Shown: piece by piece, positions 1 through 64,000 of the stretch
Position numbering within the stretch: the stretch's first letter is position 1
Layout of the letters: the number at the start of each line of letters is the position of its first letter
Virus record (IMG/VR): IMGVR_UViG_3300005289_000052
Coordinates: 62,001-126,000 of that record
Length of the DNA: 64,000 nt
Reading direction: 5' to 3' (one strand)
Position numbers and translations under genes: made by a program
Notes under the pieces: model-generated
What the model saw: the letters and a program-made list of their open reading frames with translations, nothing else
What the model was told of the DNA's origin: nothing
Database searches by the model: none

Positions 1-6
1 TTTCGC

Positions 7-2187
7 TTATTGCTCTTGAGTGGCAACAACGATTTTGTTGGTAAGAACTTTATCCAACCCCTTCACTTTGATGATGGCCATGGCAGGGAGGTGGTTGATG
101 TGCAGGTTACGCGGTTGCACCATGGCTTCCGGGTAAGTACCGCCATCACGTTGAACCATCATGCTGGAAGCCAGCTCAGGAATCCACGCGTGCACACCGA
201 AGGTGAGCGGGTCGATGCCTTCGGATTGGCCCATGCGGGTCAGACCGATGATGATGGTGTCCTTCATACGGAAGTCGAAGGAGGACTCGATTTGGTATTC
301 TGGGAAAGCAATACCGAAGGTGCGGCTGTCGCCGACGACCATCAGGTGACGCTGGAGAACCACGTCGGTACCGATCAGCAGCTTCGGCTGTTGCGAGCCA
401 GTTACGGCAGCGTTCAGCGCAGGCTGGTAGCCGGTGTCGCGGTACATGCGGTAGGACACGTCACGGATGGCGTTAACCAGGATGGCGTTGATGTCTTGCG
501 CACGGTCCATGTCACGGATGGAGTTGATCTCTTGCTCCAGATCAATTTCCTTCTCTTCGAAGAAAGGCTTGATCAGGAAGCGACCAACACCTTCCACTTC
601 TGGGATGGTGTCTTGACGCTTGACGGCCTTGGCGTAGGCCTTCAGGGTTTCTGCGTAGTTCAACAGGCGGGTAACCGCGTTGTTGGTGTTACGCACGCGC
701 ACGGCGTTGATCAGCATTTCCAGGTCGCGAGCGTCGCGGTTCGAACCGGCCGGGGAAGGCGCGGAGATCGGAGCACCCAGCGGGATGTGGAAACGGAAGG
801 TGCGGTCGTTGGTGTCCAGCAGCAGACCACGAGTACGACGGTTGCTGTTGGTACGAGCAGCTTTCAGATCGTAAGCAACAACGGCAGCGCCTTTCAGCGA
901 AGCAACGATTGGAGCACCAGCGCCGGAGACCAGGCTGATTTCTTTACCGTCGGCACCGACGATGGAGTCAACAGTCACAGGGGAGCTGTACACACGGCCG
1001 TTACCGAGCTGAGTGTCGAAGTCGCCGTTCAGGTTGACAGCCAGGCGCACGGTCACGTTGGCAGCGGTGATGGCAGCCAGCAGAGTAGGTGCAACGCCAG
1101 CGGTGGTGAGGGTGTCTTTGTCCAGGACCAGGTCAGCGGTCTTGAAGTTCAGGTTCATCTCACGGTTGGCGCCTTCAACCGACTTCACGAAGTGGCTACG
1201 AGCCAGACGTGCAGTCACATACTTCACAGCTTCGCCGTCGGCGAGCTGGATGTAGATGTTTTCCAGACCGATCGAGTTGTCGATCGCGTCGGTGTGGTCG
1301 ATGATGCCAGCGCCGATCAGGCCAGGGTGTTGGGACAGACCCAGCAGGTTCAGCTCAACGTTGATTGCCAGCGGGGCAGTCGGTACGTCGATGTTGCTGA
1401 TGCGGCGAACAACTGGGGCTACCAGTGCTTCGTCGATGAACTTGTCTGCGTTGCCGCCGTTGGCGAGAACGACAGGAACCAGGCTGGTGGATTCGTCGGC
1501 CAGGATTTTGTGGTCCATGGCAGCTTCGACCAGGTTCTTACGGTTCCAGTCAGTCACCTTACCGGTGTTGCTGTGCTGGATGGCGTTGTGAACCAGGGTA
1601 CGACGAACGGTGATGTCCAGGCCGCCTTGCTCTGGCGGTACGACGGTGGTCGGGTACCACATCTCGGAGAAGCTGTCCTGTACGGCAGCTTTCACGTTGA
1701 AGACGATGGAGTAAGGCAGGAACTTGGCCAGCTCACGTTCGTCGAACGATTCCAGGGATGGGGTGTCACGGGTGTCAACGACACCAGCAGCGCCGCTCGA
1801 ACCGATGTCGACGACGTTGTCACCGGAAGCCTGGGAGCGCATGGCGACTTCGGCGTATTCGGCCGGGTTACCAGCAGCCATGGCAGCGATCGCACCGGCT
1901 TGCAGTTGGGTATCGGTCAGATCTTCTTCGCCGTCTTCACCAGCTTCACCATCTTCCAGGGAAGGGCGCAGCGATGCGAAAGCGTCTTTGATCTCACGGC
2001 CGATGTCTTTGGCGCGGCGATCCAGTTCTTGGAACTGGCCGTCGTCCAGCGACTCCATGGAGATCAGTTGACCGGTGATGTCTTTGGAAGCAACGTCGGT
2101 GCCTTGGGCCGCGATGGTTTGACGCAGGGCAGAGACGACGTTGTTCAGAGGCGAACCAGCAGAGCCTTTGAATTTCAGGAATGACAT
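7..2187 (-). CDS. Major capsid protein (phiKZ gp120-like)
   Basis: 726 aa; acidic N-terminal propeptide with SME/SLE motifs (phiKZ head-protease S/A/G-X-E sites); strong codon bias; syntenic with gp119-like and gp118-like genes. Confidence 0.85.
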   Translation of the reverse strand: MSFLKFKGSAGSPLNNVVSALRQTIAAQGTDVASKDITGQLISMESLDDGQFQELDRRAKDIGREIKDAFASLRPSLEDGEAGEDGEEDLTDTQLQAGAIAAMAAGNPAEYAEVAMRSQASGDNVVDIGSSGAAGVVDTRDTPSLESFDERELAKFLPYSIVFNVKAAVQDSFSEMWYPTTVVPPEQGGLDITVRRTLVHNAIQHSNTGKVTDWNRKNLVEAAMDHKILADESTSLVPVVLANGGNADKFIDEALVAPVVRRISNIDVPTAPLAINVELNLLGLSQHPGLIGAGIIDHTDAIDNSIGLENIYIQLADGEAVKYVTARLARSHFVKSVEGANREMNLNFKTADLVLDKDTLTTAGVAPTLLAAITAANVTVRLAVNLNGDFDTQLGNGRVYSSPVTVDSIVGADGKEISLVSGAGAPIVASLKGAAVVAYDLKAARTNSNRRTRGLLLDTNDRTFRFHIPLGAPISAPSPAGSNRDARDLEMLINAVRVRNTNNAVTRLLNYAETLKAYAKAVKRQDTIPEVEGVGRFLIKPFFEEKEIDLEQEINSIRDMDRAQDINAILVNAIRDVSYRMYRDTGYQPALNAAVTGSQQPKLLIGTDVVLQRHLMVVGDSRTFGIAFPEYQIESSFDFRMKDTIIIGLTRMGQSEGIDPLTFGVHAWIPELASSMMVQRDGGTYPEAMVQPRNLHINHLPAMAIIKVKGLDKVLTNKIVVATQEQ

Positions 2188-2332
2188 ATCGATGTGTCCT
2201 TTTTACTTTCACGAAAGTACAAGTGGGGTGGAATCGGCACGCTGCCTTAACCAGTTGCGACAAAACAACGGTTCGGTTATAGCTGCTATATAATTAAACA
2301 TTTACAGCAAACCGATGTTGCAGAGTCATTGA

Positions 2333-2342
2333 AACATAAAAT
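2333..2342 (-). promoter_or_regulatory. Putative late promoter (TATG motif) for major capsid gene
   Basis: Minus strand reads TTTTATGTTT about 150 nt upstream of MCP start in AT-rich intergenic DNA; phiKZ late promoters carry TATG at the start site. Confidence 0.4.
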
Positions 2343-2357
2343 ACGTATTTACGTACT

Positions 2358-2900
2358 TCAAGGTTTACCGAGAGAACTTAAGTACTCCCGGAAGAAGTCG
2401 GAGCGGGCGACGTTGGTCAATCCACAAGCGATAACCCAGCGGGTCATCAACTCGTCGAGGAAGGTCTCTCCGTTGACATAGGGAGATTCGCCCATCTGTC
2501 CTAAGATAGGTGTAATAACTAACGTATCAGATTCAACTGATTGCACACAAAGAGTGTACTCATCGTTAGTTGCATCGTCACGACCAAGCCATGCTTCATC
2601 AGCATTGAAGCCGTTGGCACCCTTGGCACGCAGGTAGTCAACGATCTGACTGATCTTGCGATACCTATCTTCTGAACCCTTCGGAGGGTCACACAGAAGC
2701 AAGGTGCAAGTCGACGGGAAGGTCTCCGCAAAGGCACGAGTGAACAGTGCTTCACGCTTCTCATTGAGCAGGACATATTTGGCTACATCCTCAGGGGATA
2801 GTATAGCCGTCAACTGGTGGAAGTCATTCACCGTTGCCAAATCGACTTTAGCGTATTCCAAGGCTCGCTTGAGCCAAAGGGGTACCAAGACTACTCTCAT
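2358..2900 (-). CDS. Hypothetical protein, positional equivalent of phiKZ gp119
   Basis: 180-aa ORF between MCP and DnaB-like gene. Confidence 0.6.
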   Translation of the reverse strand: MRVVLVPLWLKRALEYAKVDLATVNDFHQLTAILSPEDVAKYVLLNEKREALFTRAFAETFPSTCTLLLCDPPKGSEDRYRKISQIVDYLRAKGANGFNADEAWLGRDDATNDEYTLCVQSVESDTLVITPILGQMGESPYVNGETFLDELMTRWVIACGLTNVARSDFFREYLSSLGKP

Positions 2901-2930
2901 TTATACAGACTCCGCGTTAGGAAAACCGTG

Positions 2931-4481
2931 ATGGATGAAAAACTGCTATTGATACAGGTGATCACACTCCTGTATCGAGAAAGCCAACTAGAGACTCGGA
3001 ACTCAAACTCGAGCGAGCTGGCTGCCTCAGTTGTGGCCACTGTCCGTATCCCAGAAACGGCGATGGAGGCCGATCGCGGACGTGAATCTCTCAAGGCTTT
3101 GAAGAACACCGCATCAGCGATGATCTCTAATCCCCCGAGCCAGGATTATGACAGGACTATCCTGCTTCAAAAGATACGTGTAAACGTTGGGGACGAGGAC
3201 GAACTGTATCAGGCCTTCGAAGCTGCCACTCACCCCATTGACAATGAGGCTTGGCTCAAGAAAGCAATCTTAGAGTATCGTGCTGAACTGAACGCGTTCA
3301 TGAACCGTTTCCAGATCACCGACATTCTTAAGCAAGCTTATTCGGCTTCGACCTTTAACCCACATGGTGTTGACTGGAAGAATTTCGTCCACGATATCAT
3401 GGGTAGCCTCGAACCACTGGCTCAAACTCAGACGGTTGAACAGAACCCTGCAATTGTAGGCTCTGTAGACCTCGATGACGATGAAGCAGTGATGGCCCTG
3501 ATGAACCAGGCACAGGAAGAGCTATCGACCGCTGGTGTGCTTCGTACGGGCTGGCAGGGCGTTAACGCTATGTGTGGCGACCAAGACGGCTTCCGTCGTG
3601 GTGAGTTCATTCTGGTAGGTGCACTGCAACACAACTTTAAAACCGGCTTTACACTGAACCTGTTTAAACAGTTCGGCTTGTACAACCGACCGTACATGCG
3701 TGACCCGTCGAAGAAACCACTGCTCCTGCACATCTCCGCAGAGAACAACCTCATCGACAACGTTATGCAGCTCTACGTCTCTATTAAGGAGAACGAAACA
3801 GGCGAAGCAGTATCGATCCGTGGCGTGGATCAAGCAGAAGCTGCTGCGTACGTTAAGAGCCGCATGATGGGCAACGGGTACCACATCCGCATGCTGCGGG
3901 TAGACCCATCGATGTTCAGCTACCGCGACCTGTTCGACTTGATCACCAAGTACGAGTCGGAAGGTTACGAAGTACACGCTTGTGTGTTCGACTACCTGAA
4001 CATGATCTCGAAGAAGGGCTGCCAACAAGGTCCTCACGGCTTCGAGACTCGCGACCTCGTGCGTCGTGTGCGTAACTTCACTGCACCCCGTGGCATTACC
4101 TTCATTACTCCCCATCAGCTCTCCACGCAGGCTAAAGAGCTGGTACGGCAACAGATCGAGAACTTCGTTCAAGAGATTGCTAACAAAGGCTACTACGACT
4201 CCTGTCGGACTGTCGACCAAGAGGTGGACATGGAGATCTCGATCCACATCGAGAAATTCAACGGTGAGTCGTTCCTCACGATACAACGTGGTAAACACCG
4301 TAAGATCACAATCACCCCTGAGAAGGATCTGTACTGCGTCCTCAAGTTTGAGAAGATCGGTAACATCCCTGATGACTACGGTAAAGTGAACCGCACCTTG
4401 AGAAAGGTTGGTGGTCGGCCTGAGTCAGATGGTGGCAACGCCAATGTCTGGTGGGACTCGCAAGAAAAAGAAGCAGCATAG
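2931..4481 (+). CDS. dnaB: Replicative DnaB-like helicase (phiKZ gp118-like)
   Basis: GFRRGEFILVGALQHNFKT (variant Walker A), VFDYLNM (Walker B), TPHQLS, QRGKHR; start moved to ATG 2931 because the ORF-track extension overlaps the divergent gene. Confidence 0.85.
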   Translation: MDEKLLLIQVITLLYRESQLETRNSNSSELAASVVATVRIPETAMEADRGRESLKALKNTASAMISNPPSQDYDRTILLQKIRVNVGDEDELYQAFEAATHPIDNEAWLKKAILEYRAELNAFMNRFQITDILKQAYSASTFNPHGVDWKNFVHDIMGSLEPLAQTQTVEQNPAIVGSVDLDDDEAVMALMNQAQEELSTAGVLRTGWQGVNAMCGDQDGFRRGEFILVGALQHNFKTGFTLNLFKQFGLYNRPYMRDPSKKPLLLHISAENNLIDNVMQLYVSIKENETGEAVSIRGVDQAEAAAYVKSRMMGNGYHIRMLRVDPSMFSYRDLFDLITKYESEGYEVHACVFDYLNMISKKGCQQGPHGFETRDLVRRVRNFTAPRGITFITPHQLSTQAKELVRQQIENFVQEIANKGYYDSCRTVDQEVDMEISIHIEKFNGESFLTIQRGKHRKITITPEKDLYCVLKFEKIGNIPDDYGKVNRTLRKVGGRPESDGGNANVWWDSQEKEAA

Positions 4482-4492
4482 CCAAAACGAGC

Positions 4493-4550
4493 AAAAAAAA
4501 AGAGTCTAACGCGGACTCCAGAGTACAGAGACCCGAAGGTCTCTGTACTC
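4493..4550. terminator. Bidirectional intrinsic terminator
   Basis: Perfect hairpin GAGTACAGAGACC-CGAA-GGTCTCTGTACTC (4521-4550) with an A-run to its left, between convergent genes. Confidence 0.8.
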
Positions 4551-4555
4551 ACCCT

Positions 4556-4897
4556 TTATGCCCCTTCTTTACCAAGCTTCATGTGCAGGGCGAAGTATGC
4601 CTGGCGCACAGCGTCTTCCAACGTGTGAGACCAGACCGTAACTTCTTCATCGTCGTCATTAATCGGCAGACAGGTGATCTGTACAATGCGATCGACTTCC
4701 AACATTGCCTGAGCCACGTCGTCGGAGATCCCAGCGATCGTTTGTAGATGCTCGATGGCATCTTCAATAGTCGTGTTGGGAGCATCACGGTACTCGTTAA
4801 CCAGGATGGTCAGAGAACCCGAGGTGAGATCCTGGATGTCAGCCAGCATCACTTCCAGAGAAAGCTCAGGCGCTTCTGGAGCGCTGTTGTCCATCAT
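4556..4897 (-). CDS. Hypothetical protein
   Basis: 113-aa acidic ORF, coupled to upstream gene by 4-nt overlap. Confidence 0.65.
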   Translation of the reverse strand: MMDNSAPEAPELSLEVMLADIQDLTSGSLTILVNEYRDAPNTTIEDAIEHLQTIAGISDDVAQAMLEVDRIVQITCLPINDDDEEVTVWSHTLEDAVRQAYFALHMKLGKEGA

Positions 4898-5259
4898 TCT
4901 TCAGCACTCGCTTGACGGACTACTGTCGGACGCATGAAGATTTCCTCGAGGTAGTCGTTGGTTTCCTCAGCTTCTTCCAGCGAACCGGAATTGCAGAGGT
5001 AGTCCAGAACGCGGAAGGTGACATGGAAGGTATCGCCACCAGGCTTACCCTTGACCACATAACCCATGCCTTGCAGCTTCTTGATCATGCGCCCGATGCT
5101 GACGTCACGGATGCTGTCGGTCTTGGTCAGACCCCGCAGTTCAGCACGAGTGAATTCCAGGGTGATGTCGTTGGTGACGCCGAGTTTGATCAGCAGTTCA
5201 AAACGATCACACATCTTTTTGTTAACGTGGTCAGCCAGTGCTTTGGTGCTAAGAGCCAT
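4894..5259 (-). CDS. Hypothetical protein
   Basis: 121 aa; biased codons; part of minus-strand operon. Confidence 0.65.
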   Translation of the reverse strand: MALSTKALADHVNKKMCDRFELLIKLGVTNDITLEFTRAELRGLTKTDSIRDVSIGRMIKKLQGMGYVVKGKPGGDTFHVTFRVLDYLCNSGSLEEAEETNDYLEEIFMRPTVVRQASAEE

Positions 5260-5280
5260 TGTTACTTTCCTTCTGAGGAT

Positions 5281-5577
5281 TTACTTCTTCGGTTCAAGGA
5301 CAACGTATTCGCTGCCCCGTTTCTTTTTCAGGGTGTAGTTCCCTGGGATGAAACACAGGGCTTCGCTGGTGCTGATTGCTTTGCCCCGGCGAGGGACTGG
5401 CGTCGGTGTATCAGGGACAACCTCGAGGATCGCCGTGAACGTACGCATCATCGCCCCTTGAGGCAACAACATGTAGTAGGTTTCTCGAAGGGTGCCATGG
5501 CGCGGTGAGTGAGAGCTTTCGCTTTTCACCCATTCGTTACGAGGGAACTGTTCTTCCTCGTAAGTTTCACTGGACAT
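5281..5577 (-). CDS. Hypothetical protein
   Basis: 98 aa; 1-nt overlap with upstream ORF. Confidence 0.6.
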   Translation of the reverse strand: MSSETYEEEQFPRNEWVKSESSHSPRHGTLRETYYMLLPQGAMMRTFTAILEVVPDTPTPVPRRGKAISTSEALCFIPGNYTLKKKRGSEYVVLEPKK

Positions 5578-5849
5578 TACGGTTTGCCAGCAAAGTGTGG
5601 TTCCAGAATCCAGATTTCTTTTTCGTTCTCGGTGCCGATGTCGCCGTCTTTCACTTGACGGATCTTGACGTTCGGTACATAGACCATGCTTTCGCCGATG
5701 ATTGCTTTGTCACCGTGGACGCCGTGGTTGGCATACGTGGTGTTCTTGACGATGGCACCGTAGCCTGCGTCGATTGCTTCGACTTTACATTCGTCGTTTT
5801 TGGAAAGGACTTTCCAATGATGATTTGGATGATTAACTGGGTTTTGCAT
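5577..5849 (-). CDS. Hypothetical protein
   Basis: 90 aa; GGAGG RBS; first gene after early-promoter motif. Confidence 0.65.
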   Translation of the reverse strand: MQNPVNHPNHHWKVLSKNDECKVEAIDAGYGAIVKNTTYANHGVHGDKAIIGESMVYVPNVKIRQVKDGDIGTENEKEIWILEPHFAGKP

Positions 5850-5913
5850 ATTCGCCTCCTAAGGACTAAGTTTATAGAGAACAGTTTTAGATTAGTCTAA
5901 TCTGTTCACCTAG

Positions 5914-5930
5914 GTAATATACACTTGAGA
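5914..5930 (-). promoter_or_regulatory. Early promoter motif (TATATTAC)
   Basis: Minus strand TCTCAAGTG-TATATTAC; exact match to phiKZ early promoter core, upstream of an operon. Confidence 0.65.
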
Positions 5931-6124
5931 TTTATTTCATTCAGTATCTTTCTACTTTGTCCCTGTATGTCCAGAGTTTTGTAATTGCTTACATACCTGC
6001 GCTACTTTAATGAGAGCGATATGATATCGCCTCAGGGGAATAATAATCAACAACGCAACTAGGAAAACGTACCAATGGAAGCGCATAATGGCGAGTCCGG
6101 GGGAGCACGTCACCAAGGAGCAAG

Positions 6125-6502
6125 GTGGCGTCCATGGAATCTCGCATCGGTACATTAGCTGTAGATACACCCGCAACAAAAACTATAAACGCTGTATCGC
6201 CCCTAACGGGATGGCTTACTGATAGATTGGCTTTGGCGGTTGCAAGCTCATCAATGCTTCGACACCCCCTTCGCTACGTGGATCTGAAACACCGCGTCTG
6301 TGAACCAGCAACAGAAGATTGTCTCTTTGTCGAGTCGCCCATCGGGCACCACGAAGGAATCGTTCTGTCTATTCTGTCGGGTCCGTATCATCCGTTGCTA
6401 AGGCAAGTTTGTACAAATACCCGTAATTATGTGAGAGAGTTCCTCGAACTTTCACAACCGGTGTTCCCGTGGCCAATGGGCATAAAAGCCCAAATGCACT
6501 AG
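6125..6502 (+). CDS. Hypothetical protein
   Basis: GTG start with AAGGAG RBS 5 nt upstream; ends in a strong hairpin. Confidence 0.5.
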   Translation: MASMESRIGTLAVDTPATKTINAVSPLTGWLTDRLALAVASSSMLRHPLRYVDLKHRVCEPATEDCLFVESPIGHHEGIVLSILSGPYHPLLRQVCTNTRNYVREFLELSQPVFPWPMGIKAQMH

Positions 6503-6530
6503 CATCCTTCTTCGGAGGGATGCTAGTGCA
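6495..6530. terminator. Bidirectional hairpin terminator
   Basis: TGCACTAGCATCCTT-CTTCGG-AGGGATGCTAGTGCA between convergent ORFs. Confidence 0.8.
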
Positions 6531-6541
6531 GTCACGGTTCT

Positions 6542-6937
6542 TTATGCCGTCAGCTTCTTTTTAGGGATGCCAGCGTGTGGGAACAACCGCAGGGTAGTTG
6601 TGTACCCGTAAGTGTTACCACTGTAACCGTGGGTCTTTGGTAAATGTACCTCGAACACTGTAACACCGCACTCCTTGAACTTACGCTCCAAATAGGAGCC
6701 CAAGGAGACGATGAGGTCAATCTCTTTGTGTTCTGCGACCGAGTGTAGGTTGCCGTTCACCTCCATGTGGAAATATTGCTTCCGTGTTGCAAAACCATCA
6801 GCCTTCTGGTTATAGGAGAAAAACCCTACAGCGTCCATCCCCTGGTGATTGGGGGCTTCTGCTAACAGAATGATTTTGGTGTTGTCGGTTAAAGCCAGGC
6901 CTTCTCTACGCTCCACCGCTGCTTCAATGGTTGCCAT
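6542..6937 (-). CDS. Hypothetical protein
   Basis: Start at MATIE with GGAG RBS; 131 aa. Confidence 0.55.
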   Translation of the reverse strand: MATIEAAVERREGLALTDNTKIILLAEAPNHQGMDAVGFFSYNQKADGFATRKQYFHMEVNGNLHSVAEHKEIDLIVSLGSYLERKFKECGVTVFEVHLPKTHGYSGNTYGYTTTLRLFPHAGIPKKKLTA

Positions 6938-7079
6938 CTCTCGTACTCCATATCCCATTGATGACAAGAGAAACTCGGGGAGTTTTCTATTGTGTTAAGT
7001 GTTGGCAGTTACACCTCTGAAGTTTTGTTATTGGATGTTTCCTGCCGCGCGACGCTGAGCACGTCACACAATACGGGGT

Positions 7080-7574
7080 TTATGCCGTGAGTTGGCGCTG
7101 AGCCCACAACGACTCTTGTTCACGCTTTGCCGGATCGTTAGATGGCTCGGTGACATTGAAGGTGATCTGGTACAGCTTAACCGCGTTGTAGATGGTGTAT
7201 GCGGTCGTTTCAGGCACTTCGAGTACCTTCATAGCCTCAAGCAGAACCAGATCCGCCTGTGGCCTTGAGATACGTTTTGGCAAACCATCAACGGTAATCG
7301 ACAGATACTCACAGAGCATGTCGTGTACCACAGCAGCCTGACCATAAGCACCCCATGGTGGAATGATTGACCAGAAGGCACGAGGTACAGAAGCACCGTC
7401 CGTCAGATAGCCCGCAGGAACGTCGATCCATTGATTGCTACCCTTAGTCCCCAGGTAGTAACGAAACCCCTTCATAACGCGCCAGTAGTCCTTACCGAGG
7501 CGTTTGCTGGCTTCATGATCGTACGTCACCAACAGTTCAGCATCAAACTTTGTAAACCCTAGCAGTGTTGTCAT
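7080..7574 (-). CDS. DUF1353 family protein
   Basis: Signature VPAGYLTDGASVP...AAVVHDMLC. Confidence 0.8.
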   Translation of the reverse strand: MTTLLGFTKFDAELLVTYDHEASKRLGKDYWRVMKGFRYYLGTKGSNQWIDVPAGYLTDGASVPRAFWSIIPPWGAYGQAAVVHDMLCEYLSITVDGLPKRISRPQADLVLLEAMKVLEVPETTAYTIYNAVKLYQITFNVTEPSNDPAKREQESLWAQRQLTA

Positions 7575-7575
7575 G

Positions 7576-7674
7576 TTAGCCCCATGCTTTATATAGCTCG
7601 TACAGGCTCCAGCCCACTACGACAGTGATAAACAAACTATGTCCCCAATAGAAGCACAAGTCCCGTTTCGACAT
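7576..7674 (-). CDS. Small membrane protein (32 aa, not in ORF track)
   Basis: MSKRDLCFYWGHSLFITVVVGWSLYELYKAWG; GAGG RBS; stop 1 nt before DUF1353 start. Confidence 0.55.
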   Translation of the reverse strand: MSKRDLCFYWGHSLFITVVVGWSLYELYKAWG

Positions 7675-7713
7675 GGAACTTACCTCAAGTAAATAAAGAC
7701 ATAAGAATGGGGC

Positions 7714-7743
7714 AAAAAAAAAGGGAGGCCGAAGCCCCCCTTT
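7714..7743 (-). terminator. Intrinsic terminator
   Basis: GC hairpin with CGAA loop (TTCG on minus) followed by T9 on minus strand. Confidence 0.75.
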
Positions 7744-7745
7744 AG

Positions 7746-8135
7746 TCAATGTACCGTAGTCGGCGCGTAGAACACACGCTCACCCTGGCGATATTCCTGC
7801 AAGTGCAGGCGCTTCCATGGGATTACATTGCCAGCTTCCATAGCTTCCAGAAGCTCAGGGTTCGTGTTGTGCAAGGAGATCGGATTACCGTATGGCTTCA
7901 ATGCCTCGAGCAACGTCGGATCAGTCATGACCTCGAGGGATACCTTACGACGGTTTTTAACCTCACGTGAGGTTGTGATACGGTCGATCAATCCAATCTG
8001 CTGGAACTTGATGTTGAAGTACACATATCCACCGGACGCCTTTTTCACAGCCACGTATGGCAGGTTAGGGTCGAATGCACCGGTTTCAATACCTACGGGA
8101 ACTGCCACTTCACGGCGCAGACTAAGCAGGTTCAT
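7746..8135 (-). CDS. Hypothetical protein
   Basis: 129 aa, overlaps DHFR stop. Confidence 0.6.
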   Translation of the reverse strand: MNLLSLRREVAVPVGIETGAFDPNLPYVAVKKASGGYVYFNIKFQQIGLIDRITTSREVKNRRKVSLEVMTDPTLLEALKPYGNPISLHNTNPELLEAMEAGNVIPWKRLHLQEYRQGERVFYAPTTVH

Positions 8136-8706
8136 CTTTTATCACCTTTCGTTTCAATACGTTAATGTCGAATTTAGATTCCTGTTTGTGGGCAATGTTC
8201 ACCCACTCCAGGGGATTCCATTCGGGAAAATACGTATCGCACTGATGTGTATCGTGGAACTGGCTGAGTACCATTTCGTCAACCAGATCCTTTTCCAACA
8301 CTTCAGTGTATAGCTGTGCCCCTCCAATCACAACGGGATTACCTAAGGCAACCCCGCTTGCACGACTCCAATTTTCCCTTACGGCGTCAACGAGCTGGAA
8401 CGCATGTTCCAAATCGCGAGCCACATACAGCCCGAAGCGCAGGTAGTCCCTGACGTAGTCTTTCCTCGACAATACGATCAGGGCCCGGCCTGGTAGCAAC
8501 GGTTGTTGCTCACTGCTCCAAGATTGATCCTCGGGCAGCTTCTTGCGCTTGATCAGGGAGTCGACGGTTTTACTCCCAGCGATCAAGATTCTCCCATTGG
8601 TATATTGAAAGAAGGACTGCAAATCCTCCTTCGATTCCCACGGGAGATTATTATTGAGTCCGATGCCCCGTTCAGCATCCATCGCCGCTATCAGATTCAC
8701 TTTCAT
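8122..8706 (-). CDS. folA: Dihydrofolate reductase
   Basis: LIAAMDAERGIGLNNNLPW...EDL, LLPGR, VIGGAQLY, CDTYFP. Confidence 0.92.
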   Translation of the reverse strand: MKVNLIAAMDAERGIGLNNNLPWESKEDLQSFFQYTNGRILIAGSKTVDSLIKRKKLPEDQSWSSEQQPLLPGRALIVLSRKDYVRDYLRFGLYVARDLEHAFQLVDAVRENWSRASGVALGNPVVIGGAQLYTEVLEKDLVDEMVLSQFHDTHQCDTYFPEWNPLEWVNIAHKQESKFDINVLKRKVIKDEPA

Positions 8707-9373
8707 TCTTTAAAGCCTCAAGCTCCGCTACCTGGTTTGGAGGTGCGTAGTAAAATGTAGGAGTCTCACGGTCTTCGGAGACCAGCTCAGTCAGGAACAA
8801 TGGTTCGTCCTTCTTGAGTTCAAGACCCCAGTGTTTAGGGGCACCGCTAAAGCCATACTTGTGGAACATCAGAATGTCGGCTGTAACGATAACCGGTTCG
8901 TGACGAACCTTGATGCTGTGTTTGGTTGGATCGTCGGCCCATACTTCTATTTCATACGGCACGCGAATTTCTTTATACGCATCCCACAGAAGGCTACGGC
9001 AAATACCCGACCACAATTCTTCTTCGTTGTTACGAGCCCAGTGGTAGTCTTCCTCGGTTTCGTACCGCACAATTACCGGGATGACTTCTTCTTGGTTGAT
9101 TACCGCCATACCGCAGAACGCATCACGCTTACCAACCTCGGCAGCAGGCAGCGCGTAATACAAGTAGTCTTCGGCGATCAGGAACAATTCTTTCACAGAG
9201 TCCGCATGGGTTTTGCGGTCCATGATGGGTTTGAGGATAGCTCGCGCTACGATGCCCTCAGTTTGTTTCCGCTTGGCCATCTTCAAGGCTTTCTTCTGAA
9301 CTTCTTTGAAGCCATGATTTTTATTGACCAGAGCCAGGATCAACAGGGTGCTGAGATCGTCAAACTTTTCCAC
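8672..9373 (-). CDS. Hypothetical protein
   Basis: 233 aa, GTG start with AAGG RBS. Confidence 0.6.
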   Translation of the reverse strand: MEKFDDLSTLLILALVNKNHGFKEVQKKALKMAKRKQTEGIVARAILKPIMDRKTHADSVKELFLIAEDYLYYALPAAEVGKRDAFCGMAVINQEEVIPVIVRYETEEDYHWARNNEEELWSGICRSLLWDAYKEIRVPYEIEVWADDPTKHSIKVRHEPVIVTADILMFHKYGFSGAPKHWGLELKKDEPLFLTELVSEDRETPTFYYAPPNQVAELEALKNESESDSGDGC

Positions 9374-9445
9374 GTTTACTACCTTAATATGTCTTAGCTC
9401 TTCTTAGAGCAGGGATTAGAAGGGGACCCGAAGGTCCCCATGGAT

Positions 9446-10429
9446 TTAGATCTTTGCCAGCCAGTGATCACGAGGAACACGGACAGTCGCAGAATTGACA
9501 TGACCACCACCGCCGAACTCTTTTGCGATCAACTCGCAATCGAGTGCATCCGGGTTTTCTTTGGCCGAGTTGAAACGCAGCACACGAGCGTCAGGTGCAT
9601 CGAAGTAACTCACGACCACCGGATGGGTCCGGGTGAAACGATCGTTGAGTTCGCTGTACAACGGCTTCGGACAATTGAACGCCAAGACTTTACCTAGGTG
9701 GAAAGCCACGTCGTCATTCTCATCCAGGATCTCGGTGTTGAAGTCGATCTCCCGTTGAGTATTGTCCATCATCCAATCGAGCAGTGCCCGATCACCTTTC
9801 ATCAGGATTTTACCCATGGCGATCAGCTCATCGGCTGGCAACAGCGCCAGAGCTTCCCACTGGGCCAGATCCAGGGTGGTGTCGCCCACCAGGTATGAAC
9901 CCAGAGCACGATTGTACTGACGACTACCGGAGATCTGGAACTTCCACAGGTCGACATCCGCCGACATTGTGACCATGGTTGGTTCCGGCGTTGACGCGCC
10001 GTTGAAGAACTTCCAGGACAGTTGTGCACCCGACTCGTAGATGTCTACGTACAGCTTGAGGTTAGGTGGATACACTTCGTACGGCATCGCACCGAGGTAC
10101 GGTTCGTCGTACTCCTGTGCAATGTTGAACGCTTGCTGTGCCTTGCTCTGTTCGCTATTCAGAGCGGTGTACATTTTCTCGGTGGACTTGTGGTGGTCAA
10201 TGACGATCACCAGTTCAGCCACCTTACACAGATCACGCAGAACCGAGATCGGATAAGAGAAATCCAGAATGTACAGGATTTCACCACGTTCGATTTTCGG
10301 TGGAGCGTCGCCGTATTCAGCCGAGATGAAGGTTGCATGGGGGAGTCGCTGACTTGCAACCCATGCTGCCGTCATTCCGTCTACGCAGTTCCGGTGGTAG
10401 ACCACCGTTGTTTTTGCTGCTTCAGTCAT
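9446..10429 (-). CDS. DHH/DHHA1 family phosphoesterase
   Basis: YHRNCVDG, ILDFS, VIDHH, ADVDLW, GGGGH motifs; GGAGG RBS before MTEAAK. Confidence 0.85.
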   Translation of the reverse strand: MTEAAKTTVVYHRNCVDGMTAAWVASQRLPHATFISAEYGDAPPKIERGEILYILDFSYPISVLRDLCKVAELVIVIDHHKSTEKMYTALNSEQSKAQQAFNIAQEYDEPYLGAMPYEVYPPNLKLYVDIYESGAQLSWKFFNGASTPEPTMVTMSADVDLWKFQISGSRQYNRALGSYLVGDTTLDLAQWEALALLPADELIAMGKILMKGDRALLDWMMDNTQREIDFNTEILDENDDVAFHLGKVLAFNCPKPLYSELNDRFTRTHPVVVSYFDAPDARVLRFNSAKENPDALDCELIAKEFGGGGHVNSATVRVPRDHWLAKI

Positions 10430-10445
10430 ATCCCCTCCTAGGGAC

Positions 10446-10874
10446 TTAAAGATCGACGTCACGCCATTCACGCGTAATTCCCCCGATTTCGTGATCCTGG
10501 GTGACGTACATCACCGAGATGTCCGGTTTAGTCGGGTGATGAAACCCGAACACAAAGTACGGACTAATGCCCATATACAACAGCGTATCCCCATGTTGGC
10601 GAGTACGCTTTGCAACCTCAACGCCAATAATGCGTTCAGGCCACTGTTGGTGATGAAACTGACCGACTGTACAGTCCACGGCGTGTTGGCCCAACTCTGG
10701 GATAGCCGCTTGGTTCTGACAGTCAGCGAAGAACACAGGACGGTTGTCAGGTGTTACATAGCCGAATTCAATGTTGGGAATGGCCAAAGCTCCCGCCAAT
10801 GTATCTTGGGCTTCCTGAAAACTGTCGTGTACATCGCCGACTTGTCGGATTAAGCGCTTGGTTGTTGTTCGCAC
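10446..10874 (-). CDS. Hypothetical protein
   Basis: 142-aa ORF in operon. Confidence 0.6.
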   Translation of the reverse strand: MRTTTKRLIRQVGDVHDSFQEAQDTLAGALAIPNIEFGYVTPDNRPVFFADCQNQAAIPELGQHAVDCTVGQFHHQQWPERIIGVEVAKRTRQHGDTLLYMGISPYFVFGFHHPTKPDISVMYVTQDHEIGGITREWRDVDL

Positions 10875-11269
10875 AGGACTGCATGCTCCATCGGATAAGT
10901 CTCAATATAGGTAGTCAACAACCTGAGCCACAGCCAAGGGTTATCAAATCCAGGACTGTAGCCCGCACCACCCGGCGCAGGGAATTGGGTCTTGACCCTG
11001 AGGAATTCCTCGTACAGGTCTTTGCGGTACTCCAGGAAGATCGTCTTCGAAGCCCGGTGGAAATGTATCTCCAATCCGGTAGCCTCAATCCGCTTGAAGT
11101 ACAGCGTGTACGCTTTTCCATCCACCGTCACAGCGCCACTGTGCACGTGCTGGTCCCTGAAACGCGGGATCAAAAGTTTCTGGACAAGCTGCGAGAATAA
11201 GAACGACGTCGCTGCCGACAAAGTCTCAGTTGTTTGCATGGCACGTTCCATCAGGTATACGTTTGTCAT
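10850..11269 (-). CDS. Hypothetical protein
   Basis: Start at MTNVYL with AAGGGG RBS (a later start is possible). Confidence 0.5.
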   Translation of the reverse strand: MTNVYLMERAMQTTETLSAATSFLFSQLVQKLLIPRFRDQHVHSGAVTVDGKAYTLYFKRIEATGLEIHFHRASKTIFLEYRKDLYEEFLRVKTQFPAPGGAGYSPGFDNPWLWLRLLTTYIETYPMEHAVLCEQQPSA

Positions 11270-11557
11270 TGTTCGGTTCCCCTTGCATGGCGGGGCGATC
11301 AAAGAAATCACCCCCAATGAATGGTACTACCGCTCCAGACAGCACGCCGTCCAGCAATTTCTTGTATGCTGGCAGGCGCTCCTTGAAGGTTCGAACTCGG
11401 GTAGCACCACCACTTCTTCCGATGTGGTAATCCGAAATCACTACCGTACCTGCCGGATCAAAGAAGTCAGCTTCGACATCAATGACCCGACTTTCCCTTG
11501 CAAACGGCATGGGTTGTCTATTACGACCACCCATGTAAACCTTTTTCTTCTTCATCA

Positions 11558-11558
<1 letters not shown>
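11226..11558 (-). CDS. Short calcineurin-like metallophosphoesterase fragment
   Basis: VVISDYHIG (motif I) and GGDFFD (motif II) present; no GNHD or later motifs; coupled to ligA stop. Confidence 0.5.
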
Positions 11559-13644
<2,086 letters not shown>

Positions 13645-13656
13645 AACCCCTGGGAC

Positions 13657-14832
13657 TTATTTGACCAGGTTGGCGCCACCGAGGTAATCAGCATCGAAGT
13701 CAGCGTTGCTGGCATCGAGTTTCAGACGGGTGACAGGTTCGAACAGAGTCGAGTGGAAGTACTGCGGTGTGGAACCGTAGGAGGTCAGTTGGATCGGCTC
13801 GAACGGATCGTACTTGTTGAACGACAGTTGCACAGCCAACAGGTCGCCTTTCGGTTGGTTGTTGCCACGGCCGCCGTAGCCGTAATCGCGTTCGTTGAAG
13901 TAGTTTTTGGTACCGACTTCGAGAACAACGATGTGCTCTTCTGGGTTCAGGATCGAACGCAGTACGGTACCACGCTTGATTTCTTCCAACGGCTGGGTCT
14001 GCGCCAGACGGTCTGCCAGTTCCAGAGTTGCTTCGAAGCCACTGGCTTTCTGGAACGCGTTGACCTTCTTCTCGACATCGGCGAAGTCGAATGGCTGGAG
14101 CAGGATACCGTTGAACCCAGCGTAACGCTCAGGCTGGTCTACGTCGTAAACGTCGTAGTGGAACGGGTGTGCGTGTTGCGGGAAGATCAGCCCGTTCTTC
14201 TGGTTCAGGTCGAAGGCTTTGGTAACTGCCTTGACGTCACCGTTCAGCCAAACCATCGCAGTCAGTTCGACGCCGAAGTAGCGTGCCCAACGAACCAACG
14301 ACTTGTTACGGCTGCCACCGGCGCAGTAGGTCTCGGCGGTCCAGTTCACATCCTTGGCTACCTGGATGGTGCGCAGAGCATCGAGGGACTGACCGAGCAG
14401 CACTTTAGCGGTTTCGACTTCGTGCAGCTTGTTCAATGCTTCGGTCTCGGCTTTCGGATTGATTTCGTTCAGAGCAGGCTTGGCGGTGTAGCCGCCCATT
14501 TCTGCACGGGACGGATGATGCAGCGCTGGGTTGAGTTCAGCCGAGTGCGGGTCTGCTGGCAGAGTCATTGCACCAGCCTGAGGACGCTTGGGCAGCACTT
14601 CGGACAGGGTAGGCGATTTCTCGCTGGCAGGTGCAGCAGCAGCAGCCTGACCAGTTTTCTTCAGCTTGTCGGCAGCGATTTGTTCAGGGGTGCGACGAGC
14701 TGCACGTGGTTTCTTTTCAGCAGCAGGTTTCGCTGCACTGGTTTTGGCCGCTGGTTTGGTAGCCGGTTTTGCAGCAGCTTTAGCGGCTGGTTTGGCGCCA
14801 GGGGTTTTAGCGGCAGTGGTATCTTTAGCCAT
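13657..14832 (-). CDS. Hypothetical protein with Lys/Ala/Pro-rich (KPAA-repeat) N-terminus
   Basis: AKPAAKAAAKPATKPAAKTSAAKPAAEKK; strong codon bias; start MAKDT. Confidence 0.75.
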   Translation of the reverse strand: MAKDTTAAKTPGAKPAAKAAAKPATKPAAKTSAAKPAAEKKPRAARRTPEQIAADKLKKTGQAAAAAPASEKSPTLSEVLPKRPQAGAMTLPADPHSAELNPALHHPSRAEMGGYTAKPALNEINPKAETEALNKLHEVETAKVLLGQSLDALRTIQVAKDVNWTAETYCAGGSRNKSLVRWARYFGVELTAMVWLNGDVKAVTKAFDLNQKNGLIFPQHAHPFHYDVYDVDQPERYAGFNGILLQPFDFADVEKKVNAFQKASGFEATLELADRLAQTQPLEEIKRGTVLRSILNPEEHIVVLEVGTKNYFNERDYGYGGRGNNQPKGDLLAVQLSFNKYDPFEPIQLTSYGSTPQYFHSTLFEPVTRLKLDASNADFDADYLGGANLVK

Positions 14833-14845
14833 CTTAGGCAATTCC

Positions 14846-15097
14846 TTACTGATTGGTGTGGTGGTATTTGTTACGGACGACCGAAACACGATGTTTCAGT
14901 TCCATGGATAGGTATTGCTGGTGAACCATCTGATCGGCCTGTGCGAGCACCGCGAGGGCTTGACATGCTTCGGTTGCAGTATTCGGCGGGAACAGAATAA
15001 TCGGTCTCCCGTTTTTAGTTGTAAAGATTACATGCGGGTGAAGCTTAACCAACAAGTCAACCGCATTTTGGACTGTGTTGGTGTCAAGCATTGGCAT
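14846..15097 (-). CDS. Hypothetical protein
   Basis: AGGAG RBS before MPMLD. Confidence 0.55.
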   Translation of the reverse strand: MPMLDTNTVQNAVDLLVKLHPHVIFTTKNGRPIILFPPNTATEACQALAVLAQADQMVHQQYLSMELKHRVSVVRNKYHHTNQ

Positions 15098-15203
15098 GGA
15101 TTTACTCTCCTTAGAGCAGATGCCGTAAGGATGGGAATAAAACGCCCCCATCCTTATTCTTTTTAAGAACAGGTTTATTTAGGCAATTGATAGCCCGGTG
15201 CTG

Positions 15204-15653
15204 TCAGGTTTTACTGAGGTAATCCCGATCGTTGTACTCATCGAGGGGTGCATAGTAGCGTTCCGTCTCTTGGTACGACTCGAGGCGATGAACGATACTG
15301 TGGACATCAGCACCCCACTTCCAAAGAGTATCCTCGTCTTGTGGTAGACGATTCAACAGTTTGGCGAGGTTGGAGAAGGCCGACATTGGAGTATCGCCTT
15401 CGGTGACTGGGAACCACTCGAACCTTTCTGCGACGAAACGCCAACCATCATCATCGCAGATCATCCGAGTCATTAACCACGGTTCATCCCGAGGTGCCAA
15501 GAAAGCCACATAGCCTCCGCCGTAGCGGGGACTGGTGACTACCAAGGTCATCCCGTGGCCGTTCTGTACTCCCTCTTTCTTAAAGCCGTGTGCACCCACC
15601 AAGAGGTTGAAGAGTTCGAGTTTCGTCTCAGCTTTCTTGAAGAGTTCGCTCAT
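15204..15653 (-). CDS. Hypothetical protein
   Basis: ATGA overlap with upstream gene at 15650-15653. Confidence 0.65.
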   Translation of the reverse strand: MSELFKKAETKLELFNLLVGAHGFKKEGVQNGHGMTLVVTSPRYGGGYVAFLAPRDEPWLMTRMICDDDGWRFVAERFEWFPVTEGDTPMSAFSNLAKLLNRLPQDEDTLWKWGADVHSIVHRLESYQETERYYAPLDEYNDRDYLSKT

Positions 15654-17341
15654 TTCGGGTTTCTCAGTTTCGGGTCCCATTGGGTTCCTTCCAGTAAGTA
15701 GTCAAGTTTCCCTTCTGCTGCTTCTTGCATAGCAGCTTCTTGGTCTGCAATTTCTTCAGGGGTAGGTTCTACAGGAGGCAACCCGACATCACTGGTGTCT
15801 TCCAGATCGCCGTGTTTCTCCCAGTGTTCCCGGAGAGGATTTGGTCGAGTGCGGGTAAACAATCCTAGTGCTTCATTGTGACCGCGTTCGTCTTCATGCT
15901 TGTTGTAGCCCGGAGGCATGGCTTGGCGTTCACGGATCTTCGCAAGCTCTGCCGAAGCGTCACCTACTTCCCCAGCCGTGAGGTCTGGTTTAGGTAGTAA
16001 TGACTTAGCTGCTGAGCGAGATTCTGCGATTTGTTCCTCCAACGCTTCCAGTCCCAGATGGTACTCGTGGTAGATAGCCATGGTTTCGTCACGACCGCGA
16101 CCTTGGGAGGTTTGCTTGGTGATCTCGTGGAATTGCTGGATCAAAGGCTTTGCCCCTGTTGCTGGCGGCAGTTTTGCGATGTGATCCAACTTGTAGCCAT
16201 CACCATGCTGGGAGACATGGGGTGGGAATTCGTAATCGTCAGGGATAACCCGTACTTCTACGCCTTTGTCCACGATCTGACGCTCAAGTGGTTTCTCTTT
16301 AGGTTCGCCCAGATGGTACTCGACATTTCCTTCACTATCCAGAGACTCACGGATCAGAATCCCGTAGTCCCGGCGGTTTGGGGTGTCGTCTACGCGAGTA
16401 CTAGGTGCGTCGTCGAGCACGCCTTCGATGGTTGGCTGCTCTCTGTTACCCAGCGCTATCCCCATGAAGTCGATATCCCGCAGATCACGCTTAACGCCAT
16501 CAGCACCCACAGCGTAAACACCCGTGACTTTGGGTAGGAACTCGCCTTCTGCACCCTTTTCATAAGGACTGGTCAGGGAGATGTTGAAACTAGGTTCGCT
16601 ACCTGGATCAACACCCAACAAAACAACGTGGCTGGGTTCACCATCTTTGAAGACAGGAGTCAGCGCAGGCAGTGCTGCGTCCAGTGCTGCTTGTTGTTCT
16701 GGGGTCATGCTGCTCTTCTTGATGGTGCGGTCCAGTGCACCTTCTTCGTAATGGCGAAGACGATCCATGGAACCTGGTGCGAAGAAGCGATGTTTGCCAG
16801 AATGGTGCTTGGTGTAGTCAATACCTGACTGAACCATGGGAACCCCACCGAACATCGGGACTTCACTATCAGGCGGAACTACATCGAGGTCTTCAATAGG
16901 GACCCGGAAAGCCTTGGTGAGATCCACGTTCCCATCTGCGGTAATGTAACCCTGAGCTTGCAGGCGTTTGAAATCGCGCTCAGAGAAGATATACGGACCG
17001 TCCTCGATAGTGTCAGGGATGGAGATCGATAAAAACCCAGAGGTTGGGCTTCCAAAGATATTGCTATCGATATCCCCACAGCGACCGCGCAACAGCGTGA
17101 CCTGATCGAGTTCACCTTGGCTAATGAGGCCTCGGTCAAAAAGATCTTGTAGCATCGGGTTGACTGGGGTTGTCTTACGAGCTTCGTCCAGTTGCGCTTC
17201 CAGCCACTGGAATTCTTGCCGCATGGCGTAATCGTTGTACCAGAAGTAGAATTCGTCGATTACCTGAGTCAGAATGTGATCTGGCAGACCAGTCATGTTG
17301 AACGGATCGAACTTTGGAATTTGGTGAGCACCGATTTTCAT
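15650..17341 (-). CDS. Large acidic hypothetical protein
   Basis: 563-aa ORF, GGAG RBS. Confidence 0.75.
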   Translation of the reverse strand: MKIGAHQIPKFDPFNMTGLPDHILTQVIDEFYFWYNDYAMRQEFQWLEAQLDEARKTTPVNPMLQDLFDRGLISQGELDQVTLLRGRCGDIDSNIFGSPTSGFLSISIPDTIEDGPYIFSERDFKRLQAQGYITADGNVDLTKAFRVPIEDLDVVPPDSEVPMFGGVPMVQSGIDYTKHHSGKHRFFAPGSMDRLRHYEEGALDRTIKKSSMTPEQQAALDAALPALTPVFKDGEPSHVVLLGVDPGSEPSFNISLTSPYEKGAEGEFLPKVTGVYAVGADGVKRDLRDIDFMGIALGNREQPTIEGVLDDAPSTRVDDTPNRRDYGILIRESLDSEGNVEYHLGEPKEKPLERQIVDKGVEVRVIPDDYEFPPHVSQHGDGYKLDHIAKLPPATGAKPLIQQFHEITKQTSQGRGRDETMAIYHEYHLGLEALEEQIAESRSAAKSLLPKPDLTAGEVGDASAELAKIRERQAMPPGYNKHEDERGHNEALGLFTRTRPNPLREHWEKHGDLEDTSDVGLPPVEPTPEEIADQEAAMQEAAEGKLDYLLEGTQWDPKLRNPK

Positions 17342-17369
17342 TATAGATCTCCTTAGACCTTGAGTTTAG

Positions 17370-17711
17370 TTAGCCGATGATAGCGCCGAAACGCACCTCA
17401 CCTTCTGGGGATTGGTTGACCCATGACTGGATGAACTCACGCTCCATAGCGGAGTAGTAGTCATGTACCACTTGTTTCTCGATATGTTCAGGTAAACCCG
17501 ATTGGTTGAACGGGTCAAACCCAACCATTACCACCCGTGATACTACATTTCGCAGGGGAAGAGCTTTCGGATGACGGAAGCGAACCGCTTTGATCTCGGG
17601 GAATTTTATTCCAGCTTCTCGGAACTCCTTGGCTTTACGTTCGAGGTAAGCTTTGTCTGGTGGGAAGCCTGGGTTGTATACACCATTTTTCCAGCCGCGC
17701 TCGTTAGCCAT
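17370..17711 (-). CDS. Hypothetical protein
   Basis: 113 aa, overlaps upstream ORF by 8 nt. Confidence 0.6.
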   Translation of the reverse strand: MANERGWKNGVYNPGFPPDKAYLERKAKEFREAGIKFPEIKAVRFRHPKALPLRNVVSRVVMVGFDPFNQSGLPEHIEKQVVHDYYSAMEREFIQSWVNQSPEGEVRFGAIIG

Positions 17712-18081
17712 TGAAAGTATCTCCTGGGTGGTCTACAGAAAGGGATGGGGTTATTGCGTAAGGTTGACCTTGGATCACAACCAAACCAGGAGTAGGTTTG
17801 GAATGGTGGAGTAAGGCCTCACGAACTTCCAGGACATCCGCGTCATCGTAAACGGAGTCAGGGAGTTCGAAGTCTTTCTTTAGTATGTTACCCAGACGCA
17901 CTACCTCGTCCAGGTCCATGTTACCGACACCGGCTTTGATCTGATCCATCACTCGACGCTGGACGCTCTCAGGGAATTGATCCCCGGCAGCCTTACGTAC
18001 CAGTTCGATGATGTGACACCGGGCGACGAACTCTACAACCGTACCCAGTGTGAAATTCTTGAAGTGCTTCATCGGGTCCAT
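17704..18081 (-). CDS. Hypothetical protein
   Basis: 125 aa; GGAG RBS; first gene after early promoter motif. Confidence 0.65.
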   Translation of the reverse strand: MDPMKHFKNFTLGTVVEFVARCHIIELVRKAAGDQFPESVQRRVMDQIKAGVGNMDLDEVVRLGNILKKDFELPDSVYDDADVLEVREALLHHSKPTPGLVVIQGQPYAITPSLSVDHPGDTFNG

Positions 18082-18122
18082 AATTGATCTCCATAGATCG
18101 AAAGGTTAGGTAGCTCATTGGG

Positions 18123-18139
18123 GTAATATATACTTGAAA
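18123..18139 (-). promoter_or_regulatory. Early promoter motif (TATATTAC)
   Basis: Minus strand TTTCAAGTA-TATATTAC. Confidence 0.65.
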
Positions 18140-18290
18140 TTCAGTTGATTCCAGTCAGTCTAAAACTACATAGGTCCTGTCTCCTATGTCAGTTCCGCGT
18201 AGTGTTTTCAAACCCAGTTTTGAGAACCTAATGTTATAGTCACGGACAACTTAAAGTCCTTCGTACAGCCCAAAGTTCAAGGTTAGAACC

Positions 18291-20798
18291 ATGATTCGAG
18301 AGATGATCAAATTCGACGGCACTCGTGAGCCGTTCATTGCAGAGAAACCTGCACGTTGGACGCAATGGGGTGCCAAGAAGCTCGGTAAACGCGTGGACTG
18401 GCCAAGTATCCTCGTGGAAGCAGTAAATGAATGTCCTCCTGTACTCTCCACTCTGGAGTTCCAGGAGAAGCTGGTAGATGTGACCCTTCGCGGTGAGTCG
18501 TGGGCGCACTACTTGATGGCCGGTCGCCTTTATGCCCCGCTCATCATGAAACAGACCTTCGGCGCCGAAGTACCAACCATCCGCGAGCTGCATGAAAAGC
18601 TGGCTCTGATGGGTTACATGTACCGTCTGGACTACTCGGAAGCAGAATACGCCGAGTGCCAGAAGCTGATCGATCACAAGAAAGACCAGACTTACCCACA
18701 CTTCCGCAGCGAATACATCTACAAGAAGTACGCGTTGCAGAATCGCATCGGCAAATCCAAGCAAGTCTTCGAAACGCCGCAGTTCGTTTACATGCGTATG
18801 GCGATGGCCCTCTCCGAAGAGCAGCCGCGTGAACGCCGCATGCGTGACGTAGCCAAGTTCTACGAGCACCTTTCCGACGCCCGCATCAATGCCCCGACTC
18901 CGAACTACGTGAACCTGGGTACTCCACTGCGTGGCTTCGCTTCTTGCTGCATCTACAGCAACGAAGACACCGCTGCCTCGATCGGCATCGGCCTGCACAT
19001 TGCTTACACCATGACCTACATGTCCGCAGGTTGTGGTACTCACCTGAACACGCGTTCGCTGGGTGAGCCTGTCCGTGGTGGCATGATCCGTCACCAGGGC
19101 AAACTACCGTACATCCGTGCTACCAAGGCCATGGTTGAAGCCAACCTGCAAAATGGTCGTGGTGGTGCTGACACGCTGACCTACAGCATGTTCGATCCTG
19201 AGAACGAAACCCTCCTGCAACTCCAGAACCCGATGTCGGTGGAAGAGAAGCAGATCCGTGGCATCGACTACTCGGTCACTGTCAGCAAGTTCATTGCGCG
19301 CTTCGCTGGCGCCAAAGGCAAACTGTTCAAGTTCAACAGCTTCACTGCTCCTGATCTGTACGATGCCTTCTACTCGGCTGACTTTGCCAAGTTCGAAGAA
19401 CTGTACGCCAAGTACGAAGCAGACCCGCTGTTCGTCAAGGACTACTTCAACGCTCGTGAGCTGGTGCTGGTAGCTCTGACCGAAGCCTTGGAAACTGGTC
19501 GCTACTACCTGACCTGGGCTGACGAGATGAATCGTCACACCCCGTTCTACGACGAGATCTTCGCATCCAACCTGTGCCAAGAAATCATGCTGCCTCAGCG
19601 TGGTTACAAACACATGCTGGATCTGTACTCGGAAAGTGCGGTCGGTTACATCCGCCTGACCACTACCGATGGCAATCGCATGGAACTCGAAGCACCTCAG
19701 AAGGTGTGGGTAGACCGTGAGCTGCCGATGCACATGCCAGTGGGGCGCATTGCTCGACCAGCCATTGCGGCTATCGAACTGCAACCAGGTGAAAGCTTCC
19801 GTACTGTGAAGGACGGTCTGACTTACACTGTGGCTACCGTCGATGAGATCAAGAAAGAACCGGAAGTTGCCATGTGCAACATTGGCGGTATCGTTCCTGC
19901 GAACATCGAGAACGATGCTCAGTACGCCGAAGTGGCTTACTACACCCTGCTGATGATCGACATCTGCATTCACAAAGCCGAATACGAGTTGCCACACATT
20001 GGCTTCACGTCCAAGGCTCGGATGAACGCTGGTGTAGGTCTGATGGGTGTCGCTACCTGGATGGCGAAGAACAACCTGAAGTACTCCAGTCAGGAAGGCA
20101 AGAACGCTCTGTTCCACCTTGACGAAACCCACATGTACCACTTGATCACTCAGTCGATCCAGTTGGGCAAAGAGCGTGGCAATGCTCCGTGGATGCACCG
20201 TACCAAGTGGCCAGAAGGTTACCTGCCGCAAGACACTGCCAACCAGAACGTTCTGGAACTGGTAACGGTTGCTCCTGCTCGTGACTGGGCACCAGTGCGG
20301 CAAGCGTTGATCGACAACGAAGGCATGCGCTTCTCCTGCGTCAACTCCCACATGCCAGGTGAGTCCAGCTCGAAAGCTGCTGGTCAACCAAACGGTCGCT
20401 ACCCTGTTCGTGACACCGTCATGACCAAAACCGACAACGGCATCGTGTCGCGTTGGGCTGCACCGGAAGGCGACATCTGGGGTGATCGCTACGAGATTGC
20501 GTGGGACTTGGATTACACCCACCAGATCGACAGCTACGCCGTAGGCCAGTACTGGACTGACCAAGGTCAATCCGTAGACCAATGGCGCCGCCTGCCACCA
20601 GGTGAAACTGTAGGTTCTGCTGAGTTGCTGCAAGGCTTCTTCCGCATGACCAAGTACGGCCTGAAATCGCGCTACTACTACAACACGCTGACCACCGCAC
20701 CGAAGCGGATGGAGAACGGCGAGATCGTGATGGTCGAAGTGCGCAACACCGACAAAGCACCCGAAGCTGACTGCGGGGCCGGTGGCTGCAAGATGTAA
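18291..20798 (+). CDS. nrdA: Ribonucleotide reductase class Ia alpha subunit
   Basis: N-terminal ATP-cone-like region, NAPTP, ASCC, SNLCQEI (catalytic Cys/Glu), SRYY, C-terminal CGAGGC redox pair. Confidence 0.95.
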   Translation: MIREMIKFDGTREPFIAEKPARWTQWGAKKLGKRVDWPSILVEAVNECPPVLSTLEFQEKLVDVTLRGESWAHYLMAGRLYAPLIMKQTFGAEVPTIRELHEKLALMGYMYRLDYSEAEYAECQKLIDHKKDQTYPHFRSEYIYKKYALQNRIGKSKQVFETPQFVYMRMAMALSEEQPRERRMRDVAKFYEHLSDARINAPTPNYVNLGTPLRGFASCCIYSNEDTAASIGIGLHIAYTMTYMSAGCGTHLNTRSLGEPVRGGMIRHQGKLPYIRATKAMVEANLQNGRGGADTLTYSMFDPENETLLQLQNPMSVEEKQIRGIDYSVTVSKFIARFAGAKGKLFKFNSFTAPDLYDAFYSADFAKFEELYAKYEADPLFVKDYFNARELVLVALTEALETGRYYLTWADEMNRHTPFYDEIFASNLCQEIMLPQRGYKHMLDLYSESAVGYIRLTTTDGNRMELEAPQKVWVDRELPMHMPVGRIARPAIAAIELQPGESFRTVKDGLTYTVATVDEIKKEPEVAMCNIGGIVPANIENDAQYAEVAYYTLLMIDICIHKAEYELPHIGFTSKARMNAGVGLMGVATWMAKNNLKYSSQEGKNALFHLDETHMYHLITQSIQLGKERGNAPWMHRTKWPEGYLPQDTANQNVLELVTVAPARDWAPVRQALIDNEGMRFSCVNSHMPGESSSKAAGQPNGRYPVRDTVMTKTDNGIVSRWAAPEGDIWGDRYEIAWDLDYTHQIDSYAVGQYWTDQGQSVDQWRRLPPGETVGSAELLQGFFRMTKYGLKSRYYYNTLTTAPKRMENGEIVMVEVRNTDKAPEADCGAGGCKM

Positions 20799-20804
20799 TT
20801 GATA

Positions 20805-20824
20805 GGGGCTCCTTCGGGAGCCCC
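20805..20824 (+). terminator. Hairpin between nrdA and nrdB (no U-tract)
   Basis: GGGGCTCC-TTCG-GGAGCCCC. Confidence 0.5.
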
Positions 20825-20854
20825 GACACTTAACGAACATTAGGGTAAAGGCCA

Positions 20855-22024
20855 GTGTCTAAACCAATCATGCTGGAGTTGGGGTTTCCAACTACTCCGC
20901 CGGTAATCGACGAAGCAATTTTCAACATCTACAAGAAAGACTATCAGAACACCAGCCTGTGGCTTGGGGAAGCCCCTGGGTTGTTCGATACGGTCAATAA
21001 GCAATTCCCAGACGTCTGGAAAGCTTACAAAACCATGAAGTCGCTGGACTGGGACGAGAACGAAATTCCGTTCTCTTCCTGCAATGCTGAGTTCAAGAAC
21101 CCACTGCTGCGTACCAAAGCGCAGAAGATGATCAAGTCGTTGGCTTGGCAATGGGAAGCAGACTCGGTAGCGTCCCGCAGCATCTCGCACATCGTCAGTC
21201 TGTTCAACCCAGCTCCTGAGCTGTGGGCAGCCTGGCAGCGTATTTCGGACAACGAGGTGGTTCACGCCGCTACGTACTCCGAGATCGTTCGCGCCTCGTT
21301 CGATAACCCACGTGAAGTCATCGGTAAGATCCTTGCGATCACCGAAGCCATGCAACGTCTTGAGACGGTAGCACGGGAATTCAAGTGGATTCGTGAGCGT
21401 GGCCTGCGATTCCAACTGGGTGAAGTACCAAACGACCAGGAAACCTACAACGCCACGTTCATGTTCTCGTTCGTGATGTTGGTCTTGGAACGTCTCCAGT
21501 TCATGGCGTCCTTCGCAGTAACATTCGCCCTGGCACACGAAGACCTGTTCATCCCAATCGGGAAGATGGTCCAGAAGATCGCCCAGGACGAATACGAGGT
21601 TCACACCGGCCTCGACTTCACCGTCCTTTATATGGAGATGCAGACCGAGCGTGGGCAGATCGCCTACCAGCAACTGCGTCCTCGTATGAATGCAATCCTC
21701 AACGAAGTGATTGCTACCGAAATGAACTGGTCGGACTTCGTCTTCCTGGACGACGAGACCGGCGAATACGTCGAAGACCTCAAACACTGCAACCGCAAGC
21801 AGCTCAAAGACTTCGTACTGTTCAACGCCACGTTCATCGCGCGCTCCATGCGCCTGGACATGGAATACCCACAAATCGAAAACCTGCCGCTCCATTACAT
21901 GAAGACCTGGATGGACATGGGCGATACTCAGCCTTCTCCACAAGAGCAAGCCAACGCTCAGTACAAGGTCAACGTGGTTGTGCGTGACGATGCGGACGTG
22001 GAGTTCGATGTCTCCGGCTTCTGA
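20855..22024 (+). CDS. nrdB: Ribonucleotide reductase class Ia beta subunit
   Basis: EADSVA, NEVVHAATY (radical Tyr), LERLQF, DEYEVH di-iron ligands. Confidence 0.92.
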   Translation: MSKPIMLELGFPTTPPVIDEAIFNIYKKDYQNTSLWLGEAPGLFDTVNKQFPDVWKAYKTMKSLDWDENEIPFSSCNAEFKNPLLRTKAQKMIKSLAWQWEADSVASRSISHIVSLFNPAPELWAAWQRISDNEVVHAATYSEIVRASFDNPREVIGKILAITEAMQRLETVAREFKWIRERGLRFQLGEVPNDQETYNATFMFSFVMLVLERLQFMASFAVTFALAHEDLFIPIGKMVQKIAQDEYEVHTGLDFTVLYMEMQTERGQIAYQQLRPRMNAILNEVIATEMNWSDFVFLDDETGEYVEDLKHCNRKQLKDFVLFNATFIARSMRLDMEYPQIENLPLHYMKTWMDMGDTQPSPQEQANAQYKVNVVVRDDADVEFDVSGF

Positions 22025-22034
22025 GGTTCAGCTC

Positions 22035-22157
22035 ATGGAAGACTTAGCTAGATTGTCGCTGTTGGCTCTTGCGGTAGGTAGTTCGATCTTCCTCGCGGCT
22101 TTGTGGTTGTTCTTCCGCGACGTAAAGACACAAGGTAGAAAGAATGGAACATCATGA
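22035..22157 (+). CDS. Small membrane protein (40 aa, not in ORF track)
   Basis: MEDLARLSLLALAVGSSIFLAALWLFFRDVKTQGRKNGTS; GAGG RBS. Confidence 0.55.
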   Translation: MEDLARLSLLALAVGSSIFLAALWLFFRDVKTQGRKNGTS

Positions 22158-22248
22158 GTTCGGCGTGGCACACTACATCCTCGTTGTAATGATCGTGTGT
22201 ATTGTGCTCCTGAAGATCTCTGACTTTTGGAAAGGACGTAAAGAATGA
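22144..22248 (+). CDS. Small membrane protein (34 aa, not in ORF track)
   Basis: MEHHEFGVAHYILVVMIVCIVLLKISDFWKGRKE; ATGA overlap with next gene. Confidence 0.55.
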   Translation: MEHHEFGVAHYILVVMIVCIVLLKISDFWKGRKE

Positions 22249-22514
22249 AAATCGGTGAGAACTCATTCGACATCATTCGTGGTCTTCGCATCATCTACGA
22301 GTGTGGTCATTACCCCATTCGTCCTGAACACCGTGATGGCGTCGTAACTTTTGAAGACGGTACGATGCGTTACTTCAAAATCATCAACTCTTTGTGTATC
22401 CCTGAGGATGTCAGCAAATTGTTTAACGTCCACGGTATTGGTCAGGCTATCGTAGCCCGCACCAAAGATGCTAAGAACCTGACTTTCTATTCTGAGAACA
22501 ACGGGTTCTGCTAA
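22245..22514 (+). CDS. Hypothetical protein
   Basis: 89 aa, last gene of nrdAB operon before terminator. Confidence 0.6.
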   Translation: MKIGENSFDIIRGLRIIYECGHYPIRPEHRDGVVTFEDGTMRYFKIINSLCIPEDVSKLFNVHGIGQAIVARTKDAKNLTFYSENNGFC

Positions 22515-22522
22515 CCAATAGC

Positions 22523-22556
22523 AAAAAAAAAAGAAGGGGTGCGAGCCCCTTCTTTT
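22523..22556. terminator. Bidirectional intrinsic terminator
   Basis: A10-GAAGGGG-TGCGAG-CCCCTTC-T5. Confidence 0.8.
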
Positions 22557-22568
22557 TATGCCGCCTGT

Positions 22569-23198
22569 TTAGGACGGCATCAGTTGACAACGGTGAGACA
22601 GGTAGTAGAGGTTCGGATCTCGATTTGGATGTTCGCCACGCAGGGCGATATTGAACCGCACACCTTCCACCCGCTCGATCTTGTAGGTGTGTCGCATGGC
22701 TTTCTGGAGACAGAGGATCAGGTTGAAGCAATCCTGTTTGTCCGAAGGCAGGCGAGAGAAGCCACGATCAATGTCGAGGAACTTCGCTAGGTGCGCAGCA
22801 GCCCAGTGACGAATGGTGGAGTCGTACTCCATGTCAGCGATTTCTGGGCGATCGGCACACAGGTAATCATAACCGTGATTCACGGCATCCCACGTAGCGC
22901 GACGAGGGAGCATTACGATGTGGTGATCGAAGTCGTCCTGGGCGTGGAAGAACGCACCACGAATGTGGATATTGCGGTTGGAGAGGCAGGTGGGGTAGCG
23001 ACGAATGTGGTTCGCCAACTCTTCTTCTACACGGGCCTGAACCCGATCAAAGGTGGTGACATTATGTACACGGGCCTCGGGCCGAGCCAACTTGTTGTAG
23101 TGACTGTGTAGTTCTGCTAAACGAGCCAGATCTATTTCGTTCAGGATGTCACCACCGTCAACAGACAGGGTGATGTCAACACGGTTAAAACCAGCCAT
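22569..23198 (-). CDS. Hypothetical protein
   Basis: 209-aa ORF. Confidence 0.65.
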   Translation of the reverse strand: MAGFNRVDITLSVDGGDILNEIDLARLAELHSHYNKLARPEARVHNVTTFDRVQARVEEELANHIRRYPTCLSNRNIHIRGAFFHAQDDFDHHIVMLPRRATWDAVNHGYDYLCADRPEIADMEYDSTIRHWAAAHLAKFLDIDRGFSRLPSDKQDCFNLILCLQKAMRHTYKIERVEGVRFNIALRGEHPNRDPNLYYLSHRCQLMPS

Positions 23199-23722
23199 TA
23201 TTTACCCTCCTTAGGGCATTGCATGAATTGAACGTCAGCGTGACCACCAGCGGTCACAGTCGGCACGATGTAGTACATGGTGTGGTGCTTGATGATCGCG
23301 TAAGACTGACCCACGTTAGCCCGCATCTGGTGATACAACGAGTCGGTCAACTTGATGCGATACTTGCGGGAACCGATCAACAACAGGGAAGTAGCACCTG
23401 CACCCAACTTCTCGTCTTCGATCTTGTCGTCCATCAGGTAGCCGCCGTAAACCACAGTCGCCGGATAGAGACCGACTGTCTTACGGTTGGTGCGCGACAT
23501 CACCATCGCCTGGAACTCACCCACGATTTTATCGTTAGGGTGTGCTTGGACGTCAATAACGCCTTCCTCGGGTTCTGGCTTTGGTGTCCCGGCACGCTTC
23601 TCGTCCAGAACCTTTTGAAGCATTGCGATCTGCTCTTCGAGAGCTTTCTCGGTCCAGTCTTTGTAATCGTGTCCACAACGACACGGAGTATCCCAGCATT
23701 TAACGCAGTCAGACATTCCCAT
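23198..23722 (-). CDS. Hypothetical protein with N-terminal CxxC..CxC
   Basis: CVKCWDTPCRCGH; 174 aa. Confidence 0.65.
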   Translation of the reverse strand: MGMSDCVKCWDTPCRCGHDYKDWTEKALEEQIAMLQKVLDEKRAGTPKPEPEEGVIDVQAHPNDKIVGEFQAMVMSRTNRKTVGLYPATVVYGGYLMDDKIEDEKLGAGATSLLLIGSRKYRIKLTDSLYHQMRANVGQSYAIIKHHTMYYIVPTVTAGGHADVQFMQCPKEGK

Positions 23723-24452
23723 CGGTGGGTTCCTTTTTAATGGTCACCATAACGGTGAAAGATTTGATATCCCGATCCTCAGAAGAGAACGAGATGCGCC
23801 ATTGTCCCAGCGCTTGCCGGAAACGAATGGATGACTTGTTAACCGTGGCGTAGAACTCCACACCACCGTTCTTGTACGTGCGGGCTTCCCGCAGATTCAT
23901 CTTGATGCGTTGTTCCATGGTCCGATGAGCACGACCATCGTGTCTGGTTATTTCAACCAGCGTAACGTTCAACACTTCACACCCAGGGAACTCGGCGTTG
24001 ATGTTGACGTTGTCGTTACGGGGTACAGTTACCCGCTTGACTTTGAGGTATTCTTTCTTGGTTGTACGTTTTCCTTCTTTCTTACGTAAGGGTTGCATCC
24101 AGCGACCTTGTGCCTTGAGCAACTGCTCTTGGTTGAGGATCACGGGAAGTCCGAGGGTTGGCCATTCGTAGTCAGTAGCGTTGCACTGCTTAAACGTAGC
24201 CTTAGTGTCCTCGAGGAAGTTTGCTTTTTCAGGACCAGACCAACGAGCCAATACCTGAGGACAGGAACCGAAACGTCGGAAGAACATTACTTGGGTGTTG
24301 GGATGGTGGTCGTAGCCCTTGTGGTAGGTGCGCATTACCACAAAGATGCTACCGCGACCAACCAGCCATGCGTTGATCTTTGCCTTAGCCTCCACGTGGA
24401 GTGCTCGTGGTTGGGCGAAGTAACGGCGGATGTTGGGATGTTGAGGGATCAT
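23709..24452 (-). CDS. Hypothetical basic protein
   Basis: 247-aa ORF, coupled. Confidence 0.65.
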   Translation of the reverse strand: MIPQHPNIRRYFAQPRALHVEAKAKINAWLVGRGSIFVVMRTYHKGYDHHPNTQVMFFRRFGSCPQVLARWSGPEKANFLEDTKATFKQCNATDYEWPTLGLPVILNQEQLLKAQGRWMQPLRKKEGKRTTKKEYLKVKRVTVPRNDNVNINAEFPGCEVLNVTLVEITRHDGRAHRTMEQRIKMNLREARTYKNGGVEFYATVNKSSIRFRQALGQWRISFSSEDRDIKSFTVMVTIKKEPTDGNV

Positions 24453-24790
24453 TAGGCACCTTTACTACGCTGGGTCAGGAGTTGGATTTCACGAGGGATC
24501 GAACGGGCAGACGGAATAACCGCCATGTAGTAAGTGCCCCCGAAGAGAGTAACCTTAACCACTGTACCCGGAACCAATTTCCACGCCTCAGCATGTTTCG
24601 CTTTGACGTAGTACAGACGACCGTTCAACATCACGATTGCCGTCTCTTGGAACTTGCTGACCTTGATACCTGAAATCTCACCGCGATCAACTTCACGAGC
24701 CCCACGCTGACGAACCAAATCCATAGGGATGTTCATCTCTGCTTCACGTGGATCGTTTACAACAGTGTTACGACCATACTTCGAGGACAT
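24452..24790 (-). CDS. Hypothetical protein
   Basis: Start at MSSKYG with AAGGA RBS; ORF-track extension overlaps upstream gene. Confidence 0.6.
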   Translation of the reverse strand: MSSKYGRNTVVNDPREAEMNIPMDLVRQRGAREVDRGEISGIKVSKFQETAIVMLNGRLYYVKAKHAEAWKLVPGTVVKVTLFGGTYYMAVIPSARSIPREIQLLTQRSKGA

Positions 24791-24815
24791 CTTAACTATT
24801 CCTTGTAAAAGACTT

Positions 24816-25331
24816 TTACTTTCCCTTCTGAGGGAATCGTTTATGCAGCTCTTCGATAATTGCAGGGATCGACAGGATATGAACCGGTGCCGGACCTTCG
24901 CGCAATGTATCTTTAGCCAGACAGGTTGCTTTGCGGATGTCATCATCGTGAACATCCATCGCGGCGTACAGTACTTCTTCGGTTTCCACGTAGTTACCGC
25001 GAATACCCACCACACCCTGACCCCACGGAATTACCCGCTTGGCCAAGCTTGCTTTCTTCCCAACCGATGACTCAGCCCGAGTCCACTCTTCAATGCGACC
25101 GGAGTGGGTAATCAGCCAGCCACGCAGCGCGCCTTCACCACAGTTCTCGAAGGAAGTATCACCATCGAGGTAAGCGATCAGGTTGAAGGCGTTAGCAGCC
25201 AACGGAACCAGAAAGCCATGCGGTGTGTACAGTGCATCAACAGACAACTTCATGCGCAGTCCGTTTACGCGGTAGAGATCCGAGATGAATGCGATCTCGT
25301 TACCGTTCATCAGGATAAAGTTGTCGTTCAT
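24816..25331 (-). CDS. Hypothetical protein, possible divergent Ntn-fold paralog of upstream gene
   Basis: Similar size and G-x-G...A-A-x-D pattern to 25328-25912. Confidence 0.45.
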   Translation of the reverse strand: MNDNFILMNGNEIAFISDLYRVNGLRMKLSVDALYTPHGFLVPLAANAFNLIAYLDGDTSFENCGEGALRGWLITHSGRIEEWTRAESSVGKKASLAKRVIPWGQGVVGIRGNYVETEEVLYAAMDVHDDDIRKATCLAKDTLREGPAPVHILSIPAIIEELHKRFPQKGK

Positions 25332-25912
25332 TTGCGAACCCTAGTTTTCTTCTGGGTGGGTACGGTGCGAGGAAACTTCTTCAAGTCAGCCAGGTTGTAG
25401 AAATCACAACCCATCCCACACGTTGCTGTTTGCTTGCCCAAGCGATTAATGATCTCAACCGCACCCAGGCCTGCCTTGTGGTAGGTGTTGGCGAAGTTGA
25501 TCTCAGAACCGGTGCAGTGGAACCGATTGATGTCCTCGGCTCGAACGTTCAGTGCTTTCTCGTCTTTGTCCCACGAGATGAACCAGCAGTTCTCAGCGGT
25601 GACTAAATACAGACGCCTTGCGTTCCCGACGGCATAACCGGTCAGAATCATGGCTTCCTCATCGGTGAACTCCAATGGGTTGCCTTCGTCGTAGCCCAAA
25701 TAAAAAGCAGTGAGTCTGGTCGAGAGCAGGGTCTTAATCAGCGCCACGTCAGTCTTGTGGGGATCGGAACCCACGACACCAATGACGAAACGTTTCTCGT
25801 CTTCGATGTGCAACTTGTCACCGATCTCGCGATACTCAACACGAGTACCACAGTTGACCAGCATTTGTTTATCGGCGGCAATAACGCCATCCTTTATTAC
25901 GACCATCGACAT
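25328..25912 (-). CDS. Possible proteasome-beta/HslV-like Ntn-hydrolase fold protein
   Basis: MSMVVIKDGVIAADKQ N-terminus, GDKLH, TGS..FA...AG..A pattern. Confidence 0.5.
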   Translation of the reverse strand: MSMVVIKDGVIAADKQMLVNCGTRVEYREIGDKLHIEDEKRFVIGVVGSDPHKTDVALIKTLLSTRLTAFYLGYDEGNPLEFTDEEAMILTGYAVGNARRLYLVTAENCWFISWDKDEKALNVRAEDINRFHCTGSEINFANTYHKAGLGAVEIINRLGKQTATCGMGCDFYNLADLKKFPRTVPTQKKTRVRK

Positions 25913-25980
25913 CTACTTGACTCCCTTGAGTAACGGCATAGAGAGTGAGGCTACGTGGGCCTCACTCCTTTGAGCCTAGC

Positions 25981-26241
25981 TTAGGCCTGGACGCGTTCTT
26001 CCAGGCAGCCACTGCGCGGTGCCTTCTTGGCAGGCGCGTAGCTTGGGTGTTCCGAATCTTTCAGGCTACCGTCAGCCAGGAAGTTCAGCTTGGTGCCGAC
26101 CACGGTATCTTTCGGCAGTTGACCGTCGCCGATTTCCAGCTCGATCAGTTCGTTCGAAGGGTTCATGACGGTGAGCTTGGTACCAGCGACTTTAACGAAA
26201 GTCAGGACGGTGTCTTTTTCCAGCGCTTGGGACAATTTCAT
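25981..26241 (-). CDS. Hypothetical protein
   Basis: Start MKLSQ with AGGA RBS; follows early promoter motif. Confidence 0.6.
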   Translation of the reverse strand: MKLSQALEKDTVLTFVKVAGTKLTVMNPSNELIELEIGDGQLPKDTVVGTKLNFLADGSLKDSEHPSYAPAKKAPRSGCLEERVQA

Positions 26242-26290
26242 GAACAGCTTTCCTTTTCTTAAAGGTTTTAGGTTGAGGTATTGCACTAAG

Positions 26291-26307
26291 GTAATATGTA
26301 CCTCAGA
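26291..26307 (-). promoter_or_regulatory. Early promoter motif variant (CATATTAC)
   Basis: Minus strand TCTGAGGTA-CATATTAC in intergenic gap. Confidence 0.55.
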
Positions 26308-26312
26308 TTCTT

Positions 26313-27167
26313 TTAATTCGAGCTGACCGGATCTTCCTTCGCCAGATCTGGACGGTAGTTCCTTTGGATCAACTTGAACTTGAGGATACGACGAATCCCT
26401 TTCACTTCACCATTAGGATAGACCATCATCCCGGTACGCTCTGGATCGGTGTAACGGATGAACACCACGGGATGCTCATTACCTTCCTGAATCAAATCAC
26501 CTTCTTTGAAGTGGTCTGCTTTCAGGTACTCGTTGTATTCCCGAATGAGCTTCTCTTCCCGCTCTTCTCGGAAAGACTTGTAATATGGATCAGGCTCCCA
26601 ACTGGCGGACACGTTCGGGATGATACCGGCTGTCCCGTAGATTGCGTAATAGGTGTAGGCGTAGTAGTGATTTACGTCACGTGCCTGTTGATGCAACCCA
26701 ATGATCTTGAACGGCAGCTCTGGCCAACCCTTGTCTTCGGAGTGTCGCAGTTTATGGAACACCCCGGTGGTGGTCAGATAGATAGGATTGTTGGAGCGAG
26801 CACAGTGACCCAAGAACAAACGCTTACCACGGTACTCTTCCCGGTCTTTATCCATCCGGTGAAAGTTATCCGCCAGCTTACGATTGAACTCATGGTTGTG
26901 CAGGATCAGGTCGTGATTACCTGCGTCTATAAACTCTACCCGTGCCTTGGAAGGAATCTCAGTGGCAAAGTTACCCTCTCGATCCGGCATGAAGTAGTGC
27001 ATTCGATTTTCTTTGAAGTCGAACTGTGTAACGTAGTAGATCTGATCACCACCCAGTTCGGTAATGTCTTGGTGTACCCGAATGCGGACAAAGCTTCCAC
27101 ACTCTTTCAATTCACGTGCAGCTCGCCGCAAATCGTTCTTGAACAGTTGGTCCCACAGAGAGCGCAT
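26313..27167 (-). CDS. Hypothetical protein
   Basis: 284-aa ORF, AAGGAAGG RBS. Confidence 0.7.
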   Translation of the reverse strand: MRSLWDQLFKNDLRRAARELKECGSFVRIRVHQDITELGGDQIYYVTQFDFKENRMHYFMPDREGNFATEIPSKARVEFIDAGNHDLILHNHEFNRKLADNFHRMDKDREEYRGKRLFLGHCARSNNPIYLTTTGVFHKLRHSEDKGWPELPFKIIGLHQQARDVNHYYAYTYYAIYGTAGIIPNVSASWEPDPYYKSFREEREEKLIREYNEYLKADHFKEGDLIQEGNEHPVVFIRYTDPERTGMMVYPNGEVKGIRRILKFKLIQRNYRPDLAKEDPVSSN

Positions 27168-27212
27168 AAGTTTCCTTCCTTAAGGAGTGGCGGGGGAATC
27201 CCCCGCCTGAGT

Positions 27213-27803
27213 TTAGAAGATATGGTAGCGAACACCGTCGATGTCCTTGTAGCACGCGTCTACGAGATCATCGAGAATATTCCGAGCCTTTACCAGCGAG
27301 TCTCGCTGTTCGGCTTCTATTAACACCGGGATGTAAGTGTACCGCAACCTGTTTCCAAAACGTCCCGTAACGTAATTTTCACAGATCCACTTCGGGGCAT
27401 ACTTCTTCATGTCCAAGTGTTGTCCGATCCCACTCCACCACGTAGGGTCATTAAACACTTTGGGGTCTACATCCACAACCACTTCAATCTTGGGGATTCC
27501 ACGATCCATCTCGATTGGAGCACGGGTCACTCGCTTACAACTTAAGGGGAGCATTTTCTCTCCGTTATAAGTGTAGTGAGGTCTGTAAAAGTAGACTCCA
27601 TTTTGGAACTGAGTCAGTGGCAGGTCACCGTTGCTAAATATCTCCGGGTCCTCACAATCGAACTCGAATTTATAGATAGCTTCGTTAACCTTGGGTTTGA
27701 CGTGGTTATGATAGCGGTACAACGTAAGCTGGGCGTAGTTCCCAAACTCATAGTCGTCGTCAATCACCGCCATCATGTTGAGGGCGCCAAAGAGAGTGAG
27801 CAT
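27213..27803 (-). CDS. Hypothetical protein, paralog of 27812-28435
   Basis: Shared IPK/RV..V...WW.....KPKWIC..Y.....Y.PV.I block. Confidence 0.7.
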   Translation of the reverse strand: MLTLFGALNMMAVIDDDYEFGNYAQLTLYRYHNHVKPKVNEAIYKFEFDCEDPEIFSNGDLPLTQFQNGVYFYRPHYTYNGEKMLPLSCKRVTRAPIEMDRGIPKIEVVVDVDPKVFNDPTWWSGIGQHLDMKKYAPKWICENYVTGRFGNRLRYTYIPVLIEAEQRDSLVKARNILDDLVDACYKDIDGVRYHIF

Positions 27804-27811
27804 ATGTCACC

Positions 27812-28435
27812 TCAGATGTCGAGCAGATCGAGTTCCTGGTTGGTACCGTGGTCATCGAAAACGCCTTCCAGTTGATCACCCACACGAGACAACCCTTCGA
27901 TCAGGTCTTTGATGACGTTGGTCAAAGCGCTCTCGTTGATGGCTACCGGAACGTAGTCGATCCGAACTTTGTCGCTACCCACGATGCTGTGGAGATAACC
28001 TTTGCAAACCCACTTGGGTTTGAAGCGATCAACCAGGCTGGTGATCTCTTTAGAGTTCCACCAATACTCGCTGTTGAGCAACTCTTTGTTCTCAACCACA
28101 GCGACCACAGTTACACGCGGGATCTTCGGATCATCCATGTTCGCTGGAGTCACCGTGCGGATCTCTTTGATCAGCGTGGGATCGCCCTTGAAGTAGTAAT
28201 GGCCGATGCCCTGCTTATAAAAGCCAGGCTCGTAGTCGTCGAGGACTTTGTCTTTCGGCGGCTCTTTGACGTCTTCCTTCTTGAGGTTAAATTGGAGTTC
28301 AACAACCTTCTCGTCCAGTTGTTGGTACTTGCGGCAGTCTTTGGCGTTATCACGCAGACGCAAGACCAACTCGGACTTGGTGAAGATGTGTTTCAGCTCA
28401 TTGAACTGATTGATGCACAGATAGGCCTTGATCAT
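27812..28435 (-). CDS. Hypothetical protein, paralog of 27213-27803
   Basis: Shares the C-terminal block with 27213-27803; GGAGG RBS, ATGA overlap. Confidence 0.7.
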   Translation of the reverse strand: MIKAYLCINQFNELKHIFTKSELVLRLRDNAKDCRKYQQLDEKVVELQFNLKKEDVKEPPKDKVLDDYEPGFYKQGIGHYYFKGDPTLIKEIRTVTPANMDDPKIPRVTVVAVVENKELLNSEYWWNSKEITSLVDRFKPKWVCKGYLHSIVGSDKVRIDYVPVAINESALTNVIKDLIEGLSRVGDQLEGVFDDHGTNQELDLLDI

Positions 28436-28995
28436 GTTGCCTCCTGCTCCTTGTAGGTCCAGCCGTTGTTATGGCGGGAGTGGTTTTGGTCAAGATACGT
28501 GTGCCACTCGCCCCGTTGGTCGAAACGAATTTGACGTATCTCATCGTCAAACACAACTGCCGAGTTGCTGAGCAAGAAGATGGTCTTCTCAGGGATCTTG
28601 TACTTGCGCAGCAGTTTGGCTAACGGGTTGTTACGAGCGTTGTCTCGAGCGCGACGCAAAGTATCACCGACCGATTCGCCCGTGACGTGTTCAGGTACTG
28701 GTCGAGGCTGGGTGAACCAAGCCTTCAATTCCGCCGACTCTTCATCGGTAGGAATCAACACGAAGGTTTGTGTTTCATCCCGACGCTCACGCACCTTGTT
28801 CATCAAAGTAGCCGTGCGAGCATCCATCTCGATGCCGATCGGCAGACCTTCCTCGACGTCCCGCCAGAGGTAGTCGATCGGATAGCTACGACCCAGCGGT
28901 AGCAGTTGCTGCCAACGCGCCCAGTTCGATTCGCAATCAGCGATCACGAGGTTGATAGGAGCGTAGCCTGGAACAGTAGTCGCTTGCATGGACAT
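28432..28995 (-). CDS. Hypothetical protein
   Basis: 187-aa ORF. Confidence 0.65.
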   Translation of the reverse strand: MSMQATTVPGYAPINLVIADCESNWARWQQLLPLGRSYPIDYLWRDVEEGLPIGIEMDARTATLMNKVRERRDETQTFVLIPTDEESAELKAWFTQPRPVPEHVTGESVGDTLRRARDNARNNPLAKLLRKYKIPEKTIFLLSNSAVVFDDEIRQIRFDQRGEWHTYLDQNHSRHNNGWTYKEQEAT

Positions 28996-28999
28996 AGCG

Positions 29000-29557
29000 T
29001 TACTCCGGCATGATCAGGTTGTTACGAGGAACCAGCAGGTACATATCACGGCCCCAGCTTTCAGGGTTCATGGCAAAGCCGACGTGTTCTGGTTGACGGA
29101 TCACTTTACCAACCAACGACTTGTCCACAGAGAACGACTTGGTTTGTGGGGCTTCACCTTTCTCGCCGTAGCGATAGTCAATAACCTGTTGAGCCTGGAA
29201 CACGCCGAGGTATTCGAAGCCTGCGCGAGACAGTACGATCATTACCGCAGCAGTGATCTCGGCACTGTAGTTACGCAGGTCCATCTGGTTCATGATGGCA
29301 GAACGAGACTCCGGGTAGCCGAAGTAACAGTTCATGCCTTCCTTCTTGAACACCGCCAGATTGGTCGCACCCTGCGGATAACTGATCGCTTGCAGGAAGC
29401 CACGATCGAACGCACGGAAGAACACGTCATCCGCTGCCCAATCCAGAATCACATTGTTGATGAACTGGTTGGGGTCGAACGGCTCCATTCCTTTATAGTC
29501 ACGGTAGTCACCATGCATCTGGGCCAGTTCAACTACTTTTTGGCTGAGCTTCTTCAT
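29000..29557 (-). CDS. Hypothetical protein
   Basis: 185 aa, strong codon bias. Confidence 0.7.
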   Translation of the reverse strand: MKKLSQKVVELAQMHGDYRDYKGMEPFDPNQFINNVILDWAADDVFFRAFDRGFLQAISYPQGATNLAVFKKEGMNCYFGYPESRSAIMNQMDLRNYSAEITAAVMIVLSRAGFEYLGVFQAQQVIDYRYGEKGEAPQTKSFSVDKSLVGKVIRQPEHVGFAMNPESWGRDMYLLVPRNNLIMPE

Positions 29558-29717
29558 TTACTTCTGCTCCATCTTTGGATTGAGGGGTTTGATCGCCCAA
29601 GATAACTTGACGCCTTCTGTCAACCAGACCAGCAGCATCAATGATTTCTCGAACGAGACTCCGGGTAGACTGGTAGTTTTTACGCCAGTGTTCCAAACGC
29701 TCTTCAAGAGTAGCCAT
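29529..29717 (-). CDS. Hypothetical protein
   Basis: 62 aa; GAGG RBS; after promoter motif. Confidence 0.55.
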   Translation of the reverse strand: MATLEERLEHWRKNYQSTRSLVREIIDAAGLVDRRRQVILGDQTPQSKDGAEVNEEAQPKSS

Positions 29718-29745
29718 GGTACTAGCCTCGATAAGTTGCCAGTAG

Positions 29746-29762
29746 ATGATATATCTCTGAAT
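29746..29762 (-). promoter_or_regulatory. Early promoter motif variant (TATATCAT)
   Basis: Minus strand ATTCAGAGA-TATATCAT-CTA, immediately after a terminator. Confidence 0.5.
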
Positions 29763-29778
29763 TAAGGTTCAATCGAGC

Positions 29779-29808
29779 AAAAAAAAAGAGGGGTGTTAGC
29801 CCCTCTTT
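29779..29808 (-). terminator. Intrinsic terminator
   Basis: AAGAGGGG-TGTTAG-CCCCTCTT plus A9 on the plus strand (T9 on minus). Confidence 0.8.
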
Positions 29809-29817
29809 CTTATGCCG

Positions 29818-30435
29818 TCAATCCAGGATGTCACCGATCGCATCACCAATGTCACCCAACACCGAACTGTTGGATTGATTACTGGGTTTGCGATTCCAAC
29901 GGAACCAATTCTTGAAACGTTGCCAACGACTGAGAGGTTTTGGTGGCGGTTCATGCTTCTTCACGAAATCATCCCACAAGATCAATAATTGGTCCCCTTT
30001 CAAGAACCGACAATCAATGTGACTAACAGTCAACATCGGAATGTGTGCCATCCCACTGAACGCAATCGTTACGGTTGACCCATAGCGATCCTCGTCTTCT
30101 ACCATCACCAACATCTTCCACCCAGTGACATCGATGTAAGACATGGCTTGGAATTCAACTGGATGTTCAAAGTCCCATTTCCAGTCGCCCGCTTTCAAAG
30201 CAGGGTAGTGGTCAGGGAATTGCTTATAGATGCCAAGGAGTGTCCAGACGACACGCATGACATCTACTTGCTTGAGATAGTACACACCGACGCGTTCGTA
30301 TTGGTGAGTAAGTTCCCTCACTGTCTTTGTGTGGCGGATCTTGATCTTTGTCAATGTACGATCCCCGGTCTTTGTGTGAAGTTGCACATCCAGATTAACC
30401 AGAGGCACATCTCCGCGATTCCAAGACTTAACCAA
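29818..30435 (-). CDS. Hypothetical protein
   Basis: 205 aa; start uncertain. Confidence 0.6.
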   Translation of the reverse strand: MVKSWNRGDVPLVNLDVQLHTKTGDRTLTKIKIRHTKTVRELTHQYERVGVYYLKQVDVMRVVWTLLGIYKQFPDHYPALKAGDWKWDFEHPVEFQAMSYIDVTGWKMLVMVEDEDRYGSTVTIAFSGMAHIPMLTVSHIDCRFLKGDQLLILWDDFVKKHEPPPKPLSRWQRFKNWFRWNRKPSNQSNSSVLGDIGDAIGDILD

Positions 30436-30557
30436 AGCCCCATGTAGTGCTCAAAACGTCGCATGACGTGTTGTACGAGGCCTTCATCTTTAGGACGACG
30501 AATCGACCATGCCAAAGAAAGGACAACGTTAAAGAGGGCTAGGTAAAAGATTTCCAT
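30351..30557 (-). CDS. Possible small membrane protein
   Basis: MEIFYLALFNVVLSLAW...; overlaps next gene by about 85 nt. Confidence 0.35.
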   Translation of the reverse strand: MEIFYLALFNVVLSLAWSIRRPKDEGLVQHVMRRFEHYMGLWLSLGIAEMCLWLIWMCNFTQRPGIVH

Positions 30558-30589
30558 AGGTTCAGTCTCAGGCTCCTTAGCCAATTAGA

Positions 30590-30724
30590 TTACGCGAATG
30601 CTTGCTTCACCGCATAGCCGACGCATGTAAGGATAAACAAAAGGTTGGCAGCAACAAAGGCCGCGTTACGTTGACGATCCCGACGACGGGCGTGAATGCG
30701 GGTGACCAGAGGATTGGCGAGCAT
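30590..30724 (-). CDS. Small membrane protein (44 aa, not in ORF track)
   Basis: MLANPLVTRIHARRRDRQRNAAFVAANLLFILTCVGYAVKQAFA; GAGG RBS. Confidence 0.55.
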   Translation of the reverse strand: MLANPLVTRIHARRRDRQRNAAFVAANLLFILTCVGYAVKQAFA

Positions 30725-30726
30725 GG

Positions 30727-30987
30727 TTAAGACCTCGTCTTAGCACAGACAATTTCACGGGTCATCCTGCCGGTGTAACCCGACCCACCGCCACTAGACC
30801 CCACTGACGCGCTCACGGTGGTGATGAAGGTGTCGTTCTTTTCGGTTACGTCGTTACCCAACACCTGACGGGCGTAGGCGTGACATTCCTTCATCGAGTA
30901 CATCGGGATGTGTTCTTGTGATACTGCGTTACCAGCCCCATTAAAAATGAAGATGGTGGAGATTGCAAATACGTTTGGGATTGCCAT
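30727..30987 (-). CDS. Hypothetical protein
   Basis: 86 aa; AAGGA RBS; hydrophobic N-terminus. Confidence 0.55.
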   Translation of the reverse strand: MAIPNVFAISTIFIFNGAGNAVSQEHIPMYSMKECHAYARQVLGNDVTEKNDTFITTVSASVGSSGGGSGYTGRMTREIVCAKTRS

Positions 30988-31044
30988 TTTGTTTCTTTCC
31001 TTTCTGAAGGATATAAAAGGCCGCCCCGAAGGACGGCCAGAGGG

Positions 31045-32094
31045 TTATTCGTCGTCGTGACCGAGAGAGTTCTCGCGTTTGCCGCCTTTGGAAACATCGC
31101 AAGAAACGCTTTCGCCGTAGTAGCCGTTGGAAGAACCCATCCAGCGAACCACGACCATACCTTTCAAACCACCGAAGCGGTAAAAGGTCCAAGTCTCGGA
31201 ACCGTAGTAATCTTTCGGCAGTTCCACACCATCATCAGTGTTCGGAGAGTGTGAGGCTTGTTCTGCAATGATCAGAGGACGTCCAATCAAATCCATGAGG
31301 TCGCCCTCAATGTCTTCGATGAAGACCGACTCACAGCAATCCTGGTGATGCTGGAACATTGCGTTGGTGCCGTCGGACATTACGAACAACAGTCGGTCGA
31401 AGGTGATAGACTTGAGGTCTGGTTGGAGAACCTTGCCATCTGCCGAAGCCATACGGTCTGGGAAGCAGATCGCTTTTTCGTCAGAGTCGCTAGGGTACAG
31501 AACGATCTGGGTGACCGTGGCACCTTTGAGTAGCTCTTCGATCTTGGTGTACTCAACATCGTTGGCTTTCGCCACCCGGATGCCTTTCCAGTGCTCGGCG
31601 CTCTTCTCTTCCTCTTCTTCCTCTACCAGCTCTCCTTCCAATGCCTGCTCAACAACCGCTGGCACTTGAGGAGCTTCGTTAATCACTGGCTTTGGCTCAC
31701 CGCCGTTGTCAACGATGAAGCGAACAGCATGACGGAACACAGCCAACTTGCGACGCACTTCGTCAGGGATCGCCAGCAGGTCGCATGGAGTAATCACACC
31801 GTACTTGGCCAGGATGCGTTCGAGTGCAGCTTCCATCTCGATATCCCAACGGCTGGCCATAACCAGAATGATAACTTCGAAGGGTGTCGACAGGCCGAAA
31901 GCTTCTGCCACTGTGGGTTCACAACGGCACTCAACCCGGTAGGCGTTTTCGTCTTGGATAATCGCCATACCTTCATGGCGCATTTCCTTGATGCCTTTGC
32001 GTGCCAGTACACCCAGCAACTCAGAAGCAATTTCTTCACCAACCTTTTGGGTCAGTTCGTGGTCACGCATTCTTGCAATCAACTGCCGGTCCAT
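31045..32094 (-). CDS. Hypothetical protein with C-terminal conserved phage QDCCE/SNGYY domain
   Basis: HQDCCESVFIEDIEGDL...TWTFY...RWMGSSNGYYGESV. Confidence 0.7.
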   Translation of the reverse strand: MDRQLIARMRDHELTQKVGEEIASELLGVLARKGIKEMRHEGMAIIQDENAYRVECRCEPTVAEAFGLSTPFEVIILVMASRWDIEMEAALERILAKYGVITPCDLLAIPDEVRRKLAVFRHAVRFIVDNGGEPKPVINEAPQVPAVVEQALEGELVEEEEEEKSAEHWKGIRVAKANDVEYTKIEELLKGATVTQIVLYPSDSDEKAICFPDRMASADGKVLQPDLKSITFDRLLFVMSDGTNAMFQHHQDCCESVFIEDIEGDLMDLIGRPLIIAEQASHSPNTDDGVELPKDYYGSETWTFYRFGGLKGMVVVRWMGSSNGYYGESVSCDVSKGGKRENSLGHDDE

Positions 32095-32120
32095 CTGAGG
32101 ACTCCTAATAAAGGCATAGC

Positions 32121-32139
32121 CGGGCTCCCGAAGGAGCCC
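32121..32139 (-). terminator. Hairpin terminator after ATP-grasp operon
   Basis: GGGCTCC-CGAA-GGAGCCC. Confidence 0.6.
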
Positions 32140-32146
32140 AAGCTAC

Positions 32147-33466
32147 TTAAACGATGATGTGAGGGATGAAGCGTTCGTTCTTCCACGACAGAGTCGGGGA
32201 TTCGAACTCGCGGATACACAGGGTAGCCGCAGTCGAGTCGAGCATGTCATCACGGTCTTCCACGGCGTCAGGCACCATGAACATACCGATGATGAAGTTG
32301 TTGCGCCCTTCGACTTGACCCGGTGGACAGTACGCCTGATACACACAGTCATCGGTGTACGGACCTTCGGATTCGTGAACCAGTTCGTTCTCGTCACCGA
32401 ACACCTTGACGTTGGACGACATGCGACCAACCTTAGGCTTCTGCACGTACGACATACCCGAGTTGATGAACGGCTCAGCCGAGACGTAGGTAGCCAAGGT
32501 AGGAACATCGTCCCACTGGCAACCGTAGCCTGCTGGATCGCTTTCACGGAGGTAAGTGATGTACGCCCAGATGCCTTTGTTCGAGGCAAACCAACGCCAC
32601 GCAGGTTCGAGGAACGTTACGTTGTTGGCCCAGTACTGCCACTCTTTGTAGCCTTGCGGGAAGTTTTCAACCATCTCTTCCCACGGCGACAGAGCAAACA
32701 CCACGTCCAGACGCCGATCACCGATCAACCATGGTTTCTCACGGCAAGCGTGGTCGTAGTCGATGTCGGAGAAGTCAGCGAACAGGGTGGTATTGTTCTG
32801 ACCCAGGATCTGAGCCAGCGTTTCCGAAGTTGCCATGTCTTCGAAACTGTCCTTCTCGAACAGCACGCCGACGTAACCCGGAACCTTGCCCATTTCTTCG
32901 AGTTCGTGGATCAGCGTGTGCCAGAACATGTTGAGCTGGTCTTCCTCACCACCGGTGAACTGTTTACACAGCTCGGTTTGGAGGTTGACCGATTCGAACA
33001 ACATGGTCGGGGTATCGCCGTTGAACTCGTAGATACCTTTGACGGTTTCAGTCGCAGGATCAAACGCCGCATCGAAACGACCGTAGAGCGACTGGCGCGC
33101 CGAGGTGTGCGTACGGAAGGTGTGCTTCGCGTAGTCGATGAAGTACGGGTGTTTACGCAGGAAGTCGCAGCCCATGAACTCCATGATGGTGCTCTGGCTT
33201 TCATTGAACAGACGACCTACGGCGTCAACCAGTTGAGCGTAAGCACGCTCGAACGTGGTTTCCAGTGGAGCACACGACTCTTGACGGATCGTGTAAAACG
33301 GCAGCGCGGCCTGGTTGTCGAGGAAGTAACGGAAATAATCAGTTACATCTTCTTTGAACGTGGCATCGGCGATTTCGCCTTCACGATAAAAACCTTGGGA
33401 CCACGGCAGCTCTTCAACCATGATTTTGTTCAGGTTGAAGTTGATAGGTTTCAGGATGCACTTCAT
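32147..33466 (-). CDS. Glutathionylspermidine synthase-like ATP-grasp ligase (YgiC/YjfC type)
   Basis: SLYGRFD, YEFNGDTPTMLFES, FLEPAW...SNK, KPKVGRMSSNV; no CHAP amidase domain. Confidence 0.85.
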   Translation of the reverse strand: MKCILKPINFNLNKIMVEELPWSQGFYREGEIADATFKEDVTDYFRYFLDNQAALPFYTIRQESCAPLETTFERAYAQLVDAVGRLFNESQSTIMEFMGCDFLRKHPYFIDYAKHTFRTHTSARQSLYGRFDAAFDPATETVKGIYEFNGDTPTMLFESVNLQTELCKQFTGGEEDQLNMFWHTLIHELEEMGKVPGYVGVLFEKDSFEDMATSETLAQILGQNNTTLFADFSDIDYDHACREKPWLIGDRRLDVVFALSPWEEMVENFPQGYKEWQYWANNVTFLEPAWRWFASNKGIWAYITYLRESDPAGYGCQWDDVPTLATYVSAEPFINSGMSYVQKPKVGRMSSNVKVFGDENELVHESEGPYTDDCVYQAYCPPGQVEGRNNFIIGMFMVPDAVEDRDDMLDSTAATLCIREFESPTLSWKNERFIPHIIV

Positions 33467-33468
33467 GT

Positions 33469-34074
33469 TTAGCTACTCGCCGATCCGTGAGAAGACGCAC
33501 GTGCACTGCTCCCCGACATGACACCGGTGGAGCGAGAGGACATGACGGTCGAAGACATCTTCGACTGGAAGTTAGGAGACGAACGAACCGAGGAACGAGC
33601 CTGGTTCATCATCATGGTGCTGTTTGCCGAAGTGGCAGTGTTCATGCGACGACGACGTTCGTCTTCGGCGTACGTACTGCGACCAACCGGCTGGTATTGC
33701 TTCGAGTAGTTGTTCATACCACCCATGCTGTTCATGGCCGAAGCCAACATGTAACCGGCAGCCATACCACCGAGCAGTGGCCAGACCGTGTCGGAGTTTT
33801 GACCGTCAGCGGTTTCCTTCACGATGTGGACCTGCTTTTCACCCTTTTCGTTGTAGGTGAAGTACACGTCTTTTACAGCGGGGTCTTTCGATTGGAGTTC
33901 AGCGAGGGTTTTCTTACGATCTTCCTCGTCGGACGCCAGAGTTTGACGGACCTGCTTTTGCGCTTCGTCTTCAACAAAGGCACGCTCTTCGTCAGCAGAA
34001 GGTTGTGCTGGTTCGCAACCGACCAAAGCGGTGGCGGCAGCAATTGCCAACAATGAGAGTTTAGTTTTATCCAT
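33469..34074 (-). CDS. Lipoprotein, DUF1190/YgiB-like, with Ser-rich tail
   Basis: Lipobox ALVG-C after signal peptide; WPLLGGMAAGYML; C-terminal SSRSTG...SSHGSASS; 2 nt from GSP-like gene. Confidence 0.75.
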   Translation of the reverse strand: MDKTKLSLLAIAAATALVGCEPAQPSADEERAFVEDEAQKQVRQTLASDEEDRKKTLAELQSKDPAVKDVYFTYNEKGEKQVHIVKETADGQNSDTVWPLLGGMAAGYMLASAMNSMGGMNNYSKQYQPVGRSTYAEDERRRRMNTATSANSTMMMNQARSSVRSSPNFQSKMSSTVMSSRSTGVMSGSSARASSHGSASS

Positions 34075-34090
34075 GATGTAGCCTTGAGAG

Positions 34091-34127
34091 AAAATAAAAG
34101 GGAAAGGGGAGAGCCGAAGCCCTCCCC
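34091..34127 (-). terminator. Intrinsic terminator
   Basis: GGGGAGAGC-CGAA-GCCCTCCCC with T-rich tail on minus strand. Confidence 0.65.
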
Positions 34128-34135
34128 ACGCAGAA

Positions 34136-34381
34136 TCAAGTAGCCATCGGAGAGATTGAGTCAATGACGATTACTGCTTGTCCTGGCTCTTTCAACTTTT
34201 GGCGATAGACTCGAAGAAAAGCTTCGGCGTCAAATGGTGGTTGGTTCGCAAACCGTTGGCTCATACGTTCCAGTACCTCAGCAGTGTGCTGTGGCGTGGT
34301 GTCGTAGAAACCAGCAGTGATATCCACCTGCACTTGATTCTTGCGCCCAGTATTTTGAAACAGATCGATGACCTTCGACAT
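34136..34381 (-). CDS. Hypothetical protein
   Basis: 81 aa, TGATG coupling to thyA. Confidence 0.55.
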   Translation of the reverse strand: MSKVIDLFQNTGRKNQVQVDITAGFYDTTPQHTAEVLERMSQRFANQPPFDAEAFLRVYRQKLKEPGQAVIVIDSISPMAT

Positions 34382-36069
34382 CAGACGGCTGCCTTGGGGA
34401 ACTCGATTTTTCCAGAATGCTTATACCCAACGATCTCGATGTCTTCCATTTTGAAATCGAAGATGTTCTTGATGTTGGGGTTCAAACGGATGGTTGGACG
34501 GGAATCTTCCACAGGCTCCTGATCCAACCACTTGAGTACCGCAGGCCACTGGTTCTCGTAGATGTGGCAATCGCCGCCGGTCCAAGTGAAGGTATCGGCG
34601 GCGTGACCAGTTACTTGAGCAACCATGTGAGTCAGCATTGCGTATTGTACAACGTTGAACGGATGACCCAGCGGTACATCGTTACTGCGCATGTACAGAT
34701 GCGACGACAGCTTGCGGGTCGGGACCTTGGCATCGTCCAAGAACTGGAAGACTTCAGGATGACGCTGGAACTCGTGTTCGTGACGACGATCATCGTGCAT
34801 CACGGCCATGTTCAACACTTCTTCGGACATATGCTCGAAGCCAGCAGGCTTGTACGTACCCAGCCACTCCAGTCGCTCACGCACCGACATCGGCTTGGAG
34901 AAGAACTGACAGAAGGTGTGGCAAGGACGCAGCGCCATCTCTTCCAGCTCAGCCACGTTCCATGCGGTCAGGATGATACCCCGATCGTCAGGATTGTTGA
35001 TGAGTTGGTCGATGATCTTCTTCACCTGGTCGATCTCGCGACTCACGACGTAGGTTTTACCCTTACCATGAGTTTCGATGTAATCGCTGGAGATCTCACC
35101 GTGGAAGTCATACCCATGTTCAGACAACACGCGGTATTCTTCCTCGCTCACCAAACGAGTGTCATTCCAGTAGCGCCACTGATGCTGGTAGATCTTCGGC
35201 AGTTCGCCAGCAGTGATGGTCTGCGTAGCGATGTCCTTGGACTCCGCGAAACGGTAGAACAGTTCGAACAGCGGAGAGTCTTCAGGCAGCGTTTTCACGA
35301 TGGCTTCAAACAACGGGAGCAGCCACTTGTTGTTGGTGGAGCGCTCGTCGGCCAACAACTCACGGATAGCCGCCGCTGACTTCCAGCGAGTATCTTCGAC
35401 AAAGACCATGACGAAGTCGCGCAACAGGTTTGCCTGAGCAAACGCGTTGAGCAATTCACCCCAGGTGAGGTGACGCCATTCGGCAGTCGTCGCCTTGACC
35501 CACGAATCCCAAATACCGATGTTGTGCTTCTTGAGGAAGCGAACGTTGGTATCGCCCGACAGCATCCAGAGCAACTCGCCCTTGATGCCGAAGTTCCAGT
35601 TGAACTTGGTGGAGATCGACGGCAGTTGACCCATGGAGATGTCCACGGTGTAAGACTGCGAGTTGATCGCACGGGAACGCACCCCGGTACGAGTCTCACT
35701 GTCCACACCCTGCTCCATGATCTTGAGCACCAGCTCGCGGACGTGGTAATCCACGTTGTACGAACTAGGGTCTGGCAAACCAATGATGGCTTTCCCTGGA
35801 GACCACTGGCGCTTCATGCGCTGTTCCAAACGCCACAGCTTGGCCGAAACCTCAGGACGGAACTCGAAAGGAATCCGAGCGTTGTCCAGAGCGCAGATAG
35901 CGTCACCTACCTGCATCGGGTCGTTCAAGTCAGCTAAACACGCTTGGTAGTTACCCGACTCGGCCAGTAACGACATACGCTGGGAGAAGGAATAGAAGTT
36001 CAGCGAGCTGTTGTCGTGATCTTCAATCAGCTTGCGCGCAGTGCGCATACGTTCGTTCAAGTCTTTCAT
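34381..36069 (-). CDS. thyA: Thymidylate synthase (with extensions/insertions)
   Basis: GELLWMLSG, IWDSW, MALRPCH (catalytic Cys), MRSNDVPLGHPFN, GDCHIYENQ. Confidence 0.93.
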   Translation of the reverse strand: MKDLNERMRTARKLIEDHDNSSLNFYSFSQRMSLLAESGNYQACLADLNDPMQVGDAICALDNARIPFEFRPEVSAKLWRLEQRMKRQWSPGKAIIGLPDPSSYNVDYHVRELVLKIMEQGVDSETRTGVRSRAINSQSYTVDISMGQLPSISTKFNWNFGIKGELLWMLSGDTNVRFLKKHNIGIWDSWVKATTAEWRHLTWGELLNAFAQANLLRDFVMVFVEDTRWKSAAAIRELLADERSTNNKWLLPLFEAIVKTLPEDSPLFELFYRFAESKDIATQTITAGELPKIYQHQWRYWNDTRLVSEEEYRVLSEHGYDFHGEISSDYIETHGKGKTYVVSREIDQVKKIIDQLINNPDDRGIILTAWNVAELEEMALRPCHTFCQFFSKPMSVRERLEWLGTYKPAGFEHMSEEVLNMAVMHDDRRHEHEFQRHPEVFQFLDDAKVPTRKLSSHLYMRSNDVPLGHPFNVVQYAMLTHMVAQVTGHAADTFTWTGGDCHIYENQWPAVLKWLDQEPVEDSRPTIRLNPNIKNIFDFKMEDIEIVGYKHSGKIEFPKAAV

Positions 36070-36077
36070 ATCTGTCC

Positions 36078-36281
36078 TTACAGAACTTTCACGGCGGTGG
36101 TGTCACGAATGATCGTGCGGCCACGGCTAGGGATGTTGTTGTGGTCCATGGCTTTCACCAAGGCTTGTTCGTAGGTGTACCCGTCGTTCTCGTACGCCTG
36201 TACTTCTTGCCGCCAGTTCGCTTGCTGCTTGAAGAGCTGGATACGTTCTTGCAGGGACAGCTTGCGATGTTTAGGCAGCAT
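36078..36281 (-). CDS. Hypothetical protein
   Basis: GGAG RBS before MLPKH. Confidence 0.55.
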   Translation of the reverse strand: MLPKHRKLSLQERIQLFKQQANWRQEVQAYENDGYTYEQALVKAMDHNNIPSRGRTIIRDTTAVKVL

Positions 36282-37089
36282 ATTTCTTCTCCACGTGACC
36301 ATAAAGGAAGTTAAGGGCTTCAAAGAACACCATACCGAGATCGGCGTACTGGAAGTTTGTGCGTGGAACGTCGTCGGAAGAACCGATTACCAGTTCCCAC
36401 TCTTGATTGACTTCATCCCACTCAAGAGAATGGGACAGTCGCAGTTCTCGAGTGAGTTTGTGAACTTCTTTGTAGAAGTCGCCAAAGGCTGGGTGACTCG
36501 GACCATCCATTTTTGGCAAGTGGTCAGGTTTGGCCAAGTTCCAACGACGGGCGTGCAGCCAGACGTCAGGACGTGGTTCAACACTACCGGTCCAGCCGAT
36601 GGTGAAAGGATCGCTGACCTTCAAGCCCAACTTACCAGCCAATTCGCCCATGGCGTCAGCCGGTTTAGCGGCCTTCATGTTTGAGAAGCAGGACATCATG
36701 TCGACGGCCTGTTCGTGACCTGCGTCGATGTCGTCGTAGATGTAGGCGTTCTGGAGAGCGTCTACCAATTGTTCCAAACGACCGATGTGGTCGACACCTT
36801 CTTCGAGGGTGATGATCCCGACCAAGCACGGTTTGCAGTCACGCTCGTTGGAGTAGTGACCCAGCAGCGAGTTCAGTACTGTCAGATGGAACATCAACAT
36901 CCGGCCAGCGAAGTTATCGGTGTAGCAAGTCACCACCCGTACTGGGTAGGGATTGCCTTTGGAGTCTACCAGCGCTTCTTCACCCAAACGATTCGTCTGC
37001 CATTTGAAACCTGCCAGACGCTCGTCCGATGGAAGACGGGACAGGACACCTGGGATAACGGTTGCGATTTGTTTCATGTTTGCATACAC
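36271..37089 (-). CDS. Hypothetical protein
   Basis: 272-aa ORF. Confidence 0.65.
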   Translation of the reverse strand: MYANMKQIATVIPGVLSRLPSDERLAGFKWQTNRLGEEALVDSKGNPYPVRVVTCYTDNFAGRMLMFHLTVLNSLLGHYSNERDCKPCLVGIITLEEGVDHIGRLEQLVDALQNAYIYDDIDAGHEQAVDMMSCFSNMKAAKPADAMGELAGKLGLKVSDPFTIGWTGSVEPRPDVWLHARRWNLAKPDHLPKMDGPSHPAFGDFYKEVHKLTRELRLSHSLEWDEVNQEWELVIGSSDDVPRTNFQYADLGMVFFEALNFLYGHVEKKYAA

Positions 37090-37098
37090 CTTCTGAGG

Positions 37099-37548
37099 TT
37101 ATAGAACGAAATGAGCGATGGGATTACCCAACAGATAATCCATCATGGACTCTTTGTGCACGAATACGTCTTTACCGCTTTCGTAAATGAAACACACTTG
37201 GAGCGCATCTACGAAACTTTCCAGCAGACTGCTAATCTGACCTACGTGTTGATACGTAGCGATATAGACAGCCGATTCCCAACCCTCGGGGATCAGTTGA
37301 TCTTTGAGTATCGGGGAGTAACGACCGACTGTCGCCACAATCAGGCCGGTGTTCTTCACGCGAGTTACTGAGATAGCAATCTCATTTGTGCGCCCTGTTT
37401 CCCCATCAGTCAATTCCAGGTTCGCACCAAGTGGTTGCACTTGACGGAAACCTTCGATGTTCTGCATGTGGTAACGAAGTAATTGAGGGCTAAGGATACA
37501 TTCTACTTTTAACACTTCTCCACCTTCTGAGGGAAAATTGAACGGCAT
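37099..37548 (-). CDS. Hypothetical protein
   Basis: 149 aa, follows promoter motif. Confidence 0.6.
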   Translation of the reverse strand: MPFNFPSEGGEVLKVECILSPQLLRYHMQNIEGFRQVQPLGANLELTDGETGRTNEIAISVTRVKNTGLIVATVGRYSPILKDQLIPEGWESAVYIATYQHVGQISSLLESFVDALQVCFIYESGKDVFVHKESMMDYLLGNPIAHFVL

Positions 37549-37560
37549 TACTTCAGCTAG

Positions 37561-37577
37561 ATGATATACGTCTGTAA
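37561..37577 (-). promoter_or_regulatory. Early promoter motif variant (TATATCAT)
   Basis: Minus strand TTACAGACG-TATATCAT-CTA, same core and flank as 29746. Confidence 0.5.
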
Positions 37578-37631
37578 TACATTTAAATCAGGGCATAAAG
37601 GCAGGCCCGAAGGCCCACCCCTATTTAACGC

Positions 37632-39344
37632 TTAGTCGCTGGACGACGAACCGCCATCGGAGCTACCACCGGAGTCATTACCACCGCCGTAACCGCTGTC
37701 ATCGCGAGCATCACGATGTGGCGCTGGGTCGTAACGGAATGGAGCTTCGTCAACGTGAGCGAACTCAGGACGCTGGCCACGAGCGTAGACTTTGTCGCCC
37801 GCAACGTTGTCACCGGAACCCGAGTGGGACTGCTGGATGTTGCGCTCGTGTGCAGCTTCGGCTCGAGCTTGCAGTTCCGGGTTCAGTTCGATGGGACGAG
37901 ACAGCCCACGACCGATTTCCGGGTTGTCACCGTAGTTGACGTTCAGACCACCGTCAGCACGACGCTCTACAGATTCTGGCAGGCGGACTTCTTCACCGAA
38001 GGGTTGACCCGTGCGGATCTCTTCGGCAACTTCGTCACCCATACGCCCAGCTTCTTCTTCATCGTCCAGGTCATCCGGCAGATCGCCGTCTTCTTCCTGC
38101 TCGAGTTCCAGACCATTGCCGTCATCGAGCGGTTCTTCGGGCACTGGATCGCCTTTCAGGGCGTCCCAGCCTTCCAGCACCGATGCCTTGATGGCAGCGA
38201 TGGTTTGGTCAGGTGCAGGATCGTGTGGATCGATAGCGATCACCAGAGCCTTCTTGCCTTCCATCGGATGGTCGATGAAACCGTCGAAGAACGCTTGACC
38301 TGCACGTTCAACAACCGCCTCGCCTTCCTGGAGTTTCCAGCTCAACAGATCGAAGTCGCTGGATTCGAGGTAAGCGTTGGCCACTTCGAGCGACAGGACT
38401 TCGGCAGGCAGTTGAGCAATGCGCTCAGCTTCGGCACGGGCGTCAGACGCACGTTGTGCTTCGGCTTCATCGAACTGCGCTTGTTCTTCGGCCTTGGCTT
38501 TGTCGTCAGCGATCAGACGCTTGTAGGCGTCAGCCAGGATGTACGACCAGCGCTCGAGGTTGAACCCCGACGCAGGGTCGGTGATTTCGTCCAGGGTGTA
38601 GAAGCCGCAGGTGATCAGCTCTTCTTCTTTGCAGGTGACTTCGATGTGTGGCGGAATGCCGACCGAATACACCAGACCCAGGTGTTGTTTGCCGACGTCG
38701 TTGGCGTCGTCACGGATGAAGCCTTCGTGACTGAAAGTGGTCGGGCAGTTCTGAATCAGTTCCTGGAAGGTCATGCCGGAGAAGTCCAGCTCTTCGTCCA
38801 TTTCCTCGATCAGGCTGGCGACCATGGCGTCGCGAGCATTGAGGGTCCAGTTCGGGTAGAAGCGCATCGACTGAGCTTCTGGATGACCGGCCGCACCGAT
38901 GGAGTGGTTGCCCGCCAGCTTTTCTTCGCCGACCTTCTTGCTGCGCTGGAAGATGAAGAACTCGATCTGGTTCTTGGCTTCGTTGTGACGATGGATCATC
39001 ACGTACGGGATCGGGTGACGGAACAGCGGACTTTCTTCCAGACGGCGGCGACGAGTCATCACCATGTCCAGCTTGATGCGGTCGAAACGCTCGGACATTA
39101 CGTCCTTGAGTGGATCGGCGGTGTACTCGAGACCTTGTACAGTGAACTCGGCGTCGATGGCGTCACGCCAGTAGCCGATCACCAGGCGGTCTTTCGAGTC
39201 GACTGCTTCATCACCCGGTTGTACGGTGGGAGCAGCGAGGCCAGCTTCGGACGGGTGCACGTTACCCAGCTCAGCTACAGCTTCGCCAACAGGCAGAGCC
39301 TGGTCTTGAGCCAATTCTTCCGACGGTTGTTGTTGCAGATCCAT
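37632..39344 (-). CDS. Nudix-like (COG4112-type) hydrolase fused to long acidic/low-complexity tail
   Basis: LEE.P.FRHPIPYV, QR...GEEKLAGNHSIGAAGH, LIEEMDEEL, VGKQHLGLV; C-terminal acidic region ending GGSSDGGSSSSD. Confidence 0.7.
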   Translation of the reverse strand: MDLQQQPSEELAQDQALPVGEAVAELGNVHPSEAGLAAPTVQPGDEAVDSKDRLVIGYWRDAIDAEFTVQGLEYTADPLKDVMSERFDRIKLDMVMTRRRRLEESPLFRHPIPYVMIHRHNEAKNQIEFFIFQRSKKVGEEKLAGNHSIGAAGHPEAQSMRFYPNWTLNARDAMVASLIEEMDEELDFSGMTFQELIQNCPTTFSHEGFIRDDANDVGKQHLGLVYSVGIPPHIEVTCKEEELITCGFYTLDEITDPASGFNLERWSYILADAYKRLIADDKAKAEEQAQFDEAEAQRASDARAEAERIAQLPAEVLSLEVANAYLESSDFDLLSWKLQEGEAVVERAGQAFFDGFIDHPMEGKKALVIAIDPHDPAPDQTIAAIKASVLEGWDALKGDPVPEEPLDDGNGLELEQEEDGDLPDDLDDEEEAGRMGDEVAEEIRTGQPFGEEVRLPESVERRADGGLNVNYGDNPEIGRGLSRPIELNPELQARAEAAHERNIQQSHSGSGDNVAGDKVYARGQRPEFAHVDEAPFRYDPAPHRDARDDSGYGGGNDSGGSSDGGSSSSD

Positions 39345-39404
39345 GAAAAGGTCCTTTTCAGGTTAACGGTTATTCAACACAGGATCACTCGTCCCTGTTA
39401 GAAA

Positions 39405-39905
39405 TTACGTGCGGTTACGACGAGCCTCAGCAACTCTGGCTTGGATGCTGTCGAAGAATGCCGTCATTTCTTCATCAGAGACTTCTGGGGTATAACCACA
39501 CATGTCTTTGGCGTAGCGGAACATGCCCCCGATCAGTTCTCGCATCTTGCGTTCGAGATCAGACGGGAAGCCACCACGGTATTCAGACGGTGTGTTCAAC
39601 GACCACTCAACAGGTTTGTTCGGGTCGTCGTAGTCGTGGATGGTGATAGTCCAGCGATGGTTACTAAACTCATCACCCACTTTAAAGAAGAACACTACGT
39701 TGTTGCAGTCAGCATCGCCGTAGTAGTTGTAGTCGTGGAAGGGTTCGTAATACTTGCGATCACGGAAATTGGTAGTCCGCAATTGCAACTCGCCCCACGA
39801 CGTAGGAACAGACCAAACCAAGTCACGAGGTAACTTGACTTTCTTGAGTCGGTCCAGTTGCTGAGCGTAAAAATGAAGTGCTGCACTGCCTTCTGAGAAA
39901 GCCAT
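39405..39905 (-). CDS. Hypothetical protein
   Basis: GGAGG RBS before MAFSEG. Confidence 0.65.
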   Translation of the reverse strand: MAFSEGSAALHFYAQQLDRLKKVKLPRDLVWSVPTSWGELQLRTTNFRDRKYYEPFHDYNYYGDADCNNVVFFFKVGDEFSNHRWTITIHDYDDPNKPVEWSLNTPSEYRGGFPSDLERKMRELIGGMFRYAKDMCGYTPEVSDEEMTAFFDSIQARVAEARRNRT

Positions 39906-39923
39906 AGAACCTCCGAACATAAA

Positions 39924-39943
39924 AGGCAGGCCGAAGCCTGCCT
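39924..39943 (-). terminator. Hairpin terminator after Nampt-like gene
   Basis: AGGCAGGC-CGAA-GCCTGCCT. Confidence 0.65.
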
Positions 39944-39955
39944 CTATGCTGTTAC

Positions 39956-41914
39956 TTAGTAGGTGGCACCGCCGAGACGCTCACGGATTTCACCGAGAGT
40001 GGTACGGTTGGTGAAGTGACTGTTCTTGAACACGGAACGCAGTTCGCCCGACGAAGTAGCCAGGGTATCGAACGACATGTCCTGTTCTTGAGACAGTACG
40101 TAGTCATCTTCTACCAGGTCTACACGCAGGAAGCCTTTCGCAGACTTCTTGGCAGTTTCGCCTTCGGTGGCTGGCGCTTTGTACAGGTCGATGAGAGTAT
40201 CTTCGATCTGGATCGCAGTGCCTTTGATAGCCTGGCCGAAAGTGTCGCGAGTGATGTACTGGTAGGTGTAGCTACCGATACCGAGTACCACGTTGCCCGA
40301 AGCGAAGGCTTTCTTCGCCAGACGACGCATGATCTCTTCGGTGCGTTGAACAGTGATGCTGTCACCGTAGATCAGACCGATGTGTTCGTCCAGCAGACGG
40401 TAGCCTTCCATGGTGGTGGTGCCACCGAAGGTTTCCCACAGGCATTCCACAGCGCCTTTCTCTTCTGGGGTCAGCACGTGCTCCACGATGTGGTAGCCAC
40501 ACTGGTAACGACCGGTCAGATCGTATTCCAGCTCGATCTCCAGCGACTTGAGGAAGCCGTAGATCATTGGCTTCACTGGGTCGTGGACTTCGGTCGGCAG
40601 ACGCTCAGGCGACAGATGACGAGTAGCAGCAGTCATGCCCTGGAAGGAGTCGACCACAGTACGACCAGCACGCTCGAGGATCGCCGCATCCAGTTCAGCC
40701 CACGAACGGTTACGATTGCGATTGATCGAATCGGTAGCACGCCACAGCTTGTGTTCGCGATCACGGAAGTAGATGTGCTTGCGACGACCGTCAGCAGGAC
40801 CACGACGGTACATCATTTGCTCAGCTTCTTCTTGGGTGAAGATCTCAGCACCACAGATGATCTCAACCGGATCACCCGAGTCAGGACGGATCACGACTTT
40901 GGCCAGACCGAGGCTGTCTTTCGGACGCGACAGGATCACGTCTTTCAGTTCAGGAACGATCTTGGTGACGACGCCCCAGAAGTCAAACGAGTCCGACACC
41001 AGAGCCACAGCACCGTTCGGGTAGACCTCGGTGATCAGACGCTTGAAGAAGCGCTTCTCGGCTTCCAGGCGCATGCGCTTGTAGCCTTCCTCGTCGACCT
41101 TCTGGTTTTTCTCTTGAAGCTGTTCGAGTTCGAAGTGCAGCTCGGAGAGGATGTTGGCCGTAGCAACGGCGTGTTCGGTAGCCGGAATCGAGCAGGCCAC
41201 GAACTCCTTCTCTACGTTCGCGCCGTAGTAGTCTTCGGCGTAGTCGATCGCAGGGATGGTGTCGGTACCGCAGAAGCTCAGCAGGTGACCGAAGGAACCA
41301 CGCACGTCTTCCAGACCGATGCCACGGAACGAGAAGTCGTGACCCTGGACGTCAACGAACTCTTTCGGAGTACCGGTGACTTGAGCCCAGTGTTTCAGGA
41401 CACGACGGTATTCGAAAGCGATGGTCGAACAGGTGACGATTTTCCAGATCAACGCCGACATCGAGGTTTCGAGGTAGTTCGTGAACCAGTAGAAGTCAGG
41501 GTGCGTGTTGTAGATGGTGTACAACGGCACGTTCATGTTGACACGTGCACCTTCCGGCAGCGCCAGTACTTCGATCGGCAGGTAGCCCAGGTCGTGCAGA
41601 CGCTCGAAACCATCAACTGGAACCTTGCCTTCGCCGAGGTAGTAGTCCATGCGGCGCTTGTAGCGCTTGATGACTTCATCTTTCGGCTTGGAGAAGAAGC
41701 TGCGCTGCCACAGCTCGTTCAGTTCTTGCAGGATACCTTGCAGACCAGCCCAGACCACCTTGTGATCCCAGAACTGCGACTTCGATACGGAACGCTCGAA
41801 CAGGCGATCAGCACGCGCCGTCAGGTTCCCGTAGGTGAAGTTGGAGCCTTTCGGGAACATTGGGCGGTGGCCGACTTTGTAACCGTCACAAACGTTGGGG
41901 GCAAACAGGTTCAT
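39956..41914 (-). CDS. nadV: Nicotinamide phosphoribosyltransferase-like protein (Nampt/Namat)
   Basis: DGYKVGH, HDFSFRG, GTDTIPA, IPATEH, VSDSFD, IRPDSGDP, GLIYGDSIT, GIGSYTYQ, KKSAKG. Confidence 0.92.
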   Translation of the reverse strand: MNLFAPNVCDGYKVGHRPMFPKGSNFTYGNLTARADRLFERSVSKSQFWDHKVVWAGLQGILQELNELWQRSFFSKPKDEVIKRYKRRMDYYLGEGKVPVDGFERLHDLGYLPIEVLALPEGARVNMNVPLYTIYNTHPDFYWFTNYLETSMSALIWKIVTCSTIAFEYRRVLKHWAQVTGTPKEFVDVQGHDFSFRGIGLEDVRGSFGHLLSFCGTDTIPAIDYAEDYYGANVEKEFVACSIPATEHAVATANILSELHFELEQLQEKNQKVDEEGYKRMRLEAEKRFFKRLITEVYPNGAVALVSDSFDFWGVVTKIVPELKDVILSRPKDSLGLAKVVIRPDSGDPVEIICGAEIFTQEEAEQMMYRRGPADGRRKHIYFRDREHKLWRATDSINRNRNRSWAELDAAILERAGRTVVDSFQGMTAATRHLSPERLPTEVHDPVKPMIYGFLKSLEIELEYDLTGRYQCGYHIVEHVLTPEEKGAVECLWETFGGTTTMEGYRLLDEHIGLIYGDSITVQRTEEIMRRLAKKAFASGNVVLGIGSYTYQYITRDTFGQAIKGTAIQIEDTLIDLYKAPATEGETAKKSAKGFLRVDLVEDDYVLSQEQDMSFDTLATSSGELRSVFKNSHFTNRTTLGEIRERLGGATY

Positions 41915-42822
41915 GCCAGAAGTCCTTGTACAGGGTGCCAGTAGATTTTGTCGTCATTGACTTCGTCAGGACGCTTGTTGTACGACGCGTTCGGGTGCCA
42001 CGAGTTGGTGGTGCGAATCTGGTCGTAGTGTTTGGTCAGTAGAGCGTAGCCTTTGGTGAACAGACCGTGAGTGACGAACAGCTCGAGAGAGCAGTAGTCA
42101 TTATCGCCGCTCACACGCATGTAGTCCGCCTCGAAAGGCTGGAGCTTCTCACGCAGAGCTTTGGCCAGCTCGATGAAGGTGAAGCCACCGTCGCAGATGT
42201 CGTCAACAACCAACCAGGTCAAACGAGGGGTTGGCTCAAACGGGATGTCGACACTGGTGCCAACGATCTTGCCGGTTTCGACGTCACGGTGTTTGGAACC
42301 GTAAGCGATACGAGTAACACCAACCAGGCGGGCCAGTTCTTCAACCTTCTTCACCGCCCCAGCGTCAGGGGCTACCAGTACAACGCGTTCCCAGGCGTGA
42401 CGACCGAGCTTAGCAACGATCTGCGGTAGGGTGATGTGGGTCAGGCGATCCAACAGAGCAGCACCGACGTCACTGTGAATGTCCAGGACCGTCACGGTGT
42501 TGTAGCGCTGGAGGTTGATGATGTCGCAGAACGGCTTGATGGTCAGCGACTCACCTGGACGTGGCACGCGGTCTTGGCGAGCGTACGGCAGGTAAGGCAT
42601 GTACAGGTGGATCTCGAGGGCTGGGTTCAGCCGACGGATCGCATCAGTGACCATGACGAGGTCCATGATGTCCACTGCGTTCTTGAGGTGAGCGGTCAGG
42701 TTGACAGCTTTCCAGCTCGCTACAGCGGGGTCGACGTACGGATGCACTTCACCGCCCGGCAACACTTTCGAGTTAGCGGGAAACGAGATGTTAACGTCCC
42801 CACGATTGCTAATCAAAATCAT
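41911..42822 (-). CDS. prs: Ribose-phosphate pyrophosphokinase-like protein (Adps candidate)
   Basis: GGEVHP, MPYLPYARQDR, LDIHS, APDAGA, VVDDICDGGFTF, VTHGLF; 4-nt overlap with Nampt-like gene. Confidence 0.88.
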   Translation of the reverse strand: MILISNRGDVNISFPANSKVLPGGEVHPYVDPAVASWKAVNLTAHLKNAVDIMDLVMVTDAIRRLNPALEIHLYMPYLPYARQDRVPRPGESLTIKPFCDIINLQRYNTVTVLDIHSDVGAALLDRLTHITLPQIVAKLGRHAWERVVLVAPDAGAVKKVEELARLVGVTRIAYGSKHRDVETGKIVGTSVDIPFEPTPRLTWLVVDDICDGGFTFIELAKALREKLQPFEADYMRVSGDNDYCSLELFVTHGLFTKGYALLTKHYDQIRTTNSWHPNASYNKRPDEVNDDKIYWHPVQGLLA

Positions 42823-42882
42823 GTGGCTTCCTTTTCTTTATTGCATACGGGTTACTCTCACCCAATACCACCACTATGTAAG

Positions 42883-42912
42883 AAAAAAAAGAGGGGACCG
42901 AAGCCCCCTCTT
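42883..42912 (-). terminator. Intrinsic terminator
   Basis: GAGGGG-AC-CGAA-GC-CCCCTC hairpin with T8 on minus strand. Confidence 0.75.
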
Positions 42913-42914
42913 GA

Positions 42915-43160
42915 TTAACCGAAGACCCTCTGCATCAGCGATCGTTTCTTCGGCGCAGGCCGGGAAGCGACAGCTAATACAGCAAGCACCGCCAGGCCAG
43001 CAATTGCTACGTTGGCTTGGGCATTGGTGTTGTTACGTTCTGTCTTCTGTTCTTCGACCTTCAATTCCAAACGGGCAAGTTCAGCTTTCCGTTCAGCAAT
43101 CTGGAGTTCGACCGAAGCCAGCTCAGTTTCTTGCGCGGTGATCAGTTGTTGCTCGCTCAT
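42915..43160 (-). CDS. Coiled-coil protein with C-terminal membrane segment
   Basis: Heptad E/K/L region then VAIAGLAVLAVLAVA; start MSEQQ by ATGA overlap. Confidence 0.6.
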   Translation of the reverse strand: MSEQQLITAQETELASVELQIAERKAELARLELKVEEQKTERNNTNAQANVAIAGLAVLAVLAVASRPAPKKRSLMQRVFG

Positions 43161-43324
43161 TTCGACCCCTTGGGCGGACGCCCTTCCATCTTGCGCCAAG
43201 TTTCATCAAGCTTCTTCATGTGCTTGGCGAGTTCTTCGTGTTTCCCTGCTTGATGTAACTCCAAGGCTTCTGAGCCCGGCATCATCAGGGTACCGTCGGA
43301 ATAACGGACTGCTTTACTGCTCAT
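43157..43324 (-). CDS. Small hypothetical protein (55 aa, not in ORF track)
   Basis: MSSKAVRYSDGTLMMPGSEALELHQAGKHEELAKHMKKLDETWRKMEGRPPKGSK fills the gap with coupled start/stop. Confidence 0.6.
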   Translation of the reverse strand: MSSKAVRYSDGTLMMPGSEALELHQAGKHEELAKHMKKLDETWRKMEGRPPKGSK

Positions 43325-43736
43325 TCATTGGGTCCTCTTCATAGATCACGATGCCCAGTTGCTGACGCTCCCAATTGAGCATAGCGACCTTCGAGAAGTC
43401 TTTGCTGGGATACATAGCCGTAGCCATGTTCTCACAAGCCTCGATCACCTCAGGGTTCATCTGCTCACCTTTAGCAGCAAACCCGCGCCCTTCCTTCAAA
43501 CAGTTCTTGGCGAAGTCACGCTTCTTCGTCATGTACTGCTCTTCCAGATACGTAGCATCGATCTGGTGGCGCTCACCTTCGGCCTTCATTTGCTGAGCAC
43601 CGTAGAACCCACCACAAACCACCACCAACATGCCCAGCGCAATAGCAAAGTTGTTGGACTGTTTACGGAGCCACTGACCGAAGGTAGCGAACAGAAGAAC
43701 CACTACGTACAACACAGCCTCACCACCCTTCTTCAT
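43314..43736 (-). CDS. Membrane protein
   Basis: Two N-terminal hydrophobic segments. Confidence 0.65.
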   Translation of the reverse strand: MKKGGEAVLYVVVLLFATFGQWLRKQSNNFAIALGMLVVVCGGFYGAQQMKAEGERHQIDATYLEEQYMTKKRDFAKNCLKEGRGFAAKGEQMNPEVIEACENMATAMYPSKDFSKVAMLNWERQQLGIVIYEEDPMNEQ

Positions 43737-44233
43737 CGGGTCACCGCCGGAGCCTGACGCGGCTGCATGTAGCGAGTGTCGTAGCCTTCTTCACCCGGCA
43801 GCAGGTTTTGTGGATCAGGGTACAGCATCTGCCAAATACGCAGATCGTTACCACCGCGCTGTTTCAACTCAGAGCAGTACAAGTTCAGCATCTGAAAAAC
43901 GTTGCACGGGAACATCGCACTGCGCATCGGGGTAGGGTCGCCATCCGAACGCTTAACGATGTCGGTACGGACACCTTCTTCTGCCTTGCCTTCCTTGATC
44001 CAAGCCTGCGCTTGGTTCTTCAACATGTTGCCCAGGATGCGGTTATCAATCACCCCGCAGATGAACAGCTCTGGCATACCGAGGCGCGACAGACCTACGG
44101 TGTACGAGTAGTTCAACCCGTTGCCACCAGCGTGCTGCGGCACACCGGAAACGCTCAGGATCGCAAACTTGTTAGCAGCGATCGAACGCTTGATGTGACG
44201 CTTCACTTGTTTCTTGGTGTCTGCAACTTTCAT
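43733..44233 (-). CDS. DUF4262-like protein
   Basis: YSYTVGL..LGMPEL, WQMLYPD..LPGE. Confidence 0.65.
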   Translation of the reverse strand: MKVADTKKQVKRHIKRSIAANKFAILSVSGVPQHAGGNGLNYSYTVGLSRLGMPELFICGVIDNRILGNMLKNQAQAWIKEGKAEEGVRTDIVKRSDGDPTPMRSAMFPCNVFQMLNLYCSELKQRGGNDLRIWQMLYPDPQNLLPGEEGYDTRYMQPRQAPAVTR

Positions 44234-44234
44234 G

Positions 44235-44747
44235 TTACTTCCTTTTAATAGGGGTTACTGTGGCGCGAGGTGCACCAAGGCGATGAGGGATCGGACCCTT
44301 GCCTTTTGGGATTTTCATCAGTTTAGCGCGACGCTTGCGAATCGCTTCGGGAACGTACATGAACAGCGCTGGCGCAGAGAAGTCAGGTTTGCCCTGCTTG
44401 ATCTGTACCAGTACCGCCATCATTTCTTCTTTGGGAGGATTCGACCAATCCATCTCGATCGTACTCGCCCCGTTCCAACGCACGCAGTTATTGGGATTAC
44501 CATCAATGAAGTTGGCGATACCCTGGCTCTTGATCGTACGTTTGATTGCAGCAGCGGTACTGTTCATCGGACCGTCCACGTTGCGGGTGGCGTAGAAACA
44601 GTAGTTGTTCAGGTCCTGACCGGAGGCAATCTCGTAATACGAGAGGTGCTCCTCGATCGGGATAGTCAACAAGAAGCAACGAGTGCCTACAAACGCATGG
44701 CTGCGGTTGGTGTGATACTCTTTCAGTCGACGAACGATCAGTGACAT
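44235..44747 (-). CDS. Hypothetical protein
   Basis: Start MSLIV, 1 nt after upstream stop. Confidence 0.6.
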   Translation of the reverse strand: MSLIVRRLKEYHTNRSHAFVGTRCFLLTIPIEEHLSYYEIASGQDLNNYCFYATRNVDGPMNSTAAAIKRTIKSQGIANFIDGNPNNCVRWNGASTIEMDWSNPPKEEMMAVLVQIKQGKPDFSAPALFMYVPEAIRKRRAKLMKIPKGKGPIPHRLGAPRATVTPIKRK

Positions 44748-44748
44748 G

Positions 44749-45147
44749 TCAGCCTTCTTTCTTTTCGTAAGCGTTGAGGATGGTGCGACATTCAACTTCG
44801 GTAGGTTGACGTGGTGGATCGTTTTCGAACATCAGCCACATGCCCTCAGTGCGACCACGGGACTTATACCAACCCACCCACAGACAAGTCGGTTGGGCGT
44901 TCATGAAGCCCTTGTCGTTTTCACGAGGAAGAGTGTCAATGTCCAACAGGCTGACGGTAGCGAAGTGTTGGTTCTCTTCGCACTGGTGGTTAATGCGGTA
45001 GTCGCCTTCACGCTCAGCCAGATCACGAATTTCGTTAGCCGTTGCGCAGTTCCAGTTATCCCCGGTGAACGGACCTTCGCGGAACCCACATTTCGGGTCA
45101 GCACCGTTCCAAGTTTTACCACGAGTCTTACAAGCTTGACATTCCAT
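44749..45147 (-). CDS. Cys-rich hypothetical protein
   Basis: CQAC, PKC, NWNC; 132 aa. Confidence 0.6.
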   Translation of the reverse strand: MECQACKTRGKTWNGADPKCGFREGPFTGDNWNCATANEIRDLAEREGDYRINHQCEENQHFATVSLLDIDTLPRENDKGFMNAQPTCLWVGWYKSRGRTEGMWLMFENDPPRQPTEVECRTILNAYEKKEG

Positions 45148-45744
45148 CTACGCTGCCCTTTTCAATTCATTTCCATAGACGTCAACCAGAGCTTGTGCTT
45201 TGGCTCGTCCTTCATCGGTGTAAAGGTTGATTCGTTTCGGGATACCAGCACGGATCGCCATCTGTAGCGCCATATTGGTTCCACCTTTAACCGTCTCAGT
45301 TTTACCAGCGGGTTTGGCCCAGTAGATAATAGCCTTAACTGGATCATTCAACGTGTCACCCAGAATCTGGAACACGTTACGAGTGTGCATGGCTTTTGCC
45401 CCACGCTTACACTTATCCCACGCAGGATGAACTTCTGATGCCATGCTGTGCGCCGTCTCCCAAGTAGGAAACTTTGTAGCATCGTAAAAGAAGTTCTTAG
45501 GGTCATGATAACGATCCCACACCCCATCCCACGCTAAGTAGATCCTGGCCTGCAAATCGTAGTACCAACGACTTTGTAACGCACCGTCATAGAAAGCACG
45601 ATCAGCGCCCTCAGCGTCACCACTACTTAAGGCATACCCTTGTGCATACAACGCTAAACTAATTTGTCGCATCAACGCCAGAATGTCCTCCGGCGTCTCA
45701 CGACTCCCCACTCCCGCAAACCACCCTCGGAAAATTGGTGGCAT
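45148..45744 (-). CDS. SLOG-superfamily (DprA/Smf-like) protein
   Basis: FAGVGSRETP, LSSGDAEGADRAF, RN..QILG, KGGT..A..A. Confidence 0.75.
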   Translation of the reverse strand: MPPIFRGWFAGVGSRETPEDILALMRQISLALYAQGYALSSGDAEGADRAFYDGALQSRWYYDLQARIYLAWDGVWDRYHDPKNFFYDATKFPTWETAHSMASEVHPAWDKCKRGAKAMHTRNVFQILGDTLNDPVKAIIYWAKPAGKTETVKGGTNMALQMAIRAGIPKRINLYTDEGRAKAQALVDVYGNELKRAA

Positions 45745-45748
45745 GGGA

Positions 45749-46048
45749 TCAGTCCTCGACTTTGTATTCCAGATACTGACTCGACGGGATCGGGCCGGTA
45801 ATCTTGAATGCAGACCAATAGTCCTTGTTGTAACGCAAGGTCACATGGTAGTAGTCGTTCACCCGACGCAACTCAATCTTTTTCAAAGACTGTCCCGGCA
45901 GGTAGTAATTGGCGCTGTCTTTGAAGAACTCGATAACTTCCGAGAACTCTTCAAAGTGAAACCGAGTATTCGGCTCCAGTGGCGAGAACTCTTGACCATC
46001 TTGTTTCAGATGGATGAGTCCAAAGGGGGGATATTGTTCAGGTCGCAT
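45749..46048 (-). CDS. Hypothetical protein
   Basis: 99 aa; start uncertain. Confidence 0.45.
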   Translation of the reverse strand: MRPEQYPPFGLIHLKQDGQEFSPLEPNTRFHFEEFSEVIEFFKDSANYYLPGQSLKKIELRRVNDYYHVTLRYNKDYWSAFKITGPIPSSQYLEYKVED

Positions 46049-46464
46049 GGTTCTATCTCGTCCATTTCTAGATTGATCAGGAGGTTGTTGTGGATGACTT
46101 CCATATGCTCCACTGAGTACGCCAAGTAACGGCCGCCCTCAAGGTACGGAACCACATAGCGATAGATTTGATTGTACAACTCTGAGACGAAGTCTACGAA
46201 CATGTGCGTTTCATAAACGGACAGGTTTAGCAGGATATCCCCAATCGCATCTTTCTCTTCGCCGTCCACTTCTTCATCATGATTCTCGTACATCATATCT
46301 AAATACAGATGGAAAAGCTGAGCCACCTGAGTACGAGTCTTGGGCGAGGGATCTTGCAAAGCGTAGGTGCAGACGAAATCCACACAGTACCAGATGTTCT
46401 TCTCGATAGCACCTGAGGCACGTTGGATCATATCACCGCAGGGAATTAAGAACCGAGCTTCCAT
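46006..46464 (-). CDS. Hypothetical protein
   Basis: 152 aa acidic; GAGG RBS. Confidence 0.65.
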   Translation of the reverse strand: MEARFLIPCGDMIQRASGAIEKNIWYCVDFVCTYALQDPSPKTRTQVAQLFHLYLDMMYENHDEEVDGEEKDAIGDILLNLSVYETHMFVDFVSELYNQIYRYVVPYLEGGRYLAYSVEHMEVIHNNLLINLEMDEIEPCDLNNIPPLDSSI

Positions 46465-46471
46465 AGGTACC

Positions 46472-46708
46472 TCACGACACGATGACGTCTCGAATAAACG
46501 GGATGTGGAAGACCATGCTGAAAATTAACGCCATTATCCACAAGACGAACTTGCAGAACATGATGTTACCCAGCTCGTGACGGAACGACCAGCGAACAGC
46601 ATGCCAGAACTCCGACCAGTCATCCTGACAGCGAGCATACGCACCGAGGTAGAAACCGCAGTTGAGAGCGATAAAGATGATAAGGAACGTCAGGAGGAAA
46701 CCGATCAT
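46472..46708 (-). CDS. Small membrane protein
   Basis: Start MIGFLL via ATGA overlap; two hydrophobic helices. Confidence 0.6.
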   Translation of the reverse strand: MIGFLLTFLIIFIALNCGFYLGAYARCQDDWSEFWHAVRWSFRHELGNIMFCKFVLWIMALIFSMVFHIPFIRDVIVS

Positions 46709-46950
46709 GGGAAGAACTTCGTGTAGTTGATATAAAGGAGGACCAGCAGGAACGGAACGTGGAGTACGACAATGCACATCCACAGGCGAACAATACTGAA
46801 CCCACGATTTTGATGCCACAACATTTCGATCTGTGCTTTCCACTCAGGCCAATCAAAGCCTAAGTCAACGTGGAAAATACGGAACGAGGCAAACAGAAAC
46901 ACAACAGACCACAACAACAGCAGGACATACGTTGGGATTTCACCAGCCAT
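46705..46950 (-). CDS. Small membrane protein
   Basis: Start MAGEI; two hydrophobic helices. Confidence 0.55.
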   Translation of the reverse strand: MAGEIPTYVLLLLWSVVFLFASFRIFHVDLGFDWPEWKAQIEMLWHQNRGFSIVRLWMCIVVLHVPFLLVLLYINYTKFFP

Positions 46951-47000
46951 TTTCTTTTGCTTCCTCAAGCATAGAAGGGCTCCCGCAGGAGCCCGAAAGG

Positions 47001-47480
47001 TTATTTGACCAGAGGGTCGAAGATACCAATCCAGTACCAGAACACACCAAGGAAGATACTGACGGCGTAGAAGGTGGCGTACGCCTTACGGTCTGCCTTT
47101 TTCAGTTCATCGATGTGTTCACGCACCGCCCAGAACTGTTTCCAGTGAGCACGTGGTTGATAGCCCACACCTTGTCTACGTGCAACCGCGTAACGGTAGA
47201 GCATGGTGATCGCGATGTAACACACAAGGATGAACACCGCAGCGTACTTCAACGCACCACTAGACAAAACCATCCCGATTAACAGTCCGTAGGAACCGAA
47301 CCACATCGCCATCTCCACCAACGGTTTCTTCAACCGCCGATCACGCAGGATAGGAGCCAGGCCTTTAAGCAGTTCCTTCGGACGAAAGCCAATCTCTTGT
47401 ACTCCACAGTACAGAGCAATACCTGCGCTAAGTAGCACAGCACACAACACACCAAACAGAGCACCGTATACAGCAGTCAT
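47001..47480 (-). CDS. Multi-pass membrane protein
   Basis: About four hydrophobic segments. Confidence 0.65.
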   Translation of the reverse strand: MTAVYGALFGVLCAVLLSAGIALYCGVQEIGFRPKELLKGLAPILRDRRLKKPLVEMAMWFGSYGLLIGMVLSSGALKYAAVFILVCYIAITMLYRYAVARRQGVGYQPRAHWKQFWAVREHIDELKKADRKAYATFYAVSIFLGVFWYWIGIFDPLVK

Positions 47481-48418
47481 TAGCGATTTCCTTTATTGTC
47501 GCCCGGTTCTTCAAATTCGTCCACCAAATGCGGACAGTCGTCGTAGCTGAACTCTTCTTGTGGCTCAGGAGGGAGTTCATCCTCATCACCATCCATAAAC
47601 AACGGGTACTCCTCGTCAATCAAAACCTCTGGGTTCCTGTCGAGGTGAGCAGCCACGTGTAGGTGACGGTACAACGGAGGCAAGAAGCGAGCGTAACGTT
47701 TGACAATCTCATCGCCCATATAGCGACGGAAGTTCCACGTGAACAGGTAGTGTGCCAATTTCCTAACTGACTCAACTCCCGCTTCTTTAAAGCTTATACT
47801 CTTGGCTCTGTTCAGATGGAGCACTTCCCGCCAGAACAGACCAAAGGCTAGGTGATACTCTTCCCAACTCATCTTGCGAGGATAGTGATCTACCCCTGCT
47901 TGGATGTGTTCGTTATTGTAATCCTTCAACAAATCTTCCAACGCATGTAAGCACGCGGTGTTCTCATTGAAGAAGTAGTTACGACCAAACTCAGCACCCA
48001 TCAGCCCGTAGTGTCCGGGTGCAGTGCGAGCCAACACATCTTTACGGGCCTTCTCTTCCTGCTGTTGCTCCATCAATTTCTCATGGACCTTGCGAGCTTC
48101 CAGAACATCTTTGATTTGATGTTCCTTCACAATGCAAGACTTGGTGATGTCAGCAGGCCCAGGCCACCCTAGGGCTTGATAGACCAACGACGAAGCATCA
48201 TCGTAGTCAACCTTAAGGTCTCGCCAAACGTGGTGTAGCAAGCGCCCAAGGAGCGTTGCCGAGATGTATTTCCTACTACGGATTTTGTCCAGTACCTCTT
48301 CTACCGCAGCCTTGTCGATGTGGGGCTCTAACACGACGTTGCGGAACTTGGATTTCTTTACTACGTGCGACTTGCCGGGACGCAGATAAAATACAGGTTG
48401 GTTCTTCTTTGAGCCCAT
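47480..48418 (-). CDS. Hypothetical protein
   Basis: 312-aa ORF. Confidence 0.7.
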   Translation of the reverse strand: MGSKKNQPVFYLRPGKSHVVKKSKFRNVVLEPHIDKAAVEEVLDKIRSRKYISATLLGRLLHHVWRDLKVDYDDASSLVYQALGWPGPADITKSCIVKEHQIKDVLEARKVHEKLMEQQQEEKARKDVLARTAPGHYGLMGAEFGRNYFFNENTACLHALEDLLKDYNNEHIQAGVDHYPRKMSWEEYHLAFGLFWREVLHLNRAKSISFKEAGVESVRKLAHYLFTWNFRRYMGDEIVKRYARFLPPLYRHLHVAAHLDRNPEVLIDEEYPLFMDGDEDELPPEPQEEFSYDDCPHLVDEFEEPGDNKGNR

Positions 48419-48466
48419 GATGTTCCATTCCAGATAGATGCGGGTCTCCGAAGAGACCCTAGAGAA

Positions 48467-49117
48467 TCATTGTTTGGTCAGCACAGCTTTACGAGCATCT
48501 CGCTCTTTCATTTGGCGGTCGATTTGTGCATGGAAGTGATCTGCCATGAACTTACCTTCCTCGAGACGCATCATCCGATTCCAAATCTCTTGGGCTACAG
48601 TACCCTCGAAATCTTCTTCGATGTTGAAGAAGGAACCGATGGAGTACAGCAGGTGCTTGTACACCTTCACCATCATACCCACTTCTTTACGCAGGATATC
48701 GGCCACCTTGTCAATAACGAAGTGGTCAATGTCTTCGATCATCTTGGCCAGACGACCGGTTGCGTAAACGCCTTCACGAACACAACGCTGGAGACTCCAC
48801 GTGTCATCACGCTCCCAGCATTCTTCTGCACGGATGTTCATCGTGTTGAACATAGACAGGCTAACCAACAACCCATCCAGACAACGACGATAGATAAACG
48901 CTACCGTAGCATCCCAATCACGCGAACGAGCATTGACAGCCTCTTCGGAATTATTGGCAAGATCCAGCAGGTAGATCGTTTCCATCAACTGTGCACTGTA
49001 CTTGACGTGGTGTAAAGTCAAGTGCTCCAACCGACGATGACGACCCAGCTTATAGATGTCATCGTGGAAGTATTGATCGTGTAGTTCTTGGCGGAATTGC
49101 AGACGATTGAGATCCAT
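48467..49117 (-). CDS. Hypothetical all-alpha protein, possible MazG-like nucleotide pyrophosphatase
   Basis: HD..HDDI..L...RL.HL.LH..KY pattern; 2 nt downstream of dcd. Confidence 0.4.
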   Translation of the reverse strand: MDLNRLQFRQELHDQYFHDDIYKLGRHRRLEHLTLHHVKYSAQLMETIYLLDLANNSEEAVNARSRDWDATVAFIYRRCLDGLLVSLSMFNTMNIRAEECWERDDTWSLQRCVREGVYATGRLAKMIEDIDHFVIDKVADILRKEVGMMVKVYKHLLYSIGSFFNIEEDFEGTVAQEIWNRMMRLEEGKFMADHFHAQIDRQMKERDARKAVLTKQ

Positions 49118-49119
49118 CG

Positions 49120-49941
49120 TTACATCCTCGGGACAACAACCCCTGTTTGACCTTGGTACTTGCCCCCACGGTCTTTATACGAGGTTTCACACGCCTCGTC
49201 AGACTCGAGGAACAACATTTGTGCAACGCCTTCGTTGGCGTAGATCTTGGCCGGTAGGTTGGTAGTGTTGGAGAACTCCAGCGTCACGTGCCCTTCCCAC
49301 TCAGGTTCCAACGGGGTCACGTTAACGATGATGCCGCAACGAGCGTAGGTCGACTTACCCAGGCAGATGGTCAAGACGTTCCGTGGAATGCGGAAGTACT
49401 CAACCGTACGGGCCAGTGCAAAGCTGTTCGGTGGGATAATGCAAACGTCGGACTTGATGTCCACGAATGCCTTCTCATCGAAGTTCTTCGGATCGACAGT
49501 TGCCGAGTTGATGTTGGTAAACACCTTGAACTCGTCAGCACAACGCACGTCGTAACCGTAGGAGGAAGTGCCGTAGGAGATCTTGACTTCTTCCATCCAC
49601 AGCTCGCCGTCGCGGGCTACGACACGATAACCTGCTGCTGGTTCGAGGACACCTTCGTGGAACGCATCGCACTCTTGGCGAGACAGCTTACGAGGTCCAC
49701 CACCACGGACCTGACCGTATTCGAACGGCTCGATCATTGGCTTGAACTTGTCGAAGACCTGATCGTTTTCCTGCAAGCGCCATGCCCAGAAGCTGTTCTC
49801 CAGCGAACGCAGTTGATCTGCGGTGTGTGTGATACCTTCCCACGCCAGCTCTTTCATTTCACTGGAGCCCGGTCGGACATACAGCGCATGGGTTGGTGGT
49901 GTGGACATACGACGAATCCACTTGTCCGATTTGATGCTCAT
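49120..49941 (-). CDS. dcd: dCTP deaminase with two N-terminal insertions
   Basis: [55 protein letters not shown]. Confidence 0.95.
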
Positions 49942-50546
49942 TGAAAGAGTTCCTTGACCGCATTTTCGAGGGTGAGGGATGGAGTTACGAAAGCCACGAT
50001 ACCTTCTTTCTTGGCGAAAGTCAGTAGGGTTTCTTTAATTTGTGGCAGGGGTTCTTCCGGGTGGAAGCTCAAGAGCACAACAGACGAATTGTGGTCGTCG
50101 AGGATCTCACCGATCAGATCCGCGTCGTGTTCCAGCTCTTCGAATACACCCTCGGTATTAGCGTGCACTTGTTCGATGTCTTCGAAGGTGATATACACCG
50201 CCGTGGTATCTTTGGTGTCGAGCGCACGTTTATACGCATCGAGCAACAAACCCTGTTGTACAGTTTTCATGACGGTGCTCCGGTGGTTGAGGTAGTCGTA
50301 CGTCTCTTCTTCAATCGGCCACAAGGCAGACTTCGGGAAAGGGTAAGCGCTGCCATCAGGAAGCTTGGTGATGTAGAGACCAGACTTCAAAAGCTGGGTG
50401 ACCAGCAGATCCTGACCAATGAAAGGACGAGCGTCAGGGTCGATGCCGTGATCACCACCGCCACCCATGTTGTACCGCTTACCGATTTCCAACGGGTTGC
50501 CACGAAACAGTCGCTCCTGCTCGCGGCTCATAGATAGCTTAGCCAT
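49938..50546 (-). CDS. Hypothetical protein
   Basis: 202 aa; ATGA overlap with dcd. Confidence 0.65.
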
Positions 50547-50931
50547 GTTCTTTATTACCCTCAGTCAGCTTTTCGTAAAGCTCTTTCAGATCAGTGTACA
50601 AGATTTGAGTCTTGTAACCGGTGGCGCGGAACATCTCTTTCACCGTTTCGACCAGTTCTTCAACCGTGGTTTCACTCCCCAAGGAGACGGCACGATAGTA
50701 GACTTGGTGGCGGGAGAAGCTGTGGTGCATGTCGCGAGGATTGATGCCTTCGTGATGACAGGCCGAATCAACACGTTCCTTGAAAGGAATAACGGCGTCT
50801 TCCTTGTTCAGCGTCAGGAAGATTACGCTAGCGAAGTTGGCATCATTGGCAGTCGTTATCGACTGGCGCAAACCGCCAAAGTGGACCACGATCGGGAAGT
50901 CGAAATCTTTTACTGGGGAGGTTGTGAACAT
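50539..50931 (-). CDS. Hypothetical protein
   Basis: 130-aa ORF. Confidence 0.6.
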   Translation of the reverse strand: MFTTSPVKDFDFPIVVHFGGLRQSITTANDANFASVIFLTLNKEDAVIPFKERVDSACHHEGINPRDMHHSFSRHQVYYRAVSLGSETTVEELVETVKEMFRATGYKTQILYTDLKELYEKLTEGNKEHG

Positions 50932-51338
50932 TGAGGCCTCGGTGCGTAACCAATGTTGTCGAACATACCGGCGACATTAAGATCGTCGGTGAAGAAGTAC
51001 ACGTCGTTGTCGGGGAAACGTTCACCCCATTGCTGCATACCAATGAAGGTCATGGTCGGACCGTCATTAACCACACCACCACCATCGAACTCCTGATTGG
51101 TCCAAGCTCGACCAAAGCTGATGTTGTTCTCAGCGGTGAAGGTATCCCAGTCGATACAGTTCTCTTCCCGCACAATCTCGATGGACTTCTCCCAGCGTTC
51201 GTCAAGCGTATTGGAGGTATCCAGACCCGTCACAAACTTACAGCCTCCACCCACAGGTGGATTGTGAATAATGAATTGCATCATCTCCACTACAGTTCCC
51301 TTGTACAGCTTTACGTTTTCAGGCAAGGTCCGTTTCAT
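50910..51338 (-). CDS. Hypothetical protein
   Basis: 142 aa; GGAG RBS. Confidence 0.6.
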   Translation of the reverse strand: MKRTLPENVKLYKGTVVEMMQFIIHNPPVGGGCKFVTGLDTSNTLDERWEKSIEIVREENCIDWDTFTAENNISFGRAWTNQEFDGGGVVNDGPTMTFIGMQQWGERFPDNDVYFFTDDLNVAGMFDNIGYAPRPQCSQPPQ

Positions 51339-51385
51339 TTATAACTCCGGGCATAAAAGGAAGAGGGGACCGGAGTCCCCTCGGG

Positions 51386-51643
51386 TTAACAGCACTTGTG
51401 GGTCAGAGCCACCCAGGCGCCATTGCGTGCAGCTTGAAGCAGGTATAACTGGTAACGCAAGCACTGGGTATGCGTGCCCTTAAAGATTGCCGAGTACTCA
51501 CTCGTCGCACCTTTAGGTCGCACTTGCCAGCGTTTCCAGATCCAGCTCTTCGGACGACGCTCTACCACGTAATCGACTTGCTCATGAGCAGCCCAATACC
51601 GTGGGTCTTCCAAAGGGTTGTCGTAAACATCGGGAGGTTTCAT
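51386..51643 (-). CDS. Hypothetical protein
   Basis: 85 aa; ATGA overlap. Confidence 0.55.
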   Translation of the reverse strand: MKPPDVYDNPLEDPRYWAAHEQVDYVVERRPKSWIWKRWQVRPKGATSEYSAIFKGTHTQCLRYQLYLLQAARNGAWVALTHKCC

Positions 51644-51900
51644 CGACGATAACTCGTGACTGCGCCGTGGGAAGTTTCGCAGACAATGAAGTTCACATCG
51701 AGGTTAGTTTTGAGTTTGTAGACCTTACAGTCATCAACCTCAGCAACCAGCTCGTAGTTGGTCTTGGGGTTCTTCTTTACGACCTCGAGGGCTTCGAGTC
51801 TCTCGTACTTAGCAGAGACCGCAGGAATCACCACCATGATGAACAACATTAACGCGTATAGCCACCACCACGTGCGCAGGTGGAATTTCAGCCGCAGCAT
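51640..51900 (-). CDS. Small membrane-anchored protein
   Basis: Start MLRLKF via TAATG overlap; WWWLYALMLFIMVVIPAVS helix. Confidence 0.6.
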   Translation of the reverse strand: MLRLKFHLRTWWWLYALMLFIMVVIPAVSAKYERLEALEVVKKNPKTNYELVAEVDDCKVYKLKTNLDVNFIVCETSHGAVTSYRR

Positions 51901-52784
51901 TACTGACGAACGGCTTTCAGGTTGCTGTTGATAGCCTTGGCTACAGCGCGTTTGACGTTGCGGCCTTCTTTGGTGTCGAGGTTGGCGTGCCACGAGTTGT
52001 TGTAGACCACTTGAGCCGACATGCAGTAGGTGCTGATGTTGGTCCAGGAGTTGTCCGACGGAATGCCCGAGTCGCCGTTCTTGTCGATCTTGCAGGAAAC
52101 GTACAGAGGGTTCTCGTTGCGATCTTTGGCTTTGCCGAAGGCCGAAGCTTTGATCTCGCCGATGGACAGGGTGTCTTTGAAGTCGTCAGTGATGTCGTTG
52201 GAGATCAGACCTGGACGACCCACGTAGATCATACCGCCCACTTCGATACGCACACCACTTTTCATGGTGAAGCCTTGGTTCACAGCTTCGGCAGCAGCAT
52301 ACCAGTCATCGAACTCGACAGTCTTGACCTTCTTGAAGTCTTCGGACACCGCACCGAAGTTACGCACGGTTACTTCTGCACCGGAACCTGCGACGTAGGC
52401 AACAGCACGGACGAGGTTTTCCTCTTCCTTCATGTCGTCGAAGTTCTTGACGCCAGTCTTACCGTGAATCCAGAAGACCGCTTCGGTATGGGCGTTGGTC
52501 ACCGAGATGTCACGAGGCAGGCCCAGGGAGGTTACAGCGTCAGCCTGCATGATGGCCATGACGCAGTCGCCTTCCTTCATCATCTGGGCGTTCTCGACAG
52601 AACCACCAGTGTTGATGACGTCCAGCGTGGCACCGGTCTTGCGAGCGATCTCGCCGCCGATAGTTTGGCCGAGGGCTTCATACGCACCAGTAGCACCGCC
52701 GGTGCAGAAGGTCAGTTCGGCTGGGGTGGCGAATACGGCGCTGGAAGCGATGGCGAGCAGGGCGCCGATCAGAAAACGTTTCAT
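51900..52784 (-). CDS. TAXI-family TRAP transporter solute-binding protein-like, secreted
   Basis: Signal peptide; CTGGATGAYEALG, NTGGSVEN...G...AIMQADA, HTEAVFWI. Confidence 0.75.
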   Translation of the reverse strand: MKRFLIGALLAIASSAVFATPAELTFCTGGATGAYEALGQTIGGEIARKTGATLDVINTGGSVENAQMMKEGDCVMAIMQADAVTSLGLPRDISVTNAHTEAVFWIHGKTGVKNFDDMKEEENLVRAVAYVAGSGAEVTVRNFGAVSEDFKKVKTVEFDDWYAAAEAVNQGFTMKSGVRIEVGGMIYVGRPGLISNDITDDFKDTLSIGEIKASAFGKAKDRNENPLYVSCKIDKNGDSGIPSDNSWTNISTYCMSAQVVYNNSWHANLDTKEGRNVKRAVAKAINSNLKAVRQ

Positions 52785-53590
52785 GCTTTTACTCCGGTCA
52801 GTTTTTGATTGTTGTCGATCAGGGTGATAGGCATTTCTTTGAGGAACCCATCAGCACGCAACTCTGGTGCGTGGAGGGACTCTTGATGCGCTTGGTCTTT
52901 GTCTTGCGACACAACCTTAACGCCGCTGAACCCGTGCTCCAGGAGAGTACGACGAATCAGCTCGAGGATGCGCGACTTACCGATGTGAGGACGGCTGCCA
53001 CGGATCTCGATTTCCAGTTCAGGCTCTGGCCTGATTGATACGCTAGTTGCTGTGATCACTTCTTCTGTCCTTGGGGGTTTATTGGAGGGTGGGGCGATCA
53101 GGTCAAACGTCACCAAGTTGTTCAGTGCTCGTTCAGGCCACTTAGTCACTTTGGTAAAACCACGCAAACCGAAGTGCAACTCGGCTTCTGGATCACGCAG
53201 CATTTCACGGACAACATCACCATAGGGACCCATCGGTTTGAAGCGACCGATCATGTAGTTTTCATCTTCACCCATTGGGTAGCAGAGAACTCCACAGACG
53301 CGGTCTTCATGGATGGTCATGATGTCTTCGATTGCTTGTTGGGCGGAGAACTCCACCACAGCGCCTTCGATTTTGTTGCCTTGAGCGTCAAGACGGATAC
53401 GACTACGTCCACGCGGACTACCGTACTCAACATACATCTCGCGACCAGAACGCACACGGTCACGAAATGCTTTACGAACCGATTCAGGATCGTATTGCAG
53501 ACCATCGCGGAACGGATTGCCGAAAGAACCCAGCACCACCTCGTAGGTTCCATCAGGTAGGACTTTGATGTCCTTTACTTTGTTGGTCAC
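52781..53590 (-). CDS. Prohead protease (phiKZ gp175 / peptidase S80)-like paralog, probably inactive
   Basis: YEVVLGSF, EYGSP, IHEDRVC, FKPMGPYG, FGLRG, VTFDL. Confidence 0.55.
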   Translation of the reverse strand: MTNKVKDIKVLPDGTYEVVLGSFGNPFRDGLQYDPESVRKAFRDRVRSGREMYVEYGSPRGRSRIRLDAQGNKIEGAVVEFSAQQAIEDIMTIHEDRVCGVLCYPMGEDENYMIGRFKPMGPYGDVVREMLRDPEAELHFGLRGFTKVTKWPERALNNLVTFDLIAPPSNKPPRTEEVITATSVSIRPEPELEIEIRGSRPHIGKSRILELIRRTLLEHGFSGVKVVSQDKDQAHQESLHAPELRADGFLKEMPITLIDNNQKLTGVKA

Positions 53591-53745
53591 AACACACCTC
53601 GGGCAGCAGCCATCTTTTTGTACTTCTCGATCATGGGAAAGAGATTGTTTTTGTGACGCAAACCCAAACGTTCACAACGCTTGACTTTTGCCTCTTCTTT
53701 CTTGATAGCTTTCTGAAGCTTTTCCAATTCGTCATCGCCACCCAT
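53587..53745 (-). CDS. Small basic protein (52 aa, not in ORF track)
   Basis: MGGDDELEKLQKAIKKEEAK...; AAGGAG RBS; GTGA overlap. Confidence 0.6.
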   Translation of the reverse strand: MGGDDELEKLQKAIKKEEAKVKRCERLGLRHKNNLFPMIEKYKKMAAARGVL

Positions 53746-53771
53746 TAGAATCTCCTTGGTATTGCTAGTCT

Positions 53772-53788
53772 ATAATTTACATCTGAGA
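53772..53788 (-). promoter_or_regulatory. Possible early promoter variant
   Basis: Minus strand TCTCAGATG-TAAATTAT at the head of the minus-strand block. Confidence 0.35.
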
Positions 53789-53888
53789 TATTTTTTATTA
53801 CCGCCCTCTAAGCGAGTGTAAGAAATTATCGTATTGTATGTTGGACCCGATAGCGTCCACTCGTTACGTCCCTTCGAAGAGAGCGATC

Positions 53889-54422
53889 ATGACTGACTTA
53901 ACCAAAGCCCCCGATCAGGTCATTATCGACCTTATCAATGCTGACAACACTCCGCTGGCCCTGACCGCCGAACTGGTAACCTTCGGTGTTCCGAACGCTG
54001 CCGCCGGTGAGAACCCAACCAAGAACACTGAACTGACCGTCACTGCTGCCGAAGGTAGTGGTTACTCTGGTTCGGTGGTTGTCACGTACAACCGTGTCAA
54101 CTTGGCGACTATTCCGACCATCGCTGCTGCACCGGCCGAGTTCCCCCTGGGTAACGCGACCACCCTCAAGGATTTGATCCCCGAATTCAATGCCAAGTAC
54201 GGCGTCAATCTGACCGACGACGATTTCGTCGACGCTCCGATCCCAGAATTCACTGGTGGCCTGAACGAAGAACACACCATCCAGCTCGTTGCCAAAGCCG
54301 ACTCGCTGATCTACATCGGCTCCGTCGACATCGTGGTACAGGGTGAAGACATTCCGCTGGGCTCCGTCGTAACCAACACCGCTCTGAACGGTCTGGTTTA
54401 CGAAGCGCCAGTGGCTCCGTAA
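53889..54422 (+). CDS. Virion structural protein, paralog family A (N-domain only)
   Basis: IIDLINADN...P...NT...Y.G.V...YNR..L, ends LNGLVY. Confidence 0.7.
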   Translation: MTDLTKAPDQVIIDLINADNTPLALTAELVTFGVPNAAAGENPTKNTELTVTAAEGSGYSGSVVVTYNRVNLATIPTIAAAPAEFPLGNATTLKDLIPEFNAKYGVNLTDDDFVDAPIPEFTGGLNEEHTIQLVAKADSLIYIGSVDIVVQGEDIPLGSVVTNTALNGLVYEAPVAP

Positions 54423-54439
54423 GAAACCCTGACGCTGAG

Positions 54440-54467
54440 CGGAGGAGGGGCTTCGGCCTCTCCTCCG
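54440..54467 (+). terminator. Hairpin terminator
   Basis: CGGAGGAGGGG-CTTCGG-CCTCTCCTCCG followed by TTT. Confidence 0.7.
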
Positions 54468-54509
54468 TTTCTGCTGTTTTCAAGCACTTCGACTTCCAGG
54501 AGTTACACA

Positions 54510-55307
54510 ATGAACCTCTTACCGGGATCGTCCGAAGCTGCGCTGCTCGAACTCGTCAATCAGGCCAACAGTCTGGCTCAACCCCTCGTGGAAGGGGATT
54601 TGTACTTTGGCAAAGTCAAAGCTTTGTCGGGCGGGCTGGTTGAGATCCCTGCTGTAACGATGTATGACAGCGCGTATGAGGGCTACGTTAAGTTCCGCTA
54701 CCAGCGCCTAAGTCTCAGCAAAGCGTTCGGCAGTATTCGTCCGTCTCTGCGTGATATCGGTTATCCCACTCTCCACCAACTGTTACCCGTCATCAACAAA
54801 CAGCTTGGGGTTAATCTCCAGCCAATAGATGTGGTCGATGTTCAATTCGACTGGTTGGGTAACAACGAACAACTGAACATTCAGATTACAGCAGCAACGG
54901 AATCACTCGGTTACGAAGGCTCGTTCATCATCACCTTCACTCGTGTTCGTCCAATGCTGAACAAGGTAGTGACCGCTACTACTTTGGATGTTCTAGAACA
55001 CCATACAGCGCCGGTAGATGGTAAGTTATCATTACCAATGGCGATGTACTCGTTGGACCTCTCTGGCAATGATGACGCACTGCGCATCTATACCCCGTAT
55101 CGATACTGGTACAACCCAGGCTTATTGAGGACACTGATGGCCGGGTACGGTTTCCCTAACTGGCCGCATCGAATCGGTAGTTTGCAGTGGGGTGCAACCA
55201 AGGATTTCCCGGAGTCCAACCAAGCTTTCACAAACGTCATCGTGGATAAAGCCCCCAACATTGCGGGGTACACTGGTGACGCATACTTCCATTACAACCG
55301 ATCCTAA
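54510..55307 (+). CDS. Virion/tail protein, paralog family A
   Basis: LLELVNQAN, Y.G.V...YQRL.L, C-terminal YFHYN. Confidence 0.7.
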   Translation: MNLLPGSSEAALLELVNQANSLAQPLVEGDLYFGKVKALSGGLVEIPAVTMYDSAYEGYVKFRYQRLSLSKAFGSIRPSLRDIGYPTLHQLLPVINKQLGVNLQPIDVVDVQFDWLGNNEQLNIQITAATESLGYEGSFIITFTRVRPMLNKVVTATTLDVLEHHTAPVDGKLSLPMAMYSLDLSGNDDALRIYTPYRYWYNPGLLRTLMAGYGFPNWPHRIGSLQWGATKDFPESNQAFTNVIVDKAPNIAGYTGDAYFHYNRS

Positions 55308-55320
55308 ATGAGGTGTCGAT

Positions 55321-56154
55321 ATGGCTCTTTATAAGACACCGAAGGCTGCGATCATTGGTGCGATCAAAGCATTAAACGGTGGCGTGACTCTGGTTGAGTC
55401 CGAATACGTCTTCGGTAATCCGGTTACTGTAGAACCTGCCAGTGACGGAACCAACACCACTATCACCATTACTGCCAAAGATTCCGCCAGTACCTTTGAT
55501 GGATCGGTGACTGTTCGCTACACTCGTTTGGCCCTGCCTGACTTGCTTAAGTTGGTCCCATCCACGTTGAGCATTCCGCCCGTCACCACAGTTGCTGGTT
55601 TCGCCCAAGCGTTTAACCAGGTCTACGGTACGGCCTTCGAACCCGCCGACTTGATTGATGGTCCGATCGCTTTACAAGACGGTGCCGGACAAGTCACCCT
55701 GAAAGCACAACCGACCTCTTTAGGTTGGACTGGCGAGGTGGTCTTCAATATCCTGCCGGGACGTGTACAGATTGCAGATGTGATCACTGTCACCACCCTG
55801 CCTGGCTTGAACTTCCCTGACCCGTATGAGGGCAAACCATTTGGTTGGGCCTACAGTTACTGGCGTAGCTTCTCTCCAGTCGAACCTCAGCTCACCAGTA
55901 TCGTGACTGAATCGGTCGATTGGAACACCGTAGCCCAAGCATTGACCACCATGACCAACGATACGTGGGTTGTGTCTGGTCAGAATCGTTTCTCCTTAGG
56001 TGGGGCGACCATGGAGTACAACGGGTTGACCTCAGAAACTGAACAAGCCAACTCGGATTACGAGAGCGTGATGATCATCCGCTTGGGTGCCGACTGCTTG
56101 GGTTATAGTGGTCGTCTTTTCCTTCACTACACTCCAGTCGACACTGACATCTAA
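55321..56154 (+). CDS. Virion/tail protein, paralog family A
   Basis: TFDGSVTVRYTRLAL, SLGWTG, LPGLNFP, LFLHY. Confidence 0.7.
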   Translation: MALYKTPKAAIIGAIKALNGGVTLVESEYVFGNPVTVEPASDGTNTTITITAKDSASTFDGSVTVRYTRLALPDLLKLVPSTLSIPPVTTVAGFAQAFNQVYGTAFEPADLIDGPIALQDGAGQVTLKAQPTSLGWTGEVVFNILPGRVQIADVITVTTLPGLNFPDPYEGKPFGWAYSYWRSFSPVEPQLTSIVTESVDWNTVAQALTTMTNDTWVVSGQNRFSLGGATMEYNGLTSETEQANSDYESVMIIRLGADCLGYSGRLFLHYTPVDTDI

Positions 56155-56164
56155 GAGGTGATCT

Positions 56165-56941
56165 ATGGATTCCAAAGAGAAACTCTTGGATCTGATCAAC
56201 GACCTCAACCAACCACGCAAAGAACTTAATAACATCAACGTTAAGTTCACTGGAATTGTACCTGCTAACGAGACGGGTGAAACCATCTTGACCGTGGCAG
56301 GTGTTCCAGGACGTGGCTATAGCGGTAGTGTTGATTTGACGTACAACCGTTTGAACCTCACTGAGATTCTTGACGGCAAAACCGTACGTAGTCCAGATCC
56401 GTTGACTCCCGATTCTTTCTTGGAGTTGGTCAACAATGCTTACAACCTCTTCCTGACAGCACTTGATGTTGGAGAGATCACCATCCCAGAGTTGGGTGAG
56501 GGTGAATTTGCACAGTTGACTCTTGAGGCTAATGAAGACTCGTTGGGCTTCATTGGTGGGGCAACGCTGCGGTTAGAGTTTGGTCGTTCGTGGTTGGATC
56601 AGGTCATCGGTAACAAGACCCTGAATGAACTGAAACATCCGATCAAGGTCGAGTACAAAAAGTCGTCACGCATGGTAACGTGGAACAAAGATTTCACGTG
56701 TGTGCGGGATGCTATCGCGCCGACTAAAAAGAACGAATATACCGATTGGGCCGCCCTACAGGCTGCATGTGCTGCTTACGGTATTCCGGCTTGGAGTCCT
56801 AATCGGATCGTAGATCAACCAACCTCCGCCGTGCCGGATGCTAACCCTGCGTTTGATCGCGTGGTAATTCAATCCAGCGTACTGAGCGCTAGTCTCGACG
56901 GTCCTATTTACCTCCACTACAACGTCCTCGAAGAGATCTAG
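56165..56941 (+). CDS. Virion/tail protein, paralog family A
   Basis: LLDLINDLN, YSGSVDLTYNRLNL, SLGFIG, IYLHYN. Confidence 0.7.
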   Translation: MDSKEKLLDLINDLNQPRKELNNINVKFTGIVPANETGETILTVAGVPGRGYSGSVDLTYNRLNLTEILDGKTVRSPDPLTPDSFLELVNNAYNLFLTALDVGEITIPELGEGEFAQLTLEANEDSLGFIGGATLRLEFGRSWLDQVIGNKTLNELKHPIKVEYKKSSRMVTWNKDFTCVRDAIAPTKKNEYTDWAALQAACAAYGIPAWSPNRIVDQPTSAVPDANPAFDRVVIQSSVLSASLDGPIYLHYNVLEEI

Positions 56942-56943
56942 TA

Positions 56944-57900
56944 ATGGCCATTTATAAGTTTCCTCCGAAGCAAGAGGTTTACGACCTCATCAACCAGGCC
57001 AACCCTGGTCTGACTAAACCGTTGGCAGCCGCTAACTGCGTTCTTTCCAACCCCACCGTCATTGTTGGTGCGGTGTACCCTGCATCGAACTCTTCGATCG
57101 TAGTGGCCCCAGCTCCAGGTAACAACGATTACATCGGCAAACAAACGCTGAAATACAATCGTCGCGACCTCAGTAAGATGTTCCGAGGAATCACGGTACT
57201 GGTGAAGAAGTTTGCCTCGCGCAACATGCCGACTGCTGGGTATCTCGCATTCACCATTTACGAGTTGCTGCCAGATATCAACCGGTTGTACGGTTTGAAC
57301 TTGACCGAGGATGATGTCAACACCGGTAACATCCTGCGCGGCAGCACTCTGGAAAACGGACAGTACACCACCACTGTAACCGTGACCACCAAAGCAACTT
57401 CGATGGCTTATGTGGGTAGCTTCTCTCTGAAGTGGTTGAACACGCCGCAGAGTCTGGTCGACATGATTACCAGTCTGGATCTGGATGGTCGTAAATACCC
57501 AGGTGGCAACCTGTTCGACGAAACCCACCTGCCGATCCTCACTGGTGAATCTTACCGTCTGGACAGCACGGCAACCATTCAGACAGTGATGGCTGTCCCT
57601 AACCCATTCGCTAAAGGTAACATCAGTTGGTCTGCGGGTTGGATCAATACCTACGCGGCATTGATGAATTTGGTGAACAGTAGTTCAGGCGGTCGGACTA
57701 ACCTCCGTAGTTACGTCGGTGGCGAGAACTACAAAACTAACCCAGGTAGCATTGTTGGCATGCAACACCAAGGGGTGGCTCTTCCTAGCGCTGAGTTCCC
57801 TGAACTGAACAGTCGCTTCTATAACCGCGCGCTGATCATCTTCGTGCCGGAAGACTGCCCATGGGCCTGTGGTCACCTGATTTTCCACTACAACGCCTGA
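56944..57900 (+). CDS. Virion/tail protein, paralog family A
   Basis: VYDLINQAN, YIGKQTLKYNRRDL, LDGRKYP, LIFHYN. Confidence 0.7.
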   Translation: MAIYKFPPKQEVYDLINQANPGLTKPLAAANCVLSNPTVIVGAVYPASNSSIVVAPAPGNNDYIGKQTLKYNRRDLSKMFRGITVLVKKFASRNMPTAGYLAFTIYELLPDINRLYGLNLTEDDVNTGNILRGSTLENGQYTTTVTVTTKATSMAYVGSFSLKWLNTPQSLVDMITSLDLDGRKYPGGNLFDETHLPILTGESYRLDSTATIQTVMAVPNPFAKGNISWSAGWINTYAALMNLVNSSSGGRTNLRSYVGGENYKTNPGSIVGMQHQGVALPSAEFPELNSRFYNRALIIFVPEDCPWACGHLIFHYNA

Positions 57901-57910
57901 GGACTGAGTC

Positions 57911-58792
57911 ATGCCAGGATACATGCAGGAATCGAAACTTAACCTCCTCAACCACATCAATGCCAAGAACGCCACCACGTTCGCCCTGACCGATTTGGAC
58001 TTCAGTGCACCTTCGGTTATCAACGGTACGTGGCGTGGGGTGGCTAATCCACACAACACCGCTGTGCGTTTGACAGCCTCAGCGACCAGTATCTTCCAAG
58101 GTACTGTAGTGATCACGTACGACCGGCTTGAACTCAAAGAGATCATCAAGATCCCTGGGTTCACCTTACGTGCCGACCACCCAGCCACCGCCTACGAGTT
58201 GCTTGATACTCTCGCCAACTACAATGGTTTGAACTTCACCACTGACGATATCGAAGACAGTCCGGTGACTGATAACGGCGACGGGACCTACACCGTAACG
58301 TTGACCGCCAAGCCAGGTTCGTACGGTTGGGTGGGTAGTGTGACGATCTCGAACTTCGGACAAGGTGGTGCGCCACTGGACCGCGTGCTTTCGGGTAACG
58401 ACATGCCAGGTCTGAACTACCCGACTTCATCTGATGGCGACGTTTACGGTGCGCTGTATCTGTACCCGTACGACTTCACCGGCTCTTACGATCTGCTACT
58501 GGATCTCGAAGAAGGGGTTCCGTTGACCGCCCAACAAGCGGGTGATTTGGCTAACGCCATTAATCTGTTGGATGTGTCCACTGGCGCTGGTGCTTGGAAC
58601 GCTTCGGCTGAACAAGCTGAGTGGTCTCTAGAAGGTGCGGTCCCGTATCACAACGGACTCAACACCCCTGAGCTGTTGACCAACTCCAGTTACAAATACG
58701 CCCTGTTGTTGGATCTGCGTCCAGGCGTCACCTTACCGAAAGGTCGGATGGCTCTGCACTACAACGATCCGATCGATAGCGGTTCTGTCTGA
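57911..58792 (+). CDS. Virion/tail protein, paralog family A
   Basis: LLNHINAKN, FQGTVVITYDRLEL, SYGWVG, MPGLNYP, MALHYN. Confidence 0.7.
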   Translation: MPGYMQESKLNLLNHINAKNATTFALTDLDFSAPSVINGTWRGVANPHNTAVRLTASATSIFQGTVVITYDRLELKEIIKIPGFTLRADHPATAYELLDTLANYNGLNFTTDDIEDSPVTDNGDGTYTVTLTAKPGSYGWVGSVTISNFGQGGAPLDRVLSGNDMPGLNYPTSSDGDVYGALYLYPYDFTGSYDLLLDLEEGVPLTAQQAGDLANAINLLDVSTGAGAWNASAEQAEWSLEGAVPYHNGLNTPELLTNSSYKYALLLDLRPGVTLPKGRMALHYNDPIDSGSV

Positions 58793-58826
58793 CGCAAGGG
58801 CCTACGGGCCCAATTAGGAGATCCCT

Positions 58827-59855
58827 ATGTTAAGGGCTGCTATTGGTTTTGAACACTGCGCCAGAAACGTGGTGGATACGTGGATGGCACAGTCTGGGTT
58901 GGCAATTTCTCGCCATCCAACTTACCCAACTTACGGTAAGGGCCTCATTGTCGACAGCAATGGTTGGCTCTCTGTACCAGAGGGAGCCTCCCCGGCGAGC
59001 GATTCATTTGTGTTCATGGACCTTCGTCCATTCATGGATACTTCTGGTCGAGCTACCATGATTTGTTTTGGGTACCGGGCCAAGTTGGTCAAAGCGGGCG
59101 TTGCTGGGCTCAGTAACCTTTCTCTGTGGATGGCACACGGTAGTACTCGTGCATCTCACGCTGTGGCAACCTTTGCAAACATGTTTCCCGCAGGCTCCCC
59201 TGAGGGGACTGAGTGTTTGGTAGAGATTGTCCTAGATTTAAATGCAGGACAGCGTTACACCTACGTCAATGGTGTAATGTTGGGGGCGACGGCTTATGCT
59301 GGTTTGGCCAGCGCTTCACTGAAGACCGGTGACTTTGCTGTCTTCATGAGTCCTTGTGTGTCTAACACCTCTGCTGTAGTGGCGACTCGTGATTTCTGGA
59401 TCACCGATGACCTGCCAGGTGATGGTATGATTGGTCGTTTGGGTGATATGAAAGTGCGACCTTTAACACTGGCGTCTGCTTTTGGCAATGGTTGGTCTGC
59501 CTCCGATGGTGGGACTTTGATAGCGGCCTTATCGGCACCTTCAGATAAAGTTAACCCGGCCGTTGTGAATTCTGCAATCGGTGCTGGGACCTTAGACCTG
59601 AGGTTCTCCTCGGCGCTCCCAAGTGAAGAAGCCGTGGCTGCCGTACAATTCTTCCTTAACGGTAAGGGTAGTACCATGACTGCTGTTGCCGATGTGTCCA
59701 TGGAACGCGGCGGTGTTAAGTCGCCTAAACAACGTCTCCAATTAGACACTGTACAGAAGGCTCGTGCCCTGCGGCCTTGGCCTTTGGCTCCAGATGGAAG
59801 CCCTTGGTCAAACGTTAAGTTGGCCGAGACCACGATCAAAATCACTCCTGAGTAA
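58827..59855 (+). CDS. Virion/tail protein, paralog family B (beta-rich, lectin/ConA-like guess)
   Basis: MLRAAIGFEH; D.W..D...GRLG..KV; APDGSPWS. Confidence 0.6.
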   Translation: MLRAAIGFEHCARNVVDTWMAQSGLAISRHPTYPTYGKGLIVDSNGWLSVPEGASPASDSFVFMDLRPFMDTSGRATMICFGYRAKLVKAGVAGLSNLSLWMAHGSTRASHAVATFANMFPAGSPEGTECLVEIVLDLNAGQRYTYVNGVMLGATAYAGLASASLKTGDFAVFMSPCVSNTSAVVATRDFWITDDLPGDGMIGRLGDMKVRPLTLASAFGNGWSASDGGTLIAALSAPSDKVNPAVVNSAIGAGTLDLRFSSALPSEEAVAAVQFFLNGKGSTMTAVADVSMERGGVKSPKQRLQLDTVQKARALRPWPLAPDGSPWSNVKLAETTIKITPE

Positions 59856-59861
59856 TTGTCG

Positions 59862-60863
59862 ATGACCACTATCCGTAGCTTCCCAGCATACGCGATGAGT
59901 CGGTCTACTGGACGGACGCAGGCACGTAGTGTCCTTGGGTATGCTCTCTTAGATGCCAATGGAAACCCACTGCGTCCAGCCGGTGACACTGACTACCGCA
60001 AACCTGAGCAGGAGTTGCTCAAAGAACTGATCGTGCGTGCTAACCCTGAGGCATTCACGAACATTGACCCTAATCAAATTGCCTACGAATCCCCGGTTGC
60101 AGATCCGTACACCCGAGGTTACGAGGCAAACACCACCATCATTGCCAAAGCAGCCCCCAACGCATTGGACGTGATCGGTCGACAAACCTTGCGCTATCGG
60201 CGCATTGATCTGTCTAAGCTGTTCCGCTACCAGACCATCGAGTTGACTCGCTACAGTAACACTAACTCGTTGCCTTGGGCTGAGGTCAAAGAGCTTCTGT
60301 TGAAGCAACACGGTATCAACGTTGCCGATAACACGTTTACAGCTCGCGCGTTATCTCCAGACCTTGGGGTTACGTTAACTGCTCTAGCGGGATCTCTTTG
60401 CTACACCGGTTCTATCACAGTTGTCTGGCGTAAGGGCAAACGTGAGATTAGCGAGATGTTCCCAACGCCAGTGTTGGATGGACGAGTCTGGCCTGAGGGC
60501 TTGATTCAATTTGGCGACAACTACAAACCGCAAGGTGAGTACTTCGCCTACGACACCGATTTCACCGACACCATGGCCTCTTCGTTTAACTCATGGGGTG
60601 TGAATCAGATGGCGACCGGGGTTGCTGAGCTGAATAAGTTGGCTGGGGTGCTGAACAACATTCTCCCCGAGTACAACTGGAACAGCGAAGATTCTAACTC
60701 CGTCAAAGGCGGGTTGGCTAACCTGATGTTGTATCGTTACGCCTTACCCAACGCCGCCGTTCCAGAAGCCAACAGCAGTATGTTCAACCGAGTCATGGTG
60801 ATGCAAGCCGCAAGCGATTCGTGTTGGTTTTACGGTAAACTGTTGTTCCACTACAGGGCTTAA
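59862..60863 (+). CDS. Virion/tail protein, paralog family A with N-terminal IRSFPAYA segment
   Basis: ANT, GRQTLRYRRIDL, SLCYTG, LDGRVWP, LLFHY. Confidence 0.7.
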   Translation: MTTIRSFPAYAMSRSTGRTQARSVLGYALLDANGNPLRPAGDTDYRKPEQELLKELIVRANPEAFTNIDPNQIAYESPVADPYTRGYEANTTIIAKAAPNALDVIGRQTLRYRRIDLSKLFRYQTIELTRYSNTNSLPWAEVKELLLKQHGINVADNTFTARALSPDLGVTLTALAGSLCYTGSITVVWRKGKREISEMFPTPVLDGRVWPEGLIQFGDNYKPQGEYFAYDTDFTDTMASSFNSWGVNQMATGVAELNKLAGVLNNILPEYNWNSEDSNSVKGGLANLMLYRYALPNAAVPEANSSMFNRVMVMQAASDSCWFYGKLLFHYRA

Positions 60864-60866
60864 CTC

Positions 60867-61358
60867 ATGTCTATCTATATTGATGCAAGGTTAGACGTGC
60901 TGGCGTGGGTCAACAGAAAGGCAGGTACCAAGTTAGGTATCAATGATGTGATCTTCAGTAAACCCATTGTTAACCCTGATGTTGGGGCTACAAAGAACTC
61001 GAAGATTCGTCTGACTATGCGTCCAGAAGCCGCAGGCTTTAAAGGGACCGTGGTTCTGTCTTACGACCGACTCAGCCTAGCGAATCTTGCCAATTACCCA
61101 AAACCCAAGTACCCTCCTCAAGCAAGTGTGGGTGCTTCGGTATATACGTTACTGACTAAGCTTCGTAGTTCTTACGGGGTTTGGTTGACCCAGGATGATC
61201 TTGAAGAAACATTCGTTACCGATAACGGCGCCTACGGTCAAGTGATCCTTAAAGCAAAGGCTGAGTCGGTGGGTTGGGTCGGTGAGTACGTGTTGGTGTT
61301 GTCTGACAAAGTGCCACTGGCAGCACTGTTCAAAACTGTTTCTATTAACTGGAGTTAA
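60867..61358 (+). CDS. Paralog family A, N-domain only
   Basis: VLAWVNRK, FKGTVVLSYDRLSL, SVGWVG; stops at linker. Confidence 0.7.
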   Translation: MSIYIDARLDVLAWVNRKAGTKLGINDVIFSKPIVNPDVGATKNSKIRLTMRPEAAGFKGTVVLSYDRLSLANLANYPKPKYPPQASVGASVYTLLTKLRSSYGVWLTQDDLEETFVTDNGAYGQVILKAKAESVGWVGEYVLVLSDKVPLAALFKTVSINWS

Positions 61359-61362
61359 GACC

Positions 61363-61713
61363 ATGCCTATCGTTGACGCATACTGGGCTACGTATTTCTT
61401 CCGTCTGGCTCTGACTGGTTACGACGATATCCTCGCCGATTTCAAAACCGGCGACATCATCACACCAGAAAGTGGCGAACTGCTCGCCATGGCTCTGAAC
61501 GAGAAGGACAAGAAGGAAGGTAAAGGTCTGTGGCACAGCGAAGTCGAGTTACCTGAATGGTCTCTCAACGGTTGCTTTGTGTTCTTCCACGGTGATAACA
61601 ACACCGGCTTACCGACCAAAGGTAACATGCAAAAAGTTCTGATCCTTGACTTCCCTGAGGATTCTGTTAAACCCGTAGGTCGGATCTTTCTGACCTACAA
61701 CGTCGGGGGTTGA
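61363..61713 (+). CDS. Paralog family A, C-domain only
   Basis: GGAG RBS; aligns by eye with the C-half of 57911-58792 (EWSL.G, L.LD, GR..L.YN). Confidence 0.65.
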   Translation: MPIVDAYWATYFFRLALTGYDDILADFKTGDIITPESGELLAMALNEKDKKEGKGLWHSEVELPEWSLNGCFVFFHGDNNTGLPTKGNMQKVLILDFPEDSVKPVGRIFLTYNVGG

Positions 61714-61715
61714 TC

Positions 61716-62771
61716 ATGGCACTTCGAGCTATTGAACCTTTCCAGAATCTGTCTCACCCTTACAGTGGGACTTTCCACGCCTACGGTCCGATTCTATCGG
61801 GGTGGAGCCTTCCTTATCTGGGTTACTCCGGTGATACCAACAATTATCCACGTGTACTCGATATCAGCAAAGTGGACGATTGGCTGTTACTGAGCAGCAC
61901 TGGATCTGTTTCCGGTGGTCGTCAAGTTGGGTTGGGTCGTAAGTTTGTTGATTTCGACGTTAACATCAAAGCTGACTCAGTCATCTATGGTGGCGTGCGG
62001 ATGAAATTCGCACGTAGCATTCCAAACGTGTTGGTTTACACTTCTGGGTCTGGTGCTCAAGCTATCGTTTCTTCTTCCCAAGTTCCAGGCGGGGTTGTGG
62101 CGGGAGTTGAGTATTACATCGAATGGTGCATTGACATGCCTAACGGAATGTACAGAGCGCGTATTGATGGTGTAGAGGTGACACCCGTTGCGATTGGTGC
62201 TAGCGTTAAGACCTACCTGCTCCAGGGCGTTCAGTATTTGATGTACGGTAGCTGGAATACGACCGTCAGCGCAGCAGTCGACATCTATCTTCGAGATGGT
62301 TACGTTCTCGAGAAAACACCCGACGGATTGATGAGTAGTTGGTTGGGTCCACAGCGTGTTCGTCGTCTTCCAGTAGCGGAGTTTGTAGCTCCTTGGGCAG
62401 CCAGCAATGGTGCGGAACCCAAAGATGTTCTGAACACCCCAGTCACGACTGCTGCTAACCGCTTAACTCCGGTGGTTATTTCGGACAGCGACGTGACAGA
62501 AGCAATCGTAAAGTTTGACACCTCTGTCATTCAAGGGAAAATCAATGGGGTGTCGATCAACACCTCTGCCACCAAACCAGGCGGTAAAGTTGGCAACGTG
62601 GAGCTAGTTTTGTCTTCGGCTGGAGTAGACGGTGCTAAGACCACTATCGTCCCAACCACTGAGATGTTGATGTTCAGTCGCATCGGTCTTTCATCCAAGG
62701 CACCAAACGGTAGTGCGTGGACTGCTGAGAACCTTGCCGCCGCCACTCTAAAACTCAAACCGGTAAACTAA
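61716..62771 (+). CDS. Virion/tail protein, paralog family B
   Basis: MALRAIEPF; RDGY..E...WLG..RV; APNGSAWT. Confidence 0.6.
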   Translation: MALRAIEPFQNLSHPYSGTFHAYGPILSGWSLPYLGYSGDTNNYPRVLDISKVDDWLLLSSTGSVSGGRQVGLGRKFVDFDVNIKADSVIYGGVRMKFARSIPNVLVYTSGSGAQAIVSSSQVPGGVVAGVEYYIEWCIDMPNGMYRARIDGVEVTPVAIGASVKTYLLQGVQYLMYGSWNTTVSAAVDIYLRDGYVLEKTPDGLMSSWLGPQRVRRLPVAEFVAPWAASNGAEPKDVLNTPVTTAANRLTPVVISDSDVTEAIVKFDTSVIQGKINGVSINTSATKPGGKVGNVELVLSSAGVDGAKTTIVPTTEMLMFSRIGLSSKAPNGSAWTAENLAAATLKLKPVN

Positions 62772-62781
62772 GGGGTTTATA

Positions 62782-63885
62782 ATGAAAGACCTTAAACCCA
62801 TTGGGGTTGAGCATTTACAAAACGGTCAATCGGTTGCTAGTTTACAGACTGGGCGAGGTTTGTTCGCTATCTGGGACATGGATACCATCAAGACCAACAG
62901 CGCATACATGCCACTGGGTTTGTTCGTTCAAGGTAACCAGGTGCGCTACGGTTTAGGGAATGATGCGACTGGTGGTTCTGCCAATGGGATGGTGCAGATT
63001 GGTAACTTGGGTATGTGGGGAGACCGTTCCGACTTCCGGGTCTGTGTTTTTGGTTTCCGCTATAAACCTGGCAACAAATCCGGCATCGCCCAATTCGGCG
63101 TTAGGTTGGCACGGTTAACCGCTGACCAATCGGCAAACCCAGACAACATACTGCTCAGTATCCCAGCGAATTCGCCAGAAGGCTATTACGAAATCGTAAT
63201 TCGCCCTTACCTTAACACTGGTACGACTTACGGGGCGTCGGTCTACAAGGACGGTGATCTGATCAGTACGCCTGGTATTGTTTATACGCTTAATGCGTCC
63301 AGCTTTAAAAACGCATTCTTCTGCATCGGGTCTGCGGTCACTACTATGATGTCTTCAGCCAGCGCGTTGGCTGGCGACTACACATTCTCGATGGAAGACA
63401 TGTATACTGCATGGTCGAACGTCGGCGATGAAGATATTCGTCTGGGTCCAATCCGAATCAAACGCATTCCGTATGTATCGGTAGATCCTAGTGCCTGGAC
63501 TGCTGTGGGTGGTAAAACACCGAAAGATATTCTGAACTTGTCGGGTAATGGTGGTGCCCTTCGCACGGACTATCTGACTAACGACCCGGCCAATAGTTCG
63601 ATCAAATGTAAACTGGACGTCAGTGTACTTAAAGATATTGATCGTGTGGTAGCGTTAGGAGTCTCCTCTTCCGCTTGGCGGGATGGCGGGACGGTAGGTA
63701 GTCTGGGGGTTAAATGGAAACACCCTGATGGCGAAACTCTCCCTACTACCCATTCCCCGACTACTGGAATTTACCGTACTCAATTCGATGTCCTCAATCC
63801 GACGTTGATCACTACTCCGGGTGGGGCGGCTCTGACGAAGACTTCATTGGCTGCGTTGGAGTTGGTGGTCACCCCAAGCGCGTAG
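62782..63885 (+). CDS. Virion/tail protein, paralog family B
   Basis: IGVEH; EDMY...RLG..RI; TPGGAALT..SLA. Confidence 0.6.
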   Translation: MKDLKPIGVEHLQNGQSVASLQTGRGLFAIWDMDTIKTNSAYMPLGLFVQGNQVRYGLGNDATGGSANGMVQIGNLGMWGDRSDFRVCVFGFRYKPGNKSGIAQFGVRLARLTADQSANPDNILLSIPANSPEGYYEIVIRPYLNTGTTYGASVYKDGDLISTPGIVYTLNASSFKNAFFCIGSAVTTMMSSASALAGDYTFSMEDMYTAWSNVGDEDIRLGPIRIKRIPYVSVDPSAWTAVGGKTPKDILNLSGNGGALRTDYLTNDPANSSIKCKLDVSVLKDIDRVVALGVSSSAWRDGGTVGSLGVKWKHPDGETLPTTHSPTTGIYRTQFDVLNPTLITTPGGAALTKTSLAALELVVTPSA

Positions 63886-63892
63886 GTGAACT

Positions 63893-64000
63893 ATGTCATT
63901 CAATCTTCGTAATGCTCCGACATACGCGGTCACCACAGAGCCTCAGCGCATTAACCTGCGCAACGCACCTGTGTACGCAGTTACCAAAGATGCTCCTGGG
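63893..64000 (+). CDS. Partial CDS (runs off window) with duplicated NLRNAP.YAVT motif
   Basis: MSFNLRNAPTYAVTTEPQRINLRNAPVYAVTKDAPG. Confidence 0.6.
   Translation, partial: MSFNLRNAPTYAVTTEPQRINLRNAPVYAVTKDAPG

Follow-up and report, generated by a model that had tools for sequence, protein, structure and literature searches.

The window analysed here is a 64,000-nt stretch (positions 62,001 to 126,000) of IMG/VR virus record IMGVR_UViG_3300005289_000052, and is part of the 243.7-kb genome (52% GC) of a phiKZ-like jumbo phage (chimallivirus). This affiliation, proposed in an earlier sequence-only reading, is borne out by a major capsid protein matching phrog_3231 (E = 7e-189), a homologue of the nvRNAP subunit gp123, the polymerase subunit searched (phrog_2943, E = 7.5e-152; 33% identity to phiKZ gp123, E = 8e-101), which points to a phiKZ-type RNA polymerase, and a conserved helicase-capsid-gp123 gene order, as in phiKZ, Xoo-sp14 and Goslar. 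The genes of the window include one for a DnaB-like helicase (2817-4481, plus strand; phrog_3213) and minus-strand operons whose earlier description as early fits in part, an early-type promoter motif being found at the start of some of them. Genes were mapped with our own heuristic codon-usage caller, which may have misassigned the context of a few sites.

Hairpins between these genes are flanked by TATGCC-type motifs in both orientations (Table 1). All six plus-strand copies reported in the sequence-only reading are present: TTTATGCC at 4555, 6541, 7079 and 22555, TTATGCC at 29810, and TATG at 39945. Four of its minus-strand copies are exact (GGCATAAA at 6479, 37592 and 51350; GGCATAG at 32113) and four are looser, namely GCATAG at 4476-4481 (given as 4477), which takes in the helicase stop codon, GACATAAG at 7698, 14 nt past a T9 run, CATAAA at 39918, and GCATAG at 46969. 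One further copy, absent from that reading, forms the minus-strand tail TCTATGCCGTTA of a hairpin at 25943-25967. Copies at 4596, 5730, 18529, 25631, 27396, 44073 and 45631 lie inside coding sequence with no strong perfect-stem hairpin adjoining, and look like chance occurrences.

Table 1. Putative terminators and one gene-end motif copy in the window, with the genes or operons that each element is predicted to end.
Feature	Coordinates	Strand	Description
Terminator A	4521..4562	+	13-bp hairpin 4521-4550, tail ACCC-TTTATGCC at 4551-4562; would end DnaB-like helicase gene 2817-4481; between convergent genes
Terminator A2	4490..4519	-	Hairpin 4519-4501, then T run and GC; would end minus-strand operon begun at early-type promoter near 5920; adjacent GCATAG (4476-4481) contains helicase TAG stop
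Terminator B	6479..6552	both	Long hairpin, 16-bp core at 6495-6530; outer stem GGCATAAAAGCC (6479-6490) pairs with TTTATGCC region (6536-6548); minus-strand tail TTTTATGCCC, would end gene 6542-6967 (TAA stop within motif); plus-strand tail TTTATGCCGTCA, no plus-strand gene upstream
TTTATGCC copy	7079..7086	+	Overlaps stop of minus-strand gene 7080-7574 (ACG GCA TAA); no strong hairpin, hence gene-end copy only
Terminator D	7696..7743	-	Hairpin 7743-7720, T9 run, then degenerate CTTATGTC 14 nt on
Terminator E	22514..22566	both	Bidirectional, between convergent genes; hairpin 22528-22557; plus-strand tail TTTTTATGCCGCC, would end nrdA-nrdB-89 aa operon; minus-strand tail T10-GC, would end operon with last gene 22569-23198
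Terminator F	25929..25967	-	Hairpin 25967-25943, then TCTATGCCGTTA; would end gene 25981-26286, the first downstream of early-type promoter at 26297
Terminator G	29772..29820	both	Hairpin 29785-29808; sense (minus-strand) tail is T run, then GC; plus-strand face has full CTTATGCCGTCA, its TCA being the stop of minus-strand gene 29818-30435; no plus-strand gene upstream (antisense-facing copy)
Terminator H	32110..32139	-	Hairpin 32139-32122, then GGCTATGCCTTT; tandem minus-strand gene array
Terminator I	37588..37624	-	Imperfect 13-bp hairpin 37624-37595, 3' arm continuing into TTTATGCCC
Terminator J	39910..39955	both	Hairpin 39924-39943; sense (minus-strand) tail TTTATGTTCGG; plus-strand face CTATGCTGTTA, antisense-pointing, its TTA being the stop of NAMPT gene 39956-41914
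Terminator K	46964..46994	-	Hairpin 46994-46977, then TTCTATGCTTG; tandem minus-strand array
Terminator L	51345..51382	-	Hairpin 51382-51363, then TTCCTTTTATGCCCGG; tandem minus-strand array

A comparison with shuffled sequence, suggested by the sequence-only reading, gave no excess in overall abundance (17 TATGCC in the window, against 16.7 +/- 4 in dinucleotide shuffles), but coupling of the motif to hairpins proved strong. Genome-wide, TATGC occurs in 42 of the 118 tails of strong hairpins (perfect stem, dG <= -10), where about 0.5 would be expected (binomial p ~1e-67), and the 45 nt preceding the motif fold stably (<= -12 kcal/mol) at 52 of 61 intergenic TATGC[CT] copies, versus an 18% background (p ~1e-29). 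The perfect stems listed next to the motif measure 7-17 bp, and the commonest spacing between the stem and the T of TATG is 2 nt (22/57 tails), with 47/57 falling between -1 and +4. The tail consensus is YY-TATG-C-C-G-T-y-A, with pyrimidines at -2 and -1 and conservation of C78% C69% G67% T56% past TATG, and is the same in convergent and non-convergent tails; since TATG alone occurs 723 times in the genome (both strands), a four-base match weighs little. Most motif tails contain only 2-4 T, broken by A, and so fall short of a U-tract (at least 5-6 U in 8 nt). Classical poly-T tails number about a dozen (12 hairpin faces), the T run being merged with the motif at some sites (TTTTTATGCC).

Motif tails are also oriented with respect to genes, being found on 44 of 67 hairpin faces that have a same-strand gene ending just upstream and on 10 of 55 faces that do not (Fisher p = 1.7e-7); poly-T tails are biased likewise (11 faces with a gene to terminate, 1 without). 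A same-strand gene follows only 16/57 motif tails, and 32/57 face the 3' end of a converging gene. In the 17 divergent, promoter-only intergenic regions (3.9 kb), TATGC[CT] has no copy, where 6.5 are expected (P = 0.0014). Among 16 convergent sites, TATG is found on both tails of 10, ATGCY on both tails of one, and TATG paired with poly-T at four, while in minus-strand tandem arrays the motif is restricted to the sense tail at 11 sites and to the antisense tail at one. Judged by position, the reverse-complement copies are the second face of predicted bidirectional terminators, mostly between convergent genes. The sequence-only reading took all plus-strand copies to point antisense into minus-strand operons. 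That does not hold for 4555 and 22555, which lie downstream of plus-strand genes and are predicted to terminate them (helicase; nrdA-nrdB-89 aa ORF); it does for 6541, 29810 and 39945, three of the 9-10 copies on faces with no gene to terminate, for which the best interpretation is a backstop or a stem extension.

As the same reading had noted, the motif dictates gene ends: it lies at the stop codon of 40/242 genes, 26 of these 40 using one of two exact registers, and two genes ending in LTA-stop are indeed unrelated. Such genes are packed against the element, with the stop formed by TAA or TAG inside GCA-TAA, or by TGA or TAA abutting CGGCATA.

Elements of this form have been described in related phages. 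In phiKZ, 61 ONT-cappable-seq termination sites yielded the terminator consensus 5'-BCCYCCCCHWWDGGGRRGGBYTTATKYYGT-3', and six terminators that lie between convergent genes are bidirectional (Putzeys et al. 2024, PMC10914365); in 201phi2-1, a Motif A (n = 59) resembles the phiKZ consensus, and combined-motif terminators, with a longer stem, were strongest in vivo (PMC11512511). RNA 3' ends map to the motif in both phages, and elements of this kind stop transcription in reporter assays (PMC10914365, PMC11512511). The phiKZ and 201phi2-1 terminators share with the elements of the source phage a GC-rich stem-loop (GGGAGG/CCTCCC-type arms being common) with YTTATKYYGT at 1-2 nt, an intergenic position downstream of genes, bidirectionality between convergent genes, flank pairing that can extend the stem, and a chimallivirus host genome with its own multisubunit RNA polymerases. 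They differ in that the phiKZ tail is TATGYYGT, whereas that of the source phage (52% GC) is fixed as TATGCCGT, with TCTATG and CTTATG variants common, and in that the phiKZ elements are known from mapped 3' ends and the present ones from sequence. In 42-50 kb pieces of other genomes, TATG was found in hairpin tails of phiKZ (23/58, 4 expected), the Xanthomonas jumbo phages Xoo-sp14 (16/82, 1.3 expected) and LucasX (22/86, 2.7 expected), and RSL2 (12/58, 1.6 expected); profiles recomputed in phiKZ, Xoo-sp14 and LucasX again gave TATG-Y-Y-G-T, 1-2 nt past the stem. The regions sampled from Goslar (0/30) and pEa_SNUABM_54 (2/36) show the motif weakly or not at all, and it is therefore not universal in the family.

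Hairpin coupling, spacing, orientation bias, absence from promoter-only regions and the match to the phiKZ consensus together argue that the motif-hairpin elements probably serve this phiKZ-like jumbo phage as transcription terminators of intrinsic type, with the tail TATGCCGT; we put the probability at about 0.8. They combine a GC-rich stem-loop, the tail consensus at a short fixed distance and a position downstream of genes, and the gene-end bias and published consensus also agree with the sequence-only reading in its identification of the hairpins as terminators. In the proposed mechanism, a GC-rich RNA hairpin would be followed 1-2 nt on by a YY-TATG-C-C-G-T tail, on the transcribed strand and downstream of the gene being ended, which would replace the usual U-tract or merge with it. 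The tail may act through a weak rU:dA-rich hybrid and then a U-to-G pause step, and the phage RNA polymerase itself may recognise it. Canonical Rho-independent terminators likewise place a weak-hybrid tail after a GC-rich hairpin, but their U-tract shows no sequence conservation, whereas the tail of the source phage is specific, with 2-4 U broken by A and then a conserved GCCGU.

Between convergent genes the tail would be present on both strands, giving a long imperfect palindrome, ACGGCATArr-stem-yyTATGCCGT; GGCATA would lie 5' of hairpins because both strands need a tail there. Canonical bidirectional terminators (A-tract plus U-tract) are alike in this respect, the 5' complement of the tail conferring both bidirectionality and a longer stem. 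The few co-directional sites that also carry a 5' copy are most likely bidirectional terminators, serving as a backstop against antisense read-through, and at 6479-6548 and 39910-39955, where the sense tail is itself TATG, the 5' copy could also lengthen the stem. For the 5' copies, stem extension, which the sequence-only reading had offered as a fallback, seems nearer the truth.

How the tail would act is addressed by a possibility that refines the terminator reading and does not replace it, although we consider it rather unlikely: that the gp123 beta-lobe pocket reads non-template T(-3)A(-2)T(-1)G(+1) during elongation, in the register used at late promoters, so that the enzyme pauses a few nt past the hairpin, the hairpin releases the RNA, and a core-recognition pause replaces the U-tract. 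The promoter core that gp123 binds in the non-template strand consists of the same four bases that are invariant in the tail, and the sigma-like subunit is integral to nvRNAP (PMC12809450); the hairpin-tail distance is fixed, and the motif is kept across a GC range of 38-58% among phages, which favours a phage component as the recognising factor over simple base composition. Among the papers examined, those naming nvRNAP, terminator and TATG make no link between the tail and the promoter core. Set against this, comparing pockets does not separate the phages: the core pocket residues are conserved in 7/7 compared, including Goslar and pEa_SNUABM_54, which are tail-poor in the sampled regions, and the pocket is, according to the authors, incomplete in the transcribing complex (PMC12809450). 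TATG tails also lie at the ends of operons that begin with the early-type promoter and are presumably transcribed by vRNAP, and the 201phi2-1 terminators, whose Motif A is similar, stop host RNA polymerase as well in reporter assays (PMC11512511). Conservation moreover runs on to CCGT, past the four bases of the pocket.

Less probable still is the model put forward in the sequence-only reading, in which the elements are terminator-promoter cassettes: the hairpin would stop one transcript, the adjacent TATG (the nvRNAP late core) would start the next at its G, and antisense RNA fired from copies that face minus-strand operons would shut off early genes. TATG was correctly recognised there as the phiKZ late-promoter core, and TATG with G as +1 is required for initiation by phiKZ nvRNAP (Yakunina et al. 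2015, PMC4666361). The same four bases are found, by construction, in the motif and in the phiKZ late promoter, 5'-T(-3)ATG(+1)-3' (PMC4666361; structure, PMC12809450), and the gp123 homologue of the source phage retains 9/14 TATG-pocket residues. At 16 tandem sites the next same-strand gene lies downstream of the G, with a G-to-gene spacing, read off the sequence, of ~15-45 nt at 32113, 37592, 39918 and 51350 of the window, and a few antisense-facing copies have no gene to terminate; at the tandem sites TATG could conceivably have a promoter role. Yet 41/57 copies have no same-strand gene downstream, 32 of the 57 are directed at the 3' end of a converging gene, and the divergent regions, where promoters must be, hold no copy; this distribution, together with the bias toward faces with a gene to end, leaves the claim that each cassette also starts a transcript unsupported. 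The orientation bias is the same as that of poly-T tails, and hairpin-free intergenic copies are rare (9/61). Mapped late promoters of phiKZ lack a conserved upstream hairpin and conserve nothing past TATG (PMC4666361, PMC7598289), and the validated promoter P119L has neither a hairpin nor CCGT, whereas the motif has a GC-rich hairpin 1-2 nt upstream and conserves CCGT downstream. With a GC-rich stem spanning about -5 to -25, the phiKZ bubble-opening region at -8 to -11 (PMC12809450) would fall inside the stem, which would be expected to disfavour melting. Antisense shut-off of early genes by plus-strand copies finds no support in phiKZ either, where 61 such terminators compare with only four antisense RNAs with a defined TSS (PMC10914365). 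Taken together, the element is hairpin-bound and mostly without a downstream gene, which sets it apart from a late promoter.

A DNA-level element unrelated to transcription, such as a target of a DNA-binding phage protein, or a palindromic mobile repeat that resembles an uptake sequence and forms hairpins by chance, is the least probable explanation, even with at least eight near-identical copies of ACGGCATAGA-GGGAGGCC...GGCCTCCC-CTTATGC in both orientations, palindromic flanks, and one copy reading ATGCCGTCTG, which resembles the Neisseria uptake sequence. Stem sequences vary while pairing is kept, and tandem sites conserve the tail on the 3' side only, so that the signal is strand-specific and tied to gene orientation; copies occur at gene ends and not elsewhere, the consensus TATGCCGTYA differs from the uptake sequence, and GCCGTCTG occurs in only 1/57 listed tails. 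The published 3'-end mapping also accounts for the motif (PMC10914365).

The kind of element interpreted here as a terminator is one already mapped experimentally in phiKZ, to which the source phage adds a further example; the available portions of the two reports (PMC10914365, PMC11512511) make no mention of the exact stop-codon registers or of the spread across Xanthomonas and Ralstonia jumbo phages. A more speculative proposal, which we regard as unlikely, is that recognition built into the polymerase pauses the enzyme past the hairpin, replacing the U-tract, and could permit re-initiation at the G at some tandem sites. If this were true, the same contact would, at some tandem sites, couple termination to restart.

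The hairpins that carry a TATGCC-type tail in this genome are terminators of the phiKZ type with a conserved, sequence-specific tail, where termination as such would follow by analogy with related phages. Of the 59 strong perfect-stem hairpins in the genome, 48 lie between genes, and TATGC occurs in 42 of the 118 tails of this set, against ∼0.5 expected. A stable fold lies just upstream of 52 of the 61 intergenic TATGC[CT] copies (background 18%), most commonly with the T of TATG 2 nt past the stem, and the conserved block reads YY-TATG-C-C-G-T-y-A. All motif copies cited in the sequence-only reading are present in the window, four in degenerate form (4477, 7698, 39918 and 46969); the enrichment it proposed to check holds for position beside hairpins and not for total abundance, as the 17 TATGCC copies in the window match the shuffle expectation of 16.7 and rule out overall over-representation. 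An Rfam search of the window gave no family match, and an uptake-sequence-like repeat was considered and rejected, given a differing consensus and a signal oriented by strand and gene. Four strong intergenic GC-rich hairpins lack a TATG or poly-T tail on either strand (see table); candidate roles are RNA stabilization, RNA processing and attenuation.

Positions of features within the window (window coordinates)
Feature	Position	Strand	Context
Motif copy	4555	plus	After helicase gene; sense terminator between convergent genes
Motif copy	22555	plus	After nrdA-nrdB-89 aa operon; sense terminator between convergent genes
ATATTACC consensus	5900-5952	minus	
ATATTACC consensus	18109-18161	minus	
ATATTACC consensus	26277-26329	minus	
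Degenerate ATATTACC consensus	53746-53837		Within this divergent region
Tail-less hairpin	9422-9439		
Tail-less hairpin	20805-20824		
Tail-less hairpin	27189-27207		
Tail-less hairpin	48442-48459		
Poly-T terminator with extra TATG(C/T)	4476-4500		
Poly-T terminator with extra TATG(C/T)	7696-7719		
Gene	29818-30435	minus	Stop supplied by motif outer bases at an antisense-facing site
Nicotinamide phosphoribosyltransferase gene	39956-41914	minus	Stop supplied by motif outer bases at an antisense-facing site
Thymidylate synthase ORF	34381-36069	minus	

The source is a single contig of 243,669 bp (52% GC), of which the window spans bases 62001-126000. The premise of a phiKZ-like phage proved right, because the window holds a gene for a major capsid protein of the phiKZ type (phrog_3231, E = 7e-189) next to that of a DnaB-like helicase, a homologue of gp123 (the beta-like subunit of the phiKZ late RNA polymerase, nvRNAP) lies just beyond the window edge in syntenic position (phrog_2943, E = 7.5e-152; 33% identity to phiKZ gp123, E = 8e-101), and the nearest capsid relatives in the phage collection searched are Xanthomonas jumbo phages (∼44% identity). 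Two enzymes encoded in the window depart from their families: nicotinamide phosphoribosyltransferase has 652 aa against a 500-position profile, with residues ∼328-468, which may be an insertion, unmatched in partial-family matches, and the thymidylate synthase ORF has 562 aa, with a family match that begins at residue 104 and spreads just 279 profile positions over 458 residues. Both patterns suggest extra sequence.

The orientation of the motif relative to genes was assessed by classing hairpins according to their neighbours on a rough map of 242 genes, produced by a heuristic caller with codon-usage scores. Of the 16 hairpins that separate convergent genes, 10 carry TATG on both tails and 4 others have TATG on one side and poly-T on the other; within co-directional minus-strand arrays, the motif is confined to the sense tail at 11 sites and to the antisense tail at 1. 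Overall, where a gene on the same strand ends shortly before a hairpin face, the face carries the motif in 44 of 67 cases, versus 10 of 55 where there is none (Fisher p = 1.7e-7), and true poly-T tails are biased likewise (11 versus 1). Of the 57 motif tails, just 16 are followed by a gene on the same strand, and 32 run towards the 3′ end of a convergent neighbour. Divergent intergenic regions have to contain promoters and require no terminator; in all 17 of them the motif is missing from both strands, where ∼6.5 copies would be expected if intergenic copies were evenly spread (P = 0.0014). Given this face bias, the scarcity of downstream genes and the absence from divergent regions, the motif behaves as a terminator signal, not a promoter. 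Tail type does not divide neatly by promoter class, since operons beginning at an early-type promoter terminate in TATG tails as well as poly-T tails.

The motif coincides with the stop codon of 40 of the 242 genes, 26 of them in two exact registers: 13 genes, including the helicase gene, stop at TAA or TAG within GCA-TAA, and in 13 others TGA or TAA directly adjoins CGGCATA. The earlier observation that the motif dictates gene ends is borne out. The two genes ending in LTA-stop both fall in the GCA-TAA register; their proteins are unrelated, which rules out paralogy. Conservation of the block is equal with or without a converging gene after the tail, and because TATGCCGTYA is kept even without one, the outer bases of the motif appear to have been co-opted as stop codons, rather than being conserved as a mere by-product of them.

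Elements of this type have already been described in phiKZ and 201phi2-1, to which the present phage is an added member. In phiKZ, the ONT-cappable-seq study that mapped RNA ends (Putzeys et al. 2024, PMC10914365) describes 61 terminators that share a stem-loop and, after it, a TTAT region (consensus 5′-BCCYCCCCHWWDGGGRRGGBYTTATKYYGT-3′, which the YYTATGCCGT tail found here fits). It also reports six bidirectional terminators at convergent gene pairs, and just four antisense RNAs with a defined start. For 201phi2-1, a motif resembling that of phiKZ is reported at 59 termination sites; two-motif terminators, which have a longer stem, ranked highest in strength when assayed with a reporter (PMC11512511). 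That RNA 3′ ends would fall at such motifs in the present phage is taken from these relatives. When the signal was recomputed in 42-50 kb pieces, each part of a genome, TATG occurred in hairpin tails of phiKZ (23/58 versus 4 expected), Xoo-sp14 (16/82 versus 1.3), LucasX (22/86 versus 2.7) and RSL2 (12/58 versus 1.6), with the same profile throughout (TATG-Y-Y-G-T, 1-2 nt past the stem). Such tails were scarce or absent in sampled 42-kb regions of Goslar (0/30) and pEa_SNUABM_54 (2/36), and may therefore not be universal in the chimallivirus family.

Bidirectional elements regularly have unequal tails, one CTTATG and the other TCTATG (outside the window, for example at genome positions 2613, 5780, 17879, 23261, 126652, 143165 and 210487), so that the core stem and the paired flanks are separated by an A-C mismatch and a G-U pair. 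The same asymmetry is seen in Xoo-sp14 (34787-34808 of the sampled piece) and in phiKZ, there as TTTATG/CTATG; its effect may be to set the core hairpin apart or to prevent a long, perfect palindrome. Four poly-T terminators carry an extra TATG(C/T) copy 2-14 nt past the T run (two in the window and two at genome positions 147953 and 222464), one example being a T run followed by GCC-TTTATGCC; the arrangement resembles a tandem of the two tail types.

TATG is also the core of the late promoter, and the sequence-only reading had proposed terminator-promoter cassettes whose plus-strand copies fire antisense to shut off early operons. The phiKZ nvRNAP initiates at the G of TATG, four bases that are necessary but not sufficient (PMC4666361), and mapped late promoters show no conservation besides them (PMC4666361, PMC7598289); upstream of the validated promoter P119L the sequence is AT-rich and has no hairpin. 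In contrast, the element described here has a GC-rich hairpin ending 1-2 nt before TATG and a conserved CCGT after it, which marks a distinct population of sites. Together with the terminator-like orientation and the empty divergent regions, this argues against the cassettes and the antisense shut-off.

As for the plus-strand copies themselves, those at 4555 and 22555 are sense terminators, and an antisense facing stands for 6541, 29810 and 39945, where upstream plus-strand ORFs have negative coding scores, a strand context that rests on codon usage. PHROG scans of small ORFs around these 6.5, 29.8 and 39.9 kb sites gave no match. About ten such faces exist genome-wide; on the simplest reading they make the terminator bidirectional, and folds indicate that their base-pairing to the sense tail could also lengthen the stem at 6479-6548 and 39910-39955. 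An antisense promoter role is conceivable, but no observation requires it. Between the 6479..6552 terminator and an early-type promoter, ∼530 nt (5950-6477, 48% GC) contain no ORF with a positive coding score; a 125-aa plus-strand ORF at 6125-6502 scores -34 and has no PHROG match. The region could be a non-coding RNA or regulatory.

An unbiased k-mer search of upstream regions recovered a different and much stronger motif, the strongest such signal of the genome: a promoter-like ∼40-nt consensus of the form ...AAATCTCA-N5-ATATTACC-N3-GTGAA... Its 13 intergenic copies genome-wide, three within the window, all lie on the minus strand and head operons where present; the distance to the nearest downstream minus-strand gene is 11-93 nt for 12 copies and 552 nt for one. 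A degenerate copy lies in a divergent region. The consensus agrees with the AT-rich early promoters reported from jumbo phages that encode polymerases themselves (PMC7598289), and is probably an early (vRNAP-type) promoter.

Our observations concern the anatomy and statistics of the element, from which a mechanism may be sketched. The tail may give rise to a short rU:dA-rich hybrid of low stability and then a U-to-G step, which would resemble the Y(-1)G(+1) portion of the elemental pause consensus for bacterial polymerases. Alternatively, the gp123 pocket for TATG might pause the elongating polymerase at the tail: the gp123 beta-lobe binds non-template TATG at phiKZ promoters (PMC12809450), and 9 of 14 pocket residues are kept in the phage studied here. 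However, the pocket core is kept in all seven phages compared, even Goslar and pEa_SNUABM_54, whose sampled regions are without or nearly without the tail, so that pocket conservation does not separate phages with the tail from these two.

For annotating this phage, a hairpin followed by YYTATGCCGT reliably marks transcript ends and their strand, and it seems usable in relatives with capsid proteins just ∼44% identical; it helps to define operons and to tell terminators from promoters, which instead carry the ATATTACC-centred motif. Conservation of the tail in phages of different hosts, with GC contents of 38-58%, suggests a termination signal particular to chimallivirus polymerases; such a signal would be useful for engineering these phages. 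As the tail shares its core with the late promoter, it may offer a clue to transcription termination by a polymerase whose sigma-like subunit is built in.

What the first reader, a model, noticed from the sequence alone, without database searches (positions are those of the whole stretch)
32147..34074. Self-contained lipoprotein + GSP-synthase-like ATP-grasp operon: candidate phage peptide-tagging system
The two genes are 2 nt apart, bracketed by hairpins (34091-34127 and 32121-32139) and strongly codon-optimised. They mirror bacterial ygiB-ygiC / yjfM-yjfC pairs, whose ligases hydrolyse ATP but reportedly do not make glutathionylspermidine, so the real substrate is unknown. The lipoprotein ends in a Ser/Gly-rich tail, and the Nudix fusion 3.5 kb away ends in a similar Gly/Ser/Asp tail. 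These tails may be acceptors for ligation, modifying the infected-cell envelope (stress protection or superinfection exclusion).
Basis: partly seen in the sequence, partly recalled or inferred. Interest (0 to 1): 0.65.

Follow-up and report, generated by a model that had tools for sequence, protein, structure and literature searches.

The report
Phage lipoprotein plus peptide-polyamine ligase pair
A jumbo phage carries its own copy of the bacterial YgiB/YgiC-type gene pair, and the lipoprotein's strictly conserved C-terminal tail is the best candidate yet for the unknown natural substrate of this peptide-spermidine ligase family.

Summary
On the minus strand, a 201-aa lipoprotein (33469-34074) lies 2 nt upstream of a 439-aa synthetase-only GSP_synth ATP-grasp ligase (32147-33466), with a stem-loop on each side. 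The genome is a complete 243.7-kb phage.

The ligase is closest to E. coli YjfC/YgiC, now named peptide-spermidine ligases. It keeps the ATP-grasp catalytic residues and the acidic polyamine pair, but not the glutathione-side residues.

The lipoprotein is only a weak DUF1190 match, but it has the same plan: lipobox, acidic N-domain, Gly/Met-rich hydrophobic segment, and a basic Ser/Gly tail.

The new point is the tail. A partner gene with a conserved extreme C-terminus (usually ...[Y/H/F]xxGG-COOH) sits upstream of the ligase in 15 of 16 phage lineages sampled and at least 19 of 23 bacterial loci. Also, 87 of 91 enterobacterial YgiB clusters end in GG, nearly all -RSMGG. In this clade, the last 20 codons show 12 synonymous changes against 1 replacement.

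Best reading: the ligase amidates the partner's C-terminal carboxylate with a host polyamine. This is inferred; the complex prediction gives only weak support, and membrane topology is unresolved.

The "Nudix" tail idea fails: there is no Nudix match, and that tail is not conserved in orthologues.

The parts
33469..34074 (-). Lipoprotein gene (201 aa, P0001), a distant DUF1190/YgiB-like partner
   Evidence: ORF and translation. phrog_13808 E 3.5e-39. Pfam DUF1190 only E 0.044, 14.5 bits against a cut-off of 22. 30 relatives in metagenomic jumbo-phage contigs.
34015..34074 (-). Signal peptide with lipobox (L-V-G-C, Cys20)
   Evidence: Read from the translation. Cys20 is invariant and Gly19 nearly invariant across 22 relatives.
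33718..33789 (-). Gly/Met/Ala-rich hydrophobic segment (aa 96-119); possible but unproven membrane span
   Evidence: Kyte-Doolittle 19-aa mean is 1.16 here and 0.7-1.7 in homologues. The N-domain has net charge -8 and the tail +8. AF2 does not model the segment as one long helix.
33472..33717 (-). Basic Ser/Gly-rich C-terminal tail (aa 120-201) with an RRRR cluster
   Evidence: Composition and charge. Alignments A1 and A3.
33472..33516 (-). Conserved extreme C-terminal motif (last 15 aa, ...SARASSHGSASS-COOH), the proposed ligation site
   Evidence: Nearly invariant in about 20 relatives down to 73% overall identity. The last 20 codons show 12 synonymous and 1 non-synonymous change against L037. 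Related motifs end YgiB, YjfM and the phage partners. AF2 models this stretch as disordered.
32147..33466 (-). ATP-grasp acid-amine ligase (439 aa, P0002), synthetase-only GSP_synth family of the YgiC/YjfC type
   Evidence: Pfam PF03738 E 9.5e-39. phrog_6215 E 2.8e-103. Best solved relatives are YjfC 7uk6 (2.3e-14) and YgiC 7uk8 (2.3e-11). Catalytic residues are conserved.
34096..34127 (-). Intrinsic terminator of the upstream 81-aa gene, 21 nt before the lipoprotein start
   Evidence: Terminator scan and fold.
32115..32146 (-). Stable UUCG stem-loop directly after the ligase stop codon
   Evidence: -22 kcal/mol, z -3.65. One of a recurrent class of hairpins in this genome.

Best explanation
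The locus is a phage-borne, minimal version of the bacterial two-gene module DUF1190-type lipoprotein plus YgiC/YjfC-type ATP-grasp ligase.

Shown:
- The ligase is a synthetase-only member of the glutathionylspermidine-synthetase family with an intact ATP-grasp catalytic set and the acidic polyamine-binding pair.
- The lipoprotein shares the architecture and the conserved C-terminal motif of YgiB/YjfM-type partners.
- The two genes are translationally coupled and co-inherited in many unrelated phages and bacteria.

Inferred mechanism:
1. In the cytoplasm, the ligase phosphorylates a C-terminal carboxylate with ATP.
2. It then amidates that carboxylate with a host polyamine (spermidine or a relative), as GspS does with the glycine carboxylate of glutathione.
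3. The physiological carboxylate is the small-residue C-terminus of its own partner lipoprotein.
4. The modified tail is either held in the cytoplasm by the central hydrophobic segment, or capped before export.

The product would be an envelope lipoprotein whose C-terminus carries a cationic polyamine in place of a carboxylate. More speculatively, it conditions the infected cell's membrane or envelope, in line with the membrane-stress links of the bacterial systems.
For: Family and catalytic residues:
- Pfam GSP_synth gives 134 bits. The nearest solved structures are YjfC and YgiC.
- GspS residues R316, D318, E330, N332, K498, K533, R538 and R598 align to R130, D132, E147, N149, K297, K343, R348 and R419. 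All are invariant in 79 homologues.
- Spermidine-binding E391/E392 (role from PMC6272389) align to E209/D210.
- YgiC/YjfC have peptide-spermidine ligase activity with an unknown physiological substrate (RefSeq product names).

Partner and tail:
- A partner gene lies upstream in 15 of 16 sampled phage lineages and in at least 19 of 23 bacterial loci from Campylobacter to Alcaligenaceae.
- Tail ends include ...SRSMGG (YgiB), ...ARGHWGG (YjfM), ...SGYSSGG, ...FSSGG and ...SHGSASS.
- 87 of 91 enterobacterial YgiB clusters end in GG, nearly all as -RSMGG.
- The tail is the most constrained part of the protein: 12 synonymous to 1 replacement change, against 18:19 in codons 120-180.
- Charge asymmetry is -7 to -11 for the N-domain and +8 to +15 for the tail in the nine partners scored.

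Polyamine link:
- An AdoMetDC-spermidine synthase fusion sits next to the pair in L011.
- Homospermidine synthase sits next to it in phage Motura (PMC9992855).
- Bacterial operons of this kind carry polyamine genes (PMC11237479).

Complex prediction (ligase + ATP + Mg + tail 120-201): weak support.
- Score 0.51; best of 3 controls 0.00.
- The mark was reached by 58 of 80 solved complexes and 2 of 110 mismatched pairs. At 0.60 or under it was reached by only 7 of those 80 solved complexes and by both mismatches that passed.
- The runs agree in at least 7% of contacts, and the partner's pLDDT is at least 26.
Against: - No direct evidence of a modified tail exists.
- The ligase is cytoplasmic and the partner carries an export signal, so the model needs either a cytoplasmic tail or capping before export.
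- The hydrophobic segment is only weakly hydrophobic (KD 1.16; my hand sum on the Hessa scale is about +4 to +6 kcal/mol).
- AF2 folds residues 27-186 as one unit without a long membrane helix. E. coli YgiB is predicted in the literature to be an outer-membrane lipoprotein.
- This clade ends in -SS rather than -GG.
- Profile comparison did not detect homology to YgiB/YjfM beyond the signal peptide, and Pfam DUF1190 is below its cut-off.
- The complex prediction is only weak: one of three runs scored 0.00, and no interface was given.
- One phage (DSS3_VP1) has the ligase without an obvious partner.
- I could not read Pederick et al. 2023, so I do not know their peptide specificity.
Confidence: 0.45

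Rival explanations
1. The ligase makes a soluble small-molecule conjugate (short peptide or amino acid plus polyamine). This would buffer, store or re-route host spermidine or putrescine during infection. The lipoprotein is a functionally linked but not covalently modified partner, for example a sensor, a membrane anchor or regulator for the ligase, or a periplasmic binder of the product.
For: In vitro, YgiC/YjfC accept free peptides. The ligase is cytoplasmic and the partner is exported. AF2 models the partner as one folded unit. Phage polyamine enzymes are common auxiliary genes (PMC9992855). The complex prediction is only weak.
Against: This does not explain why the extreme C-terminus of the partner is its most conserved element from E. 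coli to phages. It also does not explain why that terminus mimics the glycine carboxylate end of glutathione.
Confidence: 0.3
2. The enzyme is a true glutathionylspermidine synthase that gives the infected cell a redox-protective thiol.
For: Database annotation in all phage relatives. Pfam family membership.
Against: The residues aligned to GspS S335, S337 and C338 are T, T and M, and D610 aligns to R, as in YgiC. YgiC lacks this activity. The NCBIfam equivalog for GspSA scores 25.7 bits against a cut-off of 882. There is no amidase domain. The obligate lipoprotein partner would be unexplained.
Confidence: 0.05
3. The ligase serves polyamine-containing DNA hypermodification, as with putrescinyl-thymine in PhiW-14, given the adjacent thymidylate-synthase-like gene.
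For: PhiW-14 carries the pair. The PhiW-14 paper singles out gp91 as the only polyamine-related protein and notes restriction-resistant Lu11 DNA (PMC5977210). A 562-aa TS homologue lies 300 bp upstream here.
Against: The same module occurs in many bacteria and in T4-like Aeromonas phages, always with the lipoprotein. Nothing in the chemistry of thymidine hypermodification needs a carboxylate-amine ligase or a lipoprotein. I did not test for the pathway's kinase or pyrophosphorylase genes here.
Confidence: 0.05

Closest known systems
E. coli YgiB-YgiC and YjfM-YjfC (DUF1190 protein plus peptide-spermidine ligase)
   Same: Same gene order and near-zero spacing (5 and 2 nt). The ligases are the best solved relatives. 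The ligase is synthetase-only with YgiC-like substrate-side residues. The partner has a lipobox, a Gly/Met-rich hydrophobic segment, a basic S/G tail and a small-residue C-terminus.
   Different: The ligase is about 50 aa longer and only about 25% identical. The phage partner lacks the Cys-rich N-domain and instead has a helix plus 3-strand unit with a weak PepSY/YpmB likeness (prob 0.51). It falls below the Pfam DUF1190 threshold. This clade ends -SS, not -GG. There are no PspA, DUF350 or DUF2491 neighbours.
Pseudomonas phages Lu11 (gp278-gp277) and HRDY3, and the phiPMW, NoPa, UAVern, PhiW-14 and VPMCC14 pairs
   Same: Homologous lipoprotein (30-46% identity) directly or nearly directly upstream of a homologous ligase (34-56% identity).
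   Different: The published genome papers call only the ligase and describe its function as unclear; those checked do not mention the lipoprotein. Some have 1-2 small membrane ORFs between the two genes. Most end -GG.
Campylobacter jejuni Cj0371-type UPF0323 lipoprotein plus downstream GSP_synth gene
   Same: In Campylobacter and Helicobacter loci, a UPF0323-type lipoprotein with an S/G tail ending -FGS or -GG lies 2-8 nt upstream of a related ligase.
   Different: Cj0371 has been studied for chemotaxis and virulence and is reported to be a membrane protein that pulls down CheV (PMC6104132). No link to the ligase has been drawn.
E. coli GspSA (bifunctional glutathionylspermidine synthetase/amidase)
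   Same: ATP-grasp fold family, conserved catalytic residues and acyl-phosphate mechanism.
   Different: No CHAP amidase domain. The glutathione-side residues are replaced. The NCBIfam equivalog score is far below its cut-off.
RimK and tubulin-tyrosine ligase (ATP-grasp enzymes acting on protein C-termini; from my own knowledge)
   Same: Precedent for an ATP-grasp ligase activating the C-terminal carboxylate of a specific protein.
   Different: They add amino acids, not polyamines. They belong to different ATP-grasp subfamilies. No relationship was tested here.

Membership tests
GSP_synth (PF03738), YgiC/YjfC-type peptide-polyamine ligases | Profile match above the curated threshold over the synthetase domain | tested here: met
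   134.1 bits against a cut-off of 29.3, residues 63-438. phrog_6215 E 2.8e-103. YjfC and YgiC are the top PDB hits.
GSP_synth (PF03738), YgiC/YjfC-type peptide-polyamine ligases | ATP-grasp catalytic and Mg/ATP residues (GspS R316, D318, E330, N332, K498, K533, R538, R598; roles recalled from Pai et al. 2006) | tested here: met
   All are conserved in P0002 and invariant in 79 homologues.
GSP_synth (PF03738), YgiC/YjfC-type peptide-polyamine ligases | Acidic polyamine-binding pair (GspS E391/E392) | tested here: met
   E209/D210, nearly invariant in A2. D387 and D389 are not conserved.
GSP_synth (PF03738), YgiC/YjfC-type peptide-polyamine ligases | Peptide-polyamine ligase activity | not testable with these tools
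   Needs an enzyme assay. The activity is known only for E. coli YgiC/YjfC.
True glutathionylspermidine synthetase/amidase (GspSA) | N-terminal CHAP amidase domain, glutathione-side residues, and the equivalog score | tested here: not met
   No amidase domain. S335/S337/C338 align to T/T/M. NF007801 scores 25.7 bits against 882.
DUF1190 (PF06693; YgiB/YjfM) | Profile match above the curated threshold | tested here: not met
   14.5 bits against 22, E 0.044, covering only the hydrophobic segment and tail. 3 of 13 phage members reach E <= 0.1. hhalign against YgiB and YjfM aligns only the signal peptide.
DUF1190 (PF06693; YgiB/YjfM) | Cys-rich ('metal-chelating') N-terminal domain | tested here: not met
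   There is no Cys after the lipobox Cys20. The Aeromonas, Motura, RSL1, OC and LAh_6 phage partners do have it.
DUF1190 (PF06693; YgiB/YjfM) | Architecture: lipobox, acidic domain, Gly/Met-rich hydrophobic segment, basic S/G tail with a conserved small-residue C-terminus | tested here: met
DUF1190 (PF06693; YgiB/YjfM) | Gene immediately upstream of, and co-oriented with, a GSP_synth ligase | tested here: met
   2-nt gap here. 5 and 2 nt in E. coli. -4 to +50 nt in bacterial loci.
Bitopic inner-membrane lipoprotein (N-out, C-in) | A hydrophobic span able to insert, with a positive-inside charge bias | tested here: inconclusive
   The charge bias is strong (-8/+8). The segment is weakly hydrophobic, and AF2 does not build a membrane helix.
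Anti-phage defence or superinfection-exclusion systems | Match to a known defence protein model | tested here: not met
   No PADLOC hit for either protein.

The most novel reading that the evidence does not exclude
Protein C-terminal polyamination would be a dedicated, previously undescribed post-translational modification. YgiC/YjfC-type ligases, including this phage's, cap the conserved -GG/-SS carboxyl terminus of their cognate DUF1190-type lipoprotein with spermidine or a related polyamine.

The phage would use this to install a cationic, amine-tipped lipoprotein in the infected envelope. That tip could grip anionic lipids, or even serve as an amine nucleophile for covalent attachment to peptidoglycan, as the C-terminal lysine of Braun's lipoprotein does.

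This would also name the long-sought physiological substrate of E. coli YgiC and YjfC.
Probability: 0.3. Interest if true: 0.85.

Novelty: new variant of a known kind. Interest (0 to 1): 0.62.

Why it matters
YgiC and YjfC are conserved E. coli enzymes. Their in vitro activity, peptide-spermidine ligation, was found only in 2023, and their natural substrate is still unknown. Their partners YgiB, YjfM and Cj0371 are tied to TolC-related growth defects, PspA-type membrane-stress operons, biofilm and virulence, without a mechanism.

The phage copies strip the system down to two genes. They show what is kept across phages and bacteria from Helicobacter to E. coli: the ligase's catalytic core and the partner's extreme C-terminus.

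That turns an open question into a one-week experiment: co-express the two genes and weigh the lipoprotein. If the tail is the substrate, this would be a new kind of protein modification. It would also be a new way for phages to remodel the host envelope with host polyamines. If it is not, the pair is still a widespread, probably well-expressed auxiliary module in jumbo and T4-like phages whose lipoprotein half has gone unannotated.

Tried and rejected
- Megablast of the locus against GenBank phages found no match. Only protein-level relatives exist.
- hhalign of the phage lipoprotein profile against single YgiB and YjfM sequences aligned only the lipobox region. Homology to DUF1190 therefore rests on a sub-threshold Pfam hit plus architecture, tail motif and synteny.
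- The lipoprotein AF2 model found nothing significant with Foldseek against PDB or in the ESM Atlas shape search. The best hit was YpmB/PepSY at prob 0.51 over 49 residues.
- PDB sequence search with the lipoprotein found nothing.
- PADLOC gave no hits.
- Spermidine synthase and AdoMetDC families are absent from this phage's own genome, so any polyamine must come from the host.
- The 570-aa 'Nudix fusion' as a second target is rejected. It has no NUDIX match, its tail is acidic and lacks the R..H/Y..GG motif, and the tail is missing from orthologues in L037 and L038.
- The codon comparison with L038 was misaligned by an indel and was discarded. Only the L037 comparison is used.
- Hairpin bracketing as a sign of a special autonomous cassette is rejected. 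The same UUCG hairpins punctuate the whole genome, and no promoter was found.
- Pederick et al. 2023 and Dhamdhere & Zgurskaya 2010 are not held in the library. I cite them only through papers that cite them or from memory, marked as such.
- The large profile search (search of protein representatives) and the reads tools were not used. The family scans and word searches answered the question, and the record is a metagenomic virus.
Full report
WHAT IS THERE

The window lies in a complete 243,669-bp virus record with direct terminal repeats. On the minus strand, an ORF begins at the ATG at 34074 and encodes a 201-aa protein with a classical lipoprotein signal, ending in the lipobox L-V-G-C with Cys20. 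Its TAA stop lies at 33469-33471. Two nucleotides later, the ATG at 33466 opens a 439-aa ORF that ends at 32147.

FLANKING STRUCTURES AND EXPRESSION

- Upstream, 34127-34106(-) is a GC-rich stem with a UUCG loop followed by a T-tract. The scan calls it a terminator, and it closes the preceding 81-aa gene.
- Downstream, 32139-32122(-) is a stable UUCG hairpin (-22 kcal/mol, z -3.65) with a poor U-tract.
- These hairpins are not special to this locus. Eighteen perfect UUCG hairpins with stems of 6 bp or more occur in the genome, mostly on the coding strand.
- No sigma-70-like promoter was found for the pair. "Self-contained operon" is therefore plausible but not shown.
- Codon bias is strong for the ligase (Nc 38.0, rank 15 of 184 genes of 150 aa or more) and moderate for the lipoprotein (Nc 44.0, rank 52). 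The median is 47.6. This suggests good expression.

THE LIGASE

- The protein matches Pfam GSP_synth at 134 bits over residues 63-438 and phrog_6215 at E 2.8e-103.
- It has no amidase domain and fails the NCBIfam equivalog for bifunctional GspSA (25.7 bits against 882).
- Its nearest solved relatives are E. coli YjfC (7uk6, E 2.3e-14) and YgiC (7uk8, E 2.3e-11), well ahead of trypanothione synthetase.
- In an alignment with E. coli GspS, YgiC and eleven phage and bacterial homologues, GspS residues R316, D318, E330, N332, K498, K533, R538 and R598 correspond to R130, D132, E147, N149, K297, K343, R348 and R419. I recall these from Pai et al. 2006 as the ATP/Mg and acyl-phosphate set. All are invariant in a 79-sequence alignment.
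- GspS E391/E392, which are part of the spermidine site (PMC6272389), align to E209/D210, which are nearly invariant.
- Positions aligned to GspS S335, S337, C338 and D610 are T, T, M and R. This is the YgiC pattern rather than the GspS pattern.
- YgiC and YjfC do not make glutathionylspermidine (Sui et al. 2012). They do have peptide-spermidine ligase activity with an unknown physiological substrate (Pederick et al. 2023). Both are reported in PMC11762307. RefSeq now names both "peptide--spermidine ligase".
The amine is known; the physiological carboxylate is not.

THE LIPOPROTEIN

- The protein matches phrog_13808 (unknown function) at E 3.5e-39. It matches Pfam DUF1190, the YgiB/YjfM family, only at E 0.044, which is below threshold and covers only residues 99-185.
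- hhalign of the phage profile against single YgiB or YjfM sequences aligns only the lipobox. Three of thirteen phage members reach DUF1190 at E <= 0.1. Membership of the Pfam family is not established.
- The architecture, however, is the same. In the window protein, seven phage homologues and E. coli YgiB, a lipobox is followed by an acidic domain (net -7 to -11). Next comes a Gly/Met/Ala-rich hydrophobic segment (Kyte-Doolittle 0.7-1.7), then a basic Ser/Gly/Ala/Thr-rich tail (net +8 to +15). YjfM shows the same plan by eye but dropped out of that script.
- The bacterial Cys-rich N-domain is replaced here by a long helix plus a three-stranded sheet (AF2 model: pLDDT 77.5, pTM 0.60). Its only, weak, structural echo is the PepSY-like YpmB.

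THE TAIL IS THE CONSERVED ELEMENT

This is the main new result.

- E. coli YgiB ends ...SRSMGG and YjfM ends ...ARGHWGG.
- PhiW-14 gp89, phiPMW gp104, NoPa and UAVern end ...S-A-R-S-x-G-Y-S-x-G-G. VPMCC14 ends ...SRGG. Lu11 and HRDY3 end ...R-S-x-x-H-... with small residues.
- The window clade ends ...SSARA[A/S]SHGSASS. This is almost unchanged in about 20 relatives whose overall identity falls to 73%.
- Against the relative in L037, the last 20 codons differ at 13 codons, but only one changes the residue (12 synonymous, 1 replacement). The ratios are 18:19 in codons 120-180 and 26:13 in the N-domain. The low-complexity-looking tail is therefore under the strongest purifying selection in the protein.
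- Among 91 enterobacterial YgiB cluster representatives, 87 end in GG, nearly all as -RSMGG.
- A scan of one genome per species with the ligase alignment returned 23 bacterial loci: Azomonas, Azotobacter, Corticimicrobacter, Algicola, Paenalcaligenes, Alcaligenes, a Flavobacteriaceae MAG, Campylobacter, Helicobacter and others.
- In at least 19 of them, the ORF just upstream (gap -4 to +50 nt) is a 180-240-aa lipoprotein-like protein. These end ...SGYSSGG...SYGGGA...SYSSGS...SYSRGG...TSFGS...SGVGG or ...SGFGG.
- More distant phage ligases show the same partner. This holds for T4-like Aeromonas phages phiAS4 and 44RR2.8t, Motura, phiRSL1, Ochrobactrum phage OC, LAh_6 and an Acinetobacter contig. 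Here the partner has the bacterial-type Cys-rich domain and tails ending ...FGSSGG...FSAGG...ASAGG...SVAG...FSSGS and ...FSFGG.
- Of 16 phage lineages inspected, only DSS3_VP1 lacks an obvious partner.
- AF2 models the last 15 residues as disordered, as expected for a tail that enters an active site.

POLYAMINE CONTEXT

- In L011 (an Achromobacter assembly with phage-like neighbours), a fused AdoMet decarboxylase-spermidine synthase lies divergently next to the pair.
- In Motura, homospermidine synthase is adjacent (noted in PMC9992855).
- Ravi et al. 2024 describe bacterial PspA operons. These combine this ATP-grasp ligase with DUF350, the "metal-chelating lipoprotein DUF1190", DUF2491, a K+ channel and further polyamine genes (PMC11237479).
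- LAh_6 and DSS3_VP1 keep the K+ channel, and the Aeromonas T4-like phages keep a Band-7 lipoprotein.
- This phage encodes no spermidine synthase or AdoMetDC, so it must draw on host polyamines.

MECHANISM PROPOSED

GspS phosphorylates the glycine carboxylate of glutathione, and spermidine N1 attacks the acyl phosphate.

By analogy, given peptide-spermidine ligation by YgiC/YjfC, I propose that the ligase activates the C-terminal carboxylate of its own partner and amidates it with a polyamine. The evidence for the enzyme class and for the conserved tail is direct. The tail-as-substrate step is inference.

A complex prediction (ligase with alignment A2, ATP, Mg, and tail residues 120-201 with alignment A1) gave weak support:
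- The score was 0.51 (runs 0.60, 0.00, 0.51), and the best of 3 controls was 0.00.
- The mark was reached by 58 of 80 solved complexes and 2 of 110 mismatched pairs. At 0.60 or under it was reached by only 7 of those 80 solved complexes and by both mismatches that passed.
- The runs agree in at least 7% of contacts, and the partner's pLDDT is at least 26.
- No interface was released.
- The tool states that such a pass is more often wrong than right unless the guess was likely beforehand. Here the prior from comparative data is reasonable, so it adds a little.

THE TOPOLOGY PROBLEM

The ligase has no signal peptide and needs ATP, whereas the partner is exported. There are two ways out.

(a) The hydrophobic segment acts as a stop-transfer, which leaves the basic tail in the cytoplasm. 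The consistent -8/+8 charge asymmetry fits the positive-inside rule. Cj0371 is reported to be a membrane protein that pulls down cytoplasmic CheV (PMC6104132).

(b) The tail is capped before Sec export, helped by translational coupling.

Against (a): the segment is only weakly hydrophobic, AF2 does not build a membrane helix, and YgiB is predicted in the literature to be an outer-membrane lipoprotein. I leave this open, and it is the main reason the overall confidence is below one half.

- The 570-aa protein at 37632-39344 does have the most S/G-rich C-terminus in the genome. But it has no NUDIX match at E <= 1.
- Its tail is acidic and lacks the motif. The orthologues in L037 and L038 (34-37% identical over the body) end quite differently.
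- It is not a credible second substrate.

RIVAL EXPLANATIONS

- A soluble peptide-polyamine product, with the lipoprotein as a non-covalent partner, remains the main rival. It does not explain the conserved terminus.
- True glutathionylspermidine synthesis is unlikely on residue and equivalog grounds.
- A role in polyamine-type DNA hypermodification was suggested for PhiW-14 gp91 in PMC5977210, and the neighbouring TS-like gene prompts the idea here. It does not explain the module's presence in bacteria or its obligate lipoprotein. I did not test for the hypermodification kinase or pyrophosphorylase genes.

NOVELTY

The phage ligase has been annotated for years as "glutathionylspermidine synthase, function unclear". 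The papers I could search do not mention the lipoprotein partner. Nor did I find the observation that partner C-termini are conserved across phages and bacteria. The pair is a new, stripped-down variant of a known bacterial module rather than a new kind of system. Its value lies in making the physiological substrate of YgiC/YjfC directly testable.

LIMITS

- I could not read Pederick et al. 2023 or Dhamdhere & Zgurskaya 2010.
- The counts of loci are not phylogenetically independent.
- The host is unknown. The nearest named relatives are Pseudomonas phages.
- No expression or proteomic data were examined.

Noticed in passing
window 39956-41914(-) and 41911-42822(-): A 652-aa NAPRTase-family protein and a 303-aa PRPP-synthetase-like protein overlap by 4 nt. 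This looks like the phage NAD+ reconstitution pair (Adps plus Namat, 'NARP1'; name from my own knowledge). A NAMPT/NAPRTase-family gene, in some with a PRPP-synthetase-like gene, lies within 1-6 kb of the lipoprotein-ligase pair in phiPMW, NoPa, UAVern and L038, and next to the ligase in DSS3_VP1. From memory, E. coli tolC ygiBC yjfMC mutants show NAD+ depletion (Dhamdhere & Zgurskaya 2010, not readable here), so the repeated neighbourhood may not be an accident.
   Followed up: partly
window 34381-36069(-): This thymidylate-synthase homologue is 562 aa, about twice the usual length. The Pfam match is split into two stretches around a large insertion (roughly residues 180-390). Orthologues of 521-530 aa sit in the same position in related phages. 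Whether it is a TS or a dUMP hydroxymethylase was not determined.
   Followed up: no
window 37632-39344(-): This 570-aa, strongly codon-biased protein (Nc 37.0, rank 9 of 184) matches phrog_8902 of unknown function. It has a Nudix-box-like stretch that no Pfam model recognises. Its long acidic, low-complexity C-terminal extension is absent from orthologues.
   Followed up: partly
whole genome; in the window at 4521-4550, 9422-9439, 20805-20824, 32122-32139, 39924-39943 and 48442-48459: Perfect GC-rich stem-loops with a UUCG tetraloop recur between genes, 18 in 244 kb, and 14 of them are on the minus (main coding) strand. Many lack a U-tract, so they may be RNA-stability or processing elements rather than terminators.
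   Followed up: partly
window 31045-32094(-): The gene directly downstream of the ligase encodes a 349-aa protein with a C-terminal DUF7448 domain (E 2.9e-20; phrog_2650). It is followed by a canonical terminator at 31038-31019. It could belong to the same transcript as the pair.
   Followed up: no
L003 6804-6998, L006 2856-2996, L008 2478-3004: In PhiW-14, phiPMW and NoPa, one or two very small hydrophobic ORFs (46-90 aa, 1-2 predicted membrane helices) sit between the lipoprotein and ligase genes. They may stand in for the DUF350 membrane protein of the bacterial yjf operon. The window's clade has none.
   Followed up: no
P0013: A 91%-identical copy of the lipoprotein is deposited as a protein of 'Streptomyces sp. 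CHB9.2' on a 241,743-bp contig. That size matches this jumbo phage, so the contig is probably a phage in, or contaminating, that assembly rather than a Streptomyces gene.
   Followed up: no

What the first reader, a model, noticed from the sequence alone, without database searches (positions are those of the whole stretch)
39956..42822. NARP1-architecture NAD+ reconstitution operon (anti-defence)
Overlapping PRPP-synthetase-like and Nampt-like genes form a two-gene unit bounded by terminators. This matches the published phage NAD reconstitution pathway 1, in which Adps pyrophosphorylates ADP-ribose and Namat adds nicotinamide, countering Thoeris, DSR and SIR2-type NAD-depleting defences. No NMNAT is visible in the window, which favours NARP1 over ordinary salvage. 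The system type is known, but this is a divergent version.
Basis: partly seen in the sequence, partly recalled or inferred. Interest (0 to 1): 0.7.

Follow-up and report, generated by a model that had tools for sequence, protein, structure and literature searches.

The report
NARP1 NAD-rebuilding operon, jumbo phage
This is a genuine two-gene phage operon of the already described NARP1 type, which rebuilds NAD+ from the fragments left by NAD-destroying bacterial defences; it sits in an uncultured phiKZ-like jumbo phage, and its second enzyme carries an extra 128-residue domain of unknown role.

Summary
Two minus-strand genes, 41911-42822 (303 aa, PRPP-synthetase-like) and 39956-41914 (652 aa, Nampt-like), overlap by ATGA. 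Stable UUCG-loop hairpins with U-runs lie immediately on both sides.

The interpretation also holds. The 652-aa protein matches the solved Namat structures far better than Nampt and carries the published Namat adenine-clamp signature (GSYTYQYITRD). The 303-aa protein falls below every curated Prs cut-off. It carries the phage-Adps donor loop DDICDGG-TF and the catalytic lysine, and it groups with 83 viral Adps away from cellular Prs.

The complete 243.7-kb phage genome has no NMNAT, PnuC or second Nampt, so NARP2 and NARP3 are excluded. Its closest isolated relatives (RP12, Phabio, PA1C) are already listed as NARP1 carriers in the original paper. It is therefore a new member of a known kind.

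Three points go beyond the finding:
- Namat has a confidently folded 128-aa insertion with no detectable fold relative, at a site where homologues carry 0-147 aa.
- Sister phages carry a 49%-identical adps allele beside an 84-88%-identical namat, which suggests cassette exchange.
- A Macro-domain gene, a possible ADPR-1''-P phosphatase, lies 53 kb away.

No biochemistry was done.

The parts
42889..42912 (-). Upstream intrinsic-terminator-like hairpin (10-bp stem, UUCG loop, then U8). It ends the preceding gene (42915-43199) and isolates the operon's 5' side.
   Evidence: Scan; fold -18.3 kcal/mol, z -4.8; sequence.
42823..42888 (-). Leader between the terminator and adps, with an AAGGAAG Shine-Dalgarno about 4 nt before the ATG. 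No sigma-70-like promoter was found (phiKZ-like phages use their own polymerases).
   Evidence: Sequence; promoter scan found none on this strand.
41911..42822 (-). adps: ADP-ribose pyrophosphate synthetase (Prs-like), 303 aa.
42292..42294 (-). Adps Lys177, aligned with the catalytic Lys185 of ICP1 Adps (Lys162 in SPbetaL1).
   Evidence: Alignments A1 and A6, where K177 is invariant in 36 sequences; role taken from PMC13586617.
42175..42204 (-). Adps PP loop DDICDGGFTF (aa 207-216), the remodelled ATP-donor site. Cellular Prs has DDMIDTGGTL here.
   Evidence: 71 of the 83 viral Adps examined carry DDICDGGxTF exactly and most of the rest differ at one or two positions; role from PMC13586617.
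39956..41914 (-). namat: nicotinamide ADP-ribose transferase (Nampt-like), 652 aa. Its start overlaps the adps stop (ATGA).
41762..41818 (-). Namat beta1-beta2 loop (the SCL element of the clamp), aa 33-51. Arg37 aligns with the adenine-stacking Arg40 of SPbetaL1 Namat. The loop is 8 residues longer here.
   Evidence: HMMER alignment to 9w5x; role from PMC12774641.
41054..41149 (-). Namat insertion 1 (aa ~256-287). It extends two long helices into a helical hairpin, and is present in the jumbo-phage clade.
40463..40846 (-). Namat insertion 2 (aa ~357-484), an alpha/beta domain inserted between the RPDSGDP strand-helix and the next barrel helix. It has no known fold relative.
40244..40276 (-). 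Namat SCH clamp signature GSYTYQYITRD (aa 547-557). The aromatic residues at motif positions 3 and 7 stack on the adenine of ADPR-PP/NAD.
   Evidence: motif definition in PMC12774641.
39924..39943 (-). Downstream terminator-like hairpin (8-bp perfect stem, UUCG loop, then UUUAUGUU), 13 nt after the namat stop.
   Evidence: Sequence; fold -21.8 kcal/mol, z -4.6; strict search.

Best explanation
The two genes are a NARP1 operon (Adps followed by Namat) of a complete 243.7-kb phiKZ-like jumbo phage. When a host defence (TIR, SIR2 or SEFIR effectors of Thoeris, DSR1/2, SIR2-HerA and similar systems) cleaves NAD+ into ADP-ribose and nicotinamide, the proposed sequence is as follows. Adps transfers the beta,gamma-pyrophosphate of ATP to the 1'' hydroxyl of ADP-ribose, giving ADPR-PP and AMP. 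Namat then replaces the pyrophosphate with nicotinamide, regenerating NAD+ in one step without NMN or an NMNAT. Shown here: gene architecture, family placement, presence of the catalytic and specificity residues, absence of alternative pathways in the genome, and a high-confidence Namat-like fold. Inferred from characterised homologues (SPbetaL1, Bas63, ICP1): the substrates, the products and the anti-defence effect. The two insertions in Namat are lineage decorations. Insertions at the same sites exist in the functional Bas63 enzyme, so they are compatible with activity. Their role is unknown.
For: (1) Architecture: adps then namat on one strand with an ATGA overlap, bracketed by terminator-like hairpins. 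Of 83 other viral Adps loci examined, 77 have a Namat homologue downstream on the same strand.
(2) Namat identity: the best solved-structure sequence match is 9w5x/9w5w at E 5e-116, against 1e-42 for mammalian Nampt. Foldseek names these entries 'Crystal structure of Namat'; TM by target is 0.93, ahead of HdNadV and Nampt.
(3) The clamp signature GS-X-phi-X-phi-X-phi-TRD with aromatic X (PMC12774641) is present as GSYTYQYITRD. Of the 70 Adps-linked Namats in which the pattern could be found, 69 have Phe/Tyr at the first clamp position and 58 at both. The NARP2 NadV of Vibrio phage VCPH has GGGLLQHCDRD. Arg37 aligns with the stacking Arg40.
(4) The Namat catalytic core is invariant: D10, Y12, F194, R197, D218, H248, R343, D345.
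(5) Adps: Lys177 aligns with the catalytic Lys185, and the acceptor residues equivalent to R87, H121, D161, D212, D213 and D216 are invariant. The PP loop is DDICDGGFTF, as in phage Adps and unlike the DDMIDTGGTL of Prs.
(6) The protein scores 92 bits on TIGR01251, below the 113-bit cut-off, and is far below all Prs equivalog cut-offs; E. coli Prs scores 423.
(7) Pairwise scores are 106 bits to Bas63 Adps and 100 bits to ICP1 Adps, against 57 bits to E. coli Prs.
(8) In a tree, the 84 viral Adps sequences including the window separate from 12 Prs with SH-aLRT 100.
(9) The complete genome (DTR, 100% by CheckV) has no CTP_transf_like/NMNAT domain, no NatV homologue, no PnuC and only this one NAPRTase gene.
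(10) RP12, Phabio and PA1C, the closest isolated relatives, are listed as Adps-associated Namat / NARP1 in Osterman et al..
Against: No enzyme assay, expression data or phage phenotype exists for this operon. Two adenine-contacting aromatic residues of ICP1 Adps (F18, F92) are not conserved here (F92 is Pro); they are not conserved in the Bas63-type or RP12 Adps either. SPbetaL1 Namat retains about half of human Nampt's PRPP activity in vitro (PMC12774641), so some NMN synthesis cannot be excluded. The Prs outgroup of the tree is Gammaproteobacteria only, and the viral rows were chosen by similarity, so the tree is a weak test. The effect of the 128-aa insertion on activity is unknown. NCBIfam's Nampt/NadV model NF006629 passes its cut-off because it does not separate Namat from Nampt.
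Confidence: 0.88

Rival explanations
1. Ordinary nicotinamide salvage. The Prs-like enzyme makes PRPP, the Nampt-like enzyme makes NMN, and the host's NadD or NadR adenylates NMN to NAD+. This would be a NARP2-like route that borrows the last step from the host.
For: Both folds are those of Prs and Nampt. The Nampt/NadV equivalog model NF006629 is passed at 440 bits against a 405-bit cut-off. Characterised Namat keeps appreciable PRPP-to-NMN activity in vitro (PMC12774641).
Against: The Prs-like protein fails every curated Prs cut-off and has the Adps-type donor loop. The Nampt-like protein has the aromatic clamp motif that NARP2 NadV lacks and is much closer to Namat than to NadV or Nampt. 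In Osterman et al., 94% of phages with KVP40-type Nampt also encode Nmnat; this complete genome has none.
Confidence: 0.06
2. Dual-use pathway. The pair works mainly as NARP1, but Namat also draws on host PRPP to make NMN, so the phage raises NAD+ supply for its own NAD-dependent DNA ligase even without defence activation.
For: Residual PRPP activity has been reported for SPbetaL1 Namat. The same window encodes a LigA-type NAD-dependent DNA ligase at 11558-13633.
Against: Osterman et al. saw no excess NAD+ with NARP1 phages in defence-free cells. No NMNAT is available from the phage. There are no data for this enzyme.
Confidence: 0.05
3. A nucleotide-metabolism Prs. The 303-aa enzyme supplies PRPP for phage nucleotide synthesis, as part of the neighbouring thymidylate-synthase and Nudix-like gene cluster, and its link to the Nampt-like gene is incidental.
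For: Nucleotide-metabolism genes lie within 6 kb (thymidylate synthase homologue, Nudix-fold protein).
Against: The overlapping stop and start, plus the terminators on both sides, make the pair one unit. The adps-namat pairing recurs in 77 of 83 other viral loci regardless of neighbours. The protein is sub-threshold on Prs models.
Confidence: 0.01

Closest known systems
NARP1 of Bacillus phage SPbetaL1 (Adps + Namat; Osterman et al. 2024; Namat structures 9w5x/9w5w)
   Same: Same two-gene order. The Namat catalytic core, SCH clamp motif and SCL arginine are conserved, with Foldseek TM 0.93 by target. The Adps catalytic lysine is conserved.
   Different: Namat here is 652 aa against about 491, because of a 32-aa and a 128-aa insertion. 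Foldseek reports about 35% identity. SPbetaL1 is a temperate Bacillus siphovirus, whereas this is a phiKZ-like jumbo phage.
NARP1 of Escherichia phage Bas63 (JohannRWettstein, Felixounavirus), validated by deletion
   Same: Adps is 36% identical and Namat 36% identical over the full length. Bas63 Namat (593 aa) also has an insertion at the same site (87 aa in its near-identical homologue humlepung) and a shorter insertion 1.
   Different: The inserted sequences align poorly and differ in length (87 against 128 aa), so homology of the inserts is not established.
NARP1 of Vibrio phage ICP1 (Adps structures, PMC13586617)
   Same: Adps is 32% identical. K185, R87, H121, D161, D212, D213 and D216 are all conserved, and the PP loop DDICDG is shared.
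   Different: F92 is replaced by Pro and F18 is not clearly aligned. The window Adps has a 15-aa insertion after the PP-loop helix and a longer C-terminus.
NARP1 of jumbo phages Ralstonia RP12/RP31, Pseudomonas Phabio, BRkr and PA1C (catalogued, not assayed)
   Same: These are the nearest isolated relatives: Namat is 50% identical to RP12 and Adps 41% to PA1C. They have the same architecture, the same insertion 1, and the same jumbo-phage background.
   Different: Their insertion 2 is only 48-59 aa, against 128-130 aa here.
NARP2 (KVP40-type NadV + NatV), for example Vibrio phage VCPH
   Same: Nampt-family fold and the same catalytic core.
   Different: NadV is only 26-30% identical, lacks the aromatic clamp (GGGLLQHCDRD) and is paired with an NMNAT instead of a Prs-like gene. 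The window genome has no NMNAT.
NARP1-AP (NARP1 plus Macro-domain ADPR-1''-P phosphatase Adpp), for example Vibrio phage Cody or Gary
   Same: The genome encodes a 146-aa Macro-domain protein that is 27% identical (E 9e-9) to the Macro 'phosphatase' lying between adps and namat in phage Cody.
   Different: Here the Macro gene is about 53 kb from the operon and outside the window. Its substrate is untested.

Membership tests
NARP1 (Adps + Namat) | A Prs-like gene and a Nampt-like gene adjacent and co-oriented (Osterman: Namat within 10 genes of Adps). | tested here: met
   Overlapping genes 41911-42822 and 39956-41914 on the minus strand. The same arrangement occurs in 77 of 83 other viral loci.
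NARP1 (Adps + Namat) | The Prs-like protein belongs to the phage Adps clade, separate from cellular Prs. | tested here: met
   In the tree, the window sequence nests among 83 viral Adps (including ICP1 and a Bas63-type sequence), split from 12 Prs with SH-aLRT 100. It is below all NCBIfam Prs cut-offs. Caveat: the outgroup is narrow (Gammaproteobacteria only).
NARP1 (Adps + Namat) | Adps catalytic lysine (ICP1 K185) and the conserved acceptor-site residues R87, H121, D161, D212, D213 and D216. | tested here: met
   All are invariant in alignment A1. K177 is invariant in A6.
NARP1 (Adps + Namat) | Adps-type remodelled PP loop (donor site), conserved across Adps homologues. | tested here: met
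   The window has DDICDGGFTF. 71 of the 83 viral Adps carry DDICDGGxTF exactly and most others differ at one or two positions; E. coli Prs has DDMIDTGGTL.
NARP1 (Adps + Namat) | Aromatic contacts to the ADPR adenine seen in ICP1 Adps (F18', F92). | tested here: inconclusive
   F92 aligns with Pro here, Met in humlepung and Cys in RP12. The N-terminal alignment around F18 is unreliable. These residues are evidently not family-wide.
NARP1 (Adps + Namat) | Loss of the C-terminal alpha11-alpha12 regulatory/filament module of Prs. | tested here: inconclusive
   The C-terminal tail after the TTN motif is shorter than in E. coli Prs and unalignable with it. No Adps structure was available in the PDB copy for checking, and no model of Adps was built.
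NARP1 (Adps + Namat) | Namat SCH clamp signature GS-X-phi-X-phi-X-phi-TRD with aromatic X. | tested here: met
   GSYTYQYITRD at aa 547-557.
NARP1 (Adps + Namat) | Namat SCL loop supplying a stacking Arg, Lys or Tyr. | tested here: met
   Arg37 aligns with SPbetaL1 Arg40 in the HMMER alignment to 9w5x. The loop is 8 residues longer, so the geometry is not verified.
NARP1 (Adps + Namat) | Nampt-like catalytic core in Namat (catalytic His; Arg306 and Asp308 equivalents; Phe189, Asp215 and Tyr15'). | tested here: met
   H248, R343, D345, F194, D218 and Y12 are invariant in 48 homologues.
NARP1 (Adps + Namat) | ADPR plus ATP gives ADPR-PP; ADPR-PP plus nicotinamide gives NAD+; rescue from NAD-depleting defences. 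| not testable with these tools
   Requires biochemistry and phage assays.
NARP2 (Nampt + NMNAT) | An NMNAT (NatV-type or any CTP_transf_like domain) encoded by the phage. | tested here: not met
   No PF01467 match and no NatV homologue in the complete 243,669-bp genome. The control genomes all matched.
NARP3 (NadR-like + PnuC) | A PnuC transporter and a NadR-type RNK-NMNAT. | tested here: not met
   No PF04973 and no PF01467 match in the genome.
NARP1-AP (extended NARP1) | A Macro-domain ADPR-1''-P phosphatase within two genes of NARP1. | tested here: not met
   None of the neighbours has a Macro domain. The only Macro gene is about 53 kb away.
Canonical ribose-phosphate diphosphokinase (Prs) | Score above the curated cut-off of TIGR01251 or the Prs equivalogs. 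| tested here: not met
   92.3 bits against a cut-off of 113. E. coli Prs scores 422.7 on the same model.

The most novel reading that the evidence does not exclude
The 128-aa domain inserted in Namat (aa 357-484) folds with confidence, has no detectable fold relative, and sits at a site where homologues carry anything from 0 to 147 aa. It could be a functional add-on rather than neutral decoration. For example, it might be a sensor or regulator of Namat activity, a docking module, or a shield against a host inhibitor. In the same vein, the exchange of 49%-identical adps alleles between otherwise 84-91% identical operons could reflect selection on Adps by a host counter-measure or by variant ADPR-derived substrates.
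Probability: 0.12. Interest if true: 0.55.

Novelty: new member of a known kind. Interest (0 to 1): 0.3.

Why it matters
It adds a well-supported NARP1 operon in an uncultured phiKZ-like jumbo phage that also encodes its own NAD-dependent DNA ligase. This fits the view that NAD+ supply is a pressure point for phages. For annotation, the case shows that short sequence rules separate NARP1 from salvage without biochemistry: the Namat clamp motif, the Adps DDICDGG-TF loop, and absence of NMNAT. The variable insertion site in Namat and the single-gene exchange of adps alleles are small leads about how this counter-defence evolves, and they can be tested. Neither changes the known mechanism.

Tried and rejected
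- Namat + Adps complex prediction, to test whether the insertion docks Adps: score 0.01, which the tool states is no evidence either way.
- Fold searches of the isolated insertion domain all gave nothing. Foldseek against PDB had best E 0.7. AFDB clusters had best E 0.2 with TM below 0.3. The ESM Atlas search by shape gave TM of 0.43 or less. VIA-align wide gave best Z 4.7 on a helical sub-part only. The protein-language-model search of the insertion returned only NAPRTase context.
- The 570-aa gene downstream as an accessory Nudix: it is Nudix-fold-like, but it lies near NARP1 in only 2 of 85 other loci, so it was rejected as part of the system.
- The 166-aa gene downstream: no family match. 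It is conserved only in close relatives and is absent from L171 and L007.
- A RyDEP-like RyR domain: the only hit is 16 bits inside a phiKZ internal-head-protein homologue, so it is spurious.
- PADLOC: no hits.
- The PDB copy did not return an Adps structure, so no direct structural comparison was possible for Adps.
- The ICP1 isolate that was fetched has a stop in the 5' part of namat as annotated, so ICP1 Namat was left out of the alignments.
Full report
WHAT IS THERE. The stretch 39956-42822 holds two long minus-strand ORFs. One runs 41911..42822 (303 aa) and the other 39956..41914 (652 aa). The stop of the first overlaps the start of the second in ATGA. Pfam finds the two Prs domains in the first (Pribosyltran_N and Pribosyltran, both just above cut-off) and NAPRTase in the second. 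PHROGs gives phrog_619 'ribose-phosphate pyrophosphokinase' at 6e-73 and phrog_448 'nicotinamide phosphoribosyl transferase' at 8e-173.

A 10-bp hairpin with a UUCG loop and a U8 tail lies at 42889-42912 on the coding strand, directly upstream. A second one, with an 8-bp perfect stem, a UUCG loop and a U-rich tail, lies at 39924-39943, 13 nt after the second stop. Both fold much better than shuffled sequence, with z of -4.8 and -4.6. A strict search finds only about ten such hairpins in the whole 244-kb genome.

GENOMIC SETTING. The window is bases 62001-126000 of a 243,669-bp viral record with direct terminal repeats, rated 100% complete. The window also encodes a phiKZ-type major capsid protein (PF25620, 3e-211) and a LigA-type NAD-dependent DNA ligase. 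The element is thus an uncultured phiKZ-like jumbo phage. The operon sits in a long run of minus-strand genes.

IS THE SECOND GENE NAMAT OR NAMPT? Sequence search of all PDB chains puts 9w5x/9w5w first at E 5e-116, with HdNadV at 3.5e-90 and mammalian Nampt near 1e-42. An AlphaFold2 model built on 48 homologues has mean pLDDT 92.6. Foldseek ranks 'Crystal structure of Namat' (9w5x/9w5w) first with TM 0.93 by target, then HdNadV, then Nampt.

The Namat structure paper defines a selectivity clamp. One part is a helix element with the signature GS-X-phi-X-phi-X-phi-TRD, in which the X residues are aromatic and stack on adenine. The other is a beta1-beta2 loop that gives a further stacking Arg, Lys or Tyr (PMC12774641). 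The window protein reads GSYTYQYITRD at aa 547-557, and its Arg37 aligns with the stacking Arg40. In 77 Namat homologues found next to viral Adps genes the pattern could be located in 70; of these, 69 have Phe/Tyr at the first clamp position and 58 at both. The NARP2-type NadV of Vibrio phage VCPH, which sits next to an NMNAT, reads GGGLLQHCDRD. The shared catalytic core is invariant, namely H248, R343, D345, F194, D218 and Y12.

IS THE FIRST GENE ADPS OR PRS? On NCBIfam it scores 92 bits on TIGR01251, against a cut-off of 113, and 37-73 bits on Prs models whose cut-offs are 296-536. E. coli Prs scores 423 bits on TIGR01251. BLASTP gives 106 bits (36% identity) to Bas63 Adps, 100 bits (32%) to the structurally characterised ICP1 Adps, and only 57 bits (27% over 180 aa) to E. 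coli Prs.

In the alignment with ICP1 Adps, the catalytic Lys185 and the acceptor-site residues R87, H121, D161, D212, D213 and D216 are all conserved (roles from PMC13586617). The PP loop, which that paper describes as remodelled into the ATP-donor site and conserved among Adps, reads DDICDGGFTF here. 71 of the 83 viral Adps examined carry DDICDGGxTF exactly, and most of the rest differ at one or two positions. E. coli Prs has DDMIDTGGTL. A maximum-likelihood tree places the window protein among 83 viral Adps, nearest to sequences from 310-kb and 324-kb viral contigs and then to RP12 and a further viral contig. Twelve Prs sequences split off with SH-aLRT 100. That outgroup is Gammaproteobacteria only, so the tree is supportive rather than decisive. 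Two aromatic adenine contacts of ICP1 Adps (F18, F92) are not conserved here, but they are not conserved in the Bas63-type or RP12 proteins either.

ALTERNATIVE PATHWAYS EXCLUDED. The complete genome has no CTP_transf_like (NMNAT) domain, while all 14 control genomes matched. It has no homologue of a KVP40-type NatV, no PnuC and only this one NAPRTase gene. NARP2 and NARP3 are therefore absent. The remaining loophole is use of PRPP with the host's NMNAT, and the clamp motif and the Adps-type donor loop argue against it.

HOW KNOWN IS IT? Adps homologues occur in 1,541 and Namat/Nampt homologues in 2,023 of 50,697 phage records. The closest isolates are jumbo phages: Ralstonia RP12/RP31 (Namat 50% identical), Pseudomonas Phabio and BRkr, and PA1C (Adps 41% identical). 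RP12, Phabio, PA1C and the Bas63-like humlepung are all listed as NARP1 in the supplementary tables of Osterman et al.. Metagenomes hold Namat relatives at 84-92% identity on contigs of 180-239 kb with the same gene order. The finding is a new member of a known kind.

WHAT IS UNUSUAL. (a) Insertions in Namat. Relative to SPbetaL1 Namat there are two. The first is about 32 aa (aa 256-287) and lengthens a helical hairpin. The second is about 128 aa (aa 357-484) and lies between the RPDSGDP strand-helix and the next barrel helix. Across homologues, the stretch aligned with window aa 352-488 varies from 17 to 147 residues. The Bas63-type enzyme has 87 aa at the insertion site proper, RP31 has 59 and Phabio has 48. 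The long version folds confidently on its own into an alpha/beta domain (pLDDT 88). It has no significant structural relative in the PDB, AFDB clusters or the ESM Atlas, and few of its residues are conserved. A Namat-Adps co-fold gave no answer. Bas63 NARP1 is functional, so insertions at this site are compatible with activity. Their role is open.

(b) adps allele exchange. Four related phages share namat at 84-91% identity and flanking genes at 69-91%. Their adps genes nevertheless fall into two types. The window and L170 are 96% identical to each other, L171 and L006 are 99% identical to each other, and the two types are only 49% identical. DNA homology to L006 fades inside adps at about 42459 and returns at about 41927, just before the namat start. 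This looks like recombinational replacement of most of adps alone. Both alleles keep the DDICDGG-TF loop.

(c) An unlinked Macro gene. A 146-aa Macro-domain gene lies about 53 kb away, outside the window. It is 27% identical (E 9e-9) to the Macro 'phosphatase' that sits between adps and namat in Vibrio phage Cody, the NARP1-AP arrangement described for aRES evasion. Whether it serves NARP1 here is untested.

NEIGHBOURS NOT PART OF THE SYSTEM. The 166-aa ORF just downstream has no family match; its likely start is the ATG at 39905, behind a GGAGG. The 570-aa ORF further downstream has a divergent Nudix-like fold plus an acidic tail. Both are conserved only in close relatives. The Nudix-like gene lies near NARP1 in only 2 of 85 other loci.

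MECHANISM AND CONFIDENCE. The most likely mechanism (0.88) is the published one. After a TIR, SIR2 or SEFIR effector splits NAD+, Adps pyrophosphorylates ADP-ribose using ATP, and Namat joins ADPR-PP to nicotinamide to give NAD+. The architecture, residues, fold and genome-wide absence of alternatives are shown here. The substrates, products and anti-defence effect are inferred from SPbetaL1, Bas63 and ICP1. The main rival is PRPP-based salvage completed by the host NMNAT, at about 0.06.

VERDICT. Novelty is low and interest is modest (0.3), resting on the insertion domain and the adps allele exchange.

Noticed in passing
window 11558-13633 (-): A 691-aa LigA-type NAD-dependent DNA ligase with adenylation, OB, HhH and BRCT domains. 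The phage itself has an NAD-consuming replication enzyme, which gives it a direct stake in the NAD+ pool.
   Followed up: partly
window 41927-42459 compared with L006, L171 and L170: adps exists as two alleles that are 49% identical among phages whose namat (84-91%) and flanking genes (69-91%) are much closer. DNA homology drops out inside adps and returns just before the namat start, which suggests single-gene recombinational replacement.
   Followed up: partly
outside the window: genome 157,033-157,473 (-), = L008:1432-1872: A 146-aa Macro-domain protein (PF01661, 2e-11). It is 27% identical to the Macro 'phosphatase' inserted between adps and namat in Vibrio phage Cody (NARP1-AP type). It could be an unlinked ADPR-1''-P phosphatase.
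   Followed up: partly
window 37632-39344 (-): A 570-aa protein. Residues ~60-280 resemble a divergent Nudix-type 'phosphoesterase' fold (Atlas TM 0.72/0.84; no Pfam hit), followed by a coiled, acidic, low-complexity tail. The same fold is fused to dCTP or dCMP deaminases elsewhere, which hints at nucleotide metabolism. It is not a regular NARP1 neighbour.
   Followed up: partly
window 39405-39905 (-): A 166-aa ORF right after the operon's terminator, with no family match. It has only weak language-model resemblance (0.87) to immunity-protein-like clusters. The ORF lister's start at 39920 is probably wrong: a GGAGG precedes the ATG at 39905.
   Followed up: partly
window 34381-36069 (-): A thymidylate-synthase homologue that is unusually long (562 aa), with its Pfam match split into two stretches. 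In the relative L006 the region is called as two genes (460 + 102 aa). It may be an insertion or a split gene.
   Followed up: no
window 7-2187 (-): A phiKZ-type major capsid protein (PF25620, 3e-211), which identifies the element as a phiKZ-like jumbo phage.
   Followed up: partly
window 43733-44233 (-): A DUF4262 protein (166 aa) conserved upstream of the operon in the close relatives L006, L170 and L171. Its function is unknown.
   Followed up: no
L003 (Ralstonia phage RP12) 2756-9228 and L172 (Vibrio phage Cody) 1195-2121 and from 8598 to the locus end: In these phages NARP1 is flanked by RtcB-like and/or RNA-ligase genes. This is a recurring neighbourhood, perhaps RNA repair next to NAD repair, and it is not seen in the window.
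   Followed up: no
P0070, P0073, P0090 (891-902 aa homologues); phrog_12872: Some homologues are long enough to be Adps-Namat fusions, and one PHROG family matches both window proteins. A fusion would be further evidence that the two act together.
   Followed up: no
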